A stretch of DNA of 64,000 bases. Origin: an uncultured Candidatus Saccharibacteria bacterium (GTDB lineage: Bacteria > Patescibacteriota > Minisyncoccia > Sungbacterales > SURF-37). This document shows positions 1 through 64,000 of this stretch, one piece after another. How positions within the stretch are numbered: position 1 is the stretch's first letter; each line of letters begins with the position of its first letter. Below the pieces are notes generated by a model. The model was not told where the DNA came from. It made no database searches and saw only the letters and a program-made list of their open reading frames with translations. The position numbers were made by a program, and so were the translations under genes. The stretch spans positions 727-64,726 of the forward strand of contig CAYIKH010000001.1 of assembly GCA_964363965.1 (NCBI GenBank), in the 5' to 3' direction.

Positions 1-732
1 GCCATATATATCAACGATGTCTTTTTCCATAAGATCTGCCGGTTTTCCGTCAAAAATGATTTCTCCCCCCTTTAATCCGACTATTCTTGACCCGTATGTT
101 TTGGCAAAATCAAGAAAGTGCAAACATGAGATTAACGTTATTTTTTTTTCCGCACATATGTTTTTCAATAAATCCATTATTTCCTTCATCAATTTCGGGT
201 CTAAATTAGAAACGGGTTCGTCGGCAAGAATAATATCCGGTTTCTGCGATAAGGCCCGGGCAATAGCCACTCTTTGTTTTTCTCCTCCGCTTAATTCGGC
301 TACTCTTTTTTTCTCATAATGTTCCAAACCAACAGTTTTAATATTGTCTCGGACTATAAGATAATCCTCTTCAGAAAATCTTCCCAACAATGTATCAAAA
401 CTACTGTGATATCTCAATCTGCCGTTCATAACATTTTTAAAAACGCTCTCCCTGTCAATAAGGTTAAAATGCTGGAAAATCATTCCGATTTTTCCCCTTA
501 TTCTATGAACTTCTTTCGGGCCGGCTTTCAGAATATTATCATTATCAATGAAAATATTTCCTAACGACGGTTCTATCAATCTGTTTATAGATCTCAACAA
601 CGTTGTTTTGCCCGACCCACTCGAACCCACCAATATCAAACTCTCGCCCCTGCCAATGCGAAGTGTGATATTTTTTATGGCTTTCTTTTCGCTGTTTTTG
701 TATTGGTGGGTTAAATTTTCTATTTTTATCAC
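1..732 (-). CDS. phnC: Phosphonate ABC transporter ATP-binding protein, C-terminus cut by window edge
   Basis: Minus-strand translation reads VIKIENLTHQ...GESLILVGSSGSGKTTLL (Walker A)...LSGGEKQRVAIARAL (ABC signature)...ILADEP (Walker B). GTG start at 732 overlaps the phnD stop. The + strand ORFs in the track here are shadows. Confidence 0.8.
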   Translation of the reverse strand, partial: MIKIENLTHQYKNSEKKAIKNITLRIGRGESLILVGSSGSGKTTLLRSINRLIEPSLGNIFIDNDNILKAGPKEVHRIRGKIGMIFQHFNLIDRESVFKNVMNGRLRYHSSFDTLLGRFSEEDYLIVRDNIKTVGLEHYEKKRVAELSGGEKQRVAIARALSQKPDIILADEPVSNLDPKLMKEIMDLLKNICAEKKITLISCLHFLDFAKTYGSRIVGLKGGEIIFDGKPADLMEKDIVDIYG

Positions 733-733
733 T

Positions 734-1642
734 TTATTTTGCGCTTTTGGCGCTGGTAACATCCATACCCAATGCCTTTGCCGTTTGCCTAATAATATCG
801 TAATCGCTATCAGACACTTTTTGATATTTTGCGATATCTCCCCATCCACTAACTTTAAGAATTGTCTGTTCGTCCATTCCAATTAGAGCGTTCTGAATAG
901 ATTGCTTTAATGCTTCTGGTAAATCGCCTCTTACCGCAATAGGAGAGCCTGGAATCGGGTTGGAGGTGTATATAATTTTATTAACCAGCGGGTCTATTTC
1001 TCCCGCTTTTACCATTCTGTTATATGAACTGTCGCTGTCGGCGCCCGCGTCTACTTTTCTGTTGGCAATTGAATACTCTACTGCATTATGAGTTCCGGCG
1101 TAATATGTCACGCTAAAATCTTTATCTGGATTTATTCCGTTTTCTATTAATATTTTTCTTGGGATAAGGTTGCCTGAAGTGGAAGCCGGATCAACAAAAG
1201 CAAATTTCTTGCCCTTTAAATCTTGTAAGGTTTTTATCCCGCTATCCGCCCTTACGACAATAATTGAATGATAATCTGATTTTCCATCGCTTCTTCTTAT
1301 GCCGTTGACAATAGCCTCTGCGTTTGCAACGTTTGCGGCAATAATATAAGAAAACGGGCCAAACCAAGCCATGTCTATATGCTTGGCCCTCATTGCCTCA
1401 ATCGCGGCTGTATAATCTGAAGTTACCTGTATTTCAACCGGAATACCCAATTTTTCTGACAAGTAATCCCTTACCGGCTCATAGTTTCTCAACATTTCTT
1501 CTGCATCGTCTGCCGGGATAAGTCCCATTTTCAAAACTTGAATTTTTTCTTGGCTGCCCTCGCTTTTATTGCCGGTTTGCACTTGCCAGGCAATAAAAAT
1601 TATAACGAAAAGAGTAGTTAATCCTAGTATTATTTTTTTCAT
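734..1642 (-). CDS. phnD: Phosphonate/phosphite ABC transporter periplasmic substrate-binding protein
   Basis: 302 aa with an N-terminal signal/TM segment. PhnD-family hallmarks are present (KMGLIP, DMAWFGPFSY, ASTSGNLIPR). It lies directly upstream of phnC in the same orientation. Confidence 0.85.
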   Translation of the reverse strand: MKKIILGLTTLFVIIFIAWQVQTGNKSEGSQEKIQVLKMGLIPADDAEEMLRNYEPVRDYLSEKLGIPVEIQVTSDYTAAIEAMRAKHIDMAWFGPFSYIIAANVANAEAIVNGIRRSDGKSDYHSIIVVRADSGIKTLQDLKGKKFAFVDPASTSGNLIPRKILIENGINPDKDFSVTYYAGTHNAVEYSIANRKVDAGADSDSSYNRMVKAGEIDPLVNKIIYTSNPIPGSPIAVRGDLPEALKQSIQNALIGMDEQTILKVSGWGDIAKYQKVSDSDYDIIRQTAKALGMDVTSAKSAK

Positions 1643-1856
1643 ATTTTATATTTTAGTTAATCACTAATTCTATTCTTTTAAAATTTTCAAGATATTTTAT
1701 AAATCGCTCACTTAGCGTTCTTTTCGCCCACCAAAATAACATTTTTTGTCCTTACGATACAATCTCCGCCTTTAGTCCGCATATTATAAACTTCTTTATT
1801 TGCGGCCCGAATCTTCCAGAAATTTTGGTTATTATCAGAATTGTTCATACGTGTGC
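1643..1856 (-). promoter_or_regulatory. AT-rich intergenic region upstream of phnD-phnC, likely promoter
   Basis: A 214-bp, very AT-rich non-coding stretch sits between the phnD start and the upstream gene end. No specific boxes were verified. Confidence 0.3.
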
Positions 1857-2669
1857 CTACAATGGTCTATAAATATTCAAGCCTCGGCGAGCGCGAATCA
1901 AAGTTTGGATGCACTCAAATATGAAATGAATAAAAGATGCAACCCAACGAATAAGCAAGAAAACGCTCATAATGTTAAAAATCGCGAAAAGCATGATACC
2001 GCCGAGCATAAAGTAGGCCTCTCTCCTAAGAAAAAAAACTGTATAATTGGCGAAACGTTGTAAAGCCTTTGGCTGGTCATAGTCAGGAGATCGCGAATTT
2101 ACCGATGTCGGCTTTATGCCTGTCTTAATGCTCTCGACCTCCAGTAATGCTGCGTGGAGACGATATGACAAAATCGCCTGAAAAGAAATCACAAGCGACG
2201 CAGTAGCGCCAATAATAAGAATGAGGCCATGAGGCACTTGATTATTTAAAGAAATGAGCAAATAATCCGCCCGCATATACAATCCAATCGAAACCGCTAA
2301 GGGAATGATTGCCTTAATAACCGTATCTGTTACATCCTCCAAAAATTTACCAAAGTGACTCGTCTCCTTGCGAAACCTGGCAATATTGCCGTCAACAAAA
2401 TCTAGAAGAGCGCTGAAAAAAAGCACAACACTTCCCGCGACCATCAAAGCATATCCCCCCACGGCCAAAAGAAAAAATCCGATTATTGCAATTAGAAATC
2501 TAAGCAAGGTTACGCCGTTGGCGGAAAAGCCCAGCCGCACGAAGGGAACCGCCAAATAAAAAGAAAGCGGCCGGTACACAAAACGTGAGACGGAAATTTT
2601 TCTGTCTATGCTCTCTTTAAGCCCATAGGCTTCCCTCAACTGACTAATAATCGAATTATTACGATTCAT
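1857..2669 (-). CDS. CDP-alcohol phosphatidyltransferase family membrane protein
   Basis: 270 aa polytopic protein carrying the D-x2-DG-x2-AR...G-x3-D-x3-D motif (DFVDGNIAR...GKFLEDVTD). Confidence 0.75.
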   Translation of the reverse strand: MNRNNSIISQLREAYGLKESIDRKISVSRFVYRPLSFYLAVPFVRLGFSANGVTLLRFLIAIIGFFLLAVGGYALMVAGSVVLFFSALLDFVDGNIARFRKETSHFGKFLEDVTDTVIKAIIPLAVSIGLYMRADYLLISLNNQVPHGLILIIGATASLVISFQAILSYRLHAALLEVESIKTGIKPTSVNSRSPDYDQPKALQRFANYTVFFLRREAYFMLGGIMLFAIFNIMSVFLLIRWVASFIHFIFECIQTLIRARRGLNIYRPL

Positions 2670-2928
2670 TTAACGTTTTAAAACATAAAGATATTTCAAA
2701 CCATCATATCATAGTTATGTTAAATAACAAGACACGCAAATTGAGAGCGATCCGCTGAAGTGGCAGATAGAGATCGTATTGTCTCCGGCTACCGGGAGGA
2801 TGATACCATCGTCGGGCTCAGGCGTCGCGAGGTCCGCAGCCGCTGTTTTTATTTCCGGAGTTGTTATATATAGTAGAAGTGAAGTATTCGTTCAGAAACA
2901 GATTCTCACTGGGTGATGTTGTATTAAC

Positions 2929-3744
2929 ATGGATAGTCCCGAAAAACTCTTTTCGGTCAAGAACAAGGTCGTCATCATTACCGGCGGCGCAGGCATGCTG
3001 GGCATGGAGTATGCGACCGTTCTTGCTCGTGCCGGAGCGCGTGTGGTGCTCTTCGATATTGCCGATGAGCCCGTCCTCCGCGCCAAGGCCGCCGAGGTGC
3101 GTCGCCGCACCGGTCGCCGGCCCCTGGCGCTCCGCGTGGACATTACCGATGAGCGGGCGGCGAAGAATGCGGTGCGTCTGGTCATCCGGCGCTACGGGCG
3201 CGTTCACGCCCTTGTGAATAATGCGGCCATTAATCCTGAGGTGGAAGGCGGCAGCTCGCGTGCGCAGTTTTCCCCCTACGAACGCTATCCCATTGATCTC
3301 TGGCGCAAGGAGCTTGAAGTTGGGCTTACCGGCGCTTTCATCGTTACCCAGGCCGTGATTCCGGCTATGAAACGGCGGCGGGAAGGCGTCATCGTCAACA
3401 TTGGGTCCATCTACGGCGAGACCGCGCCCGACAACCGCATCTACCCGAAGGGGCAGTTTAAATCTATCGCCTATGCAACGGCGAAAGGCGCGATGCGGAA
3501 CTTCACCCGCGCGCTTGCCTCGTATTTGGCGCCGTTCCAGATCCGCGTGAACCAGCTGACGCCGGGCGGCGTCTGGGCCGGGCAGCCGCCGGCGTTCGTC
3601 AAGAAGTATTCAAGCCGCACCATGCTCGGGCGCATGGCCGAGCGCAATGATTTTAACGGCGCACTCCTCTTCCTCCTCTCCGATGCTTCGCGCTACATGA
3701 CCGGCGCCAATCTCGTGGTGGACGGCGGCTGGAGTGCGTGGTAA
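2929..3744 (+). CDS. Short-chain dehydrogenase/reductase (SDR) family oxidoreductase
   Basis: TGGAGMLG Rossmann motif, NNAAI, and the YATAKGA catalytic Y-x3-K. Confidence 0.8.
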   Translation: MDSPEKLFSVKNKVVIITGGAGMLGMEYATVLARAGARVVLFDIADEPVLRAKAAEVRRRTGRRPLALRVDITDERAAKNAVRLVIRRYGRVHALVNNAAINPEVEGGSSRAQFSPYERYPIDLWRKELEVGLTGAFIVTQAVIPAMKRRREGVIVNIGSIYGETAPDNRIYPKGQFKSIAYATAKGAMRNFTRALASYLAPFQIRVNQLTPGGVWAGQPPAFVKKYSSRTMLGRMAERNDFNGALLFLLSDASRYMTGANLVVDGGWSAW

Positions 3745-3886
3745 TACTTGTTATGTCAGAAAATTCGTCCAAAGTTCTCGGAATTGTCCCGCTGGATTTC
3801 ACCCGCGTGCCGATTCAGAAGCATTTCGTGGATTGAAGAGCGTCGGGCAATGTTCTCGGTGGTGATCCGAAGTTTCTGGCATCTCT

Positions 3887-4573
3887 ATGAAGTTTTCCTT
3901 GGTCATTCCGGCATATAATGAAGAGGAGAGTATCGGGGCGGCGGTGCGCGGTCTTCGGGATGCTCTCGGGCGCGTCGAGCATTCGTTCGAGATCATCGTG
4001 GTCAACAATGGTTCGACCGACGGGACTCCCCGCGTTCTCGAGGAGCTCCGAGCCGATGTTCCGGAGCTTGCGGTCGTGCGGGTAGACGTGAATCGCGGTT
4101 ACGGCAACGGGGTCATTGCTGGCCTCCGCGAAGCCCAAGGGGAAATTCTGGGTTGGGTGGATGCCGACAATCAGGTCGCGCCGGAAGACGTCGCGGCCGT
4201 ATATCGGGAAATCCTGCATGGGGGCGCTGATCTTGTCAAAGCCGTCCGGACGACGCGCCGTGAGTCGCGTTTCCGGAGGCTCCAGAGTGTTGTCTATAAT
4301 GCTATCTTCCGCATCCTTTTCGGCGGCAGATACCGCGATATCAACGCGAAACCGAAAATGTTTCGGCGCTCGCTTTGGGAGTCGCTCCACGTCACATCGC
4401 TTGATTTTTTCATCGATGCCGAGGTAATGATAAGGGTGATACGCGCTCGGCGTCAGATTCGGGAAGTCGAGGTATCGTGGGCGGCCCGCACCTCCGGCCG
4501 ATCGAGCGTGCAGCCGTCCGCGGCGGTCGAATTTTTGAAGAACTTGCTCCGCTATAAATTTTTTAGAGATTAA
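3887..4573 (+). CDS. GT2 glycosyltransferase, DPM1/GtrB-like polyprenyl-phosphate sugar synthase
   Basis: Begins SLVIPAYNEEESIGAAV... with a VNNGSTDGT DxD-region and a 228-aa architecture typical of Dpm1/ArnC-like enzymes. Confidence 0.75.
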   Translation: MKFSLVIPAYNEEESIGAAVRGLRDALGRVEHSFEIIVVNNGSTDGTPRVLEELRADVPELAVVRVDVNRGYGNGVIAGLREAQGEILGWVDADNQVAPEDVAAVYREILHGGADLVKAVRTTRRESRFRRLQSVVYNAIFRILFGGRYRDINAKPKMFRRSLWESLHVTSLDFFIDAEVMIRVIRARRQIREVEVSWAARTSGRSSVQPSAAVEFLKNLLRYKFFRD

Positions 4574-4578
4574 TTCGT

Positions 4579-5415
4579 ATGGAATCTCGTGCTTCCGCGT
4601 CGCTTCAGGATTCAAAGAGTGTCCATGCCGATATGCCGGTCGTGATTTTTTGCGGCGGGCGGGGCACGCGCCTCAAAGAGGAAACGGGCGCGATCCCGAA
4701 GCCCCTCGTGAAAATCGGCACGCATCCGATCCTGTGGCACATTATGAAGGGTTACCACGCCCAGGGATTCCGGAAGTTCGTGCTCTTAGTCGGGTATCTC
4801 GGTGAGAAGATAAAAGAGTATTTCTATACGTATCCGGTTTATCATGGCAGTTTCACGATCCGACCCGGTGCGAACGGGCCCAGGATCGATTACCATGACG
4901 TCCCGCCCGAAGACTGGGAGGTCACAGTGCTTGATACCGGCATTGACGTCGAAACCGGCGGACGGCTCCAGCGCGCGAAATCACATCTTGGGCAAGGGAG
5001 ATTTCTGCTCACCTACGGGGACGGCGTTGCCGATGTGAACGTAGAGGAGCTCATCCGGTTCCATGACACTCACCGTCCGGTCGTGACCATCACCGGGGTT
5101 CATCCGCCGAGCCGTTTCGGAGCCCTGGAGATGGATGGTCCGCTCGCCAAAACGTTTTTCGAAAAGCCGAGCACCCAGTCTTCCTACATCAACGGAGGTT
5201 TTTTCGTTGTGGAGCCGTCAATATTCATGTTTCTTTCCGATGACCCAAAACTGAATTTCGAGAAAGACGTTTTGCGCAAGCTCGCGCGCGAGTCAAACCT
5301 CGCGGTCTATCCCCATCACGGCTATTGGCAGTGCATGGATACCATTCGCGACGTCGAGTTCTTGAACGAGGAATGGGCCAAGAACCAAGCGCCCTGGAAA
5401 GTATGGAACGACTAA
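4579..5415 (+). CDS. rfbF: Glucose-1-phosphate cytidylyltransferase
   Basis: VIFCGGRGTRLKEETGAIPKPLV and GYHAQGF are RfbF signatures. The true start may be the ATG at 4633 (MPVVIF...). Confidence 0.8.
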   Translation: MESRASASLQDSKSVHADMPVVIFCGGRGTRLKEETGAIPKPLVKIGTHPILWHIMKGYHAQGFRKFVLLVGYLGEKIKEYFYTYPVYHGSFTIRPGANGPRIDYHDVPPEDWEVTVLDTGIDVETGGRLQRAKSHLGQGRFLLTYGDGVADVNVEELIRFHDTHRPVVTITGVHPPSRFGALEMDGPLAKTFFEKPSTQSSYINGGFFVVEPSIFMFLSDDPKLNFEKDVLRKLARESNLAVYPHHGYWQCMDTIRDVEFLNEEWAKNQAPWKVWND

Positions 5416-6410
5416 CACGCCACGCCGCCACCCCAAGGGGTGGTTTCTGGAGCAAGCGCCGAGTGCTGGTCACCGGCGGCGCGGGGTTCATTGGTTTTAA
5501 GCTCGCTTGTCATCTTCGCGATAGGGGAGCCGAGGTTACGCTCCTTGACATTAAAAAAGCATTGCCGAGCTTTGCCAACCCCGTCGACAAACGTACGTTC
5601 GTATATGTGCGCGGCAGCGTGACATCCCGGAAAACGGTTGCATCACTTCTTAAGCGCCGCAACGTCCAGACCGTATTCCATCTTGCCGCGGAGGCGATCG
5701 TGGGCCGGGCACTCCGCGATCCCGCGGCGGCGCTTGAAGCGAATGTCCGCGGCACGTGGGTGCTCCTCGAATGCGTGCGTCAAAATCCGAACGTGGCCGA
5801 GGTCGTTGTCGCGTCTTCAGACAAGGCGTACGGATCTCATGCGCGCCTTCCGTACCGCGAAGATGCCAAACTCGCCGGGCTGAATCCGTATGACTGCTCA
5901 AAAAGCTCGGCTGACCTCATTGCGCAAATGTATGCGCGTACCTATGCGTTGCCGGTTGCCGTTGCCCGGTGCGGGAACGTCTACGGCGGAGGGGACCTCA
6001 ACTGGAGTCGCCTTGTTCCCGATGCCCTCCGATCGCTCGCGAGCGGCACGCCGCTTCAGTTGAGGAGTGACGGCACGCATACACGGGATTACGTGTACGT
6101 GGATGATGTTCTCGACGGCTACCGCGTCCTAGCCGAGAATATTCGCCGGAAAAAACTCTCCGGCGAAGCGTTTAACTTCGGAACGAATGAACCGCTTTCG
6201 GTGCGCGATGTTTTGGGCCTAATCGCCCGCGCCGCGGGCCGAATGGTGCCCTCGAGAATCGCGAACACGCCCTCGCGCGAAATTCGTTCGCAGTATTTGG
6301 ATTGGAGTAAGGCTCGGCGCGTTCTGGGTTGGCGCCCGAATGTGCGGCGAACAATCGGTTTCAAGAAAACTGCCGACTGGTACACGGATTTTTTCAGCCG
6401 GCCAACATGA
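5403..6410 (+). CDS. rfbG: CDP-glucose 4,6-dehydratase
   Basis: FWSKRRVLVTGGAGFIGFKL, DKAYG and YDCSKSSADLI (Y-x3-K) are present. The start was chosen at MERLTR, so the full ORF frame extends further upstream; the gene overlaps the rfbF end. Confidence 0.75.
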   Translation: MERLTRHAATPRGGFWSKRRVLVTGGAGFIGFKLACHLRDRGAEVTLLDIKKALPSFANPVDKRTFVYVRGSVTSRKTVASLLKRRNVQTVFHLAAEAIVGRALRDPAAALEANVRGTWVLLECVRQNPNVAEVVVASSDKAYGSHARLPYREDAKLAGLNPYDCSKSSADLIAQMYARTYALPVAVARCGNVYGGGDLNWSRLVPDALRSLASGTPLQLRSDGTHTRDYVYVDDVLDGYRVLAENIRRKKLSGEAFNFGTNEPLSVRDVLGLIARAAGRMVPSRIANTPSREIRSQYLDWSKARRVLGWRPNVRRTIGFKKTADWYTDFFSRPT

Positions 6411-7690
6411 TGAATCTTGAATATCCCAAACACCACTTGGTGAACGTCGGGCATATACCCAATTGCCAAATATGCAATTCCGCGAAACTCCACACGGTCT
6501 TAGACCTCGGGCACCAGCCGTTATGCGACACGTTGCTCACCGACGCGATGCTTAACGAACCCGAGAAAACGTATCCGCTGCGGATGATGTGGTGCGAAGA
6601 GTGCACCGGCGCTCAAATTGATTACTGCGTTGACGGGAGTGAAGTGTACTATCCGGGTTATCCCTATAAGAGCGGTGTTACGAAGGAGCTCGTCGAGTAT
6701 CAAGTAAACATCGCGCGCGGTCTCGTGGGAAAATATGGATTAAAAGCTGGCGATCTCGTCGTTGATGTCGGTTCGAACGACGGAACGTTGCTCAGCGGGT
6801 TCACGGGTACGGGCATTCGGACGCTCGGAGTCGAGCCAACCAATATCGCGAAGATGGCCAAAGCCAGCGGCATCGAAACTGTGCAGTCCTTTTTCGACAT
6901 CAAGACGTCGCAGGCGATCAAGGAGCAATACGGTTCGGCCTCCGTAGTTATCACGACAAATACATTCGCCCACATGCGCACGATCGGAGAGTTCATCATG
7001 GGGGCCTATAATCTCCTGAACGATGACGGCGTATTCATGTCCGAAACCCATTATCTATTGGACGTCGTTCGGGGAGGGCAATTCGACACGATATATCACG
7101 AACATTTGCGGACGTACTCGCTCGCGTCCTTGATTCGATTGTTCGATCAGTATGATTTTACCCTGACCGATGCGGAACGGGGGGAGAGATACGGCGGCAA
7201 TATTCGCGTGTATGTTGCGAAGGGGAAGGGGAGGCCCGTCTCCCCGGCAGTCGCGGCGTTATTGCAACTGGAACAATCATCCGGGCTTGGAGAATATAAA
7301 ACGTATGCGGCATTTGCCGAGCGCGTGAAAAAAGCGCGCCTCGAATTCATGGATTTTCTCATTCATGCTAAAAAGGCCGCGAAGTCCATTGTCGGGAACT
7401 CGTGCCCGGGGCGATCCGTGACGCTTCTCAATTACTACGGGGTAGATCCGGAATTGCTGCCGTACGTCGCCGAACAGCCCGCTTCTTTGAAGTTGGGCAT
7501 GTACGTGCCGGGCACGCATCAGCCGGTGGTCGCGAACCAGCGGCTCATTGACGAGCAGCCGGATTTTGTCGTGCTGTTGGCGTGGCACTACGCAGAACCC
7601 ATTATGGAGCAATTGAAAGCTCGGGGACTGAAGTCGGATTTCATCATTCCGCTGCCCGATTTTCGAATCGTGAAAAATTCCGAGGTGTGA
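6407..7690 (+). CDS. NDP-hexose C-methyltransferase (TylC3/Methyltransf_13+14 type), CDP-pathway associated
   Basis: An N-terminal Cys-rich Zn motif (CQICNS...CDTLL...CEEC) precedes the SAM fold (VVDVGSNDGTLL) and a C-methyltransferase C-terminal domain. Its ATGA overlaps the rfbG stop. Confidence 0.7.
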   Translation: MMNLEYPKHHLVNVGHIPNCQICNSAKLHTVLDLGHQPLCDTLLTDAMLNEPEKTYPLRMMWCEECTGAQIDYCVDGSEVYYPGYPYKSGVTKELVEYQVNIARGLVGKYGLKAGDLVVDVGSNDGTLLSGFTGTGIRTLGVEPTNIAKMAKASGIETVQSFFDIKTSQAIKEQYGSASVVITTNTFAHMRTIGEFIMGAYNLLNDDGVFMSETHYLLDVVRGGQFDTIYHEHLRTYSLASLIRLFDQYDFTLTDAERGERYGGNIRVYVAKGKGRPVSPAVAALLQLEQSSGLGEYKTYAAFAERVKKARLEFMDFLIHAKKAAKSIVGNSCPGRSVTLLNYYGVDPELLPYVAEQPASLKLGMYVPGTHQPVVANQRLIDEQPDFVVLLAWHYAEPIMEQLKARGLKSDFIIPLPDFRIVKNSEV

Positions 7691-7720
7691 GCTGACGGCG
7701 CTTACCAGCGCCTCCTCGAC

Positions 7721-8647
7721 ATGGCCCAGTTAAAAATCGCAATTCTCGGAGCGAGCGGCATCGGAAGATTTCATTTCAGAGAGTTTGCGCGCGCGGGAGT
7801 CAAAGTCACCGCCATTCTCGGAAGCAGTTACGAAACCGCCGAGAGGACTGCCGTCATGCTCTCTTCGGAATTCGGCCTGCGTCCGAAAGCGTATTCGGAA
7901 TTGGGCGTCCTTATTGAAGCCGAGCGCCCGGATGCCGCGAGCGTTTGCACTCCTCCCGAACTTCACTATGACCAGGTAAAGATGTGCCTCGCGGCGGGAT
8001 TGCATGTTCTTTGCGAAAAGCCGTTTGTCCTTAACTCCGATGGCGATGCGAGCGGTCTCGCGACCGAGCTCGTTCGGTTGGCGAAGAAACGGGGGCGAGT
8101 CATTACGGTGAACACCCAATGGCCTTCCGTTTTACGGTACGTACAGCCGTTCGTTGATGTTTCCAAAATCCGGGACTTTTTCATGTATACCCAGCCGGGC
8201 GTCCGGGGGGCAGGCATATTGAGGGATCACCCGCCGCATGCGAACAGTATGCTGGTAAAACTCGTTCCGGATGGACGAGCGGAAGACATAGAATTTCTGG
8301 TATCTTCTCCAGAAGAGATGGATGTCAATTTCGAATATCGCGCGCGCGGCTCACGTTGCGCCGTCCGCTACAAATTCAAATTCAAAGCCGCGAGGCCCCG
8401 CGATCTTGAATTTTCCATCAACGGGGTTGCGTTCAAGCGGCATATCGGGGAAGGCTATAGCCAGAAACTCGTTACGGGTAAAACGGAAATTGATATCGAG
8501 GATCCGTTCAAAACTTCGATTGGAATGTTCGTTGGCGCCATCGAGGGGAGGAGTTCGCCATTGATCAGCACGCAAGAGATAATTGAAAATGTGCGGCTGC
8601 AGGACAGAATCATCAAGGCGTATGTAGCGGAAAAGGGCAAGCAGTAA
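7721..8647 (+). CDS. Gfo/Idh/MocA family NAD(P)-dependent oxidoreductase (candidate sugar 4-ketoreductase)
   Basis: The N-terminal Rossmann motif IAILGASGIGRFH is followed by LHVLCEKP. Confidence 0.75.
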   Translation: MAQLKIAILGASGIGRFHFREFARAGVKVTAILGSSYETAERTAVMLSSEFGLRPKAYSELGVLIEAERPDAASVCTPPELHYDQVKMCLAAGLHVLCEKPFVLNSDGDASGLATELVRLAKKRGRVITVNTQWPSVLRYVQPFVDVSKIRDFFMYTQPGVRGAGILRDHPPHANSMLVKLVPDGRAEDIEFLVSSPEEMDVNFEYRARGSRCAVRYKFKFKAARPRDLEFSINGVAFKRHIGEGYSQKLVTGKTEIDIEDPFKTSIGMFVGAIEGRSSPLISTQEIIENVRLQDRIIKAYVAEKGKQ

Positions 8648-8787
8648 CGTTTATCGTTTGGGAGCCGGGCGGTGAGTTCGAGGAGATCGCCCACTGACCT
8701 TCGTGAAAGAATCAACATCATCATGGTTAGGTACGACATTCCAACATTCTTGATAATGTGAGAATATCGCTTCATTAAAGTACGAAG

Positions 8788-10749
8788 TTGTTCATGTTTA
8801 CCCTGCTGATATTGAGTCTTTTTTTCGCCGCCACCCTTGCTTTCGGATGCGTTGTTGCCGCTGTTTTTTTGCCGAGCTCCGAACGGCGTTGGTACGTTGT
8901 GGCGCCGATCGTGCTCATTATTGGCCTGAACGGCTACGTAATGATCCTGAACCTCGTTGCATATTTGGTCCCTGTCCAGCGCGCGTTCTGGGTGGTGCTT
9001 ACGGGGATGAGTTTGGCCGCAGCGGCGGGATTGATGGCGATGCGGCGCCGGAAAACATCCCTGATTGCGCCGGATGACTTGAAACCTCGCCAACGGCAAT
9101 TCCTCGTGTTCACGACATTCGTTGTCATGCTCCTTGCCGGGTTCGTTTCCTACCTCACACTTGGAGATGATATCTATCTCGTGAATATGCCGCTTGCATC
9201 AACCATCAGCGAGGGAAACTTCCCCGTGCTCGATCCATCCGATCCGAGTTTTCGCGTCGCCTACCATTACGGGCCCGACCTGCTCATCGCGGCCCTTCAC
9301 CGTACGGCCCATATACCGCTCTGGCTCGGCTATGATATTCAAACCTTCCTTTTCATTGGTGCGGCGTTCCTCATGGCGTTTGCCCTCGCGCGTTCCGTTG
9401 TTTTGCGTTTCCGGAGCGCGTTCCTTGCCGCATTGCTGATGCTCTATGGGAGCGGCCTCGTCTGGATGAAGGGGTTCCACGGCATTGCCGTATTTTGGCA
9501 AAAATTAAGCGGCGGAAGCGCCGGCCCGGCCCCATGGAAATTCTTTGCCGACATGGCATTTCCTAATTTTGATTCGAGCATTGCGGCCACCACGAGCCAT
9601 ACCGTTATCATGGGCATGCCAATCGTCCTGCTCGTGTTGTATCTCTATAACCAGGCCATTGACGCCGAGCGCGATGCTTGGCTTCGGCCGACACTGCTTG
9701 CTGGCGTGCTTTACGGCTACACCGCTTTCATAGTCGAAACGCATTTCATCGTGATGTTCGCGGCATTTATCGGCATGCTGTTTCTCGAGGGAACGCGGTA
9801 CCTCTGGTCCGGGCGGCCTGCCGCTCGGCGCGATCAACTTCTGCGCCTTGCCGGCGTTACGGGTATTGTCATCGTCGTCGCCCTGCCCCTCGCATTTCTC
9901 CAGGGCGGGATACTCACGACCGTGAGCGATCCCGGCGCGACGCATCGATTCGAGCTGGTCAAACATTTTTGGAGCCAAGGCATTACCGATAAGCAGGTGC
10001 TTCCGTTCCGCTGGGCATTCTTCCAGGACTTCGGTTTGCCCCTTATCTTGTTTCTCCCCGCCCTTTATTTTTTCCGGAATGATCGGCGCGTTCAGTTCAT
10101 TGCGCTTATCGCCCTCGGAGCATTCCTGGTGCCGCTCCTTATCCGCTACACGCCATCACCCCGGGAAATGGAACGGCTTTTCGGTTTTGCGACACCGCTC
10201 TTTGCGTTTCTTGCCGGTCTTTTTCTTTCGGAGGTCGCTGCGGCATTCACGCTCAATCGTCATAGAAAAATGATCTCGTTCGCATTGCTTCTCCCCATCT
10301 TTGCCATGGTTGGCACCGCTCTTGCGGCCCAGGCCTTCGGTATTGCGTACCCGCTTGTGCGGCCCCAGGGCAGACATTATATGCTTGCCGCCGTTCCTCC
10401 CGAAGTTCCGGCAATTGACCAGAAGGCCTACGTCTGGATTCGGGAGCACACCATCCTTCAGGATTGGTTTTTCCCCTACAGTCAGGATTTTATCCGGGAA
10501 GTCGGGCGCTTCACTCCCGGGCCGTATTTTCCGGGCGTGACTCGGCCGAGTGTCATTACTGACTACGAGGAGGCCGTTCGTTCATGCAGTCGCGAGTCGT
10601 TTGCAAAACTCGGGGTTACCTACCTCTACGTTTCACCGCGGTTTCCGATCGCCGATTTTAAAATCCGGTGTCTGCCGAATCTTCACGCGACTCCGCTCTA
10701 TCAAGATGGTGTGGGCCCAGAAATGCGGAGCGTGTATCGGCTTGAATAA
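8788..10749 (+). CDS. Large polytopic membrane protein with C-terminal soluble domain; candidate GT-C-type glycosyltransferase
   Basis: 653 aa with more than 10 predicted hydrophobic helices, then a ~150-aa non-hydrophobic tail. No motif was confidently assigned. Confidence 0.45.
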   Translation: MFMFTLLILSLFFAATLAFGCVVAAVFLPSSERRWYVVAPIVLIIGLNGYVMILNLVAYLVPVQRAFWVVLTGMSLAAAAGLMAMRRRKTSLIAPDDLKPRQRQFLVFTTFVVMLLAGFVSYLTLGDDIYLVNMPLASTISEGNFPVLDPSDPSFRVAYHYGPDLLIAALHRTAHIPLWLGYDIQTFLFIGAAFLMAFALARSVVLRFRSAFLAALLMLYGSGLVWMKGFHGIAVFWQKLSGGSAGPAPWKFFADMAFPNFDSSIAATTSHTVIMGMPIVLLVLYLYNQAIDAERDAWLRPTLLAGVLYGYTAFIVETHFIVMFAAFIGMLFLEGTRYLWSGRPAARRDQLLRLAGVTGIVIVVALPLAFLQGGILTTVSDPGATHRFELVKHFWSQGITDKQVLPFRWAFFQDFGLPLILFLPALYFFRNDRRVQFIALIALGAFLVPLLIRYTPSPREMERLFGFATPLFAFLAGLFLSEVAAAFTLNRHRKMISFALLLPIFAMVGTALAAQAFGIAYPLVRPQGRHYMLAAVPPEVPAIDQKAYVWIREHTILQDWFFPYSQDFIREVGRFTPGPYFPGVTRPSVITDYEEAVRSCSRESFAKLGVTYLYVSPRFPIADFKIRCLPNLHATPLYQDGVGPEMRSVYRLE

Positions 10750-10905
10750 ATCAGCGAGAGGCTCAATAAAAAGAGCCGCGATCGTGCGGTTCGTGTTGGT
10801 CTGCGTCTGGCCGAGGGCCTTGGCTCCGTTACGATTGGCCCGGAGTGCGTTTCAGCTCGGAACGAGGAGGGGATCGGGATATGACCAGCGAGGAAATCGA
10901 GCATC

Positions 10906-11283
10906 TTGCCGAGTGGCTTAGGTATTATGGAGTTCCTGGCGTGCTACGCCTCGAGCTTATCGGTGGACGCCGCAAGGTTTGACAAGCTGGTCATAAATGT
11001 GGCTTTCGAGATTTCGCCGCCGCGCCTTGCCTGCAAAGCCCCGTCGCGGCTCTACGGCTTGAATCATTACAAAAAAGCGTTGAAAGTAGAGGGCGTTCGT
11101 CTTGTCCAGAGCCAGGAGGAATTGCTATTCTGGATTCATCGTTACCTTGATGATTCTGCTCTTGATAGGGAAGGGCGGCGGCGGCTTGTCCAGGCGCAGT
11201 GCTGGCAGACCGACGGCCGCGCCGTAGAGCGGATAGCCCGACGCATCCTGCGTGCTGCAGGTGTCATAACTCAAGCGTCATAA
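10906..11283 (+). pseudogene. 3' remnant of a TagF-like transferase paralogue
   Basis: The 125 aa align with the last ~125 residues of the proteins at 24722, 26128 and 36906 (for example YASSLSVDAARFDKLVINV and HYKKALKVEGVRLVQSQEELLFWIHRYLDDSALDREGRRRL match paralogue 2). No N-terminal ~330 aa is present upstream in any frame. Confidence 0.6.
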
Positions 11284-11302
11284 TAAGGGATGCGGACGCG
11301 TC

Positions 11303-13210
11303 ATGAACGCAATGTTTCAGTTGCGACTAAAATTTCCGTGGTGGTTGTGGCTGGCCGGCCTCGCTTTTTTGGTCGGCGCACTACACCTCGCGCCGAGCTT
11401 GTTCATCAAGGCCGCCATTGAGCGCATTGGGGGCTTGTATCTCCTTCCGCAAGTTGTCCATCCCACCCATTCCGACAGCGTCATGTGGTATGTTCCGGCG
11501 AGCCGCGAAGTGGCCGAAGGCCACCTCGTGCCATCGGACATCTATATTCCTACAAACAAGCGGCTTCCCTTTTTCCTCCCTCCGTTGCCGCTCATTTTCT
11601 TCGGCGCGCTCATCGCCCTTGCCGGAGATGCAAATTACGCCTACCTCGCGGCTTTGTTTGTATTTCCCGTAATCACGTTTTTCCTTTTCTATTGGCTGGG
11701 TCGGTTGTTCTTGGCATCGCGCCTTGGCAGCGCGGCGTTTGCCCTGGTCGGGACCTTAACGCCCGTGGCTCTCGCCTACCTGGGGCGAACCACGGAAACG
11801 CTGCAGCTTACCCCGCTCATAACCCTGAAGAGTTTTCTCCCGTTCGTCAGGACGCCCATTCCCGAACTCTATCTTTCGCGGATTACCGAGCCGCTTCTGA
11901 CCATTCCGCTCCTCATCCTGGGTTTCGGGTTTCTCTGGCGCTTTTGGATCCAGCCCTCGCCGCGGCGCGGGGCGCTCGCCGGCGGCGCGATGGCTTTGAC
12001 ACTCTACACGTATCTGCATTACTTTGCGTTCCTGGCGGGGTTCGGCGCAGTGCTCTTTTGTTTTTCGTTTGCGGTATCGCGCGAGCGCGCGAATCTCCGG
12101 GTATGGGCGATTTTCTTCGGCGCGATGGCCATCGGTATTCTGCCGTTTCTTTTCAATTACCTCGAACTCCGCGCTCTCCCGCAGTTCGGCGATTGGGCCG
12201 CTCGTTTGAGCGGGGCGTTTGAGCGCTGGCGCGGCATCCGCCTCTCGGCCTGGCGCGACTACATCCTCTACGCTATTCTCGCGATACCGCTGATACCGCT
12301 TTGGCGGCGCGACCGCAGATTGGCGATGTTCTTCGGGGCGGCTCTGGTTGCGATGGTGATGCTGTGGAATATTCAAATCGTCACCGGTTTTTCCATCATC
12401 CCGACGCACTGGCATAAGGCCTTTGGCGTCCCGCTCTATACCCTGGTGGCCGTTGAGCTCGCCTACGCGGCGGCCTCGATCAGCCAACATCCGCGTTGGC
12501 GCGTTAGGCGCCGGGCCATCGCGGCTGGTTTGACGGTTCTCCTCGTTTTCCTCGTTGCCAAGCGCATCATGAATGCCGCGGCTTACCTCTATCCCGACCG
12601 GCGTACCATGGCCGCCTTTTCGTTCCCAGCCGAGATTTACGATTCATGGCAGTGGCTGAATCAAAATGTTCCTTCCGAATCAGTGGTCCTCTCGACGTCC
12701 TATGTAACGTCGCTCTATCTCGCGGGTTATACGGACACGAATCACTACTTGCCGTTCGGCGACCTGACCCTGACTTCACGCCGCGATCTTGAGGAGCGAT
12801 TCCTTACCGCCCACAAGCTCTTCGGCGTTCCGGAAGAGCGGGTGCGCTTGCTCCTCCGCGGCAAGTACTATCCGCCCACGATATGCGATGTCGGCGGCGA
12901 GTGCGGCAACGAGCATAGCGAGCGAAATCTCCTGCGCGTGCCCCAGATGCTCTACAACGGCGCGTTCGATCCACGGCAGCACGGCCAGGATCAGCTTGAG
13001 CTTTCTTACGAGCCGCTGATTCCGCTTGCGGTGATTGATGATCTTATGGGACGCTACGAAAACGCCCGGCCCGATTGGAAGGATTTCCGGGGCGACTATG
13101 TCTACTATGGCCCGTGGGAGCGCGAGATTCATTCGGTCAACCTTAAGACCAATCCTCGCCTTGAGCTCTTGTATAATCGGGGCGGGGTTGAGATTTACAA
13201 GGTGAGGTAA
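11303..13210 (+). CDS. Large polytopic membrane protein with C-terminal soluble domain; candidate GT-C-type glycosyltransferase
   Basis: 635 aa with more than 10 hydrophobic helices and a C-terminal soluble domain. It sits next to the DPM1-like GT2. Confidence 0.45.
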   Translation: MNAMFQLRLKFPWWLWLAGLAFLVGALHLAPSLFIKAAIERIGGLYLLPQVVHPTHSDSVMWYVPASREVAEGHLVPSDIYIPTNKRLPFFLPPLPLIFFGALIALAGDANYAYLAALFVFPVITFFLFYWLGRLFLASRLGSAAFALVGTLTPVALAYLGRTTETLQLTPLITLKSFLPFVRTPIPELYLSRITEPLLTIPLLILGFGFLWRFWIQPSPRRGALAGGAMALTLYTYLHYFAFLAGFGAVLFCFSFAVSRERANLRVWAIFFGAMAIGILPFLFNYLELRALPQFGDWAARLSGAFERWRGIRLSAWRDYILYAILAIPLIPLWRRDRRLAMFFGAALVAMVMLWNIQIVTGFSIIPTHWHKAFGVPLYTLVAVELAYAAASISQHPRWRVRRRAIAAGLTVLLVFLVAKRIMNAAAYLYPDRRTMAAFSFPAEIYDSWQWLNQNVPSESVVLSTSYVTSLYLAGYTDTNHYLPFGDLTLTSRRDLEERFLTAHKLFGVPEERVRLLLRGKYYPPTICDVGGECGNEHSERNLLRVPQMLYNGAFDPRQHGQDQLELSYEPLIPLAVIDDLMGRYENARPDWKDFRGDYVYYGPWEREIHSVNLKTNPRLELLYNRGGVEIYKVR

Positions 13211-13227
13211 AGCAAATATTAGCCATC

Positions 13228-13986
13228 ATGTGGAACGGCAAAACCGTATCCGTGGTGCTAACCAGCTACCGAGAGAAGGACTCCATCCGCGAGGTTATCG
13301 AAGGTTTTTTTGCCACCGGCGTTGTGGATGAAGTAGTGGTAGTGGATAACAATGCCGAGCCGGGAAGCGTAGAGGAAGTCCGGAAAACGCGCGCCCGCCT
13401 CGTCTTCGAAAAAAAACAAGGACACGGTTATGCTTTGCAGGCCGGTATGAGGGAGTCGAGCGGCGACTACATAATTCTTTGCGAGGCCGACGGCACGTTC
13501 CAGCCGCGCGACGTAAGGATATTTCTGGTCTATGCCGAGGCGTTTCCGGTGGTTTTCGGCACCCGCACCAACAAAAGCATGATTGGCGCCGGTACGGGGA
13601 TGTTTTTCTTGCGGCGTATTGCAGATGTCATCGAGGCGAAGTTCATCGAGTATTTCTTCTGGACGTCGAACCTCACCGACATCGGCTGCACCTACAAGCT
13701 CCTCCGTCGCGAGGTGGTTGAGTTCCTCGAGCCCAAGTGGATCAAGGGCGACTCCCATTTCGTCACCGAGATTACTCTGCAGATTGCCGCAGCGAAAATT
13801 CCCTTCGTCGAAATTCCCGTCACCTTCCGGAAGCGCGTGGGCAAGTCGCTCGTTACTGGGAATTTCGTGAAGATCGCGACGTGGGGCATCAAGCTTTTCC
13901 TCTTTATCTGGCTATTCTGGTTTCGATGGCTACTCTCTCGAAAAATGCGGAGTGTCCGATTTGCGGCAGGAGTTCCTCGCCGCTAA
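13228..13986 (+). CDS. GT2 glycosyltransferase, DPM1-like polyprenyl-phosphate sugar synthase with C-terminal TM
   Basis: VSVVLTSYREKDSI...VVVVDNNAEPGS...ILCEADGT, with a hydrophobic C-terminal helix. Confidence 0.75.
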   Translation: MWNGKTVSVVLTSYREKDSIREVIEGFFATGVVDEVVVVDNNAEPGSVEEVRKTRARLVFEKKQGHGYALQAGMRESSGDYIILCEADGTFQPRDVRIFLVYAEAFPVVFGTRTNKSMIGAGTGMFFLRRIADVIEAKFIEYFFWTSNLTDIGCTYKLLRREVVEFLEPKWIKGDSHFVTEITLQIAAAKIPFVEIPVTFRKRVGKSLVTGNFVKIATWGIKLFLFIWLFWFRWLLSRKMRSVRFAAGVPRR

Positions 13987-14852
13987 GTTCGCGGCGGTTT
14001 CCGAAGTTTGTCGCCTGCGCCCGGTGCGGCGGTTTTTTTCTGGCTGATCCTGCCGCGGTGGGGACAGAATATGATGATGAGTATTTCGAGGCCTCCGGCG
14101 CGCCAACGCTCGCGAGCCGCTTGGCGCGACCGATATTCAATTTCTTTCTCTACCTTCGTTTTCGGAAGGTGCGTTCATTCCTCGGGGAGGGGCGTGCTCG
14201 CGTACTCGATTACGGCGCGGGCTCGGGGGCGCTGGTCGGCTACCTTCGCGCACGCGGAATTGATGCCGTTGGCTATGACCCCTCGCCAGCGGCAGTTATG
14301 GCTGCCGTTTCGAAGGGCATCCCGGTTTCCCGCGACCTTCCGCCGGGGCCGTATGACCTCATTATGTTTTGGCATAGTTTGGAGCATAGCGATAGGCCAA
14401 AACAAGTTCTCGATGAGGCGCGCGGACTGTTCGCTCCCGGCGGGAAACTCCTCATCGCCGTTCCCAATGCGGCGAGTTGGGAAGCCCGCCTCGCCGGTGA
14501 ACGCTGGTTTCACTATGATTATCCGTTTCATCGGGTTCAATTTACTCCCACTGCGATTACCATGCTACTGGAGCGCATCGGCTTCCGTGCCCTCAGCATC
14601 GATTTCTTCAATCCTGAATATACTGTCTCAGGATTTTTACAAACCTTTCTTAACTTCCTTTTTCTAAAAAATGCGCTCTACACGGTGGTCAGCCACCGAC
14701 GGGCGAACGTGTCGCAACAGAAGGCGATGTTTTCGGCAATGGCGGGGTTGCTCTTCCTCGTGGTGTTCTCGCCGCTCATCGGCGCATTCTTTATTCTCGA
14801 ATTCATTTTTCATAAAACCGGGGCCATAATCGTTACCGCAGAGCGACTATGA
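13926..14852 (+). CDS. Class I SAM-dependent methyltransferase with N-terminal Cys4 motif
   Basis: CPICG...CARCG is followed by VLDYGAGSGAL and a C-terminal hydrophobic segment. The start at MATLSK overlaps the GT2 end, and the longer ORF frame begins at 13737. Confidence 0.65.
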   Translation: MATLSKNAECPICGRSSSPLSSRRFPKFVACARCGGFFLADPAAVGTEYDDEYFEASGAPTLASRLARPIFNFFLYLRFRKVRSFLGEGRARVLDYGAGSGALVGYLRARGIDAVGYDPSPAAVMAAVSKGIPVSRDLPPGPYDLIMFWHSLEHSDRPKQVLDEARGLFAPGGKLLIAVPNAASWEARLAGERWFHYDYPFHRVQFTPTAITMLLERIGFRALSIDFFNPEYTVSGFLQTFLNFLFLKNALYTVVSHRRANVSQQKAMFSAMAGLLFLVVFSPLIGAFFILEFIFHKTGAIIVTAERL

Positions 14853-14919
14853 ACATGGAGCTCCGCGCAGCAGACCTGCCCGCCGGCAGGCGGGGCTGCC
14901 CAGTATCTCCAGTTCACCC

Positions 14920-15076
14920 AGCACATAAATTTACATCCGTCTCTGTCAAGACATTGATTTTGTGCGCGGTGAACTTCATTTTACGTTTGAGACCGTTGCA
15001 AATTTATGTGCTGGGTTTATTTGTTTGTCGTCATTCATCCCCGCCCCGACCGCGGTCGGGGCGGGGTATTCTGGGC
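14920..15076. repeat. Long-range inverted repeat plus GC-rich perfect hairpin in a 340-bp intergenic region
   Basis: Arm 14920-14932 (agcacataaattt) is the reverse complement of 15000-15012 (aaatttatgtgct). Separately, 15049-15076 is ccccgccccgacc-gc-ggtcggggcgggg, a 13-bp perfect stem. Confidence 0.6.
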
Positions 15077-15191
15077 AAACAAATAATCACTGGCAAAGAA
15101 GTTGCACGCTGCGTTTTCGTGCGCTAAGCTTGGAAATTGAGTGCAAGCCGTATGACTGGTCTTTCTTAGGATTTACGGTGAGTCACAAACT

Positions 15192-16253
15192 ATGGAAATA
15201 GATGCAGCGGTTTTAGATGCGATGATGGCGGAGCTTGAGCAGGCTCCGCGGCTCTGGCGTCCCTCCGCTTTCTGGGAGCGACTGAGCCGGATTCACGCCG
15301 AGCGCATTGCCAAGGTCGGCCTTTTGAATTTCAAACGCTCGATAAATCTGAAATATTTTAACTGGCGTATCAGCGCAATTCTGGCACATCAACTCTGGCC
15401 GGTGGCGGCGGAGCTTGTCCGCGGGAATTTTTCTCCGTTCCTCCATGCCGAATTTCCAGGCTACGCGCCACAGCCAGAGGTATGGACCAAGGGGTTCAAT
15501 TCTTTTTCGGCCTATATCTACAAAGTGTTCGTGGCCATGTTTGCGGATTACGTGTCGCGGCGTGACGTCCTTCGTCTTCTTGAAGTCGTCGAGGAACCAG
15601 AGCTCGGAAATCCCTTCTCAATAATCTATCGCGGGCGGCGCATCTCACAGGACCTCCTTAATTCCATACTTGAGTTCTACAGCGCAACGGAAGACATAGA
15701 TCCGCGAGGCAAGATTGGTTCCGCCGCCGAGATCGGGGCCGGTTATGGTCGCCTGGCTTACGCGTTTATGAAAGCGCTCCCGAGAGCGACGTATTGCATC
15801 GTAGATATCCCGCCAGCGCTCTTTGTTTCCCAGACATACCTTTCGCAGATATTTCCCGGAGAGCGTATATTCCGCTTCCGCCCCTTCGGCTCTTTCGGTG
15901 AGGTCCGGCAGGAGTTCGAATCCTCCCGCATCCGTTTCCTTATGGCTCATCAGATTGAGCTTTTACCGCCGAAATATTTTGATCTCATCTTGAATGTGAG
16001 CTCGCTCCATGAGATGACGCGCGACCAGATTGCAAACTACATCCGCTCTGTCGAGCGGATCGGACGGCGCCATTTTTATACCAAACAGTGGAAGAGGTCT
16101 CATGCGCGGGATAACAACTTTATTACGGAGCATGAATATCCGATTCCCGCAGGGTGGCAGATGGTCCACCATCGTACTCACCCCGTACAGCGCCCGTTCT
16201 TCGAGGCCCTCTACCGTGCTCGCGCGGTACGGGAGACCGACAAGTCCGTTTAA
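15192..16253 (+). CDS. Putative SAM-dependent (sugar O-)methyltransferase, paralogue A
   Basis: 353 aa with the glycine-rich EIGAGYGRLAY motif. It is ~70% identical to the protein at 20651..21700. Confidence 0.55.
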   Translation: MEIDAAVLDAMMAELEQAPRLWRPSAFWERLSRIHAERIAKVGLLNFKRSINLKYFNWRISAILAHQLWPVAAELVRGNFSPFLHAEFPGYAPQPEVWTKGFNSFSAYIYKVFVAMFADYVSRRDVLRLLEVVEEPELGNPFSIIYRGRRISQDLLNSILEFYSATEDIDPRGKIGSAAEIGAGYGRLAYAFMKALPRATYCIVDIPPALFVSQTYLSQIFPGERIFRFRPFGSFGEVRQEFESSRIRFLMAHQIELLPPKYFDLILNVSSLHEMTRDQIANYIRSVERIGRRHFYTKQWKRSHARDNNFITEHEYPIPAGWQMVHHRTHPVQRPFFEALYRARAVRETDKSV

Positions 16254-16316
16254 TCTCATGATTTGGGAGTTGCTGTTTCGGCGGACCGGTGCTATGGTAG
16301 TCACTGCCGAATTTCT

Positions 16317-17543
16317 ATGAGGACCAACCTTGCTTGCCGCATCTGCAGGAGCGATAAGTTGCGCGAATTTTTAAATCTCGGCGAACATCCCCTGGCCAAC
16401 GCCCTAGTCTCCAGAGAAAAGCTGGCAGAACCGGAGATGAGATACCCCCTGCGGGTTCTCTTTTGCCAAGAATGCGGCCTTTCGCAGCTCGGTGAGGTGA
16501 TAAGTCCGAAAATACTCTTCCGGGATTACGTCTATCTCACTTCCGGCATGCCTCGAGTTTCGGAGCACTTCCGAAATTACGCCAACGACATTGTTGATCG
16601 TTTTTCCAGGCCGGGAGGCCTGGTGGTAGAAATCGGATCAAACGATGGCATTCTCCTTGCGGCGGTCAAGGAGCGCGGAACACGCGTCTTGGGCATTGAC
16701 CCGGCTTTGAACATTGCCAAGGTGGCCAACGACCGGGGGGTTGAGACCATTCCCGATTTCTTTAGTCAGCATCTCGCTACTGACATCGCACGAAAGTATG
16801 GCCAAGCTGATGTTGTGATAGGAAATAATGTAGTTGCCCACATTGACGACCACCACGATCTCCTTCGGGGAGTGATAACCTTTTTGAAGCCGGACGGCGC
16901 TTTCATTTTTGAAGCTCCATATCTCCTGGATATGTTTGAGCGCTTGGCCTTTGATAGCATCTACCACGAGCACCTCTCCTACCTCTCCATTCGTCCGCTC
17001 CGGCGACTTATGCAGGATCACGAGATGGAGATATTTGATGTCAGGATGTTCCCGGTGCAGGGGGAATCAATTCGTGTCTTTGCCGGTCTTGCCGGGAAGC
17101 ATGCCATCATGCCGAGCGTTGCGAAGTTTCTTGAATTAGAAGAGAAGAGCGGCCTTGATGATTTTGAAAGCTACCAGGAGCTTTCCTCACGCATCCAGCA
17201 ACTAAAATCAGAGGTCGTTTCAACCCTCCACGATTTTAAGCGTCAAGGCAAACGCATCGCCGGCTATGGCGCCCCGGCGCGCGGCAATACCATTTTGAAT
17301 TACTACGGTATAGGCCCGGACATGCTAGAGTATGCGACCGAGGAGTTGCCGACAAAGATTGGTCGCTTCACTCCGGGCACGCATATCCCCGTCATTCACG
17401 TCGAGGAATCGAGGAAGAACCCGCCGGATTATTATCTGCTGTTGGCGTGGAATTATCTTGATGCCGTGCTCGAAAAGGAACGGGCCTTTCGCGAGCGTGG
17501 CGGTAAATTCATTCTGCCGGTGGGGGAAACGCGTATCATGTAG
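16317..17543 (+). CDS. NDP-hexose C-methyltransferase (second paralogue)
   Basis: CRICRS...CQECG Zn motif, VVEIGSNDGILL, and the same architecture as 6407..7690. The ORF frame opens at 16263. Confidence 0.7.
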   Translation: MRTNLACRICRSDKLREFLNLGEHPLANALVSREKLAEPEMRYPLRVLFCQECGLSQLGEVISPKILFRDYVYLTSGMPRVSEHFRNYANDIVDRFSRPGGLVVEIGSNDGILLAAVKERGTRVLGIDPALNIAKVANDRGVETIPDFFSQHLATDIARKYGQADVVIGNNVVAHIDDHHDLLRGVITFLKPDGAFIFEAPYLLDMFERLAFDSIYHEHLSYLSIRPLRRLMQDHEMEIFDVRMFPVQGESIRVFAGLAGKHAIMPSVAKFLELEEKSGLDDFESYQELSSRIQQLKSEVVSTLHDFKRQGKRIAGYGAPARGNTILNYYGIGPDMLEYATEELPTKIGRFTPGTHIPVIHVEESRKNPPDYYLLLAWNYLDAVLEKERAFRERGGKFILPVGETRIM

Positions 17544-17557
17544 CATAATGCGCAAGT

Positions 17558-18622
17558 ATGGCGGAACCTCGGCGTAATTTCCAAAACATTCTTGTCTGCG
17601 GCGGGTCCGGCTTCATGGGCTCGCATTTTGTCAATCATCTCTATCATAAGTATCCGCAGTATAAAATTTTCAATCTTGATCTTCTAACCTACGCCGGCAA
17701 TAACGCCAATGTCCGGGATGTTGAGCTGCATAAGATCGGCCTTCCGCCGGATGACCAGCGTTATCATTTCATCCATGGTGATATCTGCGATCGAGATCTT
17801 CTTAATTCGCTTTTCAGCGCCAATCGCTTTGCCACAGTAATCAACTTTGCCGCCGAATCTCATGTTGATCGTTCCATCATTGACTCCCAGGATTTCATCC
17901 GTACCAACATCCAAGGAGTGCATACCCTATTGGAGATGACCAGGAAATACAGCATTCCTAAGTTCATCCAAATTTCAACTGATGAAATCTACGGCGATGT
18001 GCCGGACGGCTGCTCGCACGAGGAAAGCCCCATCCGGCCGTCCAATCCCTACTCGGCGTCAAAGGCCAGCGCCGACGTGCTGGTCCAGGCATTTATTCGT
18101 ACCCACCGCGCACCGGCCCTGATCGTGCGCGGGTCGAATAACTTCGGTCCGTATCAGTACCCCGAAAAATTGATCCCGCTCGCGATCACGAGTTACCTCG
18201 AGGGCGGGAAGATTCCGGTTCACGGCAACGGCCGGCACGTTCGCAGCTGGGTTTACGTAAAGGATTTCACGAATGCCGTTGACCTCGTGATGCACCACTC
18301 ACCTCTCTATTCAATCTGGAACATCGGCGGCATGCAAAAGACAAACCTGGAGGTCATTCACAAAATCGGGGAGCTCCTTGGCAAAGAGCCGTCCGGGCAC
18401 ATCGAGCACATCTCCGACCGACCGGGGGCCGACCTCCGCTATGCGCTTGACAGCGGGAAAATTCGCCGGGAGCTCGGCTGGCAGCCAGCCTACGATTTCG
18501 ACACCGCTCTTGCCGAGACCGTCGCGTGGTATCGCGACAATCCCCAGTGGTGGAAGGCGATTCGGGCATCGGATACCTTCCGGCGCCACTACGAGAAGCA
18601 GTCCAAAGCGCAGTATTACTAG
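17558..18622 (+). CDS. rfbB: dTDP-glucose 4,6-dehydratase family
   Basis: ILVCGGSGFMGSHFV and YSASKASAD (Y-x3-K) at a length typical of RfbB. NDP specificity cannot be proven from sequence. Confidence 0.8.
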   Translation: MAEPRRNFQNILVCGGSGFMGSHFVNHLYHKYPQYKIFNLDLLTYAGNNANVRDVELHKIGLPPDDQRYHFIHGDICDRDLLNSLFSANRFATVINFAAESHVDRSIIDSQDFIRTNIQGVHTLLEMTRKYSIPKFIQISTDEIYGDVPDGCSHEESPIRPSNPYSASKASADVLVQAFIRTHRAPALIVRGSNNFGPYQYPEKLIPLAITSYLEGGKIPVHGNGRHVRSWVYVKDFTNAVDLVMHHSPLYSIWNIGGMQKTNLEVIHKIGELLGKEPSGHIEHISDRPGADLRYALDSGKIRRELGWQPAYDFDTALAETVAWYRDNPQWWKAIRASDTFRRHYEKQSKAQYY

Positions 18623-18629
18623 GCTTAAT

Positions 18630-19484
18630 ATGGCAAAGATTGCGGTGATCGGCGCAAGCGGCATGCTCGGCTATGACCTGATGAATGCTGGCCGGCCTGA
18701 CGACACGCTTGTGGGTTTGGCCCATGCCGATATTGAGATTACTGATCCGGCGAGCGTTGCTGTGGCATTAGAACGATGCCGGCCGGAGGTGGTCATCAAT
18801 GCTGTGGCCATCATCAAAACCGAGCTTTGCGAGACCGAGCCGGATCGCGCTTTTTTGGTCAACGCAGTCGGCGCTTACAATGTGGCCAAAGCCGCGGCTG
18901 GACTAGGGGCCGCAGTCGTTTTCATAAGCACGGATTACGTCTTCGACGGCTCCAAACCCTCTTTTACCGAAGAAGATGCGCCTTACCCCTTGAACGTTTA
19001 CGGCGCCTCCAAGCTTGCCGGCGAGATTTTGACAAAAATCGCAAACCCAAAGCATTTCATTATCCGCACCGGCTGGCTCTTCGGCAAAAAAGTGAGCCAC
19101 AAGGGATATAACTTTGTCACCCTCATGCTCGAGCGCGCCAAATCCGAGGCCGAAGTTCGGGTGGTCAATGATCAGACCGGCTCGCCCACCTATACGCTTG
19201 ATTTAGCACTGAAGATTTACGAGCTCATTAGACATCAAGCTCCCTTTGGTATCTATCACATCACCAATCAGGGCGGCGCCACGTGGTACGAATTCGCAAA
19301 AAAAATCTTTGAACTTTCGGGGGTAAGCCCACAACTCATCCCCATCACCACTGCTGAAAGCGGAACAAAAATCGCGCGGCCAGCGTTTTCCGTTCTCGAG
19401 AATCAAGGACTGCCAGAGTTCGGCATCTCACCGCTTCGTCCGTGGCAGGAAGCGCTCCGGGCGTACCTTGACGAAATAATGTAG
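18630..19484 (+). CDS. rfbD: dTDP-4-dehydrorhamnose reductase family
   Basis: MAKIAVIGASGMLG...YGASKLAGE. The start was chosen at MAKIAV, and the ORF frame overlaps the rfbB end. Confidence 0.75.
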   Translation: MAKIAVIGASGMLGYDLMNAGRPDDTLVGLAHADIEITDPASVAVALERCRPEVVINAVAIIKTELCETEPDRAFLVNAVGAYNVAKAAAGLGAAVVFISTDYVFDGSKPSFTEEDAPYPLNVYGASKLAGEILTKIANPKHFIIRTGWLFGKKVSHKGYNFVTLMLERAKSEAEVRVVNDQTGSPTYTLDLALKIYELIRHQAPFGIYHITNQGGATWYEFAKKIFELSGVSPQLIPITTAESGTKIARPAFSVLENQGLPEFGISPLRPWQEALRAYLDEIM

Positions 19485-19565
19485 TTGCTGTACAATTTTA
19501 GCTGCGCTATTTGGGCGTAGCGTTTGTTCTTTTCAAAAATATTCTAAGAGAGGAGGTGAGCGGCG

Positions 19566-20120
19566 GTGCGCTTCCTGCGGATGCTCTGGGAGTGCATCAC
19601 ACTATGGCGGCCAGAACCAGCCACTGAGGAGGAGCTGAGAAAATGCGACGCGGTGTTCGCGTTCGCGGACTCGCGGATGCGGGATGGTTCACCGGGACCA
19701 GGCAATGAGTTCATAGCCGCAGGATGTCGGGAGCTTCGCGAGCGGTACGGGTTACCACTCCTCGTCCAGGATGAGGTGGCGCTTGCGGCGGAGGATCTTG
19801 AATGCCGCTATGTCGCGCGCGGACCTCAGCATGGTAAATCGGGGCGTCGGTGGAATACGGCGACTATCACCGATGAATTTGCCGCCATCTGTCGGCAGGA
19901 GCGATGGTGCCGAATCGTCATCGTCTCCACTCCTGACCATCTCCTGCGCTGCTGCTGGGTTGCGCGTAAGCGCGGCTTCGAAGCGGTATGTGCCGAGATG
20001 CCCGAGGGGCATTACTTCCATCCCGATTTGGCCCTCTGGGCCTGCCGTGGCGGAAAGTACCGCTTCCGGGCGCGCGATTTCCTCGTGCGGCTCTACTTTC
20101 TCTTTCGTGGCGATATATGA
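19566..20120 (+). CDS. Hypothetical protein, DUF218 (YdcF/ElyC)-like
   Basis: IVIVSTPDHLLRC resembles the DUF218 core motif. It has a GTG start with a strong SD (gagaggaggtga) at 19548-19559. Confidence 0.4.
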   Translation: MRFLRMLWECITLWRPEPATEEELRKCDAVFAFADSRMRDGSPGPGNEFIAAGCRELRERYGLPLLVQDEVALAAEDLECRYVARGPQHGKSGRRWNTATITDEFAAICRQERWCRIVIVSTPDHLLRCCWVARKRGFEAVCAEMPEGHYFHPDLALWACRGGKYRFRARDFLVRLYFLFRGDI

Positions 20121-20255
20121 CGGGTGGCCGTGGCCTCGCTACCTTTGATGAGCTCTTCGGGTACGGTGCCGGAAGAGCATCCGGTAGTCGTGAGCACGAG
20201 GCGGCTTCGCACGCGCGAAGCCGCCTTTCTTTTTGTCGATTTTTGAGTTAGATTT

Positions 20256-20648
20256 TTGGATATGCAGTTTCACGAATACCGATTCCACGAGGACGACCGC
20301 CGCAAAGGGCGTTACGACATTGTTTCCGGCCTTGTCGGAGAGATGAATTTTTCCGTACACCCTGCCGGAGTGGTTCCTGAAGAGTGGCACATGCATAAAA
20401 TTCATACCGACTATTTCACGGTGGCCAAAGGCCGGGCACTGTTTCGGCTTCTATATGAGGATGGACGTGAGGAGAAAATCATTTTGAGCGAAAGAGATGC
20501 CAAGACCCTGATCGTGCCTCCTGGCGTTTGGCATAACTACACGGCGCTCGAGCCGACGATTATGATTTTCTACATTGACCGTAAATTCGATGCCGCCGAT
20601 GAATTTCGGAAGCCATGTGATGCCGACGGCTGGAGCGTTGATAGATAG
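20256..20648 (+). CDS. Cupin-fold NDP-4-keto-6-deoxyhexose 3,4-ketoisomerase/epimerase (FdtA/WxcM-like)
   Basis: 130 aa with the WHMHK...TDYFTVAKG...VWHNY His-containing cupin motifs. Confidence 0.55.
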   Translation: MDMQFHEYRFHEDDRRKGRYDIVSGLVGEMNFSVHPAGVVPEEWHMHKIHTDYFTVAKGRALFRLLYEDGREEKIILSERDAKTLIVPPGVWHNYTALEPTIMIFYIDRKFDAADEFRKPCDADGWSVDR

Positions 20649-20650
20649 AT

Positions 20651-21700
20651 ATGAAAGTTGATCCAGTAATTTTAAGCTCGATGTTCGAGGAGCTTAAACG
20701 AGCTCCTCAAATTTATCATCCTTCCGAATACTGGGAGCGGCTGAATAAACGACACGCCGAGCGCATCATCGCCTCCGGTCTTGGTAGTTTCAAGCGATCG
20801 GTGAATTTGAAGTATTTTAGCTGGCGGGTCAGACCTATTCTGCGCCAGCAGCTTTGGCCGGTTTTGGCCGCATTGGCGCGCCTCAATTTATCGCCATTTT
20901 TCAGGAGTGAGTTTAAAAACTATGAAGCGCGACTGGAAGAAGGAGCAAAAGGCTTTGGTCGCTGGTCAGCATTTGTCTATCGGGTTTTTGTTTCGGCCTT
21001 TGCTGATTACCTATCGCGACAAGATCGTATGAAACTGCTTAAGACGATTGATGAGCCGATGTTAGGTAACCCCTTTGCTATTAGTTATCACGGTCGGCTT
21101 ATTTCGCAGGACCTCATAAATTCCATTCTCGAATTTTATAGCGCCACCCAAGCAAGTGACCCTCGGCGCGATATTGGGTCGGTGGCGGAGATTGGAGCCG
21201 GGTACGGGCGCCTGGCTTATGTTTTTTTGGAAGCCCTACCCAAATCAACGTATTGTATTATTGATATTCCACCGGCACTATATATTTCGCAGGAGTATTT
21301 AAGTCAGTTGTTCCCCGGTGAGCGAATTTTTCGTTTCCGGCCTTTTCGTTCTTTCGCCGATGTCAGGGAGGAGTTCGAAACTTCGCGCATACGCTTTTTG
21401 ATGGCCCATCAGATCGAGCTTCTTCCGCCAAAAGGTTTTGATTTGGTGCTGAATGTAAGTTCATTCCAGGAGATGTCGCGCGATCAGATTGCCAATTACA
21501 CCAAGCAATTTGAGCGCATCGGCCGCCGCTATTTTTACACCAAGCAGTGGAAGCGATCACACGTGCGCGACAATGATTTTATCACCGAACATGAATATCC
21601 TGTGCCCGCCGGATGGCAGGCCATCTACCATCGACGCCATCCAATCCAGTCCAAGTTCTTCGAGGTCCTTTACCGCGCCAATCCCGACGGGAAACTCTAG
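20651..21700 (+). CDS. Putative SAM-dependent (sugar O-)methyltransferase, paralogue B
   Basis: 349 aa, co-linear with 15192..16253 at ~70% identity (EIGAGYGRLAY, FYTKQWKRSH). Confidence 0.55.
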   Translation: MKVDPVILSSMFEELKRAPQIYHPSEYWERLNKRHAERIIASGLGSFKRSVNLKYFSWRVRPILRQQLWPVLAALARLNLSPFFRSEFKNYEARLEEGAKGFGRWSAFVYRVFVSAFADYLSRQDRMKLLKTIDEPMLGNPFAISYHGRLISQDLINSILEFYSATQASDPRRDIGSVAEIGAGYGRLAYVFLEALPKSTYCIIDIPPALYISQEYLSQLFPGERIFRFRPFRSFADVREEFETSRIRFLMAHQIELLPPKGFDLVLNVSSFQEMSRDQIANYTKQFERIGRRYFYTKQWKRSHVRDNDFITEHEYPVPAGWQAIYHRRHPIQSKFFEVLYRANPDGKL

Positions 21701-21757
21701 CATTCAAGGTATAAGTAGTAAAGGGCGTGCGCTCGCCGGCGAGGGGCGAAGGCACTC

Positions 21758-22747
21758 TTGATTACTATGACAAAACTCATTGCCGAGGTCTGTCAGAACC
21801 ATAAGGGGAACCGGGGGCTCTTGAAGGAGCTAATTTTTGCCGCAGCCGAAGCCGGCGCTGACATCGTGAAGGGCCAGGTTATTTTTTCCGATGACCTTAC
21901 CTACCGTGAACGCTTTGAAGGGGGAGTCGTGGAACATAATGGAGTTCGCAAGACCATCCAGCGTCCGTACGGCCCGGAGCGCGAACGGCTCTCCAAACTC
22001 GATCTTAACGAGGACGATTACCGCTTTTTTATTGAGGAGTGCTATCGCGCCGGAGTCCGGCCGATGCTTACCGTATTTTCGCGCAAGCGCATTCCCTTTG
22101 CGGCGTCCTTGCCGTGGCAGGGCGAGAAACTGTTTAAGGTGGCCAGCTACGATTGCGCGAGTTTCCCCATGCTCCGCGAACTGGCCGGATATTTCGATCG
22201 TCTCATCGTGTCCACCGGCGGAACGTTCGATGATGAAATCAAACAGGCCGCCGAAATTTTACGATCATCGGCCAAACCTTATGCGCTTCTACACTGCGTG
22301 ACCAGTTATCCCAATACTTTGGCCATGGCTAACCTGGCCCGTATCCGATGGCTGAAGCAGTTTGCGCCTGAGACGGGATGGTCGGATCATACCCTGGTCG
22401 AGCGTGACGGCATCAAGGCAGCCAAGGTCGCGATCATGCTCGGGGCTGATTACGTTGAACGACACTTCACCGTCCTCCCGTCAGAGGAGACAAAGGACGG
22501 ACCGGTTTCGATCACTCCACAGCTCCTGGCCGACCTGAAAGCATTCAGCCGCCTTAGTGGGGAGGAACAGCGCGAAGCCGTAAAGCAAGACATCCCGGAG
22601 TGGCCGATCATGATCGGAGCTTCCGAACGCGAGCTCATCCATACCGAGATGCTTAACCGCGATTACTACCGCGGTCGTTTCGCCAGCCGTGTCGGTGAGG
22701 AATGGGTGTATAACTGGGAGGATGGGTTGGAGAGAGAGAAGGTTTGA
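21758..22747 (+). CDS. NeuB-family (PEP-condensing ulosonic acid synthase-like) enzyme lacking SAF domain
   Basis: IAEVCQNHKGNRGLLKELIFAAAEAGADIVKGQ parallels the NeuB N-terminus. LHCVTSYP and WSDHT parallel the NeuB HC..YP / FSDHS motifs. Confidence 0.5.
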   Translation: MITMTKLIAEVCQNHKGNRGLLKELIFAAAEAGADIVKGQVIFSDDLTYRERFEGGVVEHNGVRKTIQRPYGPERERLSKLDLNEDDYRFFIEECYRAGVRPMLTVFSRKRIPFAASLPWQGEKLFKVASYDCASFPMLRELAGYFDRLIVSTGGTFDDEIKQAAEILRSSAKPYALLHCVTSYPNTLAMANLARIRWLKQFAPETGWSDHTLVERDGIKAAKVAIMLGADYVERHFTVLPSEETKDGPVSITPQLLADLKAFSRLSGEEQREAVKQDIPEWPIMIGASERELIHTEMLNRDYYRGRFASRVGEEWVYNWEDGLEREKV

Positions 22748-23904
22748 TGCGCTACATCGTCACAAACTTTGCCTATGGTACCGGGCCGTACCTGCGGACT
22801 ACGGAATTGGCCATCGCGCTGAACCAACGATTGTTCGAGCTTGGTCGCGAGCGGCTCGGTATCATCGTTCCCTGGGTCTACGGCGAGAAGCAGCGCAGTA
22901 TCATGCGTGAGGAGTTTGGGGGCTACAATACCGTCCATCCCGGGGAGATTCTCCTTGATTCGCACCTCGGTGTGCTCTTAAGAAGCGTTTTCTACGGGAA
23001 TAACACCTACGAGCAGGCGCTTTCCCTTTGGGTGGAGCGGGGCGATGCGGCCAGCCGCGAAGCCCAGTCACATCTCTTGGGGATACTCGAACTTGAAGAT
23101 TTATCCGGCCGGCGCGTTACGGTTGCAGGTGGAGAAATCGTACTAGAACTCAATCGCGCCCCGCGTCTCACTTACGCCGTAGCGCCCAGTTACTCAGCGA
23201 CTTTCGCTCATATCTCGGCCATTCTCCGCGCGGTACTCGAGGTGCCGGAAGCCGAGATCCGGGTGGATCGCGAGCTGGTGCGCCGAGCCATACCGCTTGC
23301 CGAGCGGATCGAGCGGCTCCAGCGGCTGCACTTCGTTGCCGAACCAGGGACTTTCTCCTATTTAGGCACACGTATGCGCTACCCGAACGAAGAATCTTCT
23401 CCTCCCATTGCCCGGCCCCTCGCCACGAACAATAAACCCCTGGCCCCGGGGATCTACGTCACCGTCACTGGCATCCCGGGGCTTGAGCGGCTCTACCAGG
23501 AGGCCCGCGGGCTCGGCCTCACCATTTACACCAATGACCCGGAGGCGGTGCCGGGGGCGAAGCGGCTTCTCCCGCATGTCATACCCAATCCGGCGATCAA
23601 ATTTCAGTTTGCGCGGAGCGGTTGGGGTTCGATCTGGAACTCGCAGCTCTCCGGTACCCCCTTCGTCACCCCAGCCTACGATCCTACCGACGATCCGGAG
23701 ATTTACTTCAATAATCGCTGTCTCGAGGAATTGGGACTGGGCATTAGCTATCGCCGTGAATCTTTTAAGAAACTTCTCGAGCTCGCCGAGGCGTTGCGCC
23801 CGCGAATCAAAGCTATCAACCGCGCGATCCTGGCGCGATTCGGCACTTACGATGGTAACCGTTACATCGCCGAGCGCATCGTTGACAGGCATTTCACCGA
23901 GTGA
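22744..23904 (+). CDS. GT-B fold protein, MurG/PseG-like (glycosyltransferase or UDP-sugar hydrolase)
   Basis: The C-terminal FARSGWGSIWNSQLSGTPFV resembles the Glyco_tran_28_C motif. Confidence 0.4.
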   Translation: MMRYIVTNFAYGTGPYLRTTELAIALNQRLFELGRERLGIIVPWVYGEKQRSIMREEFGGYNTVHPGEILLDSHLGVLLRSVFYGNNTYEQALSLWVERGDAASREAQSHLLGILELEDLSGRRVTVAGGEIVLELNRAPRLTYAVAPSYSATFAHISAILRAVLEVPEAEIRVDRELVRRAIPLAERIERLQRLHFVAEPGTFSYLGTRMRYPNEESSPPIARPLATNNKPLAPGIYVTVTGIPGLERLYQEARGLGLTIYTNDPEAVPGAKRLLPHVIPNPAIKFQFARSGWGSIWNSQLSGTPFVTPAYDPTDDPEIYFNNRCLEELGLGISYRRESFKKLLELAEALRPRIKAINRAILARFGTYDGNRYIAERIVDRHFTE

Positions 23905-23993
23905 GAGGTTGGGGTTGAAATTCCTTCGCGGTAGTCGAGGCCGAGACCTCGATGCCGGTGGAGAAGTATTCTTAAAAGAGGCACATCTGCTAT

Positions 23994-24725
23994 ATGTTTA
24001 ACAACACCCACATTCTCGCGATCATCCCGGCCCGTGGCGGTTCGAAGGGTATTCTCCGGAAGAACCTCCGGTTAGTGGCTGGATTGCCGCTAGTTGTCCA
24101 TAGCATTCTTGCCGCCAAAGCTTCACGCTTAATTGAGCGCACTATTGTCTCTACTGACGACGAGGAGATCGCCGAGGTGGCGCGGAGCTACGGGGCCGAA
24201 GTTCCTTTTCTCCGGCCGGCGGATCTGGCTCTCGACACCACTCCGGATTTCCCGGTTTTCGAGCACTGTCTGAATTGGCTTGAGGAGAGTGAGGAGTACC
24301 GGCCCGATATCGTGGTTCATCTCCGGCCCACCGGCCCCCTTCGCACCGGGTTAGAAATCGACGAGGCGGTCGAGCTCCTGGAGCGTCATCCCGAGGCCGA
24401 CTCGGTCCGCTCGGTGCACGAGCCGGATAAATCTCCCTACAAAATGTGGCGGCTCGAAGGTTCGTACATGGTGCCTTTTTTACGTGATCCCGACTACCCC
24501 GAGCACTATAACGCCCCCCGCCAACTCCTGCCCAAGGTCTACGCTACTAATGCCAACATCGGGGTGGTCCGCTACCGGACACTCCGGGAGAAAGGTTCGG
24601 TCATAGGAGAGCGCGTTTTGCCCTATCCTGTCTCCGGGCCGCACGTGGACATTGATACTGAACTCGATCTTGAACTCGCCGAGCTTCTCTTTCGGAAGCG
24701 CGCGCGGGAGGGCCGCGGGTATTGA
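23994..24725 (+). CDS. CMP-ulosonic acid / acylneuraminate cytidylyltransferase family (CTP_transf_3)
   Basis: AIIPARGGSKGILRKN...VSTDDEEIA is the canonical NeuA/KdsB-family N-terminus. Confidence 0.7.
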   Translation: MFNNTHILAIIPARGGSKGILRKNLRLVAGLPLVVHSILAAKASRLIERTIVSTDDEEIAEVARSYGAEVPFLRPADLALDTTPDFPVFEHCLNWLEESEEYRPDIVVHLRPTGPLRTGLEIDEAVELLERHPEADSVRSVHEPDKSPYKMWRLEGSYMVPFLRDPDYPEHYNAPRQLLPKVYATNANIGVVRYRTLREKGSVIGERVLPYPVSGPHVDIDTELDLELAELLFRKRAREGRGY

Positions 24726-26131
24726 TGCAGCGGCGTTTTATGTCGACGGTCTTCCTCGCCCTAGCCAACTCCAGCCACTACTCGGGTGTCCTCCGGACGC
24801 GCTTTATTGCTGAACTCGCCCGGCACTTTCGCGTCCTCGTTCTCACTCCGCAGCTGGATGATGCGATCGTCAAACGCGATCGCTATTTTCGGAATGGAGG
24901 CGTTTCTTACCATCGTTTCCCTATTACCTATCCGCGTTTCTGGAATGTTTTGGACAGGTATCTGCGCGTGCCGCTTGTCTCCTCCTTCGACCACCTCACC
25001 TACATGCGCTATTTCTATCAGCGGTCCCACGCGCCGATCCGGAAACTCCTCATGGCCTCCCGACGGCTCTTCCCGGCATTCCTCTTCACCACCGATCGGT
25101 TGACGCTCTGGGAGGTGCGTTGGGCTCCGCAGGGTAAGGTACTAGCCGAGCTCTTTCGCACTCACACCCCGATCCTCGTCCTCACCGCCACCCCTGGATT
25201 CACGCCCTTCGAAGCCGAAATCATCGTCGCGGCTAAGCGCTTAGGGGTTCAGACCGCGGCTATCAGCATCAACTACGACAACTTGACTTCCAACGGCAAG
25301 CTCATCCGTAAAACCGACTATCTCGCCGTCTGGAACAATCTCATGCGGCGCGAAGCTAAAGTTTTGCATCGCTATTCGGATGAGCGTTTAGGCCTAGTCG
25401 GGTGTCTGCGCTTTGACCATTATTTTTATGATGAGGAGAATCCGCGTTTCCCCTCGCGCGAAGATTTTCTGAAAGCCAAGGGCCTTGATCCCGGCCGGAA
25501 AACACTGGTCTTTGCCGGCCCGACCCCAACCAATTACCCTCCGCGGCGTGAGTTTATTGCCGAGCTCTTGCGTCTTAAACGCGATGGGCACCTTGACGGC
25601 GATCCAAATATCCTGGTTCGCATTCATCCTAACGATAGTCTGGCAACGTATCGCGAGTTCCTTGGGATGCCGGGCATGCATTTTGAAGGCGCAAGTCGCA
25701 ACGTGCGTCTGGATGGCGGCAAGGGGGTGAGCATGGACGAGGAAGACCTTCTGAACCTTACCGCCACCCTTAAATACGCTGATGTTGTTTTGAATTTCGC
25801 CTCGACCGTGGCCATGGAGGCAGCTATCTTTGACCGGCCGGTCATCAATGTCGCCTTTCCCGACTACCGCCGAATCGTGTATCAATATGAATACAATAAA
25901 CACATCGTTGATACTGGCGGCGTGCGTTTAGCCCGAAGCCCGGAGGAGCTTAGTGAACTAGTAAACATGTATTTCCGCAACCCGGCTCTTGATCGCGAAG
26001 CGCGGGCCAAACTCCTTGAATTTTTTATCCCGTTTCGCGACGGCCGGAGCTGGGCGCGAACTATGGACTTCATTGTGAAAATTACCAAGCCCGGTAGTGA
26101 GAGCTTCTCTCTACTACCGGGCAAGCCGTGA
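24722..26131 (+). CDS. TagF-like CDP-polyol phosphotransferase family protein (GT-B), paralogue 1
   Basis: The C-terminus VVLNFASTVAMEAAIFDRPVINVAFPDYRR...YEYNKHIVDTGGVRLARSPEEL parallels the TagF motif region (..ITDYSS...KP.I....D.EEY...YDYE...GP...T.EEL). Confidence 0.55.
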   Translation: MMQRRFMSTVFLALANSSHYSGVLRTRFIAELARHFRVLVLTPQLDDAIVKRDRYFRNGGVSYHRFPITYPRFWNVLDRYLRVPLVSSFDHLTYMRYFYQRSHAPIRKLLMASRRLFPAFLFTTDRLTLWEVRWAPQGKVLAELFRTHTPILVLTATPGFTPFEAEIIVAAKRLGVQTAAISINYDNLTSNGKLIRKTDYLAVWNNLMRREAKVLHRYSDERLGLVGCLRFDHYFYDEENPRFPSREDFLKAKGLDPGRKTLVFAGPTPTNYPPRREFIAELLRLKRDGHLDGDPNILVRIHPNDSLATYREFLGMPGMHFEGASRNVRLDGGKGVSMDEEDLLNLTATLKYADVVLNFASTVAMEAAIFDRPVINVAFPDYRRIVYQYEYNKHIVDTGGVRLARSPEELSELVNMYFRNPALDREARAKLLEFFIPFRDGRSWARTMDFIVKITKPGSESFSLLPGKP

Positions 26132-27501
26132 AGATGAGAACCGTCCTGATCACAATCTATCAGGCCGTGGAGGCCAAAAACATTCTTCGGACTGATATCA
26201 TACGCTCTTTACTCGCCGAGCCGGATGTCCGTGCAGTATGCCTTACTAAATTTAAGGAGCGGGCTGATTATTACCGGCAGGAGATTCCGCATGAGCGGAT
26301 AATTTATGATTACTGCGACCAGGAACCTGGCGGGGCGCTGGAGCGATACTTCAGCGCTTTAAAGTTTCATCTTATCCGCACGGCCACTACTGATCTCAGG
26401 CGCCGCATGAATTTTGAGGAATCTGGAAATTATTTTTCTTATCTCATTGGTCGAGCTCTAAACTTCCTGCTGGCCCGTGGATCAATACGGAGGCTGGCGC
26501 GGTTTTTGGATTATCACCTAGTTTCTGATTCGGGGTTTGGCGATATTCTTAGGCGCTATCAGCCGGATGTTGTTTTTTTTGCTCATCTTTTTGATGATGC
26601 TGAAATTGCGCTTCTTCGCCAGGCCAAAAAGCGCGGAATCCCAACAGTCGGCTTTATTAATTCATGGGATAAATTGACGGCCCGTTCGGCTGTGCGCCTG
26701 CTTCCGGACAGGCTGGTGGTTTATAACGACATTGTAAAGCAAGAGGCCGTGGAGCACGCCGACATGCCGCCGGAGAAGATCGTGGTTTCGGGCATACCGC
26801 AGTATGATCAATATTTTACCCCAGGACCCGTTTCACGACAGGAATTTTGCGCCAAGGCCGGACTTGATCCAAAACGCGCAATTGTGTTATTGGCGCCCAT
26901 GGGTCGGGCTTTTTCCAACTCGGATTGGGAGATGATTGATATGCTTCATGAAATTATTTCTCCAAGCCAAGGTCTGCCGTTATCCCAGCTTTTGGTGCGC
27001 TTCCAGCCCAATGACTTTATTGATGAGGTTGAAATTTCGCGCCGGCCATGGCTGAGATATTCATTGCCCGGGATTCGCTTTGGAACCAGGCGCGGAGGAG
27101 ACTGGGACATGAGATTTGAAGAGCTAACTCATCTTAATGATACCCTTTTTCATTCCAGTCTCCTGGTTTCCTATGCTTCCAGCATGAGCGTGGATGCGGC
27201 CATATTCGGCAAGCCGGTGATCAACATTGATTTTGAATTGAAGCCCGGGGAGTCCATGTCAAAATCGCCAACTTTTTATTACCAGACCGATCATTATAAA
27301 AAAGCCCTTTTAACCGGCGGCATCAGGTTAGTGAAGAGTCGCGATGAGCTGATACAATGGCTCCGGCGTTACCTCCAAGATCCGAGCCTTGATCGTGAAG
27401 GACGGGAGCGGTTGGTTAAAGAGCAGTGCGGTTTAGTTGACGGTAAGGCCGGAGAGCGAATCGCCAGAGCCATTTTCGGGGTATTACAAGTATTACAATA
27501 A
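26128..27501 (+). CDS. TagF-like CDP-polyol phosphotransferase family protein, paralogue 2
   Basis: VSYASSMSVDAAIFGKPVINIDF...YYQTDHYKKALLTGGIRLVKSRDEL. It overlaps paralogue 1 by ATGA. Confidence 0.55.
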   Translation: MKMRTVLITIYQAVEAKNILRTDIIRSLLAEPDVRAVCLTKFKERADYYRQEIPHERIIYDYCDQEPGGALERYFSALKFHLIRTATTDLRRRMNFEESGNYFSYLIGRALNFLLARGSIRRLARFLDYHLVSDSGFGDILRRYQPDVVFFAHLFDDAEIALLRQAKKRGIPTVGFINSWDKLTARSAVRLLPDRLVVYNDIVKQEAVEHADMPPEKIVVSGIPQYDQYFTPGPVSRQEFCAKAGLDPKRAIVLLAPMGRAFSNSDWEMIDMLHEIISPSQGLPLSQLLVRFQPNDFIDEVEISRRPWLRYSLPGIRFGTRRGGDWDMRFEELTHLNDTLFHSSLLVSYASSMSVDAAIFGKPVINIDFELKPGESMSKSPTFYYQTDHYKKALLTGGIRLVKSRDELIQWLRRYLQDPSLDREGRERLVKEQCGLVDGKAGERIARAIFGVLQVLQ

Positions 27502-27511
27502 GAGTGATATT

Positions 27512-28327
27512 ATGTCCGATTGGGTTTCTAATTTTCCGTTGGTTCGGCATATCCGCGAGCTACGCGAAAAGACCGGTGGATCAGCCAGCATCGGCTGGAT
27601 GTACGATGAGCCGGCGTTTCTTTTATATGCTCTTGCCAAGTGGTATAAGCCCGAACTCGTGATTCAGACCGGGCATCTTTGGGGCAAGTCGGCCATGGTG
27701 GTGCTTGAGGCGCTCCATGACGGTTTTCTCATGTCTGCCGAAGGCATGATGGAGGAGGAGCAGGACGCGGATAAGAAGCTAGGCGCTTTCATCGCCGCAA
27801 ACCGCCCTTCGCCTCCGCAGCGGCCGAAAGTCATCAGCATTGATCCATTGCCAAAAGGCGTCCCGGATTCTGACGCCGGCATACGGTATCTTCGCGAGTA
27901 CGATCCGAATTTTGAGTTCTACCAGATGAAGAGCGACGAGTTTTTTCGAGCGCACGGTGGGCGGCTGGCCAAAGAATTCTCCGGCAGGCGCATCATGGGC
28001 ATTGTTGATGGCGATCACACTTGGGAAGGTTGTATGCAGGATCTCGAGTCATTGGCCAAGCTGGGAGCGCAATTCATCGTCGTTGATGACATGGCCTGGC
28101 TGCCGCACCTTAGGCGCGCCGCAGGAGAGTTTGGCCGCCGGAACGGCTACGAATTTTTCACTCTGCCTTTCTTCACCGGGATGGGCCTTCTTTGGCGGCG
28201 CGGTGAGATATCAATATCGCCGAAAGTTAGGAAGTTCCCGTATTCGCTGAAGGAATTTTTTTACGCCATCGGAGGTTTGGGACTCATCAATTTTGCGCGG
28301 CGGCTTAAGCATCTTATCGTTGGCTAG
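27512..28327 (+). CDS. Class I SAM-dependent methyltransferase, TylF/Methyltransf_24-like
   Basis: VIQTGHLWGKSAMVV and IVDGDHTWEGCMQDLE resemble macrocin-O-methyltransferase-type motifs. Confidence 0.5.
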   Translation: MSDWVSNFPLVRHIRELREKTGGSASIGWMYDEPAFLLYALAKWYKPELVIQTGHLWGKSAMVVLEALHDGFLMSAEGMMEEEQDADKKLGAFIAANRPSPPQRPKVISIDPLPKGVPDSDAGIRYLREYDPNFEFYQMKSDEFFRAHGGRLAKEFSGRRIMGIVDGDHTWEGCMQDLESLAKLGAQFIVVDDMAWLPHLRRAAGEFGRRNGYEFFTLPFFTGMGLLWRRGEISISPKVRKFPYSLKEFFYAIGGLGLINFARRLKHLIVG

Positions 28328-28328
28328 C

Positions 28329-29264
28329 ATGAAAAAGGTTCTTGTTGCTGGTGCAAGTGGTCTTATCGGCGGACATTTAGTGAAGCGGCTGCTCGCCGAT
28401 GGTCATCAGGTCCGCGCAGTTGGGCGCAGGTCGCTTCCGGAATGGCGGCAGTTGCATCCGGCGGCAGAAAACCTGCAGCTTGATTTACGCAAAAAAGAAA
28501 ACTGCTACCGCGCCGTTGAAGGGATGGATGAGGTGTATAATCTTGCCGCGGACATCGGTGGGGCGCGTTACATTGAGTCGAAAAAGGCTGAGCTTATGCT
28601 CTCCGTCCTCATCAATACCCATCTTCTCATGGCCGCTCGCGACCTCGGCGTCAAGCGCTACTTTTATTCTTCGGCCTATGCGGTTTCGGCCGCGGATCAC
28701 GAGCCGGCCGGCGTTCTTGGCGACGGCCACATCTGGGAAAAACTTTTTTCCGAGAAACTTTGCCAATATTTTCGCGAGGATTTTGGGATCCAGACCCGCG
28801 TGGCGCGGCTCCAGAATGTCTATGGTCCCTACGAAACGTACGGCGGGGACCGCGAGCGCGCGACTTCGGCCATGTGTCGCAAGGCTATCGAAGCCAGGCG
28901 TTCCGGCAATCATGAGTTTGAAATTTGGGGTGACGGAACTCAAGAGCGAAATTTTCTATATGTCGATGATGCGCTAGACGGTATTATAAAGCTTTTACCA
29001 AGCGACATCACCGAGCCGGTCGCGTTGGGGAGTTCGGAGTTCATCACCATTAACCAACTCGTGGATATTGTTGAAGGTATCGCCGGCATCAAGTTTGAAC
29101 GCCGCTATAATTTATCTGCTCCGGTAGGCACGCCTCGCCGCCCAGGCCCTCCGCCCGGCCATCCACGCCTTGATTGGCAGTCAAAAATATCGCTCCGCGA
29201 GGGCATGACGCGCCTCTATCGGTGGATGGAGCAGGATATGGAGCGAAAATTAGTAAAGGTATGA
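28329..29264 (+). CDS. NAD-dependent epimerase/dehydratase (extended SDR)
   Basis: VLVAGASGLIGGHLV; ...YSSAY... Confidence 0.7.
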   Translation: MKKVLVAGASGLIGGHLVKRLLADGHQVRAVGRRSLPEWRQLHPAAENLQLDLRKKENCYRAVEGMDEVYNLAADIGGARYIESKKAELMLSVLINTHLLMAARDLGVKRYFYSSAYAVSAADHEPAGVLGDGHIWEKLFSEKLCQYFREDFGIQTRVARLQNVYGPYETYGGDRERATSAMCRKAIEARRSGNHEFEIWGDGTQERNFLYVDDALDGIIKLLPSDITEPVALGSSEFITINQLVDIVEGIAGIKFERRYNLSAPVGTPRRPGPPPGHPRLDWQSKISLREGMTRLYRWMEQDMERKLVKV

Positions 29265-30292
29265 GGCTTGTCATCATCGGCACAACCATCAACGGTGAAA
29301 AGGGTTATTTGTCCTTGGATCGTCTTGCGGCCAAAAGCAAATTTCCCGATGTTACATTTGTCATTGCCGGAGACAAAAATTCTAAGCCTTTTGATACTTC
29401 CGGCTTCCAATGCCGGGTCGAGTATCTCGAGCCCAAAGATCAGGAGCGGTTCGAATCAAGCGTGCCTATCGGCTGGAAAACTCCGCGCCGCAGGCCAATT
29501 GCCTGGTTGCGGGCCATTGAGTTAAAGCCCGATGTTATTATCTCCGTTGATGATGACAATATCCCGCCCGATGATTACTTCGACACTTGGTATTCCGTTC
29601 TTACGAGTTCGGTCACTCAAACCGTCCTTCCGGTGCCAGGCGCCCGCGAGCCTGTTTGGCATAACTATCTCCGCTCCAGCGACGCGCCGATTGAGTTTTA
29701 TCCTCGCGGGTTTCCGATTCCTTTCCGCGGTCCTGCCAAGACCGTGATCGCGGCCGCCGCTAAGCCCATCCCGCAGCAGGAAATTGGTCTTTTCCAGGGA
29801 ATCTCCCTTGGCGATCCGGACATTGATTCTCTCACACGGATGGTTTATCCGAAGCGGATGCCGCTTAAAGCCATCAGCGAAAAGAACTACTGCCTCCGCG
29901 ATGTCTGGTCGCCGTATAATATGCAGAGCACCGCTTATCGGCCGATCCTATTTGGCCTGCCTATCCTCTGGCCGCATAATGGCCGCTTCGATGATATCTA
30001 CGCATCATTCGCGTTTCAAAAACTTCTTTTCAACAACCGGAAGTATGCATATGTGGGCGATCCCATCAATTTGCAGGATCGCGGGGTTCGTAATACTCTG
30101 AAACTCGATTTCCCGGAGGAAATCCACGGCCATCTTGGCTCGCACGAGGTCTGGTCGCGCCTCAATGAAATTGAGGAAACCGATTCGGCGCGTTTCCTCG
30201 AAAAGCTGATGGCCATTGATCACGAGCACATTCAACGTGATCTAGAGTTTTTCAAGGCGTTTCGCCAAGATATTTCAATGGTTCTGAAATAG
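29261..30292 (+). CDS. RGP/GT75-like protein (reversibly glycosylated polypeptide / UDP-arabinopyranose mutase-like)
   Basis: VIISVDDDNIPPDDYF, FYPRGFPIPFRG and GRFDDIYASFAFQ resemble the plant RGP/UAM DDDCF, FVRGYPFSLREG and GRYDDMWAGWC motifs. These are recalled from memory and were not searched. Confidence 0.4.
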   Translation: MRLVIIGTTINGEKGYLSLDRLAAKSKFPDVTFVIAGDKNSKPFDTSGFQCRVEYLEPKDQERFESSVPIGWKTPRRRPIAWLRAIELKPDVIISVDDDNIPPDDYFDTWYSVLTSSVTQTVLPVPGAREPVWHNYLRSSDAPIEFYPRGFPIPFRGPAKTVIAAAAKPIPQQEIGLFQGISLGDPDIDSLTRMVYPKRMPLKAISEKNYCLRDVWSPYNMQSTAYRPILFGLPILWPHNGRFDDIYASFAFQKLLFNNRKYAYVGDPINLQDRGVRNTLKLDFPEEIHGHLGSHEVWSRLNEIEETDSARFLEKLMAIDHEHIQRDLEFFKAFRQDISMVLK

Positions 30293-30293
30293 C

Positions 30294-31229
30294 ATGACAA
30301 AAGTTCTTGTTACCGGAGGAGCAGGATATCTCGGGTCAATTTTAACCGAGCATCTTTTGGATGCCGGATTTGACGTCATTGTCTTAGACAATCTGATGTA
30401 CGGGCAGGGGAATCTTGGTCATCTTGCTGCAAACCCACGCTTCGAATTTATTCGCGGCGATGGTCGGGACGAGCGTCTAATGAAAGAGCTTATCTCCAAA
30501 GCTGATGTCCTAATCCCGCTTGCGGCCATTGTCGGCGCTCCGGCCTGTGACCGCGATCCGTCGCTGGCCACGTCAGTGAACCTCGAGGCGATTCGGCTCG
30601 TAAATCGCCTCCGCAGCCCGAATCAGCTCGTTGTTTTTCCGAATACCAATAGCGGCTACGGAACGAAGTCCGGCGAGGTCTATTGCACCGAAGATACGTC
30701 ACTTGAGCCGATCACCCTTTATGGCCGGCTGAAAGTCGAGGCCGAAAAAGAGCTTTTGAGCTCGCTGAACACCGTCATACTTCGCCTGGCCACGGTCTTT
30801 GGCCTGTCCCCGCGAATGCGGCTTGATTTGCTGGTTAATGACTTTGTCTACAAGGCTGTCACCGACGGCTATCTCGTGATCTTTGAGAAGGATTTCAAGA
30901 GAAATTACATCCACATCCGCGACGTGGCCGACTGCTTCATCCACTCCATCAAGAACGCGCAAAAAATGGCTGGCCGGCCTTATAACGCCGGACTCGATGA
31001 CGCAAATCTTTCCAAAGAGGAACTTGCGCTCAAGGTCAAGGAATACGTTCCCAAGCTCTACATCCACTTTGCCGAGATCGGTAGCGATCCGGACAAGCGT
31101 AATTACATCGTTTCCAACGAGCGGCTGCGACAGGCCGGGTTTGAGGCCAAGCGCACGATTGACCAGGGCATTCAGGAGCTTATCAAAGGTTACAGAATGA
31201 TGGGCCGCCATCCGTTTAAGAATGTATGA
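30294..31229 (+). CDS. NAD-dependent epimerase/dehydratase (extended SDR)
   Basis: VLVTGGAGYLGSIL; YGRLK (Y-x3-K). Confidence 0.75.
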   Translation: MTKVLVTGGAGYLGSILTEHLLDAGFDVIVLDNLMYGQGNLGHLAANPRFEFIRGDGRDERLMKELISKADVLIPLAAIVGAPACDRDPSLATSVNLEAIRLVNRLRSPNQLVVFPNTNSGYGTKSGEVYCTEDTSLEPITLYGRLKVEAEKELLSSLNTVILRLATVFGLSPRMRLDLLVNDFVYKAVTDGYLVIFEKDFKRNYIHIRDVADCFIHSIKNAQKMAGRPYNAGLDDANLSKEELALKVKEYVPKLYIHFAEIGSDPDKRNYIVSNERLRQAGFEAKRTIDQGIQELIKGYRMMGRHPFKNV

Positions 31230-31948
31230 CCGAGCCGGCTCGACACGGCCTTTCCGGAATCACGGCGGCAATTCTTGCCGGCGGACTCGGAACTCGCCTG
31301 CGTTCGGTCCTTGCCGACAAGCCAAAGGTCTTGGCCGAAATCTACGGTCGACCGTTTCTTAGCTATCTTTTGGACCAGCTCAACGATGCGGGAGTGAGGC
31401 GGGTCGTTCTCCTGATTGGCTACCGCGGCGATGAGATACGAAACGTGTTCGGTGATTATTACAAGAATCTTAAGATTCGTTATTCCGAAGAGTCCTCACC
31501 CCTTGGCACTGGCGGCGCAGTGCGCTTGGCTTTGCCGATACTCGACTCTGATCCGGCGTTTATCATGAACGGCGATTCCTTCTGCGATGCGGATATCATG
31601 ACATTTTATGCTTGGCATTGCGCCAAAGACCGCTCCGGCTCTCTCCTGCTTGCTGAAGTTACTGATTCATCACGTTACGGCCGGGTGGCGCTCGATGCAG
31701 CTGGCGTCGTGCTGCGCTTTGAGGAAAAGGGCGGGCATGCCGGCCCCGGATTGATTAACGCCGGTGCTTATCTCCTCAGCCGCCGCGTGCTCGAATCCAT
31801 ACCCGAAGGGCGAGCGGTTTCGATTGAGCATGAGGTTTTTCCAAGTTGGATCGGACAAGGCCTTTACGGCTATCAAACGAGCGGCCGATTCATTGACATC
31901 GGCACGCCGGAGTCGTACGCCGAGGGCCTAAAATTCTTTGCAAGGTGA
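31226..31948 (+). CDS. hddC: Sugar-1-phosphate nucleotidyltransferase (HddC-like, D-glycero-D-manno-heptose-1-P guanylyltransferase candidate)
   Basis: AAILAGGLGTRLRSV..DKPK is the nucleotidyltransferase motif. The ~240-aa size fits, and it sits just before hddA/gmhB/gmhA. Confidence 0.6.
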   Translation: MTEPARHGLSGITAAILAGGLGTRLRSVLADKPKVLAEIYGRPFLSYLLDQLNDAGVRRVVLLIGYRGDEIRNVFGDYYKNLKIRYSEESSPLGTGGAVRLALPILDSDPAFIMNGDSFCDADIMTFYAWHCAKDRSGSLLLAEVTDSSRYGRVALDAAGVVLRFEEKGGHAGPGLINAGAYLLSRRVLESIPEGRAVSIEHEVFPSWIGQGLYGYQTSGRFIDIGTPESYAEGLKFFAR

Positions 31949-32046
31949 GAGGTCTTAGCTGGTGAGCGATTAGTCGGCCGATGACCGAAACCTATTCTTG
32001 TGAGGTATTTCTATCTGGATATGCATCGGCAACATTCGAACTCAAC

Positions 32047-33051
32047 ATGGTAATTTCCAAAACCCCGTGGCGAATATCGTTTTTCGGCGGCGGCACGGAT
32101 TTGCCGGCCTGGTACCGCGAGCACGGCGGAGCGGTTTTGAGCACCACCATTGATAAATACGGCTACATCACCTGTCGCTTCTTGCCGCCTTTTTTTGAGC
32201 ATAAAAACCTTGTTGTTTGGTCGCATATCGAGAAGACAAAAAGCGTGGATGAGATTCTTCATCCTTCGGTGCGCGAAACCCTGAAGTTCCTTAATTTTCA
32301 CGATGGCTTGGGCATACACTTTGACGGCGATCTTCCGGCGCGCACCGGTCTAGGCTCAAGCTCGTCTTTTACCGTTGGCCTTTTGAATGCTCTTTATGCC
32401 TTGCGTGGGCAGGAGACAACTAAAAAACAGCTTGCGCTTGATGCCATTCACATCGAGCAGAATCTCATTCGGGAAAACGTCGGCTCGCAGGATCAGGTGG
32501 CCGCCGCTTTCGGAGGGCTAAACCGCATCACCTTTGATAAAAGCGGGGAGATTGATGTTACTCCGATTCCAATCAAGCCCGAGCGGCTCGAAGAACTTCA
32601 AAATCATCTTATGCTTGTTTTCACCGGACTCTTGCGCAGTGCTTCGAGCGTCGAGGGCGAAAAAATCCAAAATATGTCCCAACGGGTTCGCGAATTTACT
32701 GCGATGCACGAGATGGTGGGTGAGGCGTTTGGTATCCTTACTGACGAGCGCGACCGACTTCATGATTTCGGCAAACTGCTTCACGAGATGTGGCAGCTTA
32801 AACGGACTTTGGCTTCATCTGTCGCCAATGACCACATTGACGGAATATACGAAGAGGCGCGGCAAACCGGCGCCATCGGTGGCAAGCTTTTGGGTGCTGG
32901 CGGAGGCGGATTCATGCTTTTATTCGCACCGCCTGAAGTTCAACCCAAAATCCGCGAGCGATTAAAGGGTTTGATGCAGGTTCCATTTCGTTTTGAATCC
33001 CAAGGCAGCCATATCATCCATCAAACCCCGCACTCGCCTTATCTGGTATAA
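32047..33051 (+). CDS. hddA: GHMP kinase, D-glycero-D-manno-heptose 7-phosphate kinase-like
   Basis: KTPWRISFFGGGTDLP, and the GHMP motif PARTGLGSSSSFTVG. Confidence 0.7.
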   Translation: MVISKTPWRISFFGGGTDLPAWYREHGGAVLSTTIDKYGYITCRFLPPFFEHKNLVVWSHIEKTKSVDEILHPSVRETLKFLNFHDGLGIHFDGDLPARTGLGSSSSFTVGLLNALYALRGQETTKKQLALDAIHIEQNLIRENVGSQDQVAAAFGGLNRITFDKSGEIDVTPIPIKPERLEELQNHLMLVFTGLLRSASSVEGEKIQNMSQRVREFTAMHEMVGEAFGILTDERDRLHDFGKLLHEMWQLKRTLASSVANDHIDGIYEEARQTGAIGGKLLGAGGGGFMLLFAPPEVQPKIRERLKGLMQVPFRFESQGSHIIHQTPHSPYLV

Positions 33052-33064
33052 GTTTAAGTAGACC

Positions 33065-33634
33065 ATGTCAAAACGCCGTTTTGTGATTTTGGACCGCGAC
33101 GGCACGATTATTGAAGGCGTGCAGCCTTATGTTTTGCATCCGGATCAGGTGGCACTTTTGCCGGGCGCGGCTCGGACGCTCCGAGAACTAAAATCTCAAG
33201 GTTTTGGGCTTATAGTAGTTACCAATCAGTCTGCAGTTGGCCGTGGCCTGATCGATTCCAGCCGCCTCGAGGAGATTCATCAGCGTTTCATCGGGCTCCT
33301 GGCTAGGGAAGGAGTTGAACTCGACGGTATTTATGTATGTACTCATCATCCCGATGACAAGTGTGTCTGTCGTAAGCCGCTACCCGGTCTCGTTGATCAG
33401 GCGGTGAGTGAGCACGGTTTTGACCTGAAGCAATCATTTCTGATCGGCGATGATGCCAAAGATATCGAACTTGGGCATGCAATCGGCGCCACGACATTTC
33501 TCGTTCGTACTGGACACGGCGAGTCTTTTTTAGCTGGGGGTCTTGGGATACAACCGCATCACGTCGTAGCCGACTTACCTTCGGCCGCAAGCGTGATTCA
33601 TACCTTAACCGTTGACCGGTCAAATGCGGCGTGA
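33065..33634 (+). CDS. gmhB: D,D-heptose 1,7-bisphosphate phosphatase (HAD family)
   Basis: FVILDRDGTI (DxDGT), VVTNQSAVGRG, and the CTHHPDDKCVCRKP Zn-binding loop typical of GmhB. Confidence 0.75.
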   Translation: MSKRRFVILDRDGTIIEGVQPYVLHPDQVALLPGAARTLRELKSQGFGLIVVTNQSAVGRGLIDSSRLEEIHQRFIGLLAREGVELDGIYVCTHHPDDKCVCRKPLPGLVDQAVSEHGFDLKQSFLIGDDAKDIELGHAIGATTFLVRTGHGESFLAGGLGIQPHHVVADLPSAASVIHTLTVDRSNAA

Positions 33635-34356
33635 AATCAATGGAAAAGAATAACGATTTTCTTCACAATATAGTGCGCTCGCATCTTGTCGAAAGCGCGC
33701 TCGTAAAACGGCGTCTCCTCGGAGCGACTGGCGGTTTTGATTATTCTAAGGTTCAAGTTGTTAGTGCCGGTCTTTCCATGCCGCAATACTCGAGTGATGT
33801 CGTGTCCGGGAGCGATGCGGTTGATGCGGTAGTGCAGGCAGTCTCGACCATTGCTGCCTCTTTTCGGAACGGCGGCAAGCTGATGCTCTGCGGAAATGGC
33901 GGGAGCGCTGCGGATTGCCAGCACATGGCTGCGGAGTTTACAAACATTCTTGAGCGCTCGTTCGACCGCGGGCCACTCCCCGCCATATCGCTCACTACCG
34001 ATACGTCGTTTCTCACTTCGTTCATAAACGATTCGCGGCTGTTCGCCCAGATTTTCTCGCGTCAGGTGGAGGCGCTCGGCCGGAAGGGGGACGTTCTCAT
34101 CGGCATCTCAACGAGCGGCGGCTCCGAGAACGTAATTCGCGCTGTCAGGAAGGCCCAAGAGATGGGCATGGCAACGATTGCCTTCACCGGAGAGGGCGGG
34201 CCGCTTGCTGAAGTCGCGGACATCGCGATTCGGGTGCCGAGCGCGCGGACAAGCCATATCCAGGAGGCGCATCTGGCTATTGAACATGCCATCTGTGATG
34301 CCGTGGAGCATCTTATGTTTCCGGAGAAAGGTTCGGCATTAAGGGAGGCAGTGTAA
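33631..34356 (+). CDS. gmhA: Phosphoheptose (sedoheptulose-7-phosphate) isomerase, SIS domain
   Basis: LCGNGGSAADCQHMAAEF and GISTSGGSENV. Confidence 0.75.
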   Translation: MKSMEKNNDFLHNIVRSHLVESALVKRRLLGATGGFDYSKVQVVSAGLSMPQYSSDVVSGSDAVDAVVQAVSTIAASFRNGGKLMLCGNGGSAADCQHMAAEFTNILERSFDRGPLPAISLTTDTSFLTSFINDSRLFAQIFSRQVEALGRKGDVLIGISTSGGSENVIRAVRKAQEMGMATIAFTGEGGPLAEVADIAIRVPSARTSHIQEAHLAIEHAICDAVEHLMFPEKGSALREAV

Positions 34357-34373
34357 ATTCAACCTGATTTTTC

Positions 34374-35231
34374 ATGAACATTACCGTTGTTGGCGGAAAG
34401 GGTTTTATCGGCAAGCCGCTTGTGGCCGAACTTAGCAAGCGTCATCGCGTCGAGACTTGGGATCTTCCGGAAGTTGATCTCCGCGATCCGGCCGCAATTG
34501 CCAAACGACTTGAAGAGAGGAGGCCAGATATGGTGGTCAATTTAGCTGCAGTGCTGGGAACGATGTATTCTAAAAACATCCAGGAGATTTTTGCGACAAA
34601 TGTTGTTGGGAATATAAATCTTGTAGAGGCCTGTCTCGCGCATGGGATAAAAAGATTCGTATTTGCAAGTTCCTTGACTGTGCACGGTCCGAACGAAATA
34701 GGAAAACATCATACGTCGCACTCACCCTTTAATCCTATCCAGGCCTATGCCGCCAGCAAAGCCGCTGCGGAATACAGTCTAATGCAATATTCGAAACATA
34801 ACGGTGTGACGACCGTGGTATTGCGGCCTGCAAGTGTACTGGGGGAGGGCACGCCAATGAATCATGCGCCTAGTGATTTTGTAAAAACACTACTTCGCGG
34901 CGATTCGATTGAGCTTTTTGGCGGAGGGGAACATGAAAGAGAGTGGCTATGGATTGATGATGTTGTATCTGGGTTTTGCAAGGCGGTAGATTTTTGCGCC
35001 AAAGCTCCAGCTGGCTACCACCCGTTTTTTATTTCCGCAAACCGCATCTCAATGAAGGATCTTGCCGAAAGATGCGTTAGCTTTATTGGTGGTTCAGTAA
35101 AAGTCGCTGCTGGTACTGCTCAAGCTTTTTCGTTGACATGCGATGCATCAGATACCCAAAAAATACTTGGTTGGAGAGTCGAGTATACTATAGACGATAT
35201 CATTCAAAACCTGATTAAAATTTTTAAATAG
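34374..35231 (+). CDS. NAD-dependent epimerase/dehydratase (extended SDR)
   Basis: ITVVGGKGFIGKPL; YAASKAAAE (Y-x3-K). Confidence 0.7.
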   Translation: MNITVVGGKGFIGKPLVAELSKRHRVETWDLPEVDLRDPAAIAKRLEERRPDMVVNLAAVLGTMYSKNIQEIFATNVVGNINLVEACLAHGIKRFVFASSLTVHGPNEIGKHHTSHSPFNPIQAYAASKAAAEYSLMQYSKHNGVTTVVLRPASVLGEGTPMNHAPSDFVKTLLRGDSIELFGGGEHEREWLWIDDVVSGFCKAVDFCAKAPAGYHPFFISANRISMKDLAERCVSFIGGSVKVAAGTAQAFSLTCDASDTQKILGWRVEYTIDDIIQNLIKIFK

Positions 35232-35247
35232 ATCGTGAGACCCTCTT

Positions 35248-35763
35248 ATGGTAAAAGTTTCTAAAACAAAACTCCCCGGCCTGCTCCTGATTCAGCTTGA
35301 CGCCTTTCGCGACCATCGCGGGGTGTATGTCGGGACCTATGACGAGGCGCGCTACCGCAAGCTCGGCATCCGGGTGAAGTTCGTGGAGGACGATTATTCG
35401 CGCTCGCGCCGGCGGGTGCTCCGCGGCATCCACGCCGATTCCAAATCGTGGAAACTCATTTCCTGCCCGCTTGGTAGAATTCTCGTTGTCATCGTCAATT
35501 GCAACCGCCGATCGCGGCGTTTCGGCCGATGGCAGGCCTTTGAACTTTCGGAGAAGAACTGCCGCCAGCTCCTCGTTCCCCCCAAGCACGGCGTAGTGCA
35601 TCTTGTCCTCTCTCGCCAGGCCATGTTCAGTTACAAGCAGTCCGAGTATTACGATCCCAAGCGCCAAGCCACGTATCGCTGGGACGATCCCGCCTTCAAG
35701 ATCCGCTGGCCGGTGCGAAACCCCATTCTCTCGAAGCGTGATCGGCTCGGTCACTACGTGTAG
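35248..35763 (+). CDS. NDP-4-keto-6-deoxy sugar 3,5-epimerase, RfbC-like cupin
   Basis: The dTDP-4-dehydrorhamnose 3,5-epimerase fold is recognisable from RGIHAD...KLISCPLGRILVV...YDP. In this context it may act on GDP-heptose intermediates. Confidence 0.7.
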   Translation: MVKVSKTKLPGLLLIQLDAFRDHRGVYVGTYDEARYRKLGIRVKFVEDDYSRSRRRVLRGIHADSKSWKLISCPLGRILVVIVNCNRRSRRFGRWQAFELSEKNCRQLLVPPKHGVVHLVLSRQAMFSYKQSEYYDPKRQATYRWDDPAFKIRWPVRNPILSKRDRLGHYV

Positions 35764-35784
35764 CTTGCGCGAGAGTGTATTTCC

Positions 35785-36909
35785 ATGAAAATCAAAAGAC
35801 TCCTCGTGGTCCCGTGCGACACGCTGGTACAAGGAAAGGAGGTTGCCAGGCGAACCTCCTTTTTTGGCGAGGCGGCCTCGTTCTTGGCTATCAAGCTTGG
35901 CCGGAGCGGCTTTAGCTATGACGGCGAGATACAGTTTTACGGCGATTTTCCGGCTCTGCTCGGCAAAGAACACGTGTTTGTCTACGGACGATTCCATCCC
36001 CATCTTTATGTGAAGCACGTTCCAAAAAACTGCCCTTACCCCTCCTGCCACGGCCTGCCGAAAGGGACGGCGATAGGATCAAAGGATCTTAGTGCGGTCA
36101 TGAGCCAGGTGGATGCGGTGTTTGTTTCCTTGCGCGGCGGCGAGAGGGCCCAGGAGGTGCTCGCCGAGGCTGGGCGGCGCGGCATTCCCAGAGCGCTCTT
36201 TGATTTTGAGGATTATCCGGAAATCTACGGCCGGGCGCTTGCCGCAAAAGAACTCACGGCTGGCTATGCGCACGGCAAGGACTTTGAGCTTTATTTCAAG
36301 AAAGAATTGCCGCTCGGCTTTCGCACGGATACCATCTTGCCGCTTGCGCCAAGTCCGGTGCGGCCCGAATCTTATCGCTTTCCGAACGCTAACAAGCGTC
36401 ATGCTATTTTTTATAGCGGCCGTTCGCGTCCGGGCTGTCAGGCGGATCGCGAGGAGGCTGTGGCGCTTCTCGGGAAGTTTCCCGGCGGCGAATTTATTGA
36501 CCACGATCGGCGGCGCCGGAGCTTTTTGACCACGCATGAATACTGGCGGCATCTTGCCGAAAGCCGCATGGCTCTTTCGCCGTCCGGCAAGTCCTGGGAT
36601 TCTTACCGGCACTGCGAGGTCGGGCTTGCTCCGCAAACTCTCCTCATTGCGCCCAAACCCTTCATCGAAACTGCTGGTCCGCAGCTTATAGATGGCCGAA
36701 ATGCAATTCTCTACGACACCGAGTTTCGCGACGGGAAATATCATCTTAAAGACGCCGGCGCGCTTGCCGATGCGGTCCGTTATTATCTCAGCCACGACGA
36801 CGAGAGGAAAAAAATTGCCGATGCGTGGCAGCGCGATGTCCTTTCGGGACATACGGTATTAGGCCGCTCGTGCTATATACTCGAGAGTATGGAGCGAGCC
36901 TTCTCATGA
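35785..36909 (+). CDS. Hypothetical protein, possible GT-B-like glycosyltransferase
   Basis: 374 aa. The C-terminal region (RMALSPSGKSWDSYRHCEVGLAPQTLLIAP) is reminiscent of GT-B donor-binding domains. No firm assignment. Confidence 0.3.
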   Translation: MKIKRLLVVPCDTLVQGKEVARRTSFFGEAASFLAIKLGRSGFSYDGEIQFYGDFPALLGKEHVFVYGRFHPHLYVKHVPKNCPYPSCHGLPKGTAIGSKDLSAVMSQVDAVFVSLRGGERAQEVLAEAGRRGIPRALFDFEDYPEIYGRALAAKELTAGYAHGKDFELYFKKELPLGFRTDTILPLAPSPVRPESYRFPNANKRHAIFYSGRSRPGCQADREEAVALLGKFPGGEFIDHDRRRRSFLTTHEYWRHLAESRMALSPSGKSWDSYRHCEVGLAPQTLLIAPKPFIETAGPQLIDGRNAILYDTEFRDGKYHLKDAGALADAVRYYLSHDDERKKIADAWQRDVLSGHTVLGRSCYILESMERAFS

Positions 36910-38243
36910 AAACTGTATTCATCACCTGCATCCGCGGCATTATATCGCGGAACATCCTTTCGACCGCGGCTTTTGAGTTACTGGCCTCGAGGAACGATTT
37001 GCGTCTGGTTATCATTGTGCCGGAAAGCCGGACTGTGGCCATGAAAAAAGAGTTCGGCGGAGAAAATGTGTTTATCGAGGGCGTCCCCAACCCGCCGCCG
37101 AAAGGCCTTGGCCGGTTTCTTTGGGTCCTGGCTACCAATCTCCTAGCCACCCGCACCCGCGAAGTCCAGCGTCGAGCCAAGTTCGAGTATGATAAAAACC
37201 TCTTTGATTACCTGGCCTCGCGGCTGGTGGGCTTCATCGGCCGCTTCCGCGCGCTGCGACGGCTTTTCCGCCTTCTTTACGGCCTGTTTGATTCCGGCTC
37301 GGAGTTTGACAACTTGTTCAAGCGCTATCAGCCTTCGCTCCTTTTTGGCACCGATGTTTACGAGCTTGCCGATGTCCGGATTATGAGGGCCGCAAGGCGA
37401 TTGGGCGTAACAACCATAGGCATGGTGAGATCGTGGGATAACCCGACATCCAAAACCATTTTGAATTTTATTCCCGATCATGTTGTGGTTAATGCCGAGC
37501 GCATCCGCGCCGAGGCCATTGAATACGGCGATGTTCCGGCCAATCGCATATCCATCTCTGGTGTGCCGCATTATGATTGCTATCTAGACACATCTTTAAG
37601 AACGCCGCGCGATGAATTCTGCCGCCGAGTAGGTCTTGATCCAGCTAAGCCCTTTATGCTTTTTACACCGCCGGCGGACACTTATTTACAGCATGATCCG
37701 GTTGCTCCAGTTGTATTGAAGGCGCTTGAAACCAGCCGCATACAGGTATTGGTGAGAATGCCGCTTGTTGGCAAGACGGAACTCGCCGGTATGATTCCGC
37801 CGCCCAATGCTGTTTTTGATATGCCGTCAAACTCTCCGGATTTCGTTGATGTGCATCTTGACCGCGCGGCTGATCGGCACCTTGCCGATTCAATCTATCA
37901 CAGCGCCCTGGTCATCACCTGGGCTTCAACCATGGTTATTGACGCTGCGGCTTTTGACAAACCCATAATCCTTGTCGGTTTTGATGCTTCGCCCCGACCC
38001 TACGGCCGGAGCATCCAGCAATACTACGATTATGACCACCAGCGGGCCATAATTGAGAGTCGGGGAGTTAGGTTTGCGAGAACCCCGGAGGAGTTAAGTC
38101 GTATGGCTAAACTTTATCTGGACGATTCCACTCTTGATAAGATCGGACGCGAAAAAATCCGCCAGGATTACTGCGGAGATCTTGATGGTCATGACGGAGA
38201 GCGGCTGGGAAAGTTCTTATTGGAGAGGCTTGACGCTTTGTAG
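36906..38243 (+). CDS. TagF-like CDP-polyol phosphotransferase family protein, paralogue 3
   Basis: LVITWASTMVIDAAAFDKPIILVGFDASPRPY...YYDYDHQRAIIESRGVRFARTPEEL. ATGA overlap with the upstream gene. Confidence 0.55.
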   Translation: MKTVFITCIRGIISRNILSTAAFELLASRNDLRLVIIVPESRTVAMKKEFGGENVFIEGVPNPPPKGLGRFLWVLATNLLATRTREVQRRAKFEYDKNLFDYLASRLVGFIGRFRALRRLFRLLYGLFDSGSEFDNLFKRYQPSLLFGTDVYELADVRIMRAARRLGVTTIGMVRSWDNPTSKTILNFIPDHVVVNAERIRAEAIEYGDVPANRISISGVPHYDCYLDTSLRTPRDEFCRRVGLDPAKPFMLFTPPADTYLQHDPVAPVVLKALETSRIQVLVRMPLVGKTELAGMIPPPNAVFDMPSNSPDFVDVHLDRAADRHLADSIYHSALVITWASTMVIDAAAFDKPIILVGFDASPRPYGRSIQQYYDYDHQRAIIESRGVRFARTPEELSRMAKLYLDDSTLDKIGREKIRQDYCGDLDGHDGERLGKFLLERLDAL

Positions 38244-39566
38244 ATCAGTTGAAATGTCGTAGTTGGCCTCGCTTTGCAGTATTTGATCGAGACTGGCGGC
38301 GAGTGCGGCAATGGAGTCTATGTGGTAGCGTTCGGGGATGGGAATGGCGAATTCTCGTTTGCCTCGCAGTTTCGCGGTTGCGGTTTGGCGTTTTTCGCGC
38401 CAGAGCGCGATCGGCCCGACAAAAGCTCTCCAGAGGTGATGCAGCTTCATGCGCCTTGAAATAAGCACCAGCGGCACTCCCAGCGCCCGGATTACGGCCT
38501 CGAGCTTAAGCCGTTTTTTTTCTGCCGCCGGCAAGGTTTCGAGGAAGCCGAATAAATTCAACCAATTGGCTAGAGCCGTAAAAAAATCAGTGTCGAGGTA
38601 GAAAAGTTCCCTAAGATATAATTCGGCGAATCGAGCGTAATTTATCTTGAAGCCGCCGACGAGATCCGGAAGCAATTGTTGAACCCGGAGGTAATTTTCC
38701 AGAATTCCGTTGACTCTTGTGTAGGCGGAAACAGGACTGAATTCAGGCTTGAACGGTCGGGCTTGAAAGCGCCGGTGCGCCGCGGTTGACCAGGCTTGAC
38801 TCATTGATACGCCGAGCCGGCCGACAATAACCACCGGCCGATCGATGAAAAAGCACGATTTGGCAAAAGCAAACATAATTGGCTGAAGGGAATGGATGTT
38901 GGGCATATCGGCGAGTAGGAGAAATCCCAGTCGCATGATGGCTCGTTCTATAACCTGACGGGATATCACCGTGGCCGAAAAATGGAAGCGCGGCAAAGTC
39001 TGTCCCGGTCCTCGCTTCCCAAAGTCATAGAGGCTCCTGATGGTTTCCCTAAGGTCAATTTTCCGGCTTTGGCCGGTAAAGGGTATAATGCCAAGACCGT
39101 TTCTTAGGAAACGGCGCGGATGGTTTTGGTCGTAATAGTAGAAGTGGCTCGCGGTTATGATTTCCGATCCGTCCTGCCGTATTGCCTCGCGAAAAAGTTC
39201 AAGGGCCTGCGGCAGAAGGTAATTGTCGTCATCAAACCACATTACGTATTCGCCCCGCGCTTCTTTTGCGGCGTGGTCCCAGGTTATAAGTCCGGGGCCA
39301 GGCGGGGGATGGAGATAGCGGATGCGCGGATCTCCAGAGTCGGTGGCCGCGCGTTCGGATTCAGGAGACGTGCTCAAATCCGAGATGACAATTTCAAAAT
39401 CCTGAAAGCTTTGCTCCAGAACCGATTTGACGGCCATGCGGATGAGTTCAGGCCGGCCGGTGGTCGGAATAAGTATTGAGAAAAACGGCCTTTTCGTTTT
39501 ACTTTCATTGCTCATAGCAATAAATTCACCATACATTAATACCAAAATGCGCGCCATTATTCTCAC
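38217..39566 (-). CDS. GT2 family glycosyltransferase with extended C-terminal domain
   Basis: FSILIPTTGRPELIRMAVKSVLEQSFQDFEIVISD...WFDDDN. The start is uncertain among GTG 39566, ATG 39557 and ATG 39515. Confidence 0.65.
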   Translation of the reverse strand: MRIMARILVLMYGEFIAMSNESKTKRPFFSILIPTTGRPELIRMAVKSVLEQSFQDFEIVISDLSTSPESERAATDSGDPRIRYLHPPPGPGLITWDHAAKEARGEYVMWFDDDNYLLPQALELFREAIRQDGSEIITASHFYYYDQNHPRRFLRNGLGIIPFTGQSRKIDLRETIRSLYDFGKRGPGQTLPRFHFSATVISRQVIERAIMRLGFLLLADMPNIHSLQPIMFAFAKSCFFIDRPVVIVGRLGVSMSQAWSTAAHRRFQARPFKPEFSPVSAYTRVNGILENYLRVQQLLPDLVGGFKINYARFAELYLRELFYLDTDFFTALANWLNLFGFLETLPAAEKKRLKLEAVIRALGVPLVLISRRMKLHHLWRAFVGPIALWREKRQTATAKLRGKREFAIPIPERYHIDSIAALAASLDQILQSEANYDISTDLQSVKPLQ

Positions 39567-40533
39567 CGAACCGAAAGGTTACTCGAAAACGGCAATAGCC
39601 GTTTTGAACAAGCTCGGCCGGGTGTATCCCTGGTCGGAGGCAAGGAAAAAGCCGGCCATTCTCAAAAGAGCCGGCATCTTGGTGGTCAAACTCGGTATTA
39701 AAATATCAAAACCGCTTCTGGATAAACTTCCGAATTTGAAAATAATCGGCACTTCGACCACCGGACTCAACCACATTGATATAGAAGAAGCCAGACAGCG
39801 GGAGATTCAGGTTATCTCACTTCGTGGAGAGATGCGATTTTTAAAAACCATATTTCCCACAGCCGAGGAGACGATCGGGCTCATAATCATGCTTATTCGC
39901 AAGTTGCCTTGGGGGTTTGACGCGGTTAGGGCCGGCAAGTGGCAAAAGGAGAAGTTTTACGGCCATGAGCTTTTTGGCAAGACATTGGGCATCATCGGCT
40001 TCGGCCGCTTGGGTTCAATGGTTGCAGGTTTTGGCCGGGCTTTGGGCATGAGCGTGATTGCCTGCGACCCTTATGTTTCTGCGGCCGTGATGCGGCGGGC
40101 GGGAGTGAAAAAAGTTTCCATGGATGCTGTTTTCAAACGCGCTGATGTTGTCTCTATCCACGTTCTCCTCACGGGCAAAACCCATAACCTCATCAAACGC
40201 CGCCACTTCCGCCTGATGAAGCCGACGGCTTATTACATTAACACCGCCCGCGGTGAGATAAATAACGAGAAGGCTCTACTCGAGGCCTTGGAGAAAAAAT
40301 GGATTGCCGGTGCCGCTCTCGATGTTCTCGCCAATGAAGATCCGAAGGGGCGCCATGTAAAACGCCATCCGCTTGTGCGCTACGCCAAACGCCATAGGAA
40401 TCTGATTATCGTCCCGCACCTCGGCGGCGCCACATTCGAATCCATGGCGCGTACCGAGGAATTTATCGCCGAGAAGATCGCTCACTTCGTCCAGAAACGC
40501 CGCTCTCCTCTGAGTCGGTATAAAGGGATGTAA
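39547..40533 (+). CDS. D-isomer-specific 2-hydroxyacid dehydrogenase family (glycerate/phosphoglycerate DH-like)
   Basis: GKTLGIIGFGRLGSMVA; the start was chosen at MRAIIL. Confidence 0.75.
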   Translation: MRAIILTEPKGYSKTAIAVLNKLGRVYPWSEARKKPAILKRAGILVVKLGIKISKPLLDKLPNLKIIGTSTTGLNHIDIEEARQREIQVISLRGEMRFLKTIFPTAEETIGLIIMLIRKLPWGFDAVRAGKWQKEKFYGHELFGKTLGIIGFGRLGSMVAGFGRALGMSVIACDPYVSAAVMRRAGVKKVSMDAVFKRADVVSIHVLLTGKTHNLIKRRHFRLMKPTAYYINTARGEINNEKALLEALEKKWIAGAALDVLANEDPKGRHVKRHPLVRYAKRHRNLIIVPHLGGATFESMARTEEFIAEKIAHFVQKRRSPLSRYKGM

Positions 40534-40541
40534 GGAATCGC

Positions 40542-41678
40542 ATGATTGCCACGAAACCCGCCCCCACCGCTTCCCTCATGGACCTGATTGCCTCAGGTCA
40601 TGTTTTTGTGGTGGCCGAGATCGGAAAGAATTTCATCCAAACCCAGGAAGAACGGCCGATCGCAGAATATTTAGAAAACGCCAAAGCTCTGGTGAAGGCC
40701 GCGCATGAAGCCGGGGCTGATGCGGTGAAATTCCAGACCCACAATGTTGAGGATGAGCAGTTGAATATCCTTGTGGTCTCGCCGCATTTTAAGGGTGTGG
40801 ATCGCTATTCGTGGTTGACGAGAAACACCAAAGCCACGCCGCTTGAACACTTCTGGCGCCCGCTCAAGACCTATTGCGACGAACTCGGTATAATTTTTCA
40901 CTCAACGCCGATGTCGCGGGGCGCGGCTCAAAAACTGAATGAGCTTGGCGTTGAACTCTGGAAAGTCGGCTCCGGAGATATTTTGGATTTTGTTGCGCTT
41001 GATTTTCTTACCTCCACCGGCAAACCCATTATCATGTCTTCGGGGATGTCCACAATAGAAGAGCTTGATCAGGCCATTGATTTTCTCAAGCGTCGGGAGG
41101 CATCAGTAATTTTGCTCCACTGCGTCTCAAAGTATCCCTGCCCACCGGAGCATCTCAACCTTGCGACCATCGGGTTTTTGCGTGAGCGCTACGGGATTCC
41201 AGTCGGTTTCTCCGACCACTCTATTGGCATTGATTCGGCTCTGGCCGCCGTTGCCCTTGGCGCTCAAGTCATTGAAAAACATTTTTCATTCTCCCGGGAC
41301 CTCTGGGGTGCGGATCACAAGGTTTCAATGACGCCGGAGGAATTGAAGGCGCTGGTTAGCGGCATCCGTGAACTTGAACGCGACCCGTCAAAAAAGGCCG
41401 CCTATTTGGAGAAGGACAGCGTGAAAGCCGGCATGGGTTCCGGCACAAAAGTCCTGCAGGAAGATGAAGCTGTTTTCCGGCCTTATTTCCGAAAATCCCT
41501 CATGGCTGGCCGCGATATCCCGGCCGGCACGGTGATTACCGCTGATATGCTCTATGCCATGCGTCCTCAGCAATACGCCGGAGGATTGCCGTCGGAGGAG
41601 TACGGGAACGTCCTCGGCAAAGTGACCAAGGTAGGCTTGAAGAAGTATGATCCAATTCGGTGGGAGAATTTCAGCTAG
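40542..41678 (+). CDS. neuB: N-acylneuraminate (nonulosonic acid) synthase
   Basis: AEIGKNF...AGADAVKFQTH, LHCVSKYPCPPE, VGFSDHSIG and a C-terminal SAF-like domain. Confidence 0.8.
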   Translation: MIATKPAPTASLMDLIASGHVFVVAEIGKNFIQTQEERPIAEYLENAKALVKAAHEAGADAVKFQTHNVEDEQLNILVVSPHFKGVDRYSWLTRNTKATPLEHFWRPLKTYCDELGIIFHSTPMSRGAAQKLNELGVELWKVGSGDILDFVALDFLTSTGKPIIMSSGMSTIEELDQAIDFLKRREASVILLHCVSKYPCPPEHLNLATIGFLRERYGIPVGFSDHSIGIDSALAAVALGAQVIEKHFSFSRDLWGADHKVSMTPEELKALVSGIRELERDPSKKAAYLEKDSVKAGMGSGTKVLQEDEAVFRPYFRKSLMAGRDIPAGTVITADMLYAMRPQQYAGGLPSEEYGNVLGKVTKVGLKKYDPIRWENFS

Positions 41679-41681
41679 ATT

Positions 41682-42923
41682 ATGGTGCTCGTAAAAACGC
41701 GCAAACAAAAGGTTAAGGAGTTTTTAAAGGAAATTCCGATAAAGACCGGTCTTATTCCGCCACGGCAGAAGCGGAAGGTCTGTTTTATTATTACCAACCG
41801 CATCCATTACGCCCGCCAGGAAATTCTTTTGAAGCAGCTTAGAGGCGATCCTGATTTTGAGTTGCAGTTGATTGTTGGTGGAGCCGCGCTTTTGGAAAAA
41901 TATAGCGAGGTTCCGGCGGCTCTGGCCCGCCGCGGGTTTGAAATCCAGGAGACAATGCTTAATCTCATTGAAGGCGGGAATCACGTGGCCATGGCGAAGA
42001 CCGCCGGCCTGGCCGTGCTCGAGCTCGCCAACACCTTCCAGAAGCTGAATCCGGACATTGTTTTGATCCGCGGCGACCGGTTTGAACAGCTGGCCGCGGC
42101 CATGACCGCCGCCTACCTGAACAAGACCGTGGCCCATATTGAGGGCGGGGACGTGACCGGTACTATTGACGAGAGCGTGAGGCATGCTATCACCAAACTC
42201 GCTCATATCCACTTTGTGACCAATGATGATGCCTACCGCCGGGTGTTGCAGATGGGCGAAAATCCGGCCTATGTTTTTCACGTAGGCTCGCCGGATCTTG
42301 AATTCGCGGCCGCGGTGAAACGAAAACCGGATCAGGCCATGATGAATCGGATTGGTGTTGGCGGGCACATTGACTTTTCAAAGCCCTATATCCTGGTCAT
42401 CCAGCACCCGGTGACCAGCGAAACCGAGAACCTGGAAAACGTTATTAAAACGCTTCAGGCCGTGAGCAGCCTTGGGGTGCAAGCGCTTTGGTTCTGGCCC
42501 AATCCCGATGCCGGCACGGATGAAATTTCAAAAGGCATACGGCGCTTTCGTGAGCATACCCCCAGCCCACATATTCGCTTTGTCGTTGACATCCATCCTC
42601 GGGATTTTGTCGCGCTTCTGGGCGCATCGGCATGCCTGGTTGGCAATTCTTCATCCGGCATCAAGGAAGCATCGTTTTTCGGCGTGCCGGTGGTCAATAT
42701 CGGAACGCGCCAGCAGGGGAGGACGCGGGCCGAGAACGTGATGGATGTGGGTTATGATACTGATGGGGTCAAACGCGCCATATTCTTGCAGATGGGCCAC
42801 GGTCTTTATTCGCCTTCGCACCTCTACTACAAAACCGAGACCTCCAAGCACATCCGCAAAGTGTTGAAGACCGTGCCTCTTTACACTCAAAAGCGGTTTC
42901 ACGACCAATCTTTTGTCGCATGA
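41682..42923 (+). CDS. neuC: UDP-N-acetylglucosamine 2-epimerase (hydrolysing), NeuC-like
   Basis: KVCFIITNRIHYAR...HIEGGDVTGTIDESVRHAITKLAHIHF. Confidence 0.75.
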   Translation: MVLVKTRKQKVKEFLKEIPIKTGLIPPRQKRKVCFIITNRIHYARQEILLKQLRGDPDFELQLIVGGAALLEKYSEVPAALARRGFEIQETMLNLIEGGNHVAMAKTAGLAVLELANTFQKLNPDIVLIRGDRFEQLAAAMTAAYLNKTVAHIEGGDVTGTIDESVRHAITKLAHIHFVTNDDAYRRVLQMGENPAYVFHVGSPDLEFAAAVKRKPDQAMMNRIGVGGHIDFSKPYILVIQHPVTSETENLENVIKTLQAVSSLGVQALWFWPNPDAGTDEISKGIRRFREHTPSPHIRFVVDIHPRDFVALLGASACLVGNSSSGIKEASFFGVPVVNIGTRQQGRTRAENVMDVGYDTDGVKRAIFLQMGHGLYSPSHLYYKTETSKHIRKVLKTVPLYTQKRFHDQSFVA

Positions 42924-43636
42924 AAATACTAGGGGTTATAACTGCAAGAGGAGGCTCGAAGTCTATTCCTAGGAAAAACATCAGGGAACTCGCCGGTAAG
43001 CCGCTCATCGCTTGGACCATCGAGGCGGCCAAGGAATCCGGCGTTTTCGACCGCATTATTCTCTCAACCGATGACCCAGAGATTGCCGAGGTGGGACGCA
43101 AGTGGGGGATTGATGTCCCATTCATGCGTCCGGCTGAACTAGCCGAGGACACGACCCCGCATCTTCCAGTGATGCAGCATGCGGTCACGTGGTTGAAAGA
43201 ACAGGAGGGTTACGAGCCGGATTTCGTTGCCATTCTTCAGCCGACTGCGCCGCTCCGCCAGGCTTTTCATCTCCGTGAGGCCGTGGAGCTCTTAAGGAAA
43301 ACCGGCGCCGATTCAGTGGTCAGCATGGTGGAGATTCCCGGGCACTTCAGCCCGTATTGGGCGGTCGAAGTTGACGAGAACGGTTTGGGCACGCTTCTCG
43401 TCTCGGGTGAGCCGATTAAAAAGCGTATCCCGCGTCGCCAGTCCCTACCCAAGGCCTATGCGCATTCAGGCGCGATTTATTTATTCCGCACTGGTTTGCT
43501 GTTTGATCCGGCCGAGCCGAATTTCTACGGGGATAAAGTCGCGGCCTACGTGATGGAAGATAAATACAACGTCAACATTGACGGCCCCGAGGATTGGGAA
43601 CGCGCCGAAATTGCCGTCAAGAAACTTAGTAGCTAG
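42920..43636 (+). CDS. neuA: CMP-N-acylneuraminate (nonulosonic acid) cytidylyltransferase
   Basis: GVITARGGSKSIPRKN...LSTDDPEIA; overlaps neuC by ATGA. Confidence 0.75.
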   Translation: MKILGVITARGGSKSIPRKNIRELAGKPLIAWTIEAAKESGVFDRIILSTDDPEIAEVGRKWGIDVPFMRPAELAEDTTPHLPVMQHAVTWLKEQEGYEPDFVAILQPTAPLRQAFHLREAVELLRKTGADSVVSMVEIPGHFSPYWAVEVDENGLGTLLVSGEPIKKRIPRRQSLPKAYAHSGAIYLFRTGLLFDPAEPNFYGDKVAAYVMEDKYNVNIDGPEDWERAEIAVKKLSS

Positions 43637-43674
43637 ACTCATAACTCATAACTGGTAACCATTAACTACACCCG

Positions 43675-44532
43675 ATGGGGTTTCTCGTAGCCATCGCAAA
43701 CGCCGCGGCGGTCTCGCTCCAGGATGTCTTCGTCAAGAAGCTCACCGGCGAGAATAAGTTTTTCCTCATTTGGGTTCGGATTGCGGGCGCACTCCCGCCG
43801 CTCGCCGTGCTTGTCACCGTTTTCGCCGCCTGGTCGGTGCCGTCGTGGCAGTTCTGGGCGCTTATCATCGGGGTGAGCGTTCCGCTCGAAACCTTTGCCT
43901 TCTGGCTCGGCTACACCGCGCTCCAGAAGATGCCCCTCTCGCTTGCCGCGCCTCTCCACGGCTTCACCGGTGTGTTCCTGGTTCCGGTGGGCTACCTCAT
44001 GCTCGGCGAGGTGCCGAGCGTATTCGGCCTCATGGGCATCCTCTCGGTTTTCGTCGGCGCCTTTTTCCTCGGACGCGCTGGCTCGACAAGCGGAATCCTC
44101 GGTTCCTTCCAGAATCTTCTTCGGACGCCGGGCTCGTGGATCGTGCTCGCCGCCGCGTTCATTGTTACCATCCCGATCTCGATTGCGAAAATTTCCTTCC
44201 AGTACGCGCCGCCGCTCCTCACGGCTTTCTATATCGCAGCCGCGATGGCCTTAGCGCTGATTCCCTTTGCTCTTCGCGGCGGCGCGAGCATCCGGATCCG
44301 GGGCAATGGCCGTTTCATCGCGGCCTCGGCAGTGGTCTCGGGTGCCTCGCTCGGCCTCCACTACACCGGCCTTTCACTCCTGCCCGCGGCCTACTTCATT
44401 TCGACAAAGCGCCTCTCCATTCTCTTCAATGTCCTTTACGGGAAGTTTCTCTTCAGCGAGGAGCATATCGGCGAGCGCTTCATCGGCGCCGCTCTTATGG
44501 TCGCCGGCGTCGCTCTGATCGCGCTGGGGTAG
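43675..44532 (+). CDS. DMT/EamA-family membrane transporter
   Basis: 285 aa with about 10 hydrophobic helices in a duplicated EamA-like arrangement. Confidence 0.55.
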   Translation: MGFLVAIANAAAVSLQDVFVKKLTGENKFFLIWVRIAGALPPLAVLVTVFAAWSVPSWQFWALIIGVSVPLETFAFWLGYTALQKMPLSLAAPLHGFTGVFLVPVGYLMLGEVPSVFGLMGILSVFVGAFFLGRAGSTSGILGSFQNLLRTPGSWIVLAAAFIVTIPISIAKISFQYAPPLLTAFYIAAAMALALIPFALRGGASIRIRGNGRFIAASAVVSGASLGLHYTGLSLLPAAYFISTKRLSILFNVLYGKFLFSEEHIGERFIGAALMVAGVALIALG

Positions 44533-44551
44533 GCTTGCGAGATCCTTGACA

Positions 44552-44581
44552 CCGTAGCACCGCCGTGCTACGGTTTTTTTG
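44552..44581 (+). terminator. Intrinsic terminator after the DMT transporter gene
   Basis: ccgtagcac-cgcc-gtgctacgg stem-loop followed by tttttttg. Confidence 0.65.
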
Positions 44582-44644
44582 CTCTTCGACAATTTAAGTA
44601 TGCTTGGGTACTGCACACTTGCAACGGCATGAGGAGGAAAACAA

Positions 44645-45748
44645 ATGACTTTAACAGCAGGAATTCTCGGTTACGGTGAACGCGGAAAGACCTTAGCAAA
44701 AGTCATTCGCGAGAATATTCCGGAAGTCAGGCTCGTCGCGGCCGCGGATCCCGCCATCGAAAGGCGGGACGAAGCCGTAAAAAGCGGTTTGGGTGGATAC
44801 GAAAGTGCAGAAGAGCTCTTTGATAGGGCCCGTCCTCAGATCGCCGTTATCGCCACCAACCCGCCACAGCACTGTGAGCAGGTGTTGATGGCTGCGGAGC
44901 ACGGATGCCACATTTTCTGTGAGAAGCCGTTGGCGCTCTCGCCGGAAGAAGCCGATCGGATGGTCGCGGCTGTGCGCCGGGCCGGCGTCGTGTGCACCGT
45001 GGACTTCGAGACCATCTTCGCGGACTCGTTCGCTGTGCTTCGCGTGCAGCTCCAGCGTGAGGGATTCGGCAAACTGCTCCGTTTCGACGCGGTGGACAAA
45101 GGTAGGCCGCCGGCTTACGACATCGAGACCTGCATGCCGCATTTCCTCCACGCGTTCATGACCCTCACCGGCTCGAAACCTGTGGAGGTGTTTGGTCGGG
45201 TCGTCGTGGATGGCAGAAAGGCGACCCTCGGCGATGTCGTGCCGATCAGGGAGCTTTATCCGCAGGGCCGCACGCACGATATCGGAATGCGGGCGGATAC
45301 GATCGAAGCCACGTACCTCTTGGCAAATGGCGTAACGGTCCGCTACTTCCTGGCCGAGCTGGATGAGGCCTACGTCGTTGAGGCAGGCAGGAGGGCAAAG
45401 CCCGGAAGTGAGTTCATGAATTTCATCGCGTGCGGCACGCGCGGGCAGGTGAAGTGGCACCAGACCTCAACCGGTTACGTCTATCGCAAAGACGTGCCGC
45501 AGGATACGCTCTCGGTCATGGACTGGGAGTTGGTGTGCGCCCCGGAGAAGCCGGATCCGACATGGGTAGCGCCGACTACTCGGTTGGCACAGGATTTCGT
45601 GGATGCCATCGTACGCGGCCGTGAGCCTGCCACGACCATCGAGGACGCCGCATCCGTCGTTGATCAGACCTACGGCATCTACGTCTCGCATCTCGTCGGG
45701 CGGCCGGTCAAGCTCCCGCTCGAAGATCGGAAGCACCCGCTCCTATAG
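44645..45748 (+). CDS. Gfo/Idh/MocA family oxidoreductase
   Basis: GILGYGERGKT...VAAADP...HIFCEKP; a strong SD (gaggagg) lies upstream. Confidence 0.75.
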   Translation: MTLTAGILGYGERGKTLAKVIRENIPEVRLVAAADPAIERRDEAVKSGLGGYESAEELFDRARPQIAVIATNPPQHCEQVLMAAEHGCHIFCEKPLALSPEEADRMVAAVRRAGVVCTVDFETIFADSFAVLRVQLQREGFGKLLRFDAVDKGRPPAYDIETCMPHFLHAFMTLTGSKPVEVFGRVVVDGRKATLGDVVPIRELYPQGRTHDIGMRADTIEATYLLANGVTVRYFLAELDEAYVVEAGRRAKPGSEFMNFIACGTRGQVKWHQTSTGYVYRKDVPQDTLSVMDWELVCAPEKPDPTWVAPTTRLAQDFVDAIVRGREPATTIEDAASVVDQTYGIYVSHLVGRPVKLPLEDRKHPLL

Positions 45749-45772
45749 TTCTCTTTATGCTTCAGCAGTCAC

Positions 45773-45804
45773 GCGGCGGCAGAGCCTTCTGCCGCCGTTT
45801 TTTT
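45773..45804 (+). terminator. Intrinsic terminator
   Basis: cggcggcaga-gcct-tctgccgccg followed by a T7 run. Confidence 0.7.
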
Positions 45805-45922
45805 CAATGTTAGTCTGCGAGCGCACCAATTTTTCCCAGCACGCACTATGTCATTCTGAGCTCCGCTGAAAGCGGGGCGAAGAATCTCGAGATCCTTCGG
45901 GCTCCGCCCTCAGGATGACGGA

Positions 45923-48253
45923 ATGAAAAACAACCGCTTACGCGTTGTGGCAAATTGGTTCGGGGTTATACAGCTCATTGTCAGATCTTACGGCGATATG
46001 TTAAAGTGGTTTGGTATGTCCCCAACCGAAAAATATCTCTCCTGGATTTTAAAAGGCGGATTATTACTCACGCCTTTTCTTGTTTTCATCGTGACGCGCT
46101 CGCTCTATTTTCCGTTCATCACCGGCAAGAATTTCGCCTTCAGGATTCTCATTGAAATCCTGGCGGTGATTTGGGTTTATGCTGCCTTGCGATATGAGCG
46201 CTTCCGGCCGCGCTTCTCGTGGCTAGGTGCGGCTGTAGTGGTGTTCATTGCCGTGATGGGTTTGGCCGTTATTTTCTCGCTTTCGCCCTACCGCAGCTTC
46301 TGGTCAAACTTCGAGCGGATGGAGGGCTACATCGGCCTTTTACACTTTCTTGCCTACTTCCTGATTCTGGGGAGCGTATTTGCGGGCGAACGCGATTGGC
46401 GGATATTTTTTTCAACTTCACTTGCGGCAAGCGTCGCCATCTCGTTTTATGCGGTGTTGCAGCTTGCCGGCAGACTTGCCATTCATCAGGGCGGGACGCG
46501 AGTAGATGCCACCTTGGGCAATGCCACATATCTTGCTGCCTACCTTCTCTTCCATATTTTTTTCCTGCTTTGGTTTTTACTCCGCTCCCGCGAGCTCTGG
46601 CTCCGCGTCGGCCTTGGCGCAGTCTTAGCATTCGAGCTTGTCATCCTCTACTTCACCGCCACCCGCGGGGCAATACTCGGGCTTCTGGGCGGGTTTATTG
46701 TCCTTGGGCTACTGCTGGCTTTGCTGGAACGCGGAACTCTACGCCGCATCGCCTTGGCCGGCCTGGGAATTGTTGTTCTAATTCCGGCGGTATTTTTCTT
46801 TATCCGGGACACTTCGCTGGTGAAGTCAAGCGATGTTCTAATCCGTTTCGCTTCAATATCGCCCTCCGAGACCACCACCCAGGCGCGCTTCACCATCTGG
46901 AACATGGCCCTGCAGGGTTTTAAGGAACGGCCTATTCTCGGCTGGGGTCAGGAAAACTTCATCTATGTTTTTTCGAAATACTACGACCCATCGCTGTGGC
47001 GTCAGGAGCCGTGGTTTGACCGCGCTCATAACGTCTTTCTGGATTGGCTCACCGCCGGCGGGGTGCTGGGACTTTTGAGTTATCTTGCCATGTTTGCGGC
47101 CGCGGGCTGGCTCCTGGTCTCGGCCCTCCGGGCGCGGACGATTGATGCGGTAACCTTCGGCATCTTTTCCTCGCTCCTGGCGGCCCATTTTTTCCAGATT
47201 CTTTTTGTTTTTGATAATCTTACAAGCTACCTTCTATTTTTCGGAGTGCTTGCCTATGTGCACTCGACAGCGGCCGGGTTCGCTAGCGGTGCGGAGATTG
47301 CGGCCTCTGGCGGCCGGTCAAAGCCAAAAGCCGTCAGCTTGCGAGGGCTCGAGCTTCCCTTGGGTGCTACGGTCGGGGTGACGGCGCTTGTCGCGGCCGG
47401 GATGATCCTGCTTCTTTACTTTGCAAACATCAGGCCGATTATGGCCGCAAAGTCAATTTTGGACGCGCTTCGCTTAAACCAGGTTCATGAGCCGGCCGGA
47501 AAGGTTGATGCCATGATGTTGGAATTCCGGCAAGGGCTTGAATTACGCACCTTTGGCACCATGGAACTCCGCGAGCAGATTTCTCAGACGTCAAACTTCA
47601 TCCTGCGAGATTCGTCGATTGCGCTACAGGATAAAGAAAAATATATCGAGTTTGCCATTCAGGAGCTCGAGGCCCAGCGCACCGCCGTTCCTTCAGATGT
47701 CCGGGCTAAAGCCTTCCTTTCTACGCTTTATGTGGCCGGGGGGCGTCCGGCCGATGCCATCCGCGTCGTTGACGAGGCGCTGGCCATCAGCCAGCGCCGC
47801 CAGCAATTTTACTTTATTGCCGCGGAGGCCTACTTGAACGCCGGCGATAACCAGCGAGCCGTTGAGGTTCTATCCCGCGCCTATGATCTGGCCCCTGATT
47901 ACCCCGAAGCCATTACCAACCTTGCCGTAGTCTATATCTTGAGCGGAAAAGACGAGGAGGCAGAGTTGCTGTTTGAGAAACACTTTGGAACGCGCGTTGT
48001 GGCCAGGGAGCAATATGCCCAGGCGTATCTGCAGATTGGACGATTTGATAAAGCCGCAGAAATATGGGAGGTTATGGCCGCCGCGAACCCCAACGATGCC
48101 AGACTCCACGCTGCGCTCGGCGTGGCTTATGCCCGTTCCGGCCGGCCGCAAGAAGGGATTCGGGAGATTGAAAAAGCCATTGAGCTTGAGCCTAATTTCA
48201 AGTCAGACGGAGAGATGATTATTCAAAGCATCAGAAGCGGACAAATCAGATAA
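45923..48253 (+). CDS. O-antigen ligase/polymerase-like (Wzy_C) membrane protein fused to C-terminal TPR repeats; candidate O-oligosaccharyltransferase
   Basis: The multi-TM N-terminal region carries the Wzy_C signature RAHNVFLDWLTAGGVLGLL. The C-terminal ~300 aa hold TPR-like repeats (AEAYLNAGDNQRAVEVLSRAYDLAPDY...). The start is uncertain; alternative Met codons lie downstream. Confidence 0.65.
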   Translation: MKNNRLRVVANWFGVIQLIVRSYGDMLKWFGMSPTEKYLSWILKGGLLLTPFLVFIVTRSLYFPFITGKNFAFRILIEILAVIWVYAALRYERFRPRFSWLGAAVVVFIAVMGLAVIFSLSPYRSFWSNFERMEGYIGLLHFLAYFLILGSVFAGERDWRIFFSTSLAASVAISFYAVLQLAGRLAIHQGGTRVDATLGNATYLAAYLLFHIFFLLWFLLRSRELWLRVGLGAVLAFELVILYFTATRGAILGLLGGFIVLGLLLALLERGTLRRIALAGLGIVVLIPAVFFFIRDTSLVKSSDVLIRFASISPSETTTQARFTIWNMALQGFKERPILGWGQENFIYVFSKYYDPSLWRQEPWFDRAHNVFLDWLTAGGVLGLLSYLAMFAAAGWLLVSALRARTIDAVTFGIFSSLLAAHFFQILFVFDNLTSYLLFFGVLAYVHSTAAGFASGAEIAASGGRSKPKAVSLRGLELPLGATVGVTALVAAGMILLLYFANIRPIMAAKSILDALRLNQVHEPAGKVDAMMLEFRQGLELRTFGTMELREQISQTSNFILRDSSIALQDKEKYIEFAIQELEAQRTAVPSDVRAKAFLSTLYVAGGRPADAIRVVDEALAISQRRQQFYFIAAEAYLNAGDNQRAVEVLSRAYDLAPDYPEAITNLAVVYILSGKDEEAELLFEKHFGTRVVAREQYAQAYLQIGRFDKAAEIWEVMAAANPNDARLHAALGVAYARSGRPQEGIREIEKAIELEPNFKSDGEMIIQSIRSGQIR

Positions 48254-48439
48254 CCGAAATTCTAAATCCGAATATCGAAATCCGAAACAAATTCGAATTT
48301 TCAAATTCTAAATTTCAAACACGTTTCGGTTTTTAGAGTTTAGGTATTGGGATTTGTTTCGAATTTCGTGCTTCGTGCTTCGGATTTCAGTCTTGGTATA
48401 AACCTGGTTTCCTGGATTAAGGTAATAACTAATGGAAGC
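48254..48439. repeat. Low-complexity intergenic repeat region
   Basis: Degenerate repeats of aaattctaaat / cgaaatccgaa, plus a tandem tcgtgct x2 (48366-48379). Confidence 0.5.
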
Positions 48440-49324
48440 ATGAATAAAATCCCCATTGGCATCATCGGCGTAGGCATGGTCGGCGGCGCCTATGCCGATT
48501 GGTTCGAAACCCAGGGGCATCCCATCCGTAGATACGATCTTTTCAAAAGGATCGGCTCGCTCGAGGAGGTGAACGGCGTTGAGCTTGTACTCATCGCCGT
48601 GCCTACGCCATTTGATGAGGCCACGGACCGATTTGACGGGAGAGCCGTCGAGAGCGCCGTCTCTTCGCTGGTTGGTATGAAGACCGTGATCATCAAGTCA
48701 ACGGTTCTTCCCGGGACGACCGAGATGCTCCAGCAAAGATACCCCCAGCACCGCATTCTTTTTTCGCCGGAATTTCTTACGGAATCAAGCGCCGCCGATG
48801 ACGTTAGTCATCCAAAGATAAACCTCATCGGTTATACCGAAGCATCCCGTTCCGTTGCGCCGGATGTCTTGTCCCTCTTCGCGCGTGCGCCCTTTGAGAA
48901 GATAATGCCGAGCGGCGAGGCCGAATTATTCAAGTACCTCCGTAACGCCTTCTTCGCCACGAAAGTTATCTTTTTCAATCAGATGTATGATCTTTGCACG
49001 AAGCTCGGCATTGACTACGAGGCCATCCGCGAATGCGTAGCGCACGACCCCTGGATCGGGGGACAACACACGATCATCCGGCACAAGGGCTACCGCGGCT
49101 ACGGCGGCAAGTGCCTGCCCAAGGACACGCGCGCATTCCTCCGATTCTCGGCGGAGCATGGCGTCAACCAGCAGCTCCTCGATGTAGTGGATGAGATCAA
49201 CCAGAAGATCACCGCCATTCCCGGCTCATCGACAGAACGTGAAGGTGAAAGGATGGGTGTGAAAGAGAAGTTTGAGTCCCGAGTCCTGAATCAGGAATCC
49301 CGTCAGAGGCGAGGCTCGCCCTGA
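48440..49324 (+). CDS. UDP-glucose/GDP-mannose dehydrogenase family protein, short form lacking C-terminal UDP-binding domain (possibly truncated)
   Basis: IGIIGVGMVGG NAD motif and the GGKCLPKD catalytic Cys motif. At 294 aa it ends in a non-homologous tail where the ~100-aa C-terminal domain would be. Confidence 0.55.
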   Translation: MNKIPIGIIGVGMVGGAYADWFETQGHPIRRYDLFKRIGSLEEVNGVELVLIAVPTPFDEATDRFDGRAVESAVSSLVGMKTVIIKSTVLPGTTEMLQQRYPQHRILFSPEFLTESSAADDVSHPKINLIGYTEASRSVAPDVLSLFARAPFEKIMPSGEAELFKYLRNAFFATKVIFFNQMYDLCTKLGIDYEAIRECVAHDPWIGGQHTIIRHKGYRGYGGKCLPKDTRAFLRFSAEHGVNQQLLDVVDEINQKITAIPGSSTEREGERMGVKEKFESRVLNQESRQRRGSP

Positions 49325-49332
49325 TGGGCGGC

Positions 49333-49374
49333 AGGAATCAGGAATGTTGATGCGCTTCATGATTCCTGATTCTT
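49333..49374. terminator. Hairpin at convergent gene junction (possible bidirectional terminator)
   Basis: gaatcaggaat (49335-49345) pairs with attcctgattc (49362-49372). There is no clean U-tract. A third copy of aatcaggaat lies at ~49292 inside the upstream gene tail. Confidence 0.4.
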
Positions 49375-49384
49375 AGTTCCCGTA

Positions 49385-50803
49385 CTATCGGCCGCTCCGC
49401 TGCAAGAGCTTAAGAGTAGTTTTTAGCAAGATGGTGAGATCGAGAAAAAGAGAGCGATTTTTAATATAGTAAAGATCGTATTGGATTTTAGTCGGGGCAT
49501 CGGCCACTGAGGCATCGTTTTCCATGTTGGTCTGGGCCCAGCCGGTGAGGCCTGGTAAAACTAGCTCGCGCATGCGGTAGAATGGTATTTCATTCTCGAG
49601 GGCAGATACGAATTCCGGACGCTCCGGCCGCGGGCCGACGAATGACATCTCGCCTAAAATGATGTTCCAAAACTGAGGTAGCTCATCAAGGTAGGTTTTG
49701 CGCAAGAACTCGCCAACCCGGTAGGATCGCGGATCTGGACCAACGGCGCTTTTTTCATGCCCCATCTTCTCCGCGCCAAGCACCTGACTTCTAAATTTCA
49801 GGAAATTGAAAATACGGCCGTTTTTGCCGACTCTGGCCTGGCGGAAGAAAATGATGCCGTCGCCTTCACGGGCGCGGCGCTTTTTGTAATTAACGATGTC
49901 GAGGGGCGTGGAGAGGATAATACCCAAAGCAATAAACGGCAGGAGTATAAGAGCCACAACTCCCAGGATAGTGACCAGCATCAAGTCGAGTATGCGCTTA
50001 GCGAATTCATACCTGGGACGATGCATGCCGACAAGATTCTCCAGGAACCACGTTTCGGTGATGAGCGAGACCGGAACTTTTCCAGTTACGTTTTCATAAA
50101 AGCGCCTGAGATCAACTATGCTTACACCCAGCGGCACGACTCCAAAAGGCGTTTTGGCTAAAGTCGGGGCGCGCCTGGCTTCATGAGCCACGACGATCCG
50201 GCCTATCCGCTTTTCGCGAATAATCCTGCCCAGTTCCCCGCTGAATACCGGCACTCCAGCCGGAAGCGGCGGCTGTGAGGCGCGGTTATTATTTTCAAGG
50301 AAGAATGTGGGGATGAACCCAAGCTGGGGATTGACCGTAAGAAAAGCCGCCAGTTCCAGCACCTCGGGAGCAAAGCCCCAAAAAAGCACCCGTTCTTTGG
50401 TTCTTTGAATGAGGAGGGTGTTGTAAATCTTTCGCCACCCAAAAAGAAATACGGTCAAGGTAAAAAAGATAATTATAAGGGTGGCCAGGGGCCGCAGGCG
50501 GAATTCAGGAATAAGATAGAAGAGCAGGACCGTGACGACAAAATTAAAGGCCATGGCTCTGGCCAGGCGCTCGAAGAACGGCGGTTCGTTTTTAGCTATT
50601 TTGAGGTCATAAAGGCCAAAGGCGGCCAGCCCCCCGAACCAAAGCGCCATCAGGAACGGCGCGGCAAAAAGATAAAGCTTGGTTATCGTCGGCTCAGGCC
50701 TGCCGCCGTAGCGCAAGATAAGCGAGGCGGCGAGCGCCGCGGCAAAGATCACAAGGTCGCAAAGGACGAGAATGAAATTTTTGAGTGCAATCGGCCGGTG
50801 CAT
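49385..50803 (-). CDS. Polyprenyl-phosphate sugar-1-phosphate transferase (WbaP/WcaJ-like initiating phosphoglycosyltransferase)
   Basis: An N-terminal multi-TM region precedes the Bac_transf C-terminus MSFVGPRPERPEFV...LPGLTGWAQ. Confidence 0.8.
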   Translation of the reverse strand: MHRPIALKNFILVLCDLVIFAAALAASLILRYGGRPEPTITKLYLFAAPFLMALWFGGLAAFGLYDLKIAKNEPPFFERLARAMAFNFVVTVLLFYLIPEFRLRPLATLIIIFFTLTVFLFGWRKIYNTLLIQRTKERVLFWGFAPEVLELAAFLTVNPQLGFIPTFFLENNNRASQPPLPAGVPVFSGELGRIIREKRIGRIVVAHEARRAPTLAKTPFGVVPLGVSIVDLRRFYENVTGKVPVSLITETWFLENLVGMHRPRYEFAKRILDLMLVTILGVVALILLPFIALGIILSTPLDIVNYKKRRAREGDGIIFFRQARVGKNGRIFNFLKFRSQVLGAEKMGHEKSAVGPDPRSYRVGEFLRKTYLDELPQFWNIILGEMSFVGPRPERPEFVSALENEIPFYRMRELVLPGLTGWAQTNMENDASVADAPTKIQYDLYYIKNRSLFLDLTILLKTTLKLLQRSGR

Positions 50804-50819
50804 TTTAGGCAGTGAAGTT

Positions 50820-51980
50820 TTAGCGGTTTTGATAAACTGTGATGGTCTTGGCGATCATGGCCTCAATGTCAAAACCTGTGGCGATGCGTTTTTGGGCTTC
50901 TTGGGCCATGGCTTGACATCGGTCGGGTCTGTCGATTAGAGCCAAGATGGCCTTGGCTATAGCTCCAGCGTTTTTGGGCGGCACGATCAGGCCGCTTTTG
51001 CCGTCAGAGATGAGATCAGGGATGCCGCCGACATTCGTGGCTACAACCGGCAAACCGGCGGCCATAGCTTCCATAATAGAATAGGGCAGACCTTCTTTCA
51101 CTGACGGCAGTACGAAAATATCAAGTCCCTTGAGGTAGCGCGCTGCATCTGGCATGAAGCCAATGAGATGCACGATATTGCCGAGGCCAAGCGTCTGAAT
51201 TTGCCGTTCGATGGCAACGCGATCTTCGCCTTCACCGATGACCATAACTTTGAACTTTAAATTTTGAGCTTTGGATTTTATTAGCTTGATGGCATCAATC
51301 AGGTAAGTCAGGCCCTTATTTTTAGTGAGTTCGGCAATAGTGCCAATAAGAACTAAATCGTGATCCTCTTCCTGCCCAATGGCCTGCATAAAAAAGGCCC
51401 GGGCTGATTCTCGGGGCCGGAAGTCAATTGGGGCGATGCCATGGGCAATGAGATAAAGCTTGGTTTCCGGAATAAACCAGCGCGCCGTTGCAAGATCCGC
51501 CCGATCTATGAGGATTATTTTATTCTGGAAAAGCGACGAAAGCCAGCTCAGGAAAGAGATGGTCAATTTCTGCCACCATGCCCGATCTTCTCTAAACGGC
51601 CAGCCATGTACCGTGAAAGTCACCAGTGACCAGTGACCAGTAACCAGTGACGCAAGCTTGGCCGCTATGGCGCCGAGGCCGCCGACTTTTGAGCTATTAA
51701 GGTGGACGATATCCGGTTTTTCGCGGTAAATAATTTTTATAAATGAAAAGAACGTCAGCAACTCTTTGGCGAAGTTGATGTCGCGTTCTAGGCCGGCTAT
51801 TGAAATAATACGGACACGTCGCTCTTCAAGACGCTTCACCAGCGCTCCTCCGCCGCCGCAGACCACAGCAATATCAAATTGATCCGGCGGCAGGCGAGTA
51901 GCCAGGTCATAAATATATTTTTGGGCGCCGCCCCAATTAGATTTTGTGATTACATATAGAATTTTTTGACGCTGATTCAT
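50820..51980 (-). CDS. GT4 (GT1-fold) glycosyltransferase
   Basis: VLPSVKEGLPYSIMEAMAAGLPVVATNVGGIPDLI is the E-x7-E region of GT4. Confidence 0.8.
   Translation of the reverse strand: MNQRQKILYVITKSNWGGAQKYIYDLATRLPPDQFDIAVVCGGGGALVKRLEERRVRIISIAGLERDINFAKELLTFFSFIKIIYREKPDIVHLNSSKVGGLGAIAAKLASLVTGHWSLVTFTVHGWPFREDRAWWQKLTISFLSWLSSLFQNKIILIDRADLATARWFIPETKLYLIAHGIAPIDFRPRESARAFFMQAIGQEEDHDLVLIGTIAELTKNKGLTYLIDAIKLIKSKAQNLKFKVMVIGEGEDRVAIERQIQTLGLGNIVHLIGFMPDAARYLKGLDIFVLPSVKEGLPYSIMEAMAAGLPVVATNVGGIPDLISDGKSGLIVPPKNAGAIAKAILALIDRPDRCQAMAQEAQKRIATGFDIEAMIAKTITVYQNR
51622..51651 (-). repeat. Heptanucleotide tandem repeat (ACCAGTG)x4 inside GT4 coding sequence
   Basis: accagtg accagtg accagta accagtg ac encodes SLVTGHWSLVT on the minus strand. 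The unit length is not a multiple of 3. Confidence 0.8.
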
Positions 51981-52183
51981 ATAGAAATCCTCATAGATAC
52001 TGGTTATTCCTTAGCAACAAGTTATCCACACTTAGTAGTGTTGTAATACCGCAGGGGGGGTAATAAAATGAGCTCAACGCCCAGTAAGAGGTTGTCGAAC
52101 CTTTTCAATCAATAATACTGGAGCGGAGTCACGTTCGTTCCTTAGACAACGTTGATTCTGGTTTAATTTTTCATACTAAGCAT

Positions 52184-52978
52184 ATGGGTGCTAAAACAAT
52201 TCGGTATTCGCATCGTGATGCCGCGATGGTCATTTTTGTCGCGGCGATTTTCATACTGGCAGTAGTCTATAGCGTCTTTTCAACTACTATCGGTGAAAGT
52301 GTTAACACCGGCGGAACGCTGACCGTGAGTGGGGCCTCAACCTTAACTGGAGCAATCAATGCTTCTTCAACCTTGCAGGTTACTGGTGACGGGCTTTTCT
52401 ATGATCAGCTCTCGGCTGGCGCCTCCACCAACACTCCGACCACGACCTTCAACGTCACTGGTTCGGGCTACTTTACAGGCGGTCTTGGCGTAGGTTATGC
52501 CACCACAGGAACGGGCAACCTCCTTGTCTCGAATTTGGGTGTCTTTCAGCACCGCTTAGGGGTGGCATCCACCTCGCCGGTGCGCAGTTTTGAAGTCGGC
52601 GGCTCCGGCCTCTTTTCTGACGGACTCGGCGTTGGCTACGCTACCACCAGCGGATTCCGGGTCGCCGGCACCGGCCTCTTTGACAACCGCGTCGGGGTTA
52701 CGGCAACGACGGCTCCTTACCAGGAGCTCGGCGTCGGGGGTGACATTGCCGCGAGTTCTAACGCCACGACGACCGTTTCGGCAGAATCAACCGGAACGGA
52801 GATCGGCAGTTGCATAGAGTTGAAAGGCGGCAGGGCCCAGGGCGAGATGAGGTGGATACGCATCTACGTCGGCGGATCGGGCGCCACCAACACTACTGCG
52901 GCCGGTACTATTCCTTCGGCGGTGATCCAGGCCGGCGGGGTTGGACTCTTAGTCATCCAGGAAGGTCGCTGTCAGTAA
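52184..52978 (+). CDS. Thr/Gly/Ser-rich repeat-containing surface protein with N-terminal membrane anchor/signal
   Basis: N-terminal hydrophobic helix (VIFVAAIFILAVVYSVF), then ~40-aa internal repeats (GLGVGYATT...GTGLF...) with very high T/G/S content. Confidence 0.5.
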   Translation: MGAKTIRYSHRDAAMVIFVAAIFILAVVYSVFSTTIGESVNTGGTLTVSGASTLTGAINASSTLQVTGDGLFYDQLSAGASTNTPTTTFNVTGSGYFTGGLGVGYATTGTGNLLVSNLGVFQHRLGVASTSPVRSFEVGGSGLFSDGLGVGYATTSGFRVAGTGLFDNRVGVTATTAPYQELGVGGDIAASSNATTTVSAESTGTEIGSCIELKGGRAQGEMRWIRIYVGGSGATNTTAAGTIPSAVIQAGGVGLLVIQEGRCQ

Positions 52979-53043
52979 TCTCTTAACTGGGCGACCTATA
53001 ATGGTTTGACTTTGTCGGCATTAGGTCGCTCTATTGGCTAATT

Positions 53044-54177
53044 ATGGGACACTTTTTCTTTCGTCTTGGGATTTATGTAGGGTTGCTTGGCGCTCCGCTG
53101 TTAGCCTTTGGTGCCACGGTGGAGCTGTCAATCACTGCTCAAGCTGCAGGCAAAAATTACACGGTTAGCGGCAGTATGACTTCCATTGTTCTTTCCGGCA
53201 ATGACTTTCAGGTAACTCTCGTGAATGGCGAAAACATTACGGTTGAATCACCGGACAAATCCAAGCTGACTTTTGCCGACGCGCCGACCACCTTTACCGA
53301 GACCTGCGGTTCAAGCACTTATTCGGTCCGCATTGAGAAATCAAGCGGCGCGTCCCAGACATTCACTATGACGCCTACGGCCACCACTTGCGGCGCAGCC
53401 ACCGGCAGCGGCGGAGGAGGAACCGGCACAACCGGAGGAGGAGGCGGAGGAGGCGGGGGCGGCGGCGGTCCTTCTTATGCGGCAATAACAACGCCAACTA
53501 CTGCCCCGGCACCTGCACCAGCCCCGGCTCCAGCATTTGGCATAACTTCGGATCTGGCCGCCGGTTCGCAGTCAAACGAAGTAGCGCAACTCCAAGCTTA
53601 TTTAGCTTCTGATTCATCCCTCTATCCTGAAGGTCTGGTCACCGGCTATTACGGTCAGCTAACAGCGGCCGCGGTCAGACGTTTCCAAGCCAAGTACGGC
53701 TTGCCACAGGTTGGCCGAGTTGGCCCTCTTACGCGAGTCAAGTTGGCTGAAATTTTTGGGCCCGTGGCTACGCCAGCACCAACTCCGGCTCCAGCACCAA
53801 CACCCACTCCAGCTCTCCCAGCCGGAGCCGCTATTACCAAGACGCTTCAGCGCGGCTCACAAAACGATGAAGTCTCAACCCTTCAGGCCTTCTTAGCTAA
53901 AGATCCGGCTATTTATCCGGAGGGACTGGTTACTGGTTACTTTGGTCCAGCCACCGAAGGGGCGGTAAAGCGCTTCCAAGAAAAATACGGCATTGATTCT
54001 ATTGGCGTTGTCGGGCCCAAGACGCGTTCTAAGCTCAACGAACTCCTCGGCGCCGCCACGGCGCCAACCCCAGCGCCTACTCCGGCGCCTGCCGGCGATG
54101 ACGCGGCCAAGATCAAGGCGCTTCAGGAACAGCTTAAGGCCTTAGAGGACCAATTGAAAACCCTGCAAGGCCAGTAA
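53044..54177 (+). CDS. Secreted protein with poly-Gly tract, PT-rich linkers, two PG_binding_1-like peptidoglycan-binding domains and C-terminal coiled coil
   Basis: Signal-like N-terminus, G-run (GGGGTGTTGGGGGGGGGGGG), TPAPAPAPAP / PAPTPAPAPTPTP linkers, two copies of ...LQA(Y/F)LA.D...YPEGLVTGY(Y/F)G..T..AV.RFQ.KYG(L/I)...G.VGP.T..KL, and a terminal KALQEQLKALEDQLKTLQ. Confidence 0.6.
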   Translation: MGHFFFRLGIYVGLLGAPLLAFGATVELSITAQAAGKNYTVSGSMTSIVLSGNDFQVTLVNGENITVESPDKSKLTFADAPTTFTETCGSSTYSVRIEKSSGASQTFTMTPTATTCGAATGSGGGGTGTTGGGGGGGGGGGGPSYAAITTPTTAPAPAPAPAPAFGITSDLAAGSQSNEVAQLQAYLASDSSLYPEGLVTGYYGQLTAAAVRRFQAKYGLPQVGRVGPLTRVKLAEIFGPVATPAPTPAPAPTPTPALPAGAAITKTLQRGSQNDEVSTLQAFLAKDPAIYPEGLVTGYFGPATEGAVKRFQEKYGIDSIGVVGPKTRSKLNELLGAATAPTPAPTPAPAGDDAAKIKALQEQLKALEDQLKTLQGQ

Positions 54178-54255
54178 TTGGCTCTTGTTGACAGGATTGT
54201 TAATAACATCCTTGACAGCAACCGCATTCCCTGCTACTAATCAAATGTGAGTGCT

Positions 54256-54324
54256 TTCTCCGCCGCTTGGCGGAGAAATCCACCTATTTGTCGGTATAAA
54301 GCCCCCGTAAGGGGGTTTTATACG
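54256..54324 (+). terminator. Two tandem intrinsic-terminator-like hairpins
   Basis: ttctccgcc-gctt-ggcggagaa (54256-54277), then aaagccccc-gtaa-gggggtttt followed by ata (54298-54324). Confidence 0.55.
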
Positions 54325-54599
54325 TTATTATACATGGTTGCCACTTGCTTTTACGCCAAGTATTATAGATTAGGTACATGAACAGAACCCACAAAAGATC
54401 CCGCACCTTTTTTGAATTGGGTCATAGAGGCTGGCACTCACAAAAGACAAATAGAATTGGAGTCTACCCCTCTATGGCCCTCTTGAGAGAAGGTGCGGGG
54501 GAGTCAAGCCTTCTTGGCCCTCTAGAGGAAGATGTAGTTTTTTGTCCTCCAACGGGGGGTTTCCATTTTTTGTGGCTAACCCCGTAGCCTGCGAGTGTC

Positions 54600-55550
54600 A
54601 TGGCTATCGCCGTCAAAGAATACGAACCACTGGCCCGCCACACTGTATTCAATATTGGCGGGTCGGCACGATTTTTTATTGATATCGTCTCGCGGGACGA
54701 GCTCTCCGCGGCCATTGATTTTGCCGTCGAGCGCCATCTCCCATGGCGGGTCCTAGGGGCGGGCTCAAATGTTTTGATTTCCGATGCCGGCTTTAATGGC
54801 GCGGTCATTCATCCGGCTGGTGGAAGTATTGCGGTTCAAAAGAACCGCATAACCGCCGAAGCTGGCGTTGCCATGGCCCGCGTGGTGGCCGAAGCGCTGA
54901 AACATGGACTCTCCGGGTTTGAATGGGCCGTGGGCATTCCCGGCACCATAGGCGGATCGGTCCGCGGCAATGCCGGCTGTTTTGGTAGTGAGATGTCAAA
55001 CGTCGTCGCGGCGATTGAAGTGTTTAATGCCAAAAGCGGCAAGATCGAGGAATGGCCGGGGACTAAGGCTGAATTTTATTATCGTGACAGCGTCTTTAAA
55101 CGGCGTCCGGAGCTCGTCGTTCTGGCCGTGACGCTAGAGCTTAAGCCCGGCAACAGGGAAGATGGCGAGAAGCTGGTGCGCGACTATATTAGCCATCGCG
55201 ATAAGACTCAGGACATCGGTTCGCGGTCAGCCGGCTGCATTTTCAAAAATATTCCATGGAAGCGGCGCGACATTGATGCCCCGGAACTGGTGTCGCGCTT
55301 CCCGGAACTTAGCGCATTTAGTGGAAGTCATGGCATTCCGGCCGGCTTCCTGGTTGACCGCGTCGGCCTTAAAGGGCGGAGTCTCGGCGGAGCCAAAATA
55401 TCCGAGCGCCATGGCAATTTTATTATCAATACCGGCGGGGCCACCGCCGAGGATGTTCTGATACTTATTGGTATTGCCAAAGAGCATGTGCATCGCACCT
55501 ACGGATTGCTTCTCGAAGAAGAGATTCAGTATATCGGATTTGAGGAGTAA
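54600..55550 (+). CDS. murB: UDP-N-acetylenolpyruvoylglucosamine reductase
   Basis: An FAD-binding domain is followed by GNAGCFGSEMS and SAGCIFKN, with the MurB C-terminal domain. Confidence 0.85.
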   Translation: MAIAVKEYEPLARHTVFNIGGSARFFIDIVSRDELSAAIDFAVERHLPWRVLGAGSNVLISDAGFNGAVIHPAGGSIAVQKNRITAEAGVAMARVVAEALKHGLSGFEWAVGIPGTIGGSVRGNAGCFGSEMSNVVAAIEVFNAKSGKIEEWPGTKAEFYYRDSVFKRRPELVVLAVTLELKPGNREDGEKLVRDYISHRDKTQDIGSRSAGCIFKNIPWKRRDIDAPELVSRFPELSAFSGSHGIPAGFLVDRVGLKGRSLGGAKISERHGNFIINTGGATAEDVLILIGIAKEHVHRTYGLLLEEEIQYIGFEE

Positions 55551-55630
55551 TCGTGGATATACGAATGTTCACAAATATACGAATTCTTGAACTTGGAAGC
55601 TAAGCTCCCAAGTTGGTTAATTGGTCAATC

Positions 55631-55660
55631 AAAAACTCCGCGCTTGGCGCGGAGTTTTTG
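55631..55660 (+). terminator. Intrinsic (bidirectional) terminator after murB
   Basis: aaaaactccgcgc-ttgg-gcgcggagttttt is a perfect stem flanked by an A-run and a T-run. Confidence 0.8.
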
Positions 55661-55836
55661 TGATGCGGCTTTAGCGCTTCTTGCCCTTTTTTGCCGCCTT
55701 GCGTCGTTTTGCCATTTTTCTTTTTGACTCGGCTTAACGGTGGGGCCGACTGGTTACCACCTAAATTTTTTTCATCGCCGAACGATGGAAATTTTTATCT
55801 TCGTCTCTTTATTTTAATTCTTTATATATATACTTT

Positions 55837-55942
55837 CAACTGTGGATAACTCGATTTCAGGGTTTCCCCTTTTCTTCCGGAAACGAGTTTAGTGAGTTCC
55901 ATAGTTATCCACAGTTGCAAATTTTTAAACTCACCATATAGT
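55837..55942 (+). promoter_or_regulatory. Inverted repeat plus sigma70-like promoter upstream of hpf
   Basis: caactgtggataact (55837-55851) is the reverse complement of agttatccacagttg (55903-55917), with a nested gtttcc..ggaaac between them. TTGCAA (55915-55920), a 16-nt spacer and TATAGT (55937-55942) put the predicted TSS within a few nt of the ATG at 55950. Confidence 0.45.
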
Positions 55943-55949
55943 AAAAGTA

Positions 55950-56366
55950 ATGAAGTTGGTGGTGAAGGGAGTCAATCTCACCTTGACGCCGAGCTTACGC
56001 CGCTACGTTGATGAAAAGCTTGTTGAGTCTGTGGAGAAACTTCTTTTGCACCATCCGGCTTATCCGGCTACCACACTTGAACTTGAGCTGATTTACGGCT
56101 CGCGGCATCACCGCAAAGGAAAGATATGGGAGGCGGTCGTGAATATGCGGCTGCCGCAAAAACAAGTGTGGCAGAAGGTCGTGGCCGAAGACATCCACGC
56201 GGCCATTGATGAGTTGGCCGATGTCTTAAAACGGGAACTCAAAAAATACAAAGAGCGCTCGCGCTCGCGACTTCTCCGCGGAGCCCGCCAAGCGAAAAAA
56301 GACCTGAAATTCAGCCGCTTGGCCCGACTCTACCGCAAGGGCCGCATCCGACAGGAAGGCATGTAG
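55950..56366 (+). CDS. hpf: Ribosome hibernation promoting factor / ribosome-associated inhibitor (RaiA/HPF family)
   Basis: MKLVVKGVNLTLTPSLRRYVDEKL is the canonical HPF/YfiA N-terminus. Confidence 0.8.
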   Translation: MKLVVKGVNLTLTPSLRRYVDEKLVESVEKLLLHHPAYPATTLELELIYGSRHHRKGKIWEAVVNMRLPQKQVWQKVVAEDIHAAIDELADVLKRELKKYKERSRSRLLRGARQAKKDLKFSRLARLYRKGRIRQEGM

Positions 56367-56380
56367 AGCGCCAGGGTTAG

Positions 56381-56806
56381 TTGAAGAAACTCCGTCCCGG
56401 CTCGCCGGGACTCAAAATAAGCCGCCATTTTGGCCTCCATCTTACACTGGACGGCTATTTGGCCAGCCGCCAAAAATTGAATGATATGGCCTTAGTGGCC
56501 AAGGCCTTGAAAGAATTGCCGGAGAGATTGGGTATGACGCGCCTTACTCCGCCCTATGTTGTGGAAGTGGCCTCCAACAACAAAAAAGATCCGGGCGGCT
56601 ATTCCGGATTTGTCATAATCCAAGAGTCACATATATCAATTCACACCTTTCCCAGCAGGCGTTTCGTTTCCATTGACGTCTACTCCTGCCGCGATTTTGA
56701 TCCTCGGCCCATCCGCCGCTATTTTCGGCGGATATTTAGCATTCGCAAATTAGAAAACCATCTCATTATTCGCGGAACCGAATATCCGATGAAGGACTTC
56801 ATTTAG
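56381..56806 (+). CDS. speH: S-adenosylmethionine decarboxylase proenzyme family (class 1b, pyruvoyl-dependent), copy 1
   Basis: GFVIIQESHISIHTFPSRRFVSIDVYSC holds the ES|H self-cleavage motif; the N-terminus has H...D..Y/C. Confidence 0.7.
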   Translation: MKKLRPGSPGLKISRHFGLHLTLDGYLASRQKLNDMALVAKALKELPERLGMTRLTPPYVVEVASNNKKDPGGYSGFVIIQESHISIHTFPSRRFVSIDVYSCRDFDPRPIRRYFRRIFSIRKLENHLIIRGTEYPMKDFI

Positions 56807-56809
56807 CTT

Positions 56810-57181
56810 ATGAGTCGTTCATTACACATCCTGGCTGATCTTTACGGCTGCCAAGGCGATCCGGTCTACCTCACTCACAAAAGCAAAACGCGGACAAAAA
56901 CCCTGCTTCTGGTTCGCCGCGCCGGATTTCAGATCGTGGCCTCGCGCTTCCATAAATTTCCCACCCATCCTCAAGGCGAAGGCGGGATTACCGGCGTGGT
57001 CATTGTTTCAGAATCGCATCTTACCATTCATACCTGGCCGGAGCGAAGATACGTAAATCTTGACGTCTTTTTCTGCAACTACACCCGCGACAACACGCGT
57101 AAAGCCCGGGCGGTGTTAACGGAGTTCAAAAAGATCTACCGGCCCAAGCGCGTCAAGCAGCGTGCGGTGTGGAGGGATTAG
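56810..57181 (+). CDS. S-adenosylmethionine decarboxylase-family pyruvoyl enzyme, copy 2 (possible neofunctionalised paralogue)
   Basis: GVVIVSESHLTIHTWPERRYVNLDVFFCN and an N-terminal LHILADLYGCQGD. Confidence 0.65.
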   Translation: MSRSLHILADLYGCQGDPVYLTHKSKTRTKTLLLVRRAGFQIVASRFHKFPTHPQGEGGITGVVIVSESHLTIHTWPERRYVNLDVFFCNYTRDNTRKARAVLTEFKKIYRPKRVKQRAVWRD

Positions 57182-57326
57182 CATTTGTTTAGCCAGAGGG
57201 CGTGCGAGGCGCGAAGTCCGAACAGCAACGGGGTTAACGTCAACGTCTACGTGTGAGTTGGCGCTCTACGGTGGCGCTTTTTTTGTTCGGTGTTTTGCGC
57301 TACAATAGCGGGGTTATTCTCCCGAT

Positions 57327-59999
57327 ATGGCCATTCTCTCTAAAATTTTTGGCGATTCCAATGAGCGGTTTTTGCGCTCACTCCAACCCCTTGTCGAGCG
57401 GATAAATGCGCTTGAACTGGAGTTGGGAAAGCTTTCGGCTGACGTCCTCCGGACCAAGACGGTCGAATTTAGGGAACGCCTGGCCAAAGGCGAGACCCTG
57501 GATGACATTCTCCACGAAGCTTTTGCTACAGTTCGCGAGGCGGCCAAACGCGCGATCGACCAGCGCCACTTTGACGTCCAGCTCGTCGGCGGGATTGTGC
57601 TTCACCGCGGCGTCATCGCCGAGATGAAAACGGGTGAAGGAAAAACGCTGGTGGCCACTCTGCCGCTATACTTGAACGCGCTTGCTGGCAAGGGTACGCA
57701 TCTCGTCACGCCCAATGATTATCTCTCGCGGGTCGGCGGCGGCTGGATGGGCCCGGTATATCATACTCTCGGTGTTTCGGTAGGCGTGATTTGTCATGAC
57801 TTTTCCGGAATCTATGACCCGTCTTATACCGAAACCACATCTCACGGTGATCCGCGTCTGGATCACTGGCGACCGGTTTCGCGCCGCGAAGCCTATCTTG
57901 CCGACATAACCTACGGCACCAACAATGAATTCGGCTTTGATTACCTTCGCGACAACATGGCCTATGCCATGGAGCAGGTTAGCCAGCGGGATCACTACTA
58001 TGCGATCGTTGACGAAGTTGACTCCATTTTGATTGACGAGGCCCGAACGCCGCTCATCATCTCGGCTCCGGATGAGGAATCGGCCGGCTACTACCAGACC
58101 TTTGCCCGCATCGTGCCCAATCTCAAGGAAAACTCGGATTACAACGTGGATGAAAAGATGAAGGCCGTGACCATCACCGAGGAGGGGATTGAGAAGGTTG
58201 AGCGGATTCTCGGCGTAAAGAACATCTACGAGGAGAAGGGATTCCGCTATGTCCGCTATTTAGAACAGGCCTTGCGGGCCCAAGCCCTTTTTCAGCGCGA
58301 TCGCGACTATGTTGTCCGCGACGGCGAAGTAATCATCGTGGATGAGTTTACCGGCCGCCTCATGCCCGGCCGCCGCTGGTCCGAAGGCCTGCATCAGGCC
58401 ATTGAGGCCAAGGAAGGCGTTCAAGTCCAGCGTGAATCGCGGACGCTCGCCACCATCACCTTTCAGAATTACTTTCGGATGTATGAGAAGCTTTCGGGCA
58501 TGACCGGCACGGCGGCGACTTCGGCCGAGGAATTCCATAAGGTCTATCACATGGATGTGGTGCTTATCCCGACTAACCAGCTCATGATTCGGCGTGATTT
58601 GCCGGATCTTGTTCTTCGTACGGAACACGGCAAGTTCTTGGCTGCGGCGCGGGAGATTAAAAAGCGGTATGAGCTTGGACAGCCTGTGCTGGTGGGGACG
58701 GTGTCCATCGAAAAAAGCGAAAGATTTGCAGAGTACTTGAAGCGCGAAGGCATAGTCCATAACATCTTGAACGCCAAGAATCACGAAGCCGAGGCTATGG
58801 TCATTACCCAAGCCGGACGGCTGGGGGCGGTGACTCTGGCCACCAACATGGCCGGCCGCGGGGTGGACATTATTCTTGGTGGTAATCCGCCGGACGATCG
58901 TGAGGCTGGGCGAGTCCGGGAGCTGGGAGGTCTTTTTGTCTTGGGCACGGAGCGGCATGAGGCCCGGCGCATTGACAATCAGCTTCGCGGCCGCTCCGGC
59001 CGCCAGGGCGATTCCGGCTCCTCCCAGTTTTTCCTCTCGCTTGAGGATGATCTTATGCGCGTTTTCGGCGGGGGCCGCATCAAGGCGATGATGGAATCCT
59101 TCGGCATCCCCGAAGATCAGCCCATTGAGAACCGCATGGTGACCAAGGCCATAGAATCGGCCCAGTCCAAGATCGAAGGCTTCCACTTTGACGCCCGTAA
59201 ACACATCCTCGAATTTGATGACGTGATGAATAAGCAGCGTGATTATGCCTATCGGTTGCGCCGCGGAGTGCTTCAAGAGGGTGGACTTGCACCGGGAAAG
59301 CTCCTGGAGAGACTTGATGTGATGCTGGAGGAAGAAATTACAAAACTGGTCGCGTTCCATACTGCCGAGCGCTATCCTTCCGAGTGGAATATTGAAGAAA
59401 TCGTTGAGAACTCCCGGGCCATCGCTGATGTGCCGGCCTCGCTCCATGAGGAACTGTCCCGCATTGCCGGCAACGAGGAACAAGTTGGTGAAAAGCGTAA
59501 GGCCGTAAGCCGCCATCTCGTTCAAATCTTCAAGCGTCTCTTGGAAGAGCGCAAAAAAGCCATGGGCGAGAATACCATCGCCGCCGTGGCCAAAATAGTG
59601 ATGCTCCAATCCATTGATATGCTGTGGATGGATCACCTTGACCAGATGGAGCATCTTCGCGATTCGGTCAGGCTTCGCGCCTACGGCCAGCGCGATCCCC
59701 TGGTGGAATACAAAAACGAGGGGCTGCGGCTTTTCCGGCAGTTGCGATCAGCCATCAATTCCCAGATTGTTGGCACTATATTCAAAGTCGGAATGCGGCC
59801 GGCGGGTACCGCTGCGGCGGAGCCGGCGCGCTCACCAGCCCTGGTATTCCAATCGGCCAAGGACGAGCAAGGCCGAGCTCCGGTCGCTGCCGGCGCTGTG
59901 GCGGCCCCGAACCCCGCGCCAAAGAAGCCGCCGGTCGGCCGCAACGACCCCTGCCCATGCGGATCAGGCAAGAAATATAAGAAATGTCATGGAAAATAA
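57327..59999 (+). CDS. secA: Preprotein translocase ATPase SecA
   Basis: 890 aa with the DEAD-like motor (MKTGEGKTLVATL, DEVDSILIDEARTPLIIS) and a C-terminal Zn finger CPCGSGKKYKKCHG. Confidence 0.9.
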   Translation: MAILSKIFGDSNERFLRSLQPLVERINALELELGKLSADVLRTKTVEFRERLAKGETLDDILHEAFATVREAAKRAIDQRHFDVQLVGGIVLHRGVIAEMKTGEGKTLVATLPLYLNALAGKGTHLVTPNDYLSRVGGGWMGPVYHTLGVSVGVICHDFSGIYDPSYTETTSHGDPRLDHWRPVSRREAYLADITYGTNNEFGFDYLRDNMAYAMEQVSQRDHYYAIVDEVDSILIDEARTPLIISAPDEESAGYYQTFARIVPNLKENSDYNVDEKMKAVTITEEGIEKVERILGVKNIYEEKGFRYVRYLEQALRAQALFQRDRDYVVRDGEVIIVDEFTGRLMPGRRWSEGLHQAIEAKEGVQVQRESRTLATITFQNYFRMYEKLSGMTGTAATSAEEFHKVYHMDVVLIPTNQLMIRRDLPDLVLRTEHGKFLAAAREIKKRYELGQPVLVGTVSIEKSERFAEYLKREGIVHNILNAKNHEAEAMVITQAGRLGAVTLATNMAGRGVDIILGGNPPDDREAGRVRELGGLFVLGTERHEARRIDNQLRGRSGRQGDSGSSQFFLSLEDDLMRVFGGGRIKAMMESFGIPEDQPIENRMVTKAIESAQSKIEGFHFDARKHILEFDDVMNKQRDYAYRLRRGVLQEGGLAPGKLLERLDVMLEEEITKLVAFHTAERYPSEWNIEEIVENSRAIADVPASLHEELSRIAGNEEQVGEKRKAVSRHLVQIFKRLLEERKKAMGENTIAAVAKIVMLQSIDMLWMDHLDQMEHLRDSVRLRAYGQRDPLVEYKNEGLRLFRQLRSAINSQIVGTIFKVGMRPAGTAAAEPARSPALVFQSAKDEQGRAPVAAGAVAAPNPAPKKPPVGRNDPCPCGSGKKYKKCHGK

Positions 60000-60037
60000 A
60001 ACGGGGCCTACAGCTCATAAGAGCTTTCGGCCCGTTT

Positions 60038-60697
60038 ATGGCCAAAGATTCATTTGAAATGCGAAAAAAGCGGGCCGCAAAGATTGTTGCGGTATTAAAG
60101 AAGCTTTTCCCCAAAGCCAAGATCTTCCTGAACTACTCCAATAATTGGGAACTTTTGGTGGCCGTTGTTTTGTCGGCGCAGTGCACGGATAAAAAAGTCA
60201 ATGAAGTCACGGCCAAACTCTTTAAGAAATACAAAACTCCGAATGACTACGTAAAAGCAGACCCCAAGGAATTTGAAAAAGACATCAGACCCACCGGCTT
60301 TTTCCGCAACAAGGCCAAAAATATCCTGGCCGCGGCCAAGATGGTAAAAGATAAATTCGGCGGAAAAATACCGAGGACTATGCCTGAAATCCTCAAGATT
60401 CCCGGTGTGGCCCGAAAGACCGCAAATGTCGTCCTCGGAAACGCCTACGGCATCGTAGAGGGGATTGCCGTTGACACCCATGTCCGCAGGCTTTCAATTA
60501 AACTAGGTCTCACTGACCACAACGATCCCAACAAGATTGAGCAGGATTTGATGAAGCTCCTCCCGAAATCCGAGTGGTTCAGCTTTACTTACCGCATGAT
60601 TGAATACGGCCGCCAGATTTGTCCGGCCAGAAAGCATGAGTGTCCTGGTCATCCACTTACAAAAATATATCCGCCAGCCGCTAATCGCTGGCCGTAA
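60038..60697 (+). CDS. nth: Endonuclease III (HhH-GPD, 4Fe-4S)
   Basis: LLVAVVLSAQCTDKKVN, HhH GVARKTANVVL, and a C-terminal C-x6-C-x2-C-x5-C cluster. Confidence 0.8.
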   Translation: MAKDSFEMRKKRAAKIVAVLKKLFPKAKIFLNYSNNWELLVAVVLSAQCTDKKVNEVTAKLFKKYKTPNDYVKADPKEFEKDIRPTGFFRNKAKNILAAAKMVKDKFGGKIPRTMPEILKIPGVARKTANVVLGNAYGIVEGIAVDTHVRRLSIKLGLTDHNDPNKIEQDLMKLLPKSEWFSFTYRMIEYGRQICPARKHECPGHPLTKIYPPAANRWP

Positions 60698-60712
60698 AGT
60701 CATGTTTGAAAT

Positions 60713-61792
60713 ATGCGGATCATTATGCATCTAGATCTGGATGCCTTCTTCGCCGCGGTGGAGGAACGGTATAACCCGCAGTTTCGCGGGCGGCCGATTG
60801 TGGTCGGCGCGGATCCAAAGGCTGGGAAGGGCAGGGGAGTGGTTTCTACTGCCAACTACGCGGCGCGAAAATTTGGCATCAAATCGGCTGTGCCGATTTC
60901 GCAGGCTTGGCGGCTGGCTGAAGAAGCGCGGAGAAGGGGAGAGCCGGCCACGGTGTTCCTGCGCGGCAACTATTCGTTATATCGTGAGGTGTCAGAGCGA
61001 ATTATGGCTATCCTCGCCAGTGGCGGTGGCGCCTTTGAGCAATCGAGTATTGACGAGGCCTACCTCGAGTGGCAATTTTCAAATGATCCGTGGTGCGAAA
61101 CCGAAGAGCGAGCCAAGGTCATCAAGGGGAAAATTTTTGAGCAGGAGGGACTTACCTGCTCGGTGGGCATCGGCCCGAATAAGCTAATCGCCAAGATTGC
61201 CTCGGATTTCAAAAAGCCAGATGGGCTTACTGTTGTCCGTCCTGAGGGAGTCGAAATGTTTCTCGACCCGCTGCCCATCCGCGTAATTCCAGGCATCGGG
61301 CCAAAGTCAGAGATGCTCCTTCACCAAAAAAGTATCCGCACAATTGCCGATCTTCGCGCCGTGGATTCGGCGCGGCTCGTCGAATGGTTCGGCAAATGGG
61401 GCGAGGATTTATTCCACAAAGCCCGGGGCATAGATGATTCGCCTGTTTCCAATGAGTGGGAGCCGAAGTCTATAGGCGAACAGGAGACATTTGAACGGGA
61501 TACCCTGCAGGCGGCCTATATTTTAGAGCGGGCGAGAGACCTGGCGGCGAGTGTCCATCGCCGCTTTCGCCAGGAAGGCTTTAAATCCTTTCGTACTGTG
61601 GTAGTGACCGTCCGCTTCGCCGATTTTGAGACCTTCACCCGCTCTCATACCCCACCAAAGTCTTTGACCACCGCCGAGTCACTGCAGGGCGAGATTCTAC
61701 GCCTGCTCTTACCGTTTCTTGACCGCCGTCAAAACCCGCATCGGAAGAAAATCCGGCTCATCGGCGTACGGGTAGAGAAGCTCAGCCGGTAA
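60713..61792 (+). CDS. dinB: DNA polymerase IV (Y-family)
   Basis: MHLDLDAFFAAVE...SIDEAYLE. Confidence 0.85.
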   Translation: MRIIMHLDLDAFFAAVEERYNPQFRGRPIVVGADPKAGKGRGVVSTANYAARKFGIKSAVPISQAWRLAEEARRRGEPATVFLRGNYSLYREVSERIMAILASGGGAFEQSSIDEAYLEWQFSNDPWCETEERAKVIKGKIFEQEGLTCSVGIGPNKLIAKIASDFKKPDGLTVVRPEGVEMFLDPLPIRVIPGIGPKSEMLLHQKSIRTIADLRAVDSARLVEWFGKWGEDLFHKARGIDDSPVSNEWEPKSIGEQETFERDTLQAAYILERARDLAASVHRRFRQEGFKSFRTVVVTVRFADFETFTRSHTPPKSLTTAESLQGEILRLLLPFLDRRQNPHRKKIRLIGVRVEKLSR

Positions 61793-61855
61793 AGTATGTC
61801 CATTGCCGTCATTCGGTCATTGAAATTGTCACCTTTTATTTGTATACTTAGGACT

Positions 61856-62143
61856 ATGAAGTTTAAAAAATCTTCAATTCCAGAAAATTCCGGCCGGATT
61901 ATTGTCTCGCCGCATGGCGCGAATGTTGCCGTGTTTCGGGGTGCCAATGGCGGACTTCACGTTTTCTCGCCTCTTTGTACTCATCAGCACTGCGAGGTGA
62001 AATGGAACGATTCGGAAAAGACCTGGGACTGTCCCTGCCACGGCGCGCGGTTTGAGGCCACGGGCGAACTGAAACATGGTCCCGCGGAAAAGGGGCTCCA
62101 TCCCAAGCCCTTTCGTGAAGAAGGGGATGAGGTGCTAATTTAA
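61856..62143 (+). CDS. Rieske [2Fe-2S] domain protein
   Basis: CTHQHC...CPCHGARF. Confidence 0.7.
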   Translation: MKFKKSSIPENSGRIIVSPHGANVAVFRGANGGLHVFSPLCTHQHCEVKWNDSEKTWDCPCHGARFEATGELKHGPAEKGLHPKPFREEGDEVLI

Positions 62144-62150
62144 TCCAAAA

Positions 62151-62807
62151 ATGAACGCTGACAAAAAAATTTCACTTTCGGCATCGGCTTTGAACCTGTA
62201 TCGTGACTGCCCGCGCTGCTTTTGGTTGGAGCAAAACGGCATACGCAGGCGGCCCGAGGGCATTAAGTCCTCTTTACCTAACGGCATTGACGCGGTTCTG
62301 AAAAAATACTTTGATCGCTACCGCGGGACACTACCTCCGGAACTAAAAGGCCATATTCAGGGCCGGCTGATTGATGACCAGAATCTTCTCAATGCTTGGC
62401 GCAACCGTTGGCAGGGACTGATCTACGAAGATCCTTTTTTGAATGCCCGACTCAAAGGGCTTCTCGATGATTGCGTGGTGCACGATGCCACCTACGCGCC
62501 GCTGGATTACAAGACCAAGGGCTTTACGCCCAAAGACGATGCCCATAAGTGGAACCAGGATCAGCTGGATATCTACACGCTGCTCCTTGAAGCCAACCAG
62601 TATCCAACAGCGGGTCATGGCTATCTGATTTTCTACCATCCCATCCAGGCGCACGAGGGCGGCATGATCCAGTTTGAAATAACGCCGCGCAAGGTCGTCA
62701 CGGACAAGCAATCGGCGCTGCGCCTTTTTGAGGGTGCGGTGGGGTTTATTCGCGGTCCGGAGCCGACTCGCCAAGAGAAGTGCGAATACTGCTCCTGGAG
62801 CGGGTAA
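62151..62807 (+). CDS. PD-(D/E)XK nuclease superfamily protein, Cas4/RecB-like with Cys4 cluster
   Basis: An N-terminal CPRCFW and a C-terminal CEYCSW bracket a central DYKTK...QLDIYTLL core, matching the Cas4/AddB nuclease-domain architecture. Confidence 0.5.
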   Translation: MNADKKISLSASALNLYRDCPRCFWLEQNGIRRRPEGIKSSLPNGIDAVLKKYFDRYRGTLPPELKGHIQGRLIDDQNLLNAWRNRWQGLIYEDPFLNARLKGLLDDCVVHDATYAPLDYKTKGFTPKDDAHKWNQDQLDIYTLLLEANQYPTAGHGYLIFYHPIQAHEGGMIQFEITPRKVVTDKQSALRLFEGAVGFIRGPEPTRQEKCEYCSWSG

Positions 62808-62822
62808 ATGCCTTAGTAAGCA

Positions 62823-63722
62823 TTACTGCTGGGCGGAGGTGAGGGCTTCCACAATTGGGTCAAGTTCCCCCTCAAGTATTTTCTGGATGTTGTGGAAGCT
62901 TTTCTTAATTCGGTGGTCCGTAACTCGATCCTGCGGGAAGTTATAGGTGCGTATCTTCTCGGCTCTCTCGGCCGTGCCAATTTGTTCGCGCCGCGCGGCT
63001 CCGATTTTTTTGGACTCCTCCATGCGCTTGGCCTCAAGGAGCTTTGTGCGGAGGAGAGTGTAGGCTAGCTCCCTATTTTTTTGCTGGGAGCGCGATTCCT
63101 GTGAGCCTACTACCAAGCCGCTGGGAAGATGATGGATTCTCACTGCCGTCTCAACCTTATTGACGTTCTGTCCGCCCGGTCCGGAGGAGCGGAAAAATTC
63201 TATCTTAAGGTCCTGGGGCCTGATGGCGATATCCGTTTCCTCGGCCTCCGGCAGAACCGCCACTGAAGCGGTGGAAGTATGAATTCTTCCGGTTTTTTCA
63301 GTTTCGGGGATTCTCTGCACCCGGTGCACTCCGGCCTCATGCCTAAGCGCGTTCATCGCTCCTGGGCCGCTAATCTCAAATATGATTTCTTTGCAGCCGC
63401 CCAGGGCAGTTAGGTGTGAGTCAATGGGTGTGGGGTACCAGCCGCGTTGTTTGGCGTAATTGGAATACATCCGAAAGAGCCTTACGGCAAAGAGTGCCGC
63501 CTCTTCGCCCCCCGTGCCCGCCCGGATCTCCATGATTAGTTTATCGGAGGCTGGAGCGGCCGTAGAATGGGCGGCGGTTTGGATTTCCTTTTCTATTCTC
63601 CCGAGTTCAATGCTGATTTCTTTTATTTTCCCGGCATCATGAAGCACCACAGGGTCGCTGAGTTGTTTCTCCAATTCCTCTTTTCTCTGCTTTAATTTTG
63701 ATGCTTCAAGATTTTGTGCCAT
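62823..63722 (-). CDS. prfA: Peptide chain release factor 1 (short form)
   Basis: The GGQ motif (SGPGGQNVNK) and a PxT-type codon-recognition motif (RIPETEKTGRIHTS) are present. At 299 aa it is shorter than canonical RF1. Confidence 0.75.
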   Translation of the reverse strand: MAQNLEASKLKQRKEELEKQLSDPVVLHDAGKIKEISIELGRIEKEIQTAAHSTAAPASDKLIMEIRAGTGGEEAALFAVRLFRMYSNYAKQRGWYPTPIDSHLTALGGCKEIIFEISGPGAMNALRHEAGVHRVQRIPETEKTGRIHTSTASVAVLPEAEETDIAIRPQDLKIEFFRSSGPGGQNVNKVETAVRIHHLPSGLVVGSQESRSQQKNRELAYTLLRTKLLEAKRMEESKKIGAARREQIGTAERAEKIRTYNFPQDRVTDHRIKKSFHNIQKILEGELDPIVEALTSAQQ

Positions 63723-63799
63723 TTTGTGAGATTTTGGCCATATGTTAAGAGCCGTGCAAAACGCAAGGGAGCGCGTCAGTAAGCCATAGGGATTGACCT

Positions 63800-63967
63800 C
63801 TACGCTCTTTTCTTGGCCAGTCGTTGTCGAAATTTACCAACCCGACCGGCGGTGTCAACAATTTTGGAGCCGCCAGTGTAGAAGGGGTGGCAGTGAGAGC
63901 AGATTTCAACCTCAATCTTATCTTTGGTGGAGCCAAAACGAAAACTGTGGCCGCAGGCGCATTTCAT
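63800..63967 (-). CDS. rpmE: 50S ribosomal protein L31
   Basis: Manual minus-strand translation gives [55 protein letters not shown] with the Zn-binding C-x2-H...C-x2-H motif. It is absent from the ORF track, which is under 60 aa. Confidence 0.8.
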
Positions 63968-64000
63968 TGTGGTGGCGGGATAATAAGCGGGATGGATGTC

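Follow-up and report, generated by a model that had tools for sequence, protein, structure and literature searches.

Genes and composition at the left end of the window

The window, by which we mean the whole 64-kb stretch of DNA analysed, opens with a minus-strand phosphonate transport module that lies divergent to the first gene of a plus-strand glycan operon (Table 1). The phnC gene is essentially complete, its stop codon lying just past the window start. Its product spans the entire PhnC model (TIGR02315, 295.8 bits against a cutoff of 266.1, positions 1-243 of 243) and also matches Pfam ABC_tran. PhnD scores 281 bits against TIGR03431 (cutoff 261.1) and matches PF12974 (E=3.9e-74), and curated equivalog thresholds are passed by both proteins. 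The PF12974 family also takes in phosphite and hypophosphite binders; the predicted ligand of this PhnCD pair is phosphonate.

Table 1. Features at positions 1-3744 of the window
Feature	Position	Strand	Details
phnC, phosphonate-type ABC transporter ATPase	1..732	-	GTG start at 732; GC 0.38, GC3s 0.36
phnD, periplasmic phosphonate-binding protein, 302 aa	734..1642	-	GC 0.40, GC3s 0.34
Spacer between methyltransferase remnant and phnD	1643..1707	.	from alignments
Remnant of class I SAM methyltransferase gene, 46 codons	1708..1848	-	from alignments to L001, L086, L090
CDP-alcohol phosphotransferase family membrane protein, 270 aa	1857..2669	-	GC 0.426, GC3s 0.43
Divergent intergenic region, 259 bp, with compositional step	2670..2928	.	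GC 0.417
Short-chain dehydrogenase (SDR), first gene of GC-rich glycan operon	2929..3744	+	GC 0.623, GC3s 0.745

The CDP-alcohol phosphotransferase homologue matches PF01066 (CDP-OH_P_transf; E=4.5e-13, 50.3 bits, cutoff 22) but reaches no NCBIfam equivalog cutoff, the best score being 54.9 bits against 180 for archaetidylinositol phosphate synthase, with others lower. Identity as a specific lipid synthase (PgsA, PssA, PIP synthase or AIP synthase) was therefore rejected, since every equivalog cutoff is missed. The protein carries the signature D90-x2-D93-G94-x2-A97-R98-x8-G107-x3-E111-x3-D115, which corresponds to the PF01066 family motif, D-x2-DG-x2-AR-x8-G-x3-D-x3-D. The third acidic position is Glu (E111) in the close subfamily and Asp in distant members, and D90, D93, G94, A97, R98, G107 and D115 are kept. 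This subfamily is rare, with just 15 homologues among 5.8e9 proteins, and comes from teichoic-acid-like or phosphonate loci. Its orthologues adjoin SDR and Glyphos_transf genes in loci L085 and L090, and a methyltransferase gene in L086-L088, L090 and L001. The SDR of the window, a match to Pfam adh_short/adh_short_C2, is 56-57% identical in amino acid sequence to the SDRs that divergently adjoin the transferase in L085 and L090.

A sequence-only reading of this DNA had described an AT-rich first ~2.7 kb carrying phnC, phnD and a CDP-alcohol family gene and ending in a sharp switch at ~2750-2900. The profile matches (TIGR02315, TIGR03431, PF01066) agree with those gene names, and measurement bears out the switch. 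GC is 0.392 over 1-2800 and 0.541 over 2801-64000, the 61-kb rest of the window; 2.8-kb segments of that rest average 0.540 (sd 0.020, minimum 0.499), which places the left end ~7 sd below. Along consecutive 200-bp segments GC climbs from 0.38 (2601-2800) through 0.46, 0.475 and 0.57 to 0.695 (3001-3200), and the maximum-likelihood change point falls at ~2980. The step therefore lies at ~2750-3000, in close agreement with the position first claimed and inside the divergent intergenic region that separates the transferase gene (minus strand) from the SDR gene (plus strand). Promoter-like hexamers on the minus strand of this region (2730-2703) were no more numerous than in shuffled controls.

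Synonymous sites and codon usage follow the same division. GC3s is 0.34-0.43 in the three left genes against 0.600 +/- 0.068 in 56 other ORFs (z -2.5 to -3.8; -3.5 for phnC), and the codon log-likelihoods of the left genes lie at z -2.6 to -2.7. The host reference in these comparisons is the 61 kb of backbone within the window rather than the genome-wide variance of the MAG, and against it the left module is atypical in both composition and codon usage, as genomic islands are. Tetranucleotide distance is also extreme (z=10); the dinucleotide signature, once normalised for GC, is by contrast no outlier (z=1.5), so the difference is mainly one of base composition.

Relatives of the module

PhnD is 69-80% identical to homologues from Woesearchaeota, Pacearchaeota, Aenigmatarchaeota, Nealsonbacteria and Saccharibacteria; Dehalococcoidia follow at 63-72%, and identity then drops below 40%. 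In a neighbour-joining tree, which carries no support values and some doubtful taxon labels, it nests in a DPANN-dominated clade. PhnC is 60-70% identical to PhnC proteins that adjoin PhnD in low-GC DPANN/CPR loci. Identities of 70-80% fit many donor lineages rather than a single one. Published work has described gene exchange between Patescibacteria and DPANN archaea (PMC12455944). Across 29 related loci the GC content of phnD/phnC tracks that of the local host (27-55%); the only exceptions are the window and L090, where it is 14-17 points lower than in the flanks.

The related locus L090, which comes from a different study, repeats both the gene order (SDR, CDP-alcohol phosphotransferase, methyltransferase, PhnD, PhnC) and the GC step. 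The window displays a single boundary, the left edge being outside it; L090 displays both, as a 9.1-kb island of 38-50% GC between flanks of 57-61% GC. Nucleotide homology of the window to this island stops at 2738. Amino acid identity between the two loci is 41-55% for Glyphos_transf proteins and 56% for the SDR in the flanks, against 80% for the transferase, 89% for PhnC and 92% for PhnD in the module; nucleotide identities are 71%, 79% and 88.7%, the last being that of phnDC. This gradient and the relatives of PhnD, in a tree without support values, show the phylogenetic incongruence typical of genomic islands.

The left module also appears as the end of a larger phosphonate island, a point absent from the sequence-only reading. 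The L090 island encodes the CDP-alcohol phosphotransferase, the methyltransferase, PhnDCE, a cytidylyltransferase-PEP mutase, an MPnS-type enzyme, Ppd and an alcohol dehydrogenase (Fe-ADH). PhnE lies directly after phnC (TIGR01097, 285 bits, cutoff 216.7), as it does in about 28 related loci. The fusion of PF01467 to PEP mutase scores 380 bits against TIGR02320 (cutoff 319.55) and Ppd 505 bits against TIGR03297 (cutoff 312.5). The MPnS homologue is closer to MPnS (6b9s, E=2.3e-50) than to HEPD (6b9r, E=1.9e-32), and its H151, Q155, F165, I187 and H193 match H148, Q152, F162, I184 and H190 of 6b9s; 6b9r has Y in place of the F and G in place of the I. These are presumably the 2-His-1-Gln ligands and the Phe and Ile positions that separate MPnS from HEPD, a role reportedly set out in Born et al. 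2017. The comparison was confined to L090, whose enzyme carries the sequence features of MPnS and may be of that type. By analogy with L090, the genome from which the window derives may carry the biosynthetic half as well; phnE, ppm, ppd and the MPnS-like gene would then lie to the left of position 1, a point past which none of the accessible assemblies runs.

Three separately assembled contigs cover the same ground, and all are colinear with the window across 2670-2928. L003, from another Hainich groundwater sample, is 99.55% identical over 735-5374; L091, from a third Hainich groundwater sample, is 97.9% identical over 410-4568; and L001 is 100% identical over 1798-4339. Their alignments reveal a second discontinuity that the sequence-only reading had overlooked, at 1797/1798, where an in-frame deletion of ~0.6 kb lies inside the methyltransferase gene. 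The remnant consists of codons 1-17 joined in frame to the final ~29 codons, and the window lacks L090 positions 6338-6947. L001 matches the window exactly as far as 1798, beyond which its methyltransferase gene runs on intact; the C-terminal part of the remnant is 79% identical to the C-terminus of the 255-aa methyltransferase of L086 and 75% identical to that of the 251-aa enzyme of L090. The window, L003 and L091 share one and the same junction, which carries AAAT microhomology. The deletion is polymorphic in the aquifer, with intact and deleted alleles coexisting, a natural experiment on the speed at which acquired modules are remodelled. The adjacent spacer holds a further ~47-nt stretch that is missing from strain L091 and from L090.

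Origin of the AT-rich module

We consider it probable, taking the explanation as a whole and including the surface-phosphonate role proposed below, that a low-GC operon was laterally acquired beside a resident glycan locus. The AT-rich 2.7 kb would be the proximal, not yet ameliorated end of this operon, which would run from the CDP-alcohol phosphotransferase through the SAM methyltransferase (internally deleted here) to PhnD and PhnC and continue past the window. It would stand divergent to a resident surface-glycopolymer (teichoic-acid-like) locus in a groundwater Patescibacteria genome of ~54% GC, the GC step falling in the 259-bp intergenic region because foreign DNA meets native DNA there. 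Its PhnDCE core would belong to a cassette circulating among low-GC DPANN archaea and CPR bacteria. What we observe directly is the composition, the colinearity in independent assemblies, the gene identities, the identity gradient and the taxonomic spread of the relatives; from these we infer the direction of transfer and its mechanism. Entry may have been by homologous recombination within conserved flanks of the glycan locus, in the manner of capsule-locus switching, because integrase, tRNA and flanking repeats are absent: the 64-kb window has no tRNA and no Rfam match, the L090 island has no integrase among its genes and no flanking repeats, and neither locus bears the mobility signatures of a genomic island. 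The transferase gene may have a separate history, as an old resident replaced by a low-GC allele rather than a new insertion, since its adjacency to the SDR is kept in L085 at a host-like GC of 60%.

The alternative that survives best, though we think it unlikely, is an old acquisition that predates the split between the window and L090 lineages, with low GC and high similarity maintained by repeated recombination with co-resident low-GC alleles and not by one recent transfer. Consistent with this, the two lineages share insertion site and gene order even though the glycan genes are only 41-56% identical, GC inside the L090 island is graded from 38% to 50%, and SNP density between the window and L003 is 1.1% in phnD against about 0.3% in flanking genes. 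However, the glycan genes may simply evolve faster or themselves be swapped, and the present data fit independent or recent transfer equally, L090 offering no housekeeping genes from which to calibrate host divergence.

That the genes are native, their low GC reflecting function (AT-coded residues of membrane and secreted proteins, low expression or local mutational bias), appears improbable. The transferase is indeed an integral membrane protein, its GC2 is low (0.365), relatives retain it beside the SDR, and the dinucleotide signature of the module is not deviant. Yet the deficit is greatest at synonymous sites, and other membrane proteins of the window keep a GC3 of 0.62-0.64 (8788-10749 and the Wzy-like gene at 45923-48253 among them). 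Orthologous phnD/phnC genes in 29 other genomes take on host GC, up to 55%, as does the L085 orthologue of the transferase at 60% GC, and the module proteins are far closer to those of L090 than are the products of neighbouring genes.

A chimera, in which the assembler joined organisms of ~39% and ~54% GC near 2750, was the artefact against which the sequence-only reading had itself cautioned. The GC change is abrupt, the metagenomes are of low coverage (3-5 in the contig names), and every independent contig ends inside phnC or phnD (window positions 735, 410 and 1), so the cassette is evidently hard to assemble. Against this, the step is crossed in one and the same order by all three contigs, each assembled separately and from its own sample; two of them represent distinct strains, with 20 and about 30 mismatches. 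L090 shares the order and the step, with high GC returning on its far side, and the adjacency of SDR and transferase recurs in L085. This comparison, of contigs rather than reads, effectively refutes a chimeric join.

What had been taken for three compositional regimes with an intermediate right flank resolves into two. The glycan region (2929-48253) and the right flank (48254-64000) have GC contents of 54.6% and 52.8%, and GC3s does not differ statistically between them (0.604 vs 0.589, Mann-Whitney p=0.51). The genes for MurB, SecA, DinB and RF (54.6-63.7 kb, on the same contig), the cluster mates of whose products carry the name Patescibacteria group bacterium, have GC3s values of 0.54-0.65. 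The glycan locus is more variable, from 0.40 in an epimerase gene (34374-35231) to 0.78 in the gene at 43675-44532; as a whole it is backbone-like with a few deviant genes, because its composition and codon usage equal those of the housekeeping genes. Mosaic acquisition, as earlier proposed, thus holds in part: phnC and phnD deviate in codon usage and the AT-rich module is foreign, but the GC-rich glycan genes match the housekeeping set. Horizontal transfer is classically frequent in glycan loci, and this one has a wide GC3s range, but that it is the foreign part, with the AT-rich end as true backbone, is scarcely credible given the shared composition of the housekeeping genes and the return of high GC beyond the 9-kb low-GC island of L090. 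Horizontal acquisition is supported for the AT-rich left module alone.

Predicted function and comparison with known systems

As a compositional boundary the locus is a routine horizontally acquired segment, and its cargo is the point of interest. Cell-surface tailoring is the role of most phosphonate clusters, fusions of PF01467 to Ppm make up 23.6% of Ppm proteins, and the CyTase domain of Fom1 makes CMP-HEP (PMC6697681). By analogy with L090, the module may serve phosphonate decoration of the cell surface, and we infer each biochemical step from the genes present there. PEP mutase, Ppd and the alcohol dehydrogenase would make 2-hydroxyethylphosphonate, which the MPnS-type enzyme may turn into methylphosphonate, and the cytidylyltransferase domain fused to PEP mutase would make CMP-phosphonate. 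A lipid or glycan would then receive the phosphonyl group through the CDP-alcohol-phosphotransferase homologue, while the part of PhnCDE would be to import phosphonate or recapture it. More specifically, a mobile MPnS-containing island, with the AT-rich segment as its arm for transport and transfer, might be exchanged between groundwater Patescibacteria and DPANN archaea and so between domains, placing (methyl)phosphonate on surface glycopolymer or lipids with the CDP-alcohol-phosphotransferase homologue as phosphonyl transferase, a proposal that we hold tentatively and regard as doubtful in its full form.

The 70-80% identity of the PhnDCE cassette across DPANN and CPR indicates that gene flow between these ultra-small radiations involves phosphorus metabolism, and in a close relative, L090, the module is physically linked to a complete predicted HEP/MPnS-type pathway beside a teichoic-acid-like locus. 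If the proposal is true, episymbionts would have phosphonate-decorated surfaces, and ultra-small aquifer prokaryotes would be a previously unrecognised non-ocean source of methylphosphonate, a methane precursor. The literature searched assigns MPnS to marine taxa, and none of it pairs mpnS with a CPR or DPANN name.

Several known systems resemble parts of this locus. With the CDP-alcohol phosphotransferases PgsA, PssA, PIP synthase and AIP synthase, the window protein shares PF01066, the signature and a polytopic membrane architecture; it differs in its best scores (55-58 bits against a cutoff of 180), its Glu as third acidic residue, and a 15-member subfamily whose surroundings are in every case glycan or phosphonate loci and not lipid operons. 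The transporter resembles E. coli phn-type PhnCDE in its equivalog-level PhnC and PhnD, with PhnE next in relatives. Unlike in that system, C-P lyase (phnGHIJKLM) and the catabolic phnWX genes are not among its linked genes, which are a methyltransferase and a CDP-alcohol phosphotransferase and, in relatives, phosphonate biosynthesis genes.

Phosphonate tailoring (Pnt) clusters, clusters with a Fom1-type cytidylyltransferase-PEP mutase (both in Rice et al. 2019, PMC6697681) and the methylphosphonate cluster of Nitrosopumilus maritimus (ppm-ppd-pdh-mpnS) resemble L090, whose cluster has a PF01467-Ppm fusion, Ppd, Fe-ADH and an MPnS homologue and sits in a glycan locus. In contrast to these, the 64-kb window has no biosynthetic gene, a CDP-alcohol phosphotransferase homologue stands in place of a LicD-like transferase, the PhnDCE importer lies within the cluster, and the hosts are groundwater CPR and DPANN.

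Finally, the module recalls the horizontally acquired islets, known by their atypical GC, of polysaccharide loci (capsule, O-antigen, teichoic acid) in its abrupt GC and codon step at an operon boundary, its surface-modification cargo, its strain-level polymorphism, and its conserved flanking glycan genes, which could mediate homologous replacement. It differs from them in lacking an integrase, a tRNA, an IS element and direct repeats, and in residing in a CPR host with a cassette whose relatives are mainly DPANN archaea.

The compositional step and its surroundings

The boundary at the left end of the window is real and marks where a horizontally acquired low-GC cassette ends; events of this kind are ordinary. 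The first 2.8 kb have a GC content of 39.2%, compared with 54.1% in the other 61.2 kb, which places this end about 7 standard deviations (SD) from the other 2.8-kb windows (mean, 54.0; SD, 2.0), none of which falls below 49.9%. In 200-bp windows, GC climbs from 0.38 (2601 to 2800) to 0.695 (3001 to 3200), and a two-segment likelihood puts the change point near 2980. These values confirm the low-GC left end and sharp step noticed in the sequence-only reading, whose phnC, phnD, and CDP-alcohol transferase assignments also stand on their family matches.

To the left of the step, synonymous-site GC (GC3s) is 0.34 to 0.43 in the three genes compared with 0.600 ± 0.068 in 56 other open reading frames (ORFs) (z, -2.5 to -3.8), and under the codon usage of the backbone their codons are about 2.6 SD less probable. 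The tetranucleotide distance of this module is large (z = 10), but its GC-normalized dinucleotide signature is not significant (z = 1.5), and in essence the contrast is therefore a matter of base composition; the Karlin signature was dropped as independent proof of foreignness. Promoter- and terminator-like sites at 1600 to 3000 are no more frequent than in shuffled controls.

Three compositional regimes had been proposed, yet we find only two. The glycan region (2929 to 48253) and the right flank (48254 to 64000) have GC contents of 54.6% and 52.8% and GC3s values of 0.604 and 0.589 (Mann-Whitney, P = 0.51). Among the genes of the right flank are those for MurB, SecA, a release factor, and a DinB-type polymerase, all of them bacterial housekeeping genes; the regime of about 54% is therefore the backbone. 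Taken overall, the glycan locus resembles this backbone and differs only in its greater heterogeneity. The SecA, MurB, and DinB proteins cluster at 90% identity with NCBI entries labeled "Patescibacteria group bacterium."

Several individual genes depart from these averages. An NAD-dependent epimerase/dehydratase gene at 34374 to 35231 (GC3s, 0.40; z = -3.0) is the sole other gene to match the left module in AT-richness and is probably a separate foreign gene within the glycan locus. GC3s is unusually high in the gene at 43675 to 44532 (0.78; z = +2.7) and likewise in the short-chain dehydrogenase (SDR) gene that begins the glycan locus (0.745). The poorest fit to backbone codon usage (z = -3.8) belongs to a 92-codon ORF at 14849 to 15127, which may not be a real gene, and the most deviant dinucleotide signature in the window to two low-complexity predicted surface proteins. 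The glycan locus also encodes three TagF-like (Glyphos_transf) paralogues, a NeuB-type synthase, and a UDP-GlcNAc 2-epimerase (24722 to 27501, 36825 to 38243, and 40542 to 42923), a combination that points, for a Patescibacteria genome, to a teichoic-acid-like polymer containing a nonulosonic acid.

Features of the window and of the low-GC island in the related contig L090
Feature	Position	Strand	Match or property
Window phnC-type ATPase	1-732	-	TIGR02315, 295.8 bits (cutoff, 266.1)
Window phnD	734-1642	-	TIGR03431, 281 bits (cutoff, 261.1)
Window CDP-alcohol phosphotransferase (CDP-OH transferase)	1857-2669	-	PF01066
Window divergent intergenic region	between CDP-OH transferase and SDR		259 bp
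Window SDR	2929-3744	+	opens long glycan operon
Window Gly/Thr/Ser-rich protein	within 52184-54177		264 aa; no Pfam match
Window 377-aa protein	within 52184-54177		two PG_binding_1 domains, poly-Gly run, Pro-Ala linkers
L090 CDP-OH transferase			49.6% GC
L090 methyltransferase			intact, 251 aa; 47.4% GC
L090 PhnD			42.6% GC
L090 PhnC			37.8% GC
L090 PhnE			42.9% GC
L090 PF01467 cytidylyltransferase-PEP mutase fusion			TIGR02320, 380 bits (cutoff, 319.55)
L090 395-aa protein (MPnS homologue)	10999-12186, between PEP mutase fusion and phosphonopyruvate decarboxylase		
L090 phosphonopyruvate decarboxylase			TIGR03297, 505 bits (cutoff, 312.5)
L090 Fe-alcohol dehydrogenase	last of listed island genes		

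Colinear assemblies and the methyltransferase deletion

An exact-protein look-up identified three Hainich groundwater metagenome contigs (0.1- and 0.2-µm filter fractions, according to record names) that match the window: L003 (sample ERZ1292638; 99.55% identical to 735 to 5374), L091 (ERZ1292635; 97.9% to 410 to 4568), and L001 (ERZ1292629; 100% to 1798 to 4339). Gene order across the GC step is kept in all three, and the divergent SDR/CDP-OH transferase arrangement recurs in L090 (15.2 kb, from a different study) and in the Logan contig L085. Such independent colinear assemblies make a chimeric join near the step, the alternative raised by the sequence-only reading, very unlikely, and we rejected it. 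Independent assemblies of the window population all break inside phnC or phnD (L003 at 735; L091 at 410, with an N-gap), and the source contig itself apparently starts close to position 1. Such breaks would be expected if several co-occurring genomes shared the cassette and so tangled the assembly graph.

Both boundaries of such an island are visible in L090. Its Glyphos_transf genes and SDR have 59 to 61% GC and are followed, divergently, by the low-GC genes; GC returns to 57% past this 9.1-kb stretch. Between the window and L090, amino acid identity is 41 to 55% for Glyphos_transf, 56% for SDR, 80% for the CDP-OH transferase, 89% for PhnC, and 92% for PhnD, and nucleotide identity rises across the boundary (71%, 79%, and 88.7%). 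The step in similarity thus coincides with the step in GC.

Within the cassette, L001 follows the window down to 1798 and then runs on as an intact class I SAM methyltransferase gene, of which the window has only 46 codons. Codons 1 to 17 of this remnant are the methyltransferase N terminus, and the other 29 match the C terminus of orthologues in frame (75 to 79% to the 255-aa protein of L086, a contig from Hainich well H52, and the 251-aa protein of L090); L090 positions 6338 to 6947 are missing from the window. The alignment thus shows that about 0.6 kb has been lost in frame from inside the gene at 1797-1798, where the junction has AAAT microhomology. An insertion boundary or chimeric join at 1798 was rejected, since the sequence beyond this point encodes, still in frame, the C terminus of that methyltransferase. 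L003 and L091 carry the same junction while the gene is intact in L001, and both alleles therefore coexist in well H43. An AT-rich stretch of about 47 nt (1643 to 1690) between the remnant and phnD is missing in L091 and L090, where the spacer leads straight to the phnD start.

Origin of the cassette genes

Among 185,579 species genomes, a set of GTDB species representatives that does not include the window's own genome, the closest PhnD relatives (69 to 80% identity) come from Woesearchaeota, Pacearchaeota, Aenigmatarchaeota, and unclassified archaea, with Nealsonbacteria and Saccharibacteria sequences scattered among them. Dehalococcoidia follow at 63 to 72%, and beyond these identity is below 40%. 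PhnC (60 to 70%) and PhnE adjoin PhnD in the loci of these relatives. The window PhnD nests within a DPANN-dominated clade in a neighbor-joining tree that has no support values and includes some doubtful record titles. In 29 of 29 related loci, phnD/phnC GC tracks that of the local host over a range of 27% to 55%; the exceptions are L090 and the window, where the genome is at 54% and phnD at 40%. Such a mismatch would be expected if the genes had been acquired recently from a donor of about 35 to 43% GC and had not yet ameliorated. Of the mosaic horizontal acquisition proposed earlier, composition and DPANN/CPR relatives uphold the part concerning the AT-rich left module; the part concerning the backbone-like glycan locus falls away. 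That a PhnDCE cassette circulates across domains is one of two points of interest here.

As to the route, the cassette may have entered by homologous recombination in conserved flanks. The L090 island has no significant flanking repeats, and an integrase was likewise not found in it; no tRNA or Rfam family is present in the window. The viral contigs scanned contain no PhnD relatives and hence give no sign of a phage vector. A PhnC scan of metagenome contigs, which returned mostly generic ABC motifs, gave relatives of at most 46% identity among the matches listed. Single-nucleotide differences from the window are more frequent in phnD than in neighboring genes of L003 (about 1.1%, or 10 in 908 bp, versus about 0.3%), and in L091 they reach 1.65% in phnD versus 0.1 to 0.5% in the CDP-OH transferase, SDR, and GT2 coding genes. 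Recombination with other alleles of the cassette, or mixed assembly, may account for this excess.

The CDP-OH transferase may have a different history. Its subfamily is rare (15 matches in 5.8e9 proteins). The protein retains the signature of the family, in which its third acidic residue is Glu, and reaches no lipid-synthase equivalog cutoff. All members of the subfamily sit in a glycan or phosphonate setting, among Glyphos_transf, methyltransferase, or phosphonate genes, and a role in lipid synthesis only was rejected for this reason. Since the L085 orthologue (72% amino acid identity) sits beside SDR with a host-like GC of 60%, the transferase position may be ancestral to this type of locus, and the window allele may be a low-GC replacement, not a new insertion. 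An orthologue (63%) also occurs in an organism of 38.5% GC that lives in this aquifer (L086:2916-5352; also L087 and L088, all from well H52), downstream of Glyphos_transf and 2-hydroxyacid dehydrogenase genes. Nine nucleotides past it lies a methyltransferase gene (75% amino acid identity to that of L001), then a second one. The transferase-methyltransferase pair could have come from such a low-GC organism.

Phosphonate pathway and MPnS-type homologues

In several DPANN loci, a methyltransferase homologue lies between phnD and phnC, and in L011, L014, and L026 genes for Ppm, Ppd, ADH, and an MPnS-like protein adjoin PhnDCE. For the 395-aa protein of L090, methylphosphonate synthase (MPnS; PDB 6b9s) is a better match (E = 2.3e-50) than HEPD (6b9r; E = 1.9e-32). 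At the positions of 6b9s H148, Q152, F162, I184, and H190, the L090 protein has the residues H, Q, F, I, and H; in 6b9r the Phe is replaced by Tyr and the Ile by Gly. Residues at these sites are said, in 2017 work by Born et al., to separate MPnS from HEPD. The MPnS-type pattern is also present in L094:2651-3769, L093:2607-3779, L014:15321-16493, and L026:14626-15375, while the L011 protein has Y at the Phe site.

The putative biosynthetic half of the pathway is known from L090 and related loci, and the window segment would cover the transport and transfer genes. None of the three contigs with PEP-mutase relatives (P0151, P0156, and P0153) overlaps the window, and the 120 best PEP-mutase matches include none on a contig of 66,914 bp, the length of the contig that encodes a PhnD identical to that of the window. 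In published clusters, PF01467-Ppm fusions are common, the Fom1 domain makes CMP-HEP, and most phosphonate clusters serve cell-surface tailoring (PMC6697681). Taken with these, the transferase contexts and neighboring genes suggest that the module most likely acts in phosphonate uptake and in transfer of CMP-activated phosphonate to a surface polymer or lipid.

In the literature searched, MPnS is assigned to marine taxa (PMC9381506), and no paper names mpnS together with CPR or DPANN. The homologues described here belong to phosphonate clusters of DPANN archaea and CPR bacteria from groundwater, and the second point of interest is that PhnDCE is linked, in the genome of a related CPR bacterium, to a pathway of the MPnS type.

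Follow-up and report, generated by a model that had tools for sequence, protein, structure and literature searches.

Both the S-layer O-OTase WsfB and PglL have been reported to combine a Wzy_C domain with a C-terminal TPR domain (PMC2943079), and O-OTase genes often adjoin the genes of their targets (21 of 31 cases; PMC3643930). In Tannerella, TagB-like enzymes are proven Pse/Leg transferases. Genes of these kinds occur together in a locus of a Sungbacteria-like member of Parcubacteria (candidate phyla radiation) from Hainich groundwater. An earlier note had held that the combination matches no described system, which is overstated because each module has a described counterpart; its view that this is not a plain O-antigen or capsule locus agrees with a system centred on a WaaL-fold Wzy_C–TPR protein that is conserved amid varying sugar genes. 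We tentatively regard the locus as a cell-surface glycan system in which a ligase transfers the glycan en bloc, most likely to co-encoded secreted proteins, a reading that we place slightly below an even chance.

Extent and organization of the island

Within the window (the entire stretch of 64,000 nucleotides that was analysed), about 50 kb (2929–54177) of a tiny genome is given over to several rare sugars. GC content rises from 0.42 to 0.62 at the left end of the island, at the SDR gene (2929–3744), and the + strand carries 45 of the 48 genes in the ORF listing, in keeping with the near-unbroken array described earlier. Gene identities, taken from this listing and from Pfam and NCBIfam scans, confirm almost every item of the previous inventory at its coordinates. 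The island is best explained as a lineage-variable sugar factory (2929–45748) joined to a conserved core (45923–54177).

In assemblies made independently from other replicates, positions 1798–4339, 24712–28490, and 35941–58253 of the window recur with 99.9–100% identity, and the gene set around RmlB (roughly 16.7–20 kb) is repeated on a fourth independent contig. An assembly artefact within the locus, such as the split by assembly error considered previously, is therefore unlikely.

Nucleotide-sugar routes and methyltransferases

Profile matches support all five nucleotide-sugar routes proposed before (CDP-hexose, dTDP-6-deoxyhexose, GDP-heptose, and two CMP-ulosonate modules) and both TylC3-type C-methyltransferases. 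At least four other SAM methyltransferases had been claimed; three are solid, and the fourth (27437–28327) is weak.

2929–3744, +, SDR oxidoreductase (Pfam adh_short_C2, 4e-44)
4579–5415, +, RfbF-like glucose-1-phosphate cytidylyltransferase, CDP-hexose (TIGR02623, 2e-87, 293 bits)
5325–6410, +, NDP-glucose 4,6-dehydratase, closest to CDP-glucose type (TIGR02622, 2e-57; start codon unrefined)
6329–7690, +, NDP-sugar C-methyltransferase 1, TylC3 type (Pfam Methyltransf_13 and Methyltransf_14)
7721–8647, +, GFO/IDH/MocA oxidoreductase (Pfam, 4e-22)
13737–14852, +, SAM methyltransferase with hydrophobic C-terminal tail (Pfam Methyltransf_23, 8.5e-24; true start probably ~13926)
14853–15191, no strand, sole larger intergenic gap of the island (GC-rich inverted repeats, read from the sequence)
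15192–16253, +, NanM-type sugar O-methyltransferase, paralog 1 (TIGR04371, 1.5e-37; 67% identity to 20651–21700)
16263–17543, +, NDP-sugar C-methyltransferase 2 (Pfam Methyltransf_13 and Methyltransf_14; 36% identity to copy 1)
17558–18622, +, RmlB, dTDP-glucose 4,6-dehydratase (TIGR01181, 387 bits, above curated cut-off)
18633–19484, +, RmlD, dTDP-4-dehydrorhamnose reductase (TIGR01214, 281 bits, above curated cut-off)
19566–20120, +, 184-aa protein (weak DUF218 match alone, E 0.04)
20256–20648, +, small cupin, weakly FdtA/WxcM-like (Pfam Cupin_2, 6e-5; FdtA, 1e-4)
20651–21700, +, NanM-type sugar O-methyltransferase, paralog 2 (profile scan; paralogy with 15192–16253)
21758–22747, +, NeuB-family ulosonate synthase without SAF domain (Pfam NeuB, 1e-43; NCBIfam NeuB, 135 bits, PseI, 105 bits)
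22744–23904, +, 386-aa protein with zero matches in Pfam, NCBIfam, and PDB, kept with the NeuB-like gene in relatives (synteny L011–L013, L043, L053)
23994–24725, +, PseF/NeuA-like CMP-ulosonate synthetase (Pfam CTP_transf_3; TIGR03584, 3e-42)
27437–28327, +, possible CmcI/Methyltransf_24-type methyltransferase, weak (Pfam, E 0.002 and 0.018; start probably 27512)
28293–29264, +, NDP-sugar epimerase/reductase, closest to GDP-fucose synthase type (NF047922, 1e-32)
29174–30292, +, GT75-family NDP-pyranose/furanose mutase homolog (PDB MtdL 7xpr, E 2.3e-16)
30294–31229, +, NDP-sugar epimerase/dehydratase (Pfam Epimerase, 2e-27)
31226–31948, +, HddC/ManC-like sugar-1-phosphate guanylyltransferase (NF049965, 3e-44; NF052502, 2e-51)
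31981–33051, +, HddA-like GHMP kinase (D-glycero-D-manno-heptose 7-phosphate kinase; NF049969, 6e-40)
33065–33634, +, GmhB, heptose 1,7-bisphosphate phosphatase (NF006506, 2e-46)
33631–34356, +, GmhA, sedoheptulose 7-phosphate isomerase (TIGR00441, 3.5e-52)
34374–35231, +, NDP-sugar epimerase/reductase (Pfam Epimerase, 2e-43)
35248–35763, +, RmlC-family NDP-4-keto-6-deoxysugar 3,5-epimerase (Pfam, 4.5e-46; TIGR01221, 2e-39)
39427–40533, +, D-2-hydroxyacid (phosphoglycerate-type) dehydrogenase (Pfam, 1e-53; beside NeuB in 15 loci by synteny)
40542–41678, +, NeuB nonulosonate synthase with SAF domain (Pfam, 3e-71; TIGR03569, 263 bits)
41682–42923, +, NeuC, hydrolysing UDP-GlcNAc 2-epimerase (TIGR03568, 356 bits, above cut-off)
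42920–43636, +, NeuA, CMP-nonulosonate synthetase (Pfam CTP_transf_3; TIGR03584, 5e-55)
44645–45748, +, GFO/IDH/MocA oxidoreductase (Pfam, 1e-22; strong terminator 45773–45798)

The GT75-like gene, which is blank in the Pfam scan, matches the solved mutase MtdL, as expected from its previous assignment as an RGP/GT75-like mutase, and keeps the DDD, PRGFP Arg, GDPD, Q, and RFxD residues. The products of the factory would include a CDP-6-deoxyhexose with C-methylation, a dTDP-6-deoxyhexose with both C- and O-methylation, and a tailored GDP-heptose or 6-deoxysugar, which the mutase may turn into a furanose; two CMP-nonulosonic acids would be made and then attached by TagB-like transferases. Two observations count against this scheme: ORF, Pfam, and NCBIfam scans found no RmlA in the window, and the scores of HddA, HddC, NeuB, and NeuA lie below the curated equivalog cut-offs.

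Transferases of the proposed sugar factory

The sugar factory also encodes the following transferases and a transporter.

3887–4573, +, small GT2 resembling ArnC/AglJ/DPM-like polyprenyl-phosphate sugar synthases (Pfam Glycos_transf_2, 6e-29)
8788–10749, +, polytopic MemA, GT-C fold glycosyltransferase (fold match; rare family, 9 homologs)
10809–11283, +, TagF2-like pseudogene, 5'-truncated and frameshifted (tblastn against TagF2)
11303–13210, +, polytopic MemB, putative second extracytoplasmic glycosyltransferase (6 homologs)
13228–13986, +, small GT2, partner of MemB, resembling polyprenyl-phosphate sugar synthases (Pfam GT2, 4e-18)
24722–26131, +, TagB/TagF-like GT-B enzyme, likely nonulosonate transferase (Pfam Glyphos_transf, 2e-6; NCBIfam BFO_1060, 9e-18)
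26128–27501, +, TagB/TagF-like GT-B enzyme, likely nonulosonate transferase (Pfam Glyphos_transf, 2e-9; BFO_1060, 8.5e-17)
35785–36909, +, Glyco_trans_1_2-type glycosyltransferase (Pfam, 8e-9)
36825–38243, +, third TagB/TagF-like protein (30% identity to 26128–27501 over full length, E 2e-68; weak Glyphos_transf/BFO_1060)
38217–39566, –, GT2 with long C-terminal extension (Pfam GT2, 2e-18; PglI/WcaA-like)
43675–44532, +, EamA/DMT transporter (Pfam, 2e-15; position kept in close relatives; terminator 44551–44574)

The three TagF-like copies and the decayed fourth, which is 56–57% identical to TagF2 residues 304–340 and 345–450 in two frames (tblastn), had been taken for polyol-phosphate transferases. 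The copies stand, but this function is unsupported because genes supplying CDP-glycerol or CDP-ribitol are absent from the locus (ORF, Pfam, and NCBIfam scans) and because the proteins score higher against the proven Tannerella family of nonulosonate (Pse/Leg) transferases (NCBIfam).

The two DPM1-like GT2 enzymes and two large polytopic proteins of the earlier note are also present. Both GT2 enzymes match AglJ, dolichyl-P-hexose transferase, and PpgS in NCBIfam, and the first also ArnC. One of the two polytopic proteins, MemA, has the GT-C fold, whereas Pfam and PDB searches with MemB were empty; homologs of MemB adjoin a GT2 and a SemiSWEET-like gene, and the pairing with GT2 recurs in other genomes. 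The polyprenyl-P-sugars formed by the two GT2 enzymes would allow the polytopic enzymes to add further sugars outside. The proposed Ppm1/Pmt-like protein logic is upheld for the fold of MemA but not for its substrate: pairs of GT2 and GT-C enzymes act on proteins no more often than on polysaccharides, teichoic acids, and lipids, and a match in fold is silent on the acceptor. The island may serve several distinct glycoconjugates rather than one glycan.

The proposed Wzy_C–TPR ligase and its candidate acceptors

A strong terminator separates the gene of the Wzy_C–TPR protein from the sugar factory. The conserved core comprises:

45923–48253, +, Wzy_C (WaaL-fold) ligase with extra TM helix and C-terminal TPR, conserved core gene (fold, motif, synteny)
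48347–49324, +, short NDP-sugar dehydrogenase homolog, C-terminal domain missing (Pfam N-terminal and central domains only; TIGR03026)
49385–50803, –, initiating WbaP/WcaJ-type polyprenyl-phosphate hexose-1-phosphate transferase (Pfam Bac_transf, 7e-53; TIGR03025, 302 bits, above cut-off)
50820–51980, –, GT4 glycosyltransferase (Pfam Glycos_transf_1, 2e-41)
52184–52978, +, secreted Gly/Thr/Ser-rich protein with signal anchor, candidate acceptor (conserved TTIS..GGTLTVSGASTLTG motif)
53044–54177, +, secreted protein, two copies of PG_binding_1, three PT/AP linkers (Pfam, 9e-26; terminator 54294–54323)

The GT4, the WbaP-like enzyme, and the Wzy_C–TPR protein agree with their previous assignments. 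The latter has a WaaL ligase fold; the ligase motif H[NSQ]x9Gxx[GTY] with invariant H361 is present in 120 of 120 homologs, R240 is likewise invariant, and a 13th TM helix brings the TPR to the face of the membrane where the catalytic loop lies, so that the TPR would point outward. Members of the family are encoded in the genomes of no fewer than 581 species of Patescibacteria, where the gene keeps a constant position ahead of murB (27 loci) and secA (30 loci), while the sugar genes upstream differ from genome to genome.

The sequence is kept (37–65% identity) across genomes whose neighbouring sugar genes change, a pattern that suits a ligase or an O-OTase whose acceptor is conserved, rather than a polymerase specific for one repeat unit. 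WsfB, PglL, and TfpO are precedents for such a ligase with a possibly protein acceptor, and WsfB and PglL share the Wzy_C–TPR architecture of the island's enzyme. A Pfam scan found neither the PglL_A motif nor Wzy_C_2 in the island's enzyme, which counts against the proposed mechanism.

The downstream proteins had been described as a Thr-rich repeat protein and a PT-linker peptidoglycan-binding protein. The latter description holds, and the protein is a candidate acceptor or wall anchor; the former is secreted and rich in Gly (17%) and Thr (14%), but its repeat consists of merely two imperfect copies. In a genome-context query of 68 related loci, the Gly/Thr-rich homolog starts directly after the ligase gene (110–370 bp) in 12 and is usually followed by the PG-binding homolog; in five further loci, the Gly/Thr-rich homolog lies within 6.3 kb. 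The model of this family (111 representatives) was built from the same loci, sampled 10 kb to each side of the ligase gene. Together with the wide distribution, the fixed site, and the varying sugar genes, this adjacency supports a ligase whose acceptor is conserved and may be a protein. About 30 loci with murB or secA within 500 bp after the ligase gene and no candidate substrate nearby count against this mechanism.

Judged from sequence, surface-protein glycosylation by this locus is plausible. From gene identities, folds, and synteny, we infer the following donors, acceptors, and order of steps. The WbaP-type enzyme would prime undecaprenyl phosphate, on which the cytoplasmic GT4, GT2, Glyco_trans_1_2, and three TagB-like enzymes would assemble a hetero-oligosaccharide. 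A flippase would carry it over the membrane, a step against which counts that no recognised flippase (Wzx, ABC, or other) was found within the window; Wzz is absent from the locus (ORF, Pfam, and NCBIfam scans). The Wzy_C–TPR enzyme would then transfer the oligosaccharide en bloc onto the conserved acceptor, most likely Ser/Thr residues in the Gly/Thr-rich protein and, in the peptidoglycan-binding protein, the PT linkers; the TPR domain may recruit both proteins. New here are the distribution of the Wzy_C–TPR family at its fixed site and the recurrent adjacency of the Gly/Thr-rich homologs.

Gene content and integrity of the glycan island

The region 2929-54177 is nearly all coding and comprises 48 genes or gene remnants in the six-frame ORF listing and its translation. 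All but three of them (38217-39566, 49385-50803, and 50820-51980) are located on the plus strand (45 of 48), and their reading frames overlap or are closely packed. Scans with Pfam and NCBIfam models recovered the gene inventory of the earlier note nearly item for item. The features that matter most are:

8788-10749 (+), MemA, a large polytopic membrane protein
10809-11283 (+), remnant of a TagF-like gene, 5'-truncated and frameshifted
11303-13210 (+), MemB, a second polytopic protein, with its GT2 partner at 13228-13986 (+)
21758-24725 (+), ulosonate module 1: NeuB-like protein, 386-aa protein, and cytidylyltransferase
24722-26131, 26128-27501, and 36825-38243 (all +), TagF-like (TagB/TagF-like GT-B) proteins
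29174-30292 (+), homolog of GT75 mutases
31226-34356 (+), genes of the GDP-heptose route
39427-43636 (+), ulosonate module 2: 2-hydroxyacid dehydrogenase, NeuB, NeuC, and NeuA
45923-48253 (+), Wzy_C-TPR protein, candidate ligase
48347-49324 (+), short NDP-sugar dehydrogenase homolog
49385-50803 (-), initiating transferase (PGT) of the WbaP type
52184-52978 (+), secreted Gly/Thr-rich protein
53044-54177 (+), peptidoglycan-binding protein with PT/AP linkers

The CDP-hexose route starts with RfbF (293 bits) and a 4,6-dehydratase of the CDP-glucose type. RmlB and RmlD exceed their curated cut-offs, and an RmlC-family epimerase is also encoded; RmlA was not found in the window with Pfam or NCBIfam models. 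The four enzymes of the GDP-D-glycero-D-manno-heptose route (GmhA, the kinase HddA, the phosphatase GmhB, and the guanylyltransferase HddC) are encoded contiguously, and since all of them score under their curated equivalog cut-offs (HddA and HddC furthest), the route is assigned at the family level.

In ulosonate module 2, NeuC lies above its NCBIfam cut-off (356 versus 236) and NeuB below (263 versus 400), and the best match of the cytidylyltransferase is PseF (187 versus a cut-off of 206). Because family scans of the window found no aminotransferase of the Pse/Leg type and NeuC is above its cut-off, this well-supported nonulosonate is probably Neu5Ac-like rather than a pseudaminic or legionaminic acid. 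A phosphoglycerate-dehydrogenase-like 2-hydroxyacid dehydrogenase (39427-40533 in the window) is located directly 5' of NeuB in 15 loci; speculatively, it could provide a hydroxyacyl (glyceroyl-type) substituent of the nonulosonate. The 386-aa protein of module 1 (22744-23904), which has no match in Pfam, NCBIfam, or PDB sequence searches, is predicted to be a step of a second ulosonate pathway. Its gene occurs together with a SAF-less NeuB-like gene and a cytidylyltransferase gene in several loci of relatives (L011-L013, L043, and L053).

Two C-methyltransferases of the Methyltransf_13/14 type are present. The claim of at least four other SAM-dependent methyltransferases holds for one Methyltransf_23 protein and two sugar O-methyltransferases of the NanM type (67% identical), and the fourth is a weak CmcI-like candidate. 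The remaining assembly genes encode the PGT of the WbaP/WcaJ type (above cut-off), a GT4, and the Wzy_C-TPR protein. The short NDP-sugar dehydrogenase homolog consists of an N-terminal and a central domain and lacks the C-terminal one; it is probably not a pseudogene because its relatives retain the same short form (278-305 aa).

A Wzz/PCP co-polymerase, Wzx, and ABC or other export proteins were not detected among the 60 proteins of the window, which had no matches to the Pfam models for Polysacc_synt, Wzz, and ABC proteins. An EamA/DMT transporter gene (43675-44532) is kept 3' of the gene of the CMP-nonulosonate synthetase in the close relatives L006, L009, L023, and L088. Because the DMT superfamily includes lipid-sugar flippases of the ArnE/F type and nucleotide-sugar transporters, this protein may be the missing flippase or an exporter of CMP-sugars.

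The Hainich H43 groundwater metagenome (0.1- and 0.2-µm fractions) includes contigs with genes identical to those of the window, but coverage is low (3-7x) and the public contigs are fragmented. These two circumstances, together with the departure of the window from an independent contig left of position 1798, could speak for a supercluster assembled chimerically from the loci of several organisms. This is highly improbable, because independent replicate contigs match the window at 99.9-100% over 1798-4339, 24712-28490, and 35941-58253, an identical MemB is encoded on a 66.9-kb NCBI contig, and the GC content is uniform from 2929 onward (0.51-0.59 across the island and the housekeeping genes to its right). 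Moreover, a fourth independent contig carries the same set of genes around RmlB (CMT2, RmlB, RmlD, and a gene of unknown function; ~16.7-20 kb), and relatives hold subsets of the same modules with their order kept. An assembly error is thus rejected for the locus itself.

The GC profile shows no sign of a foreign island, which was rejected as an explanation; the odd part of the window is its first 2.9 kb. Likewise, the absence of long DNA repeats or insertion-sequence-like elements flanking or dividing the island led to the rejection of a recent duplication and of a transposon-borne origin.

Left of 1798, the independent contig L092, from the same population, runs on into a full methyltransferase gene. 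The window retains only ~20 codons of this gene (1798-1856), drops to a GC content of 0.37-0.40, and continues into AT-rich sequence (GC 0.28-0.40) with a gene for a phosphonate-binding protein (734-1642, minus strand). This breakpoint, which lies outside the island, reflects either a rearrangement in the strain or the chimeric joining of sequences at the edge of the contig.

The Wzy_C-TPR protein and its candidate acceptors

The Wzy_C-TPR protein matches the Pfam family PF04932 at residues 235-388 (77.0 bits versus a cut-off of 31.7). A PDB sequence search returned only matches to the TPR part, so that a fold search was needed. It yielded a WaaL fold with 12 transmembrane helices and an outer catalytic loop. 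A histidine motif, H[NSQ]x9Gxx[GTY], which includes H361, is present in 120 of 120 homologs. The conserved residues of Escherichia coli WaaL are R215, R288, and H338; within the Wzy_C-TPR family itself, the arginines R240, R300, R314, and R359 are invariant. The nearest solved structure is WaaL of Cupriavidus metallidurans (PDB 7tpg/7tpj; 18% identity), from which the protein differs by an extra transmembrane helix and a TPR region of ~270 residues; a lipid A-core acceptor is not expected here.

Simple similarity cannot tell WaaL from PglL, and the PglL_A motif has been used as the criterion that separates them (PMC3643930). Neither PglL_A (PF15864) nor Wzy_C_2 matched the Wzy_C-TPR protein at E ≤ 0.001 in Pfam, and the failure of the PglL_A model places it outside the PglL family proper. 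The protein belongs to the Wzy_C family and has conserved arginine and histidine residues, as do PglL, TfpO (PilO), and PglS of Gram-negative bacteria. The latter enzymes transfer glycans en bloc from undecaprenyl diphosphate and are relaxed in their choice of donor, as would suit a conserved enzyme combined with variable sugar genes, and their genes often adjoin that of the target protein (21 of 31 cases for PglL-type genes; PMC3643930). By contrast, the window protein has a long TPR region behind its 13th transmembrane helix in place of a PglL_A motif, its neighbor is not a type IV pilin, and its host belongs to the CPR. The protein may nevertheless have an O-OTase-like function.

The combination of Wzy_C with a C-terminal TPR has been reported for WsfB, the S-layer O-OTase of Paenibacillus alvei, and for PglL, whereas in the case of WsaB, a separate TPR protein is encoded by a neighboring gene (PMC2943079). 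The window protein shows this WsfB-like domain architecture in a glycan locus of the monoderm type with a WbaP-type PGT. Its TPR part also matches NCBIfam models of the polysaccharide-export types BcsC, PgaA, and PrsT. The likeness extends to the loci for S-layer protein O-glycosylation (slg) of P. alvei, Geobacillus stearothermophilus, and Aneurinibacillus thermoaerophilus, which belong to organisms with a monoderm-type envelope and encode a WbaP-type PGT (WsfP/WsaP), Rml proteins, methyltransferases, the TagF-like WsfC, an O-OTase with its TPR either fused (WsfB) or next door (WsaA/WsaB), and, nearby, the target protein. The slg locus of Aneurinibacillus also carries genes for GDP-glycero-manno-heptose. 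The locus in the window differs in being two to three times larger and in having two nonulosonate routes, C-methyl sugars, a GT75 mutase, and two pairs of GT2 and polytopic proteins in addition; no ABC transporter or Wzx was found in the window, and neither of the two small candidate targets (264 and 377 aa) is recognizable as an S-layer protein.

To compare the neighborhood of the gene in other genomes, 87 loci (83 with a Wzy_C-TPR gene) were searched by tblastn with 60 proteins of the window as queries. Among the relatives of the Wzy_C-TPR protein, the nearest with a name is encoded by a Candidatus Sungbacteria MAG (65% identity); the others all belong to Parcubacteria/Patescibacteria. The recurrence of murB (27 loci) and secA (30 loci) downstream, often within 500 bp, indicates that the gene occupies a fixed chromosomal site. 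The upstream content varies: NeuB is present in 25 loci, NeuA in 19, NeuC in 18, the 2-hydroxyacid dehydrogenase in 15, a set of C-methyltransferase, RmlB, and GT2b in L026 and L055, and GmhA in L021 and L048, and many loci have no match to this window upstream of the Wzy_C-TPR gene. In L023, the closest long relative, the 10 kb of upstream flank examined still consist of glycan genes. In the window, a strong terminator (45773-45798) separates the sugar genes from the Wzy_C-TPR gene.

The conservation of the enzyme (37-65% identity) among genomes with differing sugar genes argues for a ligase or O-OTase that is relaxed toward its donors and uses a conserved acceptor rather than for a Wzy polymerase, since Wzy polymerases are specific for their repeat unit and strongly divergent. 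A polymerase, which would make the locus one for a capsule or exopolysaccharide of repeat units, is suggested by the polymerizing members of the Wzy_C family in Pfam and by the WbaP-type PGT, which is typical of Wzy-dependent capsule loci. The invariant histidine motif of ligases and the absence of Wzz/PCP, Wzx, and export genes from the window are further arguments against this role, which is improbable.

Two candidate acceptors are encoded downstream. The Gly/Thr-rich protein (264 aa), rich in Gly, Thr, and Ser, has a basic N-terminus and a single hydrophobic segment, followed by a motif that is conserved in relatives (approximately Y-G/S-A-TTIS-TNI-N/S-TGGTLTV-S/T-GASTLTG). The arrangement looks like a signal-peptide cleavage region and the Thr/Ser/Gly-rich end of a mature protein. 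The second protein (377 aa) has two PG_binding_1 domains and three PT/AP linkers. The downstream pair had been described as a Thr-rich repeat protein and a peptidoglycan-binding protein with PT linkers; the latter was confirmed, and the former is indeed Thr-rich but yielded no significant internal repeat in a self-alignment.

An HMM built from the N-terminal 85 residues of the Gly/Thr-rich family was searched against all ORFs of the loci; it detected 22 ORFs in the same loci from which it had been made, sampled over 10 kb to the left and right of the ligase gene. In 12 of the 68 loci with enough downstream sequence, this gene, which encodes a secreted protein other than a pilin, adjoins the Wzy_C-TPR gene on the same strand at a distance of 110-370 bp, and it lies within 6.3 kb in five further loci; about 30 loci have no such gene nearby. 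It is usually followed directly by a homolog of the peptidoglycan-binding PT-linker protein. In the clade of the window, three inserted genes separate the Wzy_C-TPR gene from the Gly/Thr-rich one, namely those for the PGT, the GT4, and the short NDP-sugar dehydrogenase homolog. The Gly/Thr-rich family is of modest size: a search of 1.84 billion proteins gave 111 cluster representatives at E ≤ 1e-3, and some of the matches are repeats within proteins of 1,400-2,000 aa. Segments resembling both the peptidoglycan-binding and the Gly/Thr-rich proteins also occur as repeated modules in giant proteins (1,400-2,400 aa) of relatives (L050, 15065-22174; P0158, P0162, and P0169).

The probability that the acceptor of the Wzy_C-TPR enzyme is a protein is judged to fall a little short of even. 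It is rather unlikely that the same assembly pathway ends in a WaaL-like ligase with a non-protein acceptor of the envelope (for example, a membrane glycolipid, peptidoglycan, or a secondary polymer of the cell wall), and the same low probability attaches to the role that the two downstream proteins would then have, as wall-associated partners rather than substrates. Such an acceptor would be consistent with the LPS ligase WaaL as the nearest solved structure, the missing PglL_A motif, the location of the gene, in many genomes, directly 5' of murB, which belongs to peptidoglycan synthesis, the predicted binding of peptidoglycan by the neighbor protein, and the capacity of TPR domains to scaffold also polysaccharide export. 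However, we know of no lipid A-core acceptor described in these bacteria, the attachment of wall polymers in monoderms is normally the task of LCP enzymes rather than Wzy_C proteins, the recurrent immediate neighbor is a secreted Ser/Thr-rich family, as with O-OTases and their targets, and the fusion of Wzy_C and TPR has been described for both WsfB and PglL.

The protein-acceptor reading can be tentatively extended to the entire family, which might represent a general protein O-oligosaccharyltransferase of Parcubacteria that, owing to its relaxed donor specificity, attaches strain-specific glycans from a hypervariable island at a fixed site to a conserved Gly/Thr-rich surface protein and to PT-linker wall proteins. 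If true, these uncultivated, host-dependent bacteria would possess a variable glycoprotein coat akin to serotypes, which in the present case would include C-methyl deoxysugars, two nonulosonic acids, and a heptose or deoxysugar that is possibly furanosidic.

TagF-like proteins, the GT75 homolog, and the polytopic proteins

The three TagF-like proteins are related to each other (28-30% identity). Two of the copies score above the cut-off of the Pfam family PF04464 (Glyphos_transf; 27.5 and 37.2 bits versus 22.1), and the third below (16.3 bits). The scans with Pfam and NCBIfam detected no genes for the supply of CDP-glycerol or CDP-ribitol (TagD, TarI/TarJ) in the window, and a teichoic-acid-like reading was rejected because these donor genes are absent. 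Two of the TagF-like genes score better with the BFO_1060 family (NF046086) than with Glyphos_transf and are located directly 3' of the gene of the CMP-ulosonate synthetase. The polyol-phosphate transfer claimed in the earlier note is not supported.

In Tannerella forsythia, proteins of the BFO_1060 type have a TagB-like domain and are genetically required for the addition of pseudaminic or legionaminic acid to the O-glycan (PMC5420450). Judging from these similarities, the transfer of nonulosonates is the more likely activity of the TagF-like proteins; it is put forward as the likelier function and not as a family assignment because their matches (E-values of 9e-18, 8.5e-17, and 1.6e-5; 64, 61, and 24 bits) are far under the cut-off of 200. 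The complex O-glycan of the general protein O-glycosylation system of Tannerella likewise combines a nonulosonic acid with deoxysugars and methylated sugars, and its nonulosonate transferases (Tanf_01245/BFO_1060) are encoded beside CMP-sugar genes, as in the window. Apart from the 61-64 bits of the window proteins, the differences are that the O-OTase of Bacteroidota is another enzyme, as yet poorly defined, and that the window has no Pse/Leg aminotransferase, with NeuC and NeuB pointing to an acid of the Neu5Ac type.

The least obvious item of the inventory, an RGP/GT75-like mutase, was borne out by homology to the GT75 mutase MtdL (PDB 7xpr; E 2.3e-16, residues 44-305), although Pfam gave no match, including to its RGP family, even at E ≤ 10. 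The alignment conserves DDD, PRGFP with the nucleophilic arginine, GDPDID, Q, and RFDD, so that the DxD motif, the nucleophile, and the equivalents of Asp195, Gln229, Arg257, and Asp260 of MtdL/UAM are all present; S228 is replaced by methionine, and H287 is uncertain. The protein thus shares homology and active-site residues with MtdL and Hyg20 of antibiotic pathways and with the UAM/RGP proteins of plants. Unlike those of MtdL and Hyg20, its gene lies beside GDP-heptose genes in a surface-glycan locus and not in an antibiotic cluster.

The best matches of the two small GT2 enzymes are polyprenyl-phosphate sugar synthases (ArnC, AglJ, dolichyl-phosphate hexose transferase, and PpgS). MemA has a GT-C membrane fold according to the fold search. 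Neither MemA nor MemB matched any protein in PDB sequence searches, which made the fold search necessary, or falls in any family, and as they have no detectable sequence relation to each other, they are not simple paralogs. Homologs are rare (nine of MemA and six of MemB among 5.8 billion proteins). The pairing of a MemB homolog with a small GT2 recurs elsewhere. Homologs of MemA are absent from the compared Wzy_C-TPR loci, and one is encoded in the shorter island of a relative, in the order C-methyltransferase, MemA, NeuB, carbamoyltransferase, NeuC, NeuA, and EamA. A small GT2 with a large polytopic enzyme is also characteristic of the three-component systems of extracytoplasmic glycosylation GtrA/B/C, CsbB-GtcA-YfhO, Ppm1-Pmt, and ArnC-ArnE/F-ArnT; MemA and MemB differ from these in being outside every described GT-C family, and their acceptor could be a protein, a polysaccharide, or a lipid.

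In two loci of other Patescibacteria (L089 and L090), the MemB homolog, beside its small GT2, adjoins nusG-secE. Between the two genes, L089 has a 135-aa MtN3/SemiSWEET-like gene (3241-3648), whose product may be a small flippase of polyprenyl-phosphate sugars.

Proposed assembly of the glycan and significance of the island

In the proposed pathway, the WbaP-type PGT would prime undecaprenyl phosphate, and about six cytoplasmic transferases (GT4, GT2, Glyco_trans_1_2, and the three TagB-like proteins) would extend the glycan from five donor routes. Translocation would require a flippase encoded elsewhere, with the conserved EamA/DMT protein as an unproven alternative. The Wzy_C-TPR enzyme would then ligate the glycan to an acceptor recruited by its TPR domain, and the two polytopic enzymes would add sugars from polyprenyl-phosphate donors on the outside of the membrane.

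The question of whether the locus produces one glycan or several is separate from, and compatible with, the different readings of the acceptor. It is doubtful that the 50 kb represent a co-located mosaic of independent modules (nonulosonate, heptose, deoxysugar, and two GT2/GT-C side-chain systems) with different targets that gathered at a recombination-prone variable site, and the production of several glycans is equally doubtful. Elsewhere, individual modules stand alone 5' of the ligase gene (NeuBCA; Rml/C-methyltransferase/GT2b; GmhA) or, in the case of MemB and its GT2, beside nusG-secE. A mosaic is also suggested by the terminators, the pseudogene, and the intergenic gap within the island, as well as by a complement of only about six cytoplasmic glycosyltransferases for at least five donor routes. 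By contrast, the common strand of 45 of the 48 genes with overlapping or tightly packed frames, the uniform GC content that equals that of the housekeeping flank, and the presence of one initiating transferase and one ligase argue for a single system.

The earlier note considered the locus to match no described system. Each module has a described counterpart (slg, PglL/TfpO, Tannerella, Gtr/YfhO/Pmt, and MtdL), so that the finding is not categorically new. New are the CPR setting, the WaaL-TPR gene, which is conserved phylum-wide and keeps a fixed site beside a variable island, and the repeated occurrence of a secreted Gly/Thr-rich family next to this gene. Further novelties are two orphan proteins, MemA of the GT-C type and MemB putatively so, the GT75 mutase in the context of surface glycans, and the large investment for a small genome. 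A literature search returned nothing relevant on an O-antigen ligase (Wzy_C) or on nonulosonic or pseudaminic acid in Patescibacteria/Parcubacteria.

CPR bacteria have genomes of ~1 Mb and live attached to other cells, and their glycobiology is almost unstudied. The allocation of ~50 kb to sugars and the phylum-wide ligase gene at a fixed site, with variable sugar genes upstream, suggest that surface glycans play a central part in the life of these bacteria, for example in attachment to hosts, the evasion of phages, or a recognition akin to immunity. The locus offers hypotheses that can be cloned, namely a ligase or O-OTase with an acceptor-recruiting TPR domain and two candidate acceptors, two new enzymes of the GT-C type, a GT75 mutase outside antibiotic pathways, and TagB-like nonulosonate transferases. 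If promiscuous toward its donors, such an O-OTase could also serve glycoengineering.

The only sizeable non-coding gap within the island (14853-15191) has two inverted repeats, of which one forms a perfect GC-rich hairpin (CCCCGCCCCGACCGCGGTCGGGGCGGGG) and the other reads CAGCACATAAATTT...AAATTTATGTGCTG, and is probably a terminator plus a promoter or operator that separates two transcription units. The entire 64 kb contain neither tRNA genes nor Rfam families above the gathering score. A gene for a CDP-alcohol phosphatidyltransferase (1857-2669, minus strand; GC 0.43), which abuts the left side of the island and is present also on an independent contig, might encode a phospho-alcohol transferase of the glycan system or be a lipid gene. 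To the right of the island, between the gene of a ribosome hibernation factor and secA, there are two small tandem genes of the S-adenosylmethionine decarboxylase family (56381-57181; 37% identical over 65 aa), which are conserved in relatives.

Follow-up and report, generated by a model that had tools for sequence, protein, structure and literature searches.

A six-gene cassette of a Patescibacteria bacterium that may build and export a methyl-branched, CDP-linked 6-deoxy sugar

Results

A six-gene unit on one strand

Six genes occupy positions 3887–10749 on the plus strand of the window, as we call the whole 64-kb stretch of DNA analyzed here, which comes from a Patescibacteria (CPR) bacterium. 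The first encodes a GT2 glycosyltransferase of 228 amino acids (3887–4573; PF00535, 101.5 bits), a proposed polyprenyl-phosphate sugar synthase. It is followed by genes for an RfbF-family glucose-1-phosphate cytidylyltransferase (4579–5415, 278 amino acids) and an RfbG-like NDP-glucose 4,6-dehydratase (5403–6410, 335 amino acids), a divergent short form of the extended SDR type with an SSDK...YxxxK signature. Then come MT1, a predicted NDP-4-keto-6-deoxyhexose C-methyltransferase of the TylC3/TcaB9/KijD1/MtmC family (6407–7690, 427 amino acids), a Gfo/Idh/MocA NAD(P) oxidoreductase proposed to be a C-4 ketoreductase (7721–8647, 308 amino acids; PF01408, 79.7 bits), and an integral membrane glycosyltransferase of predicted GT-C fold, proposed to use a lipid-linked sugar (8788–10749, 653 amino acids). 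The four central genes had been named in a first-pass annotation, and gene calls bear out their positions and strand, as Pfam, NCBIfam and PDB matches do their families; the unit is larger than was claimed, however, as the GT2 gene before it and the GT-C gene after it had gone unmentioned.

Direct reading of the sequence places the dehydratase ATG at 5403, giving a 13-nt overlap with the end of rfbF, stop codon included (5403–5415). It also confirms the reported ATGA linking the dehydratase gene to the methyltransferase gene (6407–6410), in which the ATG of the latter (6407–6409) overlaps the TGA stop codon of the former (6408–6410). A 30-nt spacer separates the methyltransferase and Gfo genes. 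In the closest relative, locus L089, the 13-nt overlap is present (nucleotidyltransferase gene, 1052–1894; SDR gene, 1882–2895), whereas the ATGA is replaced by a 20-nt gap.

All six genes recur in L089 in unchanged order (GT2–nucleotidyltransferase–SDR–methyltransferase–Gfo–membrane protein), and there the methyltransferase is 84%, Gfo 71% and the membrane protein 73% identical to its counterpart in the window. The order is GT2–methyltransferase–Gfo–nucleotidyltransferase–SDR in L001 and methyltransferase–Gfo–GtrB-like GT2–methyltransferase–GtrA–rfbF–rfbG on a Legionella adelaidensis plasmid. Loci of Pseudobdellovibrionaceae, Stellaceae and Pirellulales have rfbF and/or rfbG 4–77 nt from a 51–52%-identical methyltransferase, and another cassette type, found in Methylocystis (L008), reads rfbF–rfbG–methyltransferase–rfbC–reductase. 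Since the same neighbors recur in L089 (in the same order), L001, L006, L007, L015, L016 and L017, the arrangement is not a product of chance. Of 72 distantly related loci, 63 have an RfbF-family gene no more than 10 kb from the methyltransferase, and Sinorhizobium meliloti pSymB has an annotated rfbF–rfbG–'NDP-hexose 3-C-methyltransferase' triad (SMb21416–21418; PMC4053727). Thus, the gene arrangement itself is not rare, and the statement that CDP-linked C-methyl sugars are very rare holds for the described chemistry but not for genomes.

The nucleotidyltransferase and the dehydratase

The nucleotidyltransferase matches TIGR02623 (glucose-1-phosphate cytidylyltransferase) across the entire profile (positions 1–255 of 255) with 292.8 bits, just under the cut-off of 300.25 bits; the next family scores 82 bits. 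Against the Salmonella (S. typhi) RfbF structure 1tzf it scores 236 bits over the full length, and the next PDB match is at 63 bits. For the SDR, the top NCBIfam match is TIGR02622 (CDP-glucose 4,6-dehydratase) with 195 bits, short of the equivalog cut-off of 278 bits, and TIGR01181 (dTDP-glucose dehydratase) gives 177 bits. By plain sequence it scores 135 bits against dTDP-glucose dehydratase structures and 120 bits against the CDP-glucose dehydratase 1rkx. Its active-site stretch, SSDKAYG, aligns with the TSDKCY/TSDKVY of PGAP-annotated rfbG, while the RmlB encoded in the window has STDEIYG; the SDR scores 149 bits against Legionella rfbG and 122 bits against this RmlB.

The C-methyltransferase

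MT1 matches Methyltransf_13 (PF08421, 70.5 bits), Methyltransf_23 (PF13489) and Methyltransf_14 (PF08484, 141.9 bits). It thereby has the three domains (Zn-binding Methyltransf_13, class I SAM and Methyltransf_14) of TylC3, EryBIII, TcaB9, KijD1 and MtmC, dTDP-hexose C-3-methyltransferases of actinomycete antibiotic deoxysugars, and it shares with them four conserved cysteines and a Y-x-E-H motif. Its PDB matches are MtmC (4rv9, 241 bits; E-value 1.7e-70), KijD1 (207 bits) and TcaB9 (198 bits; E-value 3e-57), and the alignments with all three preserve the CxxC...CxxC cysteines and the IYHEHL motif. In a neighbor-joining tree, the sister clade is entirely RfbF/RfbG-linked. In L011 and L012, a 69–71%-identical ortholog with its Gfo partner instead has RmlA-like and STDE-type RmlB-like genes as its neighbors, RfbF being absent within 10 kb, which indicates that the nucleotide is not fixed within the methyltransferase clade.

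The oxidoreductase, the GT2 and the membrane protein

The Gfo gene follows the methyltransferase gene in the CPR loci that have downstream sequence, and the pair is kept across CPR bacteria, Legionella and Pirellulales. The CPR Gfo proteins form two subfamilies that share only 22% identity, whereas Legionella and Pirellulales have a third type; a Pacearchaeota MAG encodes a Gfo of the window's type (43% identical) after a fused SDR–C-methyltransferase. This conserved adjacency across phyla supports the earlier suggestion of a plausible 4-ketoreductase, and we consider that function likely for the protein.

The best NCBIfam match of the GT2 is ArnC (88 bits, under the cut-off), and polyprenyl-phosphate glycosyltransferases (ArnC, Pyrococcus DPMS and GtrB) fill the first seven places among its PDB matches. 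An ortholog lies 6 nt upstream of the methyltransferase gene in L001 and holds the same position in L089. The membrane protein has nine homologs and belongs to no described family; its GT-C fold is predicted by a medium-confidence model based on only 10 sequences. We identified no GtrA-like flippase in the window. The two glycosyltransferase genes flanking the core indicate where the sugar would go.

Genes absent from the window and further methyltransferases

The reported absence of an RfbH-like E1 dehydrase was confirmed within the 64 kb: tblastn with an RfbH-sized DegT protein of 436 amino acids from L003 gave no match in any frame (E<1e-8), and no DegT domain turned up when ORFs as far as 55.5 kb were scanned against Pfam. 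The window encodes no homolog of RfbH, of any other DegT aminotransferase or of RmlA, so that no competing route of 3-deoxygenation or amination is visible there. The cassette also has no 3,5-epimerase gene, the sole RmlC-like gene lying 27 kb away (35248–35763).

Four O-methyltransferase candidates had been proposed nearby. The gene at 13926–14852 clearly encodes a class I methyltransferase (PF13489, E 8.5e-24), that at 15192–16253 passes TIGR04371 ('putative sugar O-methyltransferase') with 129.7 bits against a 44-bit cut-off, and 20651–21700 encodes its 67%-identical paralog; 27512–28327 gives sub-threshold matches only. The two paralogs flank a previously unmentioned dTDP-type module with a second C-methyltransferase and RmlB/RmlD (16263–19484), and they may belong to this module instead of the CDP pathway.

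Discussion

Our analysis suggests, at a probability of roughly 55%, that the six genes form one glycan-modification cassette that makes a methyl-branched 6-deoxy sugar on CDP and hands it, by way of a lipid carrier, to a membrane glycosyltransferase. The RfbF-family enzyme would convert glucose-1-phosphate and CTP to CDP-D-glucose, from which the short RfbG-like SDR would form CDP-4-keto-6-deoxy-D-glucose, as suggested by synteny and by the Asp-Lys dyad that it shares with CDP-glucose 4,6-dehydratases. MT1, judged by its fold and catalytic motif, would deprotonate the carbon beside the 4-keto group and add the methyl group of SAM, most likely at C-3, by analogy with every structurally characterized relative. 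The Gfo enzyme could then reduce the 4-keto group, the only ketone left after C-3 methylation, with NAD(P)H to yield CDP-6-deoxy-3-C-methyl-D-hexose. Fold and synteny further suggest that the ArnC/DPMS-like GT2 loads the sugar onto polyprenyl phosphate and that the GT-C protein transfers it outside the membrane to a putative cell-surface acceptor, much as GtrB/GtrA/Gtr* or ArnC/ArnT do. Gene families, active-site motifs and cross-phylum synteny uphold the earlier core reading, in which CDP-type glucose activation and 4,6-dehydration feed a TylC3-family C-methyltransferase, with Gfo as the likely 4-ketoreductase and without an E1 dehydrase, while CDP itself as the handle is what we infer from the sequence.

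Other readings touch individual steps. The lipid carrier and the GT-C enzyme could be bypassed altogether if cytoplasmic Leloir glycosyltransferases of the 50-kb glycan island around the cassette used the sugar nucleotide directly: the island encodes a Bac_transf priming enzyme (49385–50803), several GT1, GT2 and GT4 enzymes and a Wzy_C/TPR protein, and some homologs of the membrane protein, as in L090, have no C-methyltransferase near them. We regard this as possible but doubtful, given the polyprenyl-phosphate enzymes among the nearest GT2 structures, the GtrB-like GT2 and GtrA genes of the Legionella cassette, the YfhO gene 4 kb downstream in L001, and the GT-C gene placed right after Gfo in the window and L089. 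The chemistry could also be as proposed on another handle, with the RfbF-like enzyme and the short SDR using dTDP- or UDP-glucose to give a dTDP- or UDP-6-deoxy-3-C-methylhexose. Both enzymes fall under their equivalog cut-offs, the SDR fits dTDP-glucose dehydratase structures marginally better, and the methyltransferase clade is paired with RmlA/RmlB-type genes in L011 and L012; moreover, the RmlB and RmlD of the window pass their cut-offs without an RmlA, so that some enzyme must supply them with NDP-glucose. A handle other than CDP nevertheless seems unlikely to us, because the match between the nucleotidyltransferase and S. typhi RfbF spans the whole length, all other nucleotidyltransferase structures scoring at most 63 bits, the SDR carries the rfbG-type SDK in place of RmlB's TDE and is nearer to annotated rfbG than to the window's RmlB, and L011, L012 and L014 form one derived subclade in the neighbor-joining tree.

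The reduction at C-4 might be the work of MT1 itself, as in bifunctional MtmC, or of an SDR of the island, leaving Gfo to act elsewhere, for example at C-2 or on another substrate. MtmC, the S. argillaceus TylCIII homolog for which a passage in PMC3539893 cites ketoreductase activity, is the top PDB match of MT1; known NDP-sugar enzymes of the Gfo family are 3-dehydrogenases or 3-ketoreductases, the S. meliloti triad has no adjacent reductase, and several SDR genes of the window (at 28293, 30294 and 34374) are unassigned. Such a division of labor is improbable in view of an adjacency that spans three Gfo subfamilies, four phyla and one archaeal fusion context, and of C-4 as the sole reducible position once C-3 is methylated; in addition, Methylocystis L008 has an RfbC-like gene and an SDR reductase in place of Gfo, as expected if SDR and Gfo are functional substitutes. 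Still less probable is methylation at C-5, as by NovU, CloU and CouU in noviose synthesis, which would give a 5-C-methyl (gem-dimethyl) 6-deoxyhexose. C-3 and C-5 are both alpha to the 4-keto group, the computed evidence does not tell the two sites apart, and C-5 methyltransferases fall in the same Pfam family as the C-3 enzymes, but the nearest solved relatives (MtmC, KijD1 and TcaB9) are all C-3 enzymes, and the epimerase that acts before methylation in the noviose route is absent from the cassette. Finally, the genes could belong to a CDP-3,6-dideoxyhexose or a two-carbon-branched, yersiniose-like pathway with E1/E3 or thiamine-dependent partners encoded outside the window. In the Magasanikbacteria loci L003–L005, a 75%-identical methyltransferase ortholog directly follows genes for a 436-residue DegT protein, a split transketolase, RfbF and an SDR, and a DegT gene is near in L009 and L010 too. 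We think this very unlikely here, as the 64 kb hold no RfbH or DegT homolog, the L089 and L001 cassettes likewise have none, and the six-gene route is chemically complete by itself.

MT1 shares the expected substrate of the TylC3-type enzymes, an NDP-4-keto-6-deoxyhexose, but resembles them only distantly, with other branches of the family at about 35% identity. Its gene is coupled to genes of the RfbF/RfbG type, not of the RmlA/RmlB type, and its partner is Gfo in place of an SDR ketoreductase; MT1 is also proposed to serve a cell-surface glycan of a CPR bacterium rather than secondary metabolites. With the CDP-3,6-dideoxyhexose pathway of Salmonella and Yersinia (RfbF/DdhA, RfbG/DdhB, RfbH/E1 and RfbI/E3), the cassette shares the families of the first two steps, including the Asp-Lys dyad of the dehydratase; its own dehydratase has neither the insert nor the C-terminal tail found in canonical RfbG, E1 (RfbH) is missing and C-methylation takes the place of 3-deoxygenation. 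The first-pass annotation had pointed to CDP-vinelose, the 6-deoxy-3-C-methyl-2-O-methyl-L-talose nucleotide of Azotobacter vinelandii and, to our knowledge, the only described CDP-linked C-methyl 6-deoxyhexose, whose genes have never been assigned as far as we know. The analogy is poor: vinelose is an L-sugar that needs a 3,5-epimerase, and since the cassette has none, a D-series 6-deoxy-3-C-methylhexose would be expected. The rfbF–rfbG–methyltransferase–rfbC–reductase cassettes, as in Methylocystis L008, are better vinelose candidates.

For virenose (6-deoxy-3-C-methyl-D-gulose) of Coxiella burnetii, also a D-series 6-deoxy-3-C-methylhexose, TylC3-family CBU_0691 was proposed to methylate an NDP-4-keto-6-deoxyhexose for a surface glycan. 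That work put forward GDP- or dTDP-linked routes and could not name a 4-ketoreductase (PMC3539893), whereas the window offers a CDP-type handle and an adjacent Gfo as candidate reductase. The S. meliloti triad matches the cassette in its three enzyme families and their order, with a methyltransferase about 31% identical to MT1 and no adjacent Gfo, GT2 or GT-C gene. We found no record that its product has been identified, and the product of the window's cassette is likewise a prediction. For export, the cassette would follow the common logic of GtrA/GtrB/Gtr*, ArnC/ArnT and CsbB/YfhO, in which a small GT2 makes a polyprenyl-phosphate monosaccharide for a GT-C enzyme outside the membrane, although the C-terminal membrane helices found in ArnC and GtrB are missing from its GT2. 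The known lipid-carrier systems use UDP- or GDP-sugars, in contrast to the CDP proposed here, and we know of no polyprenyl-phosphate GT2 for which use of a CDP-sugar has been demonstrated. The type of pathway is already known, and this cassette would be a variant of it.

Proposed nucleotide-sugar supply and C-methylation

The four co-directional genes at 4579–8647, including the ATGA overlap that joins the second to the third, are as the first-pass annotation described them. The first (4579–5415), co-directional with the three next genes, encodes a 278-aa nucleotidyltransferase of the RfbF family. It matched TIGR02623 (glucose-1-phosphate cytidylyltransferase) over the whole profile at 292.8 bits, against a cut-off of 300.25 and a runner-up family at 82, and Salmonella RfbF (1tzf) end to end at 236 bits, with all other nucleotidyltransferase structures at 63 or below. 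From these matches we infer that its product would be CDP-glucose. This RfbF-like enzyme is the sole glucose-1-phosphate nucleotidyltransferase of the window, though RmlB, RmlD and RmlC-like (35248–35763) genes are all present; no RmlA homologue was found within the 64 kb. RmlA may be encoded beyond the window; otherwise, a single enzyme would have to feed both dehydratases.

The second gene (5403–6410) starts with an ATG at 5403, overlapping the rfbF stop by 13 nt, and encodes an extended short-chain dehydrogenase/reductase (SDR) of 335 aa. Its best model was TIGR02622 (CDP-glucose 4,6-dehydratase; 195.2 bits, under the equivalog cut-off of 278.45), with the dTDP-glucose 4,6-dehydratase model TIGR01181 a close second (177 bits), and scores against PDB sequences (135 versus 120 bits) did not separate dTDP- from CDP-glucose dehydratase. 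Alignment showed that the SDR is a shortened form without the internal insert and C-terminal tail of annotated, canonical RfbG, which explains its sub-threshold TIGR02622 score. Asp-Lys dyads mark CDP-glucose dehydratases and Asp-Glu dyads dTDP-glucose dehydratases, as seen in Yersinia and Salmonella structures. The SDR carries the S/T-D-K dyad and YxxxK motif of CDP-glucose 4,6-dehydratases: its SSDKAYG and YDCSK align with TSDKCY/TSDKVY and YSNSK/YSASK of the PGAP-annotated rfbG products of Legionella and Methylocystis, whereas the window's own RmlB (17558–18622) has STDEIYG in place of SSDKAYG. Thus, the kind of dehydratase that the SDR resembles is RfbG.

The third gene (6407–7690), whose start lies in the ATGA overlap with the SDR stop codon, encodes a 427-aa protein with the three-domain architecture PF08421, PF13489 and PF08484. 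The N-terminal four-cysteine zinc-binding domain scored 70.5 bits (PF08421; cut-off 31.3), the central class I SAM domain 43.8 bits (PF13489), and the C-terminal Methyltransf_14 domain 141.9 bits over profile positions 3–160 of 160 (PF08484; cut-off 23.5). Among solved sugar 3-C-methyltransferases it matched MtmC at 241, KijD1 at 207 and TcaB9 at 198 bits. Its CxxC...CxxC cysteines align with those of MtmC, so that all four zinc cysteines are kept, as is the Tyr-x-Glu-His motif, which reads FDTIYHEHL in both the query and MtmC and FDQIYDEHF in KijD1. We take the IYHEHL stretch to correspond to Tyr222, Glu224 and His225 of TcaB9, residues whose catalytic roles were studied there. With a 4,6-dehydratase gene overlapping its start, the enzyme is predicted to C-methylate an NDP-4-keto-6-deoxyhexose at a position alpha to the 4-keto group.

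The candidate reductase, the glycosyltransferases and the extent of the unit

The 308-aa product of the fourth gene (7721–8647) has an N-terminal Rossmann domain with an EKP motif and a C-terminal alpha/beta substrate domain, as in Gfo/Idh/MocA proteins. In the CPR loci whose sequence extends past the methyltransferase gene, the next gene encodes a Gfo protein. These proteins fall into two subfamilies that share only 22% identity, and Legionella and Pirellulales have a third type in the same position. That the pairing survives such non-orthologous replacement argues that the Gfo enzyme completes the work that the methyltransferase would begin. The two subfamilies could conceivably yield different C-4 epimers. 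Homologues of the window-type Gfo are also carried by DPANN archaea: a Pacearchaeota MAG (L093, GCA_016180565.1; 4665–7915) encodes a 770-aa SDR/C-methyltransferase fusion and, after it, a Gfo protein that shares 43% identity with that of the window, and the subfamily is therefore common to CPR bacteria and DPANN archaea. The SDR half of that fusion has an STSE motif, as in enzymes of the UDP-xylose-synthase type.

The first-pass annotation had bounded the cassette at 4579–8647. The unit is larger, as a family 2 glycosyltransferase gene (GT2; 3887–4573, 228 aa) lies 5 nt upstream of rfbF and a membrane protein gene (8788–10749) lies downstream of Gfo. All six genes, from GT2 to the membrane protein, recur in unchanged order on L089, a metagenome contig of 7.3 kb and the closest relative; identities are 84% for the methyltransferase, 71% for Gfo and 73% for the membrane protein. 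A promoter and terminator scan of 2600–13400 gave counts equal to those of shuffled sequence, so operon boundaries are not definable from that scan.

The seven best PDB sequences for GT2 were all polyprenyl-phosphate glycosyltransferases (ArnC at 73 bits, Pyrococcus DPMS at 56, GtrB at 44); its best NCBIfam match was likewise ArnC, at 88 bits, far under the 529-bit cut-off, and the 228-aa protein stops short of the ArnC/GtrB transmembrane region. The product of 8788–10749 has the predicted multi-pass membrane fold of GT-C enzymes, shared with STT3, PglB, PMT, ArnT and Aft enzymes. Between its gene and a further GT2 gene, a second multi-pass membrane protein (11303–13210, 635 aa) was matched by nothing in Pfam, NCBIfam or the PDB, and profile comparison gave no similarity between it and the GT-C protein. 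The GT2 of the corresponding Legionella cassette is homologous to GtrB over its full length (5ekp, 191 bits) and is encoded two genes upstream of a GtrA-family gene, and YfhO is encoded 4 kb downstream at another homologous locus (L001).

Distribution and linkage of the methyltransferase

Database searches with the methyltransferase returned more than 5,400 matches, the best 120 of which were 73–100% identical, and all of those 120 with a named source came from Patescibacteria (Parcubacteria, Paceibacterota, Magasanikbacteria and Daviesbacteria). Among species-representative genomes, homologues fell into three tiers: CPR bacteria at 66–77% identity; Pseudobdellovibrionaceae, Stellaceae and Pirellulales at 51–52%, a tier into which a Legionella adelaidensis plasmid protein also falls (52.6%); and members of many phyla at 37% or less. 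Between the window and four loci bearing Saccharibacteria, Daviesbacteria, Magasanikbacteria and Parcubacteria MAG labels (L009, L010, L013 and L014), the methyltransferase is 66–84% identical. Such identity is unusually high for lineages so divergent, suggesting that the methyltransferase–Gfo pair may have spread laterally.

RfbF and RfbG genes adjoin the methyltransferase orthologue in L001, L003/L005, L006, L007, L015 and L016, and rfbG alone does so in L017, at a contig end. The orthologue of a Magasanikbacteria locus (L003, GCA_018657365.1; 2279–10301), 75% identical, is preceded by genes for RfbF, an SDR, a transketolase whose N and C halves are separate genes, another SDR and a 436-aa, RfbH-sized DegT protein; the pathway encoded here may be a more complex one, leading to a branched or 3-deoxy CDP-sugar.

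We surveyed 72 distant family loci (identity of 37% or less), a sample skewed towards relatives of the query. An RfbF-family gene lay within 10 kb at 63 of them, 17 of these being strong RfbF matches and 46 belonging to a sister subfamily that scores 183–228 bits on TIGR02623. RfbG was also present at 12 of the 72 loci and an RfbC-like epimerase at 45, while an RmlB-like gene was the best dehydratase at just one. Sister-subfamily members are full-length on TIGR02623 but below its cut-off, and lie about 100 nt or less just downstream of the C-methyltransferase gene (L020, L037, L061, L064, L070, L086); their hosts include many Actinomycetes, Cyanobacteria and Acidobacteriota, usually with no RfbG-like dehydratase close by. 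The family also appeared in 172 records of a plasmid collection, including pSymB of S. meliloti.

A second C-methyltransferase module and the surrounding island

The window contains a second C-methyltransferase module (16263–19484), missing from the first-pass annotation. A TylC3-family protein of 426 aa, 36% identical to the first (16263–17543), is encoded directly upstream of RmlB (17558–18622; TIGR01181 passed at 386.7 versus 365.1 bits) and RmlD (18636–19484; TIGR01214 passed), followed by an unassigned 184-aa ORF and a small FdtA-like cupin; we count 20256–20648 with the module. In the Magasanikbacteria locus L003, the equivalent methyltransferase and dehydratase form one 769-aa fusion.

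Four nearby genes had been proposed as O-methyltransferase candidates. Of these, 13926–14852 encodes a class I methyltransferase; 15192–16253 matched TIGR04371, 'putative sugar O-methyltransferase', at 129.7 versus 44 bits; and 20651–21700 is its 67%-identical paralogue, also matched by TIGR04371. For 27512–28327, all matches were sub-threshold. Pfam methyltransferase matches to 15192–16253 and 20651–21700 were likewise all sub-threshold. Since these paralogues lie one on each side of the second, RmlB/RmlD-linked C-methyltransferase, they may belong to that module, and O-methylation of the CDP sugar is possible.

The cassette stands at the start of a roughly 50-kb glycan island, with further spans at 21758–27501, 31226–34356, 40542–43636 and 45923–50803. 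Its genes specify a pair of NeuB-type nonulosonic acid synthases, both accompanied by a CMP-transferase, two Glyphos_transf proteins, the enzymes of a GDP-heptose set (nucleotidyltransferase, GHMP kinase, HAD phosphatase and SIS isomerase), a Bac_transf priming enzyme and a Wzy_C protein that ends in a long TPR tail. This is a large surface-glycan investment for a small-genome CPR bacterium. Window positions 1–2000 have a G+C content of 0.378, against 0.51–0.59 elsewhere in the window, and carry a gene for a phosphonate-binding ABC substrate-binding protein (734–1642, minus strand); the stretch may have been acquired from a foreign source or may mark a join in the assembly.

Discussion

The overall pathway logic proposed in the first-pass annotation, a CDP-activated C-methyl deoxyhexose, has been strengthened by synteny, with the nucleotide itself a matter that we infer. 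The RfbF-family enzyme would make CDP-glucose, which the SDR would dehydrate to CDP-4-keto-6-deoxy-D-glucose. The methyltransferase would then act next to the keto group; the most probable site is C-3, where all solved relatives methylate their substrates. Once methylated, C-3 would be a tertiary alcohol, leaving C-4 as the sole position open to an oxidoreductase; Gfo would reduce the left-over 4-ketone to give CDP-6-deoxy-3-C-methyl-D-hexose. We propose that GT2 then transfers this sugar to polyprenyl phosphate, from which the GT-C enzyme would take it outside the membrane, and the GtrB homologue and nearby GtrA-family gene of the Legionella cassette lend independent support to the lipid-carrier step. 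Every enzymatic step here is predicted from family membership, motifs, folds and synteny.

Other readings of these genes were weighed. The CDP-3,6-dideoxyhexose pathway was rejected, as no E1 was found in the window: tblastn with an RfbH-sized DegT protein gave no match in any frame of the 64 kb, in agreement with the absence noted previously, and Pfam scans of window ORFs up to 55.5 kb gave no DegT domain. An epimerase role for the SDR was rejected, given the dehydratase acid/base Asp in its SDK motif and the requirement of the methyltransferase for a 4-keto substrate. An O- or N-methyltransferase, or a non-sugar enzyme, was rejected for 6407–7690 on its full three-domain match to solved sugar C-methyltransferases. 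The analogy drawn with vinelose fits poorly, as 3887–10749 contains no 3,5-epimerase and the one RmlC-like gene of the window (35248–35763) lies beside GDP-heptose genes. The Methylocystis cassette, with the order rfbF-rfbG-methyltransferase-rfbC-reductase, would be a better candidate than that of the window for an L-series, vinelose-like sugar.

A dTDP-linked supply also has to be considered. In two Patescibacteria MAGs (L011, 7578–11547; L012, 7347–13035), an orthologue 69–71% identical to the methyltransferase, together with Gfo, is found beside genes for RmlA-like and STDE-type RmlB-like proteins and has no RfbF gene less than 10 kb away. In the neighbour-joining tree, these two and L014 form one subclade whose sister clade is entirely RfbF/RfbG-linked, so CDP-type linkage looks ancestral, with the supply line switched once. 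The tree and the linkage support the CDP reading for the window, yet the methyltransferase clade seems not to be bound to one nucleotide; L011 and L012 appear to represent a natural exchange of the supply line inside one enzyme clade.

The statement that such sugars are very rare fails for the gene arrangement, which is common given RfbF linkage at 63 of the 72 distant loci; it is the described chemistry of CDP-linked C-methyl sugars that is sparse. To our knowledge, vinelose is the only such sugar described. Branched C-methyl sugars are found almost exclusively in dTDP-linked actinomycete antibiotics and in a few surface antigens with unsettled genetics (Coxiella virenose, Azotobacter vinelose). 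Searches for vinelose, CDP-4-keto-6-deoxy C-methyltransferases and CDP branched-chain sugars found nothing in a literature thin on subscription journals, so a characterised enzyme may exist; nothing relevant to Patescibacteria glycosylation was found in it either. For virenose, GDP or dTDP routes have been proposed, with no 4-ketoreductase nameable (PMC3539893). In S. meliloti pSymB, rfbF, rfbG and the methyltransferase form a three-gene operon, entered as ddhA, ddhB and NDP-hexose 3-C-methyltransferase in PMC4053727, where alone among the searched literature the triad appears.

We give a probability of roughly one in three (0.35) to the full reading: that this is the first defined CDP-dependent sugar C-methyltransferase pathway; that Gfo is a new kind of NDP-sugar C-4 ketoreductase; that 6-deoxy-3-C-methyl-D-hexose passes via polyprenyl phosphate to an undescribed GT-C family; and that the methyltransferase–Gfo core is a mobile two-gene unit, disseminated among CPR bacteria, DPANN archaea, Legionella and Planctomycetes and joinable to a CDP- or dTDP-glucose supply. 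That the gene arrangement is widespread and has been annotated before limits the value of the finding. The cassette is an uncharacterised variant of a known pathway type that deserves in vitro reconstitution; the gain would lie in biochemical confirmation, not in a conceptual surprise.

If the reading is true, it would name specific enzymes with which the synthesis of a CDP-linked C-methyl sugar could be tested, and would add a new class of 4-ketoreductase. Methyltransferase pairs about 70% identical, with CDP- and dTDP-type partners, would be a ready system for studying nucleotide-handle specificity, useful for glycodiversification. CPR bacteria are not culturable alone and their envelopes are almost unstudied; the cassette would offer a first look at the chemistry of CPR surface glycans.
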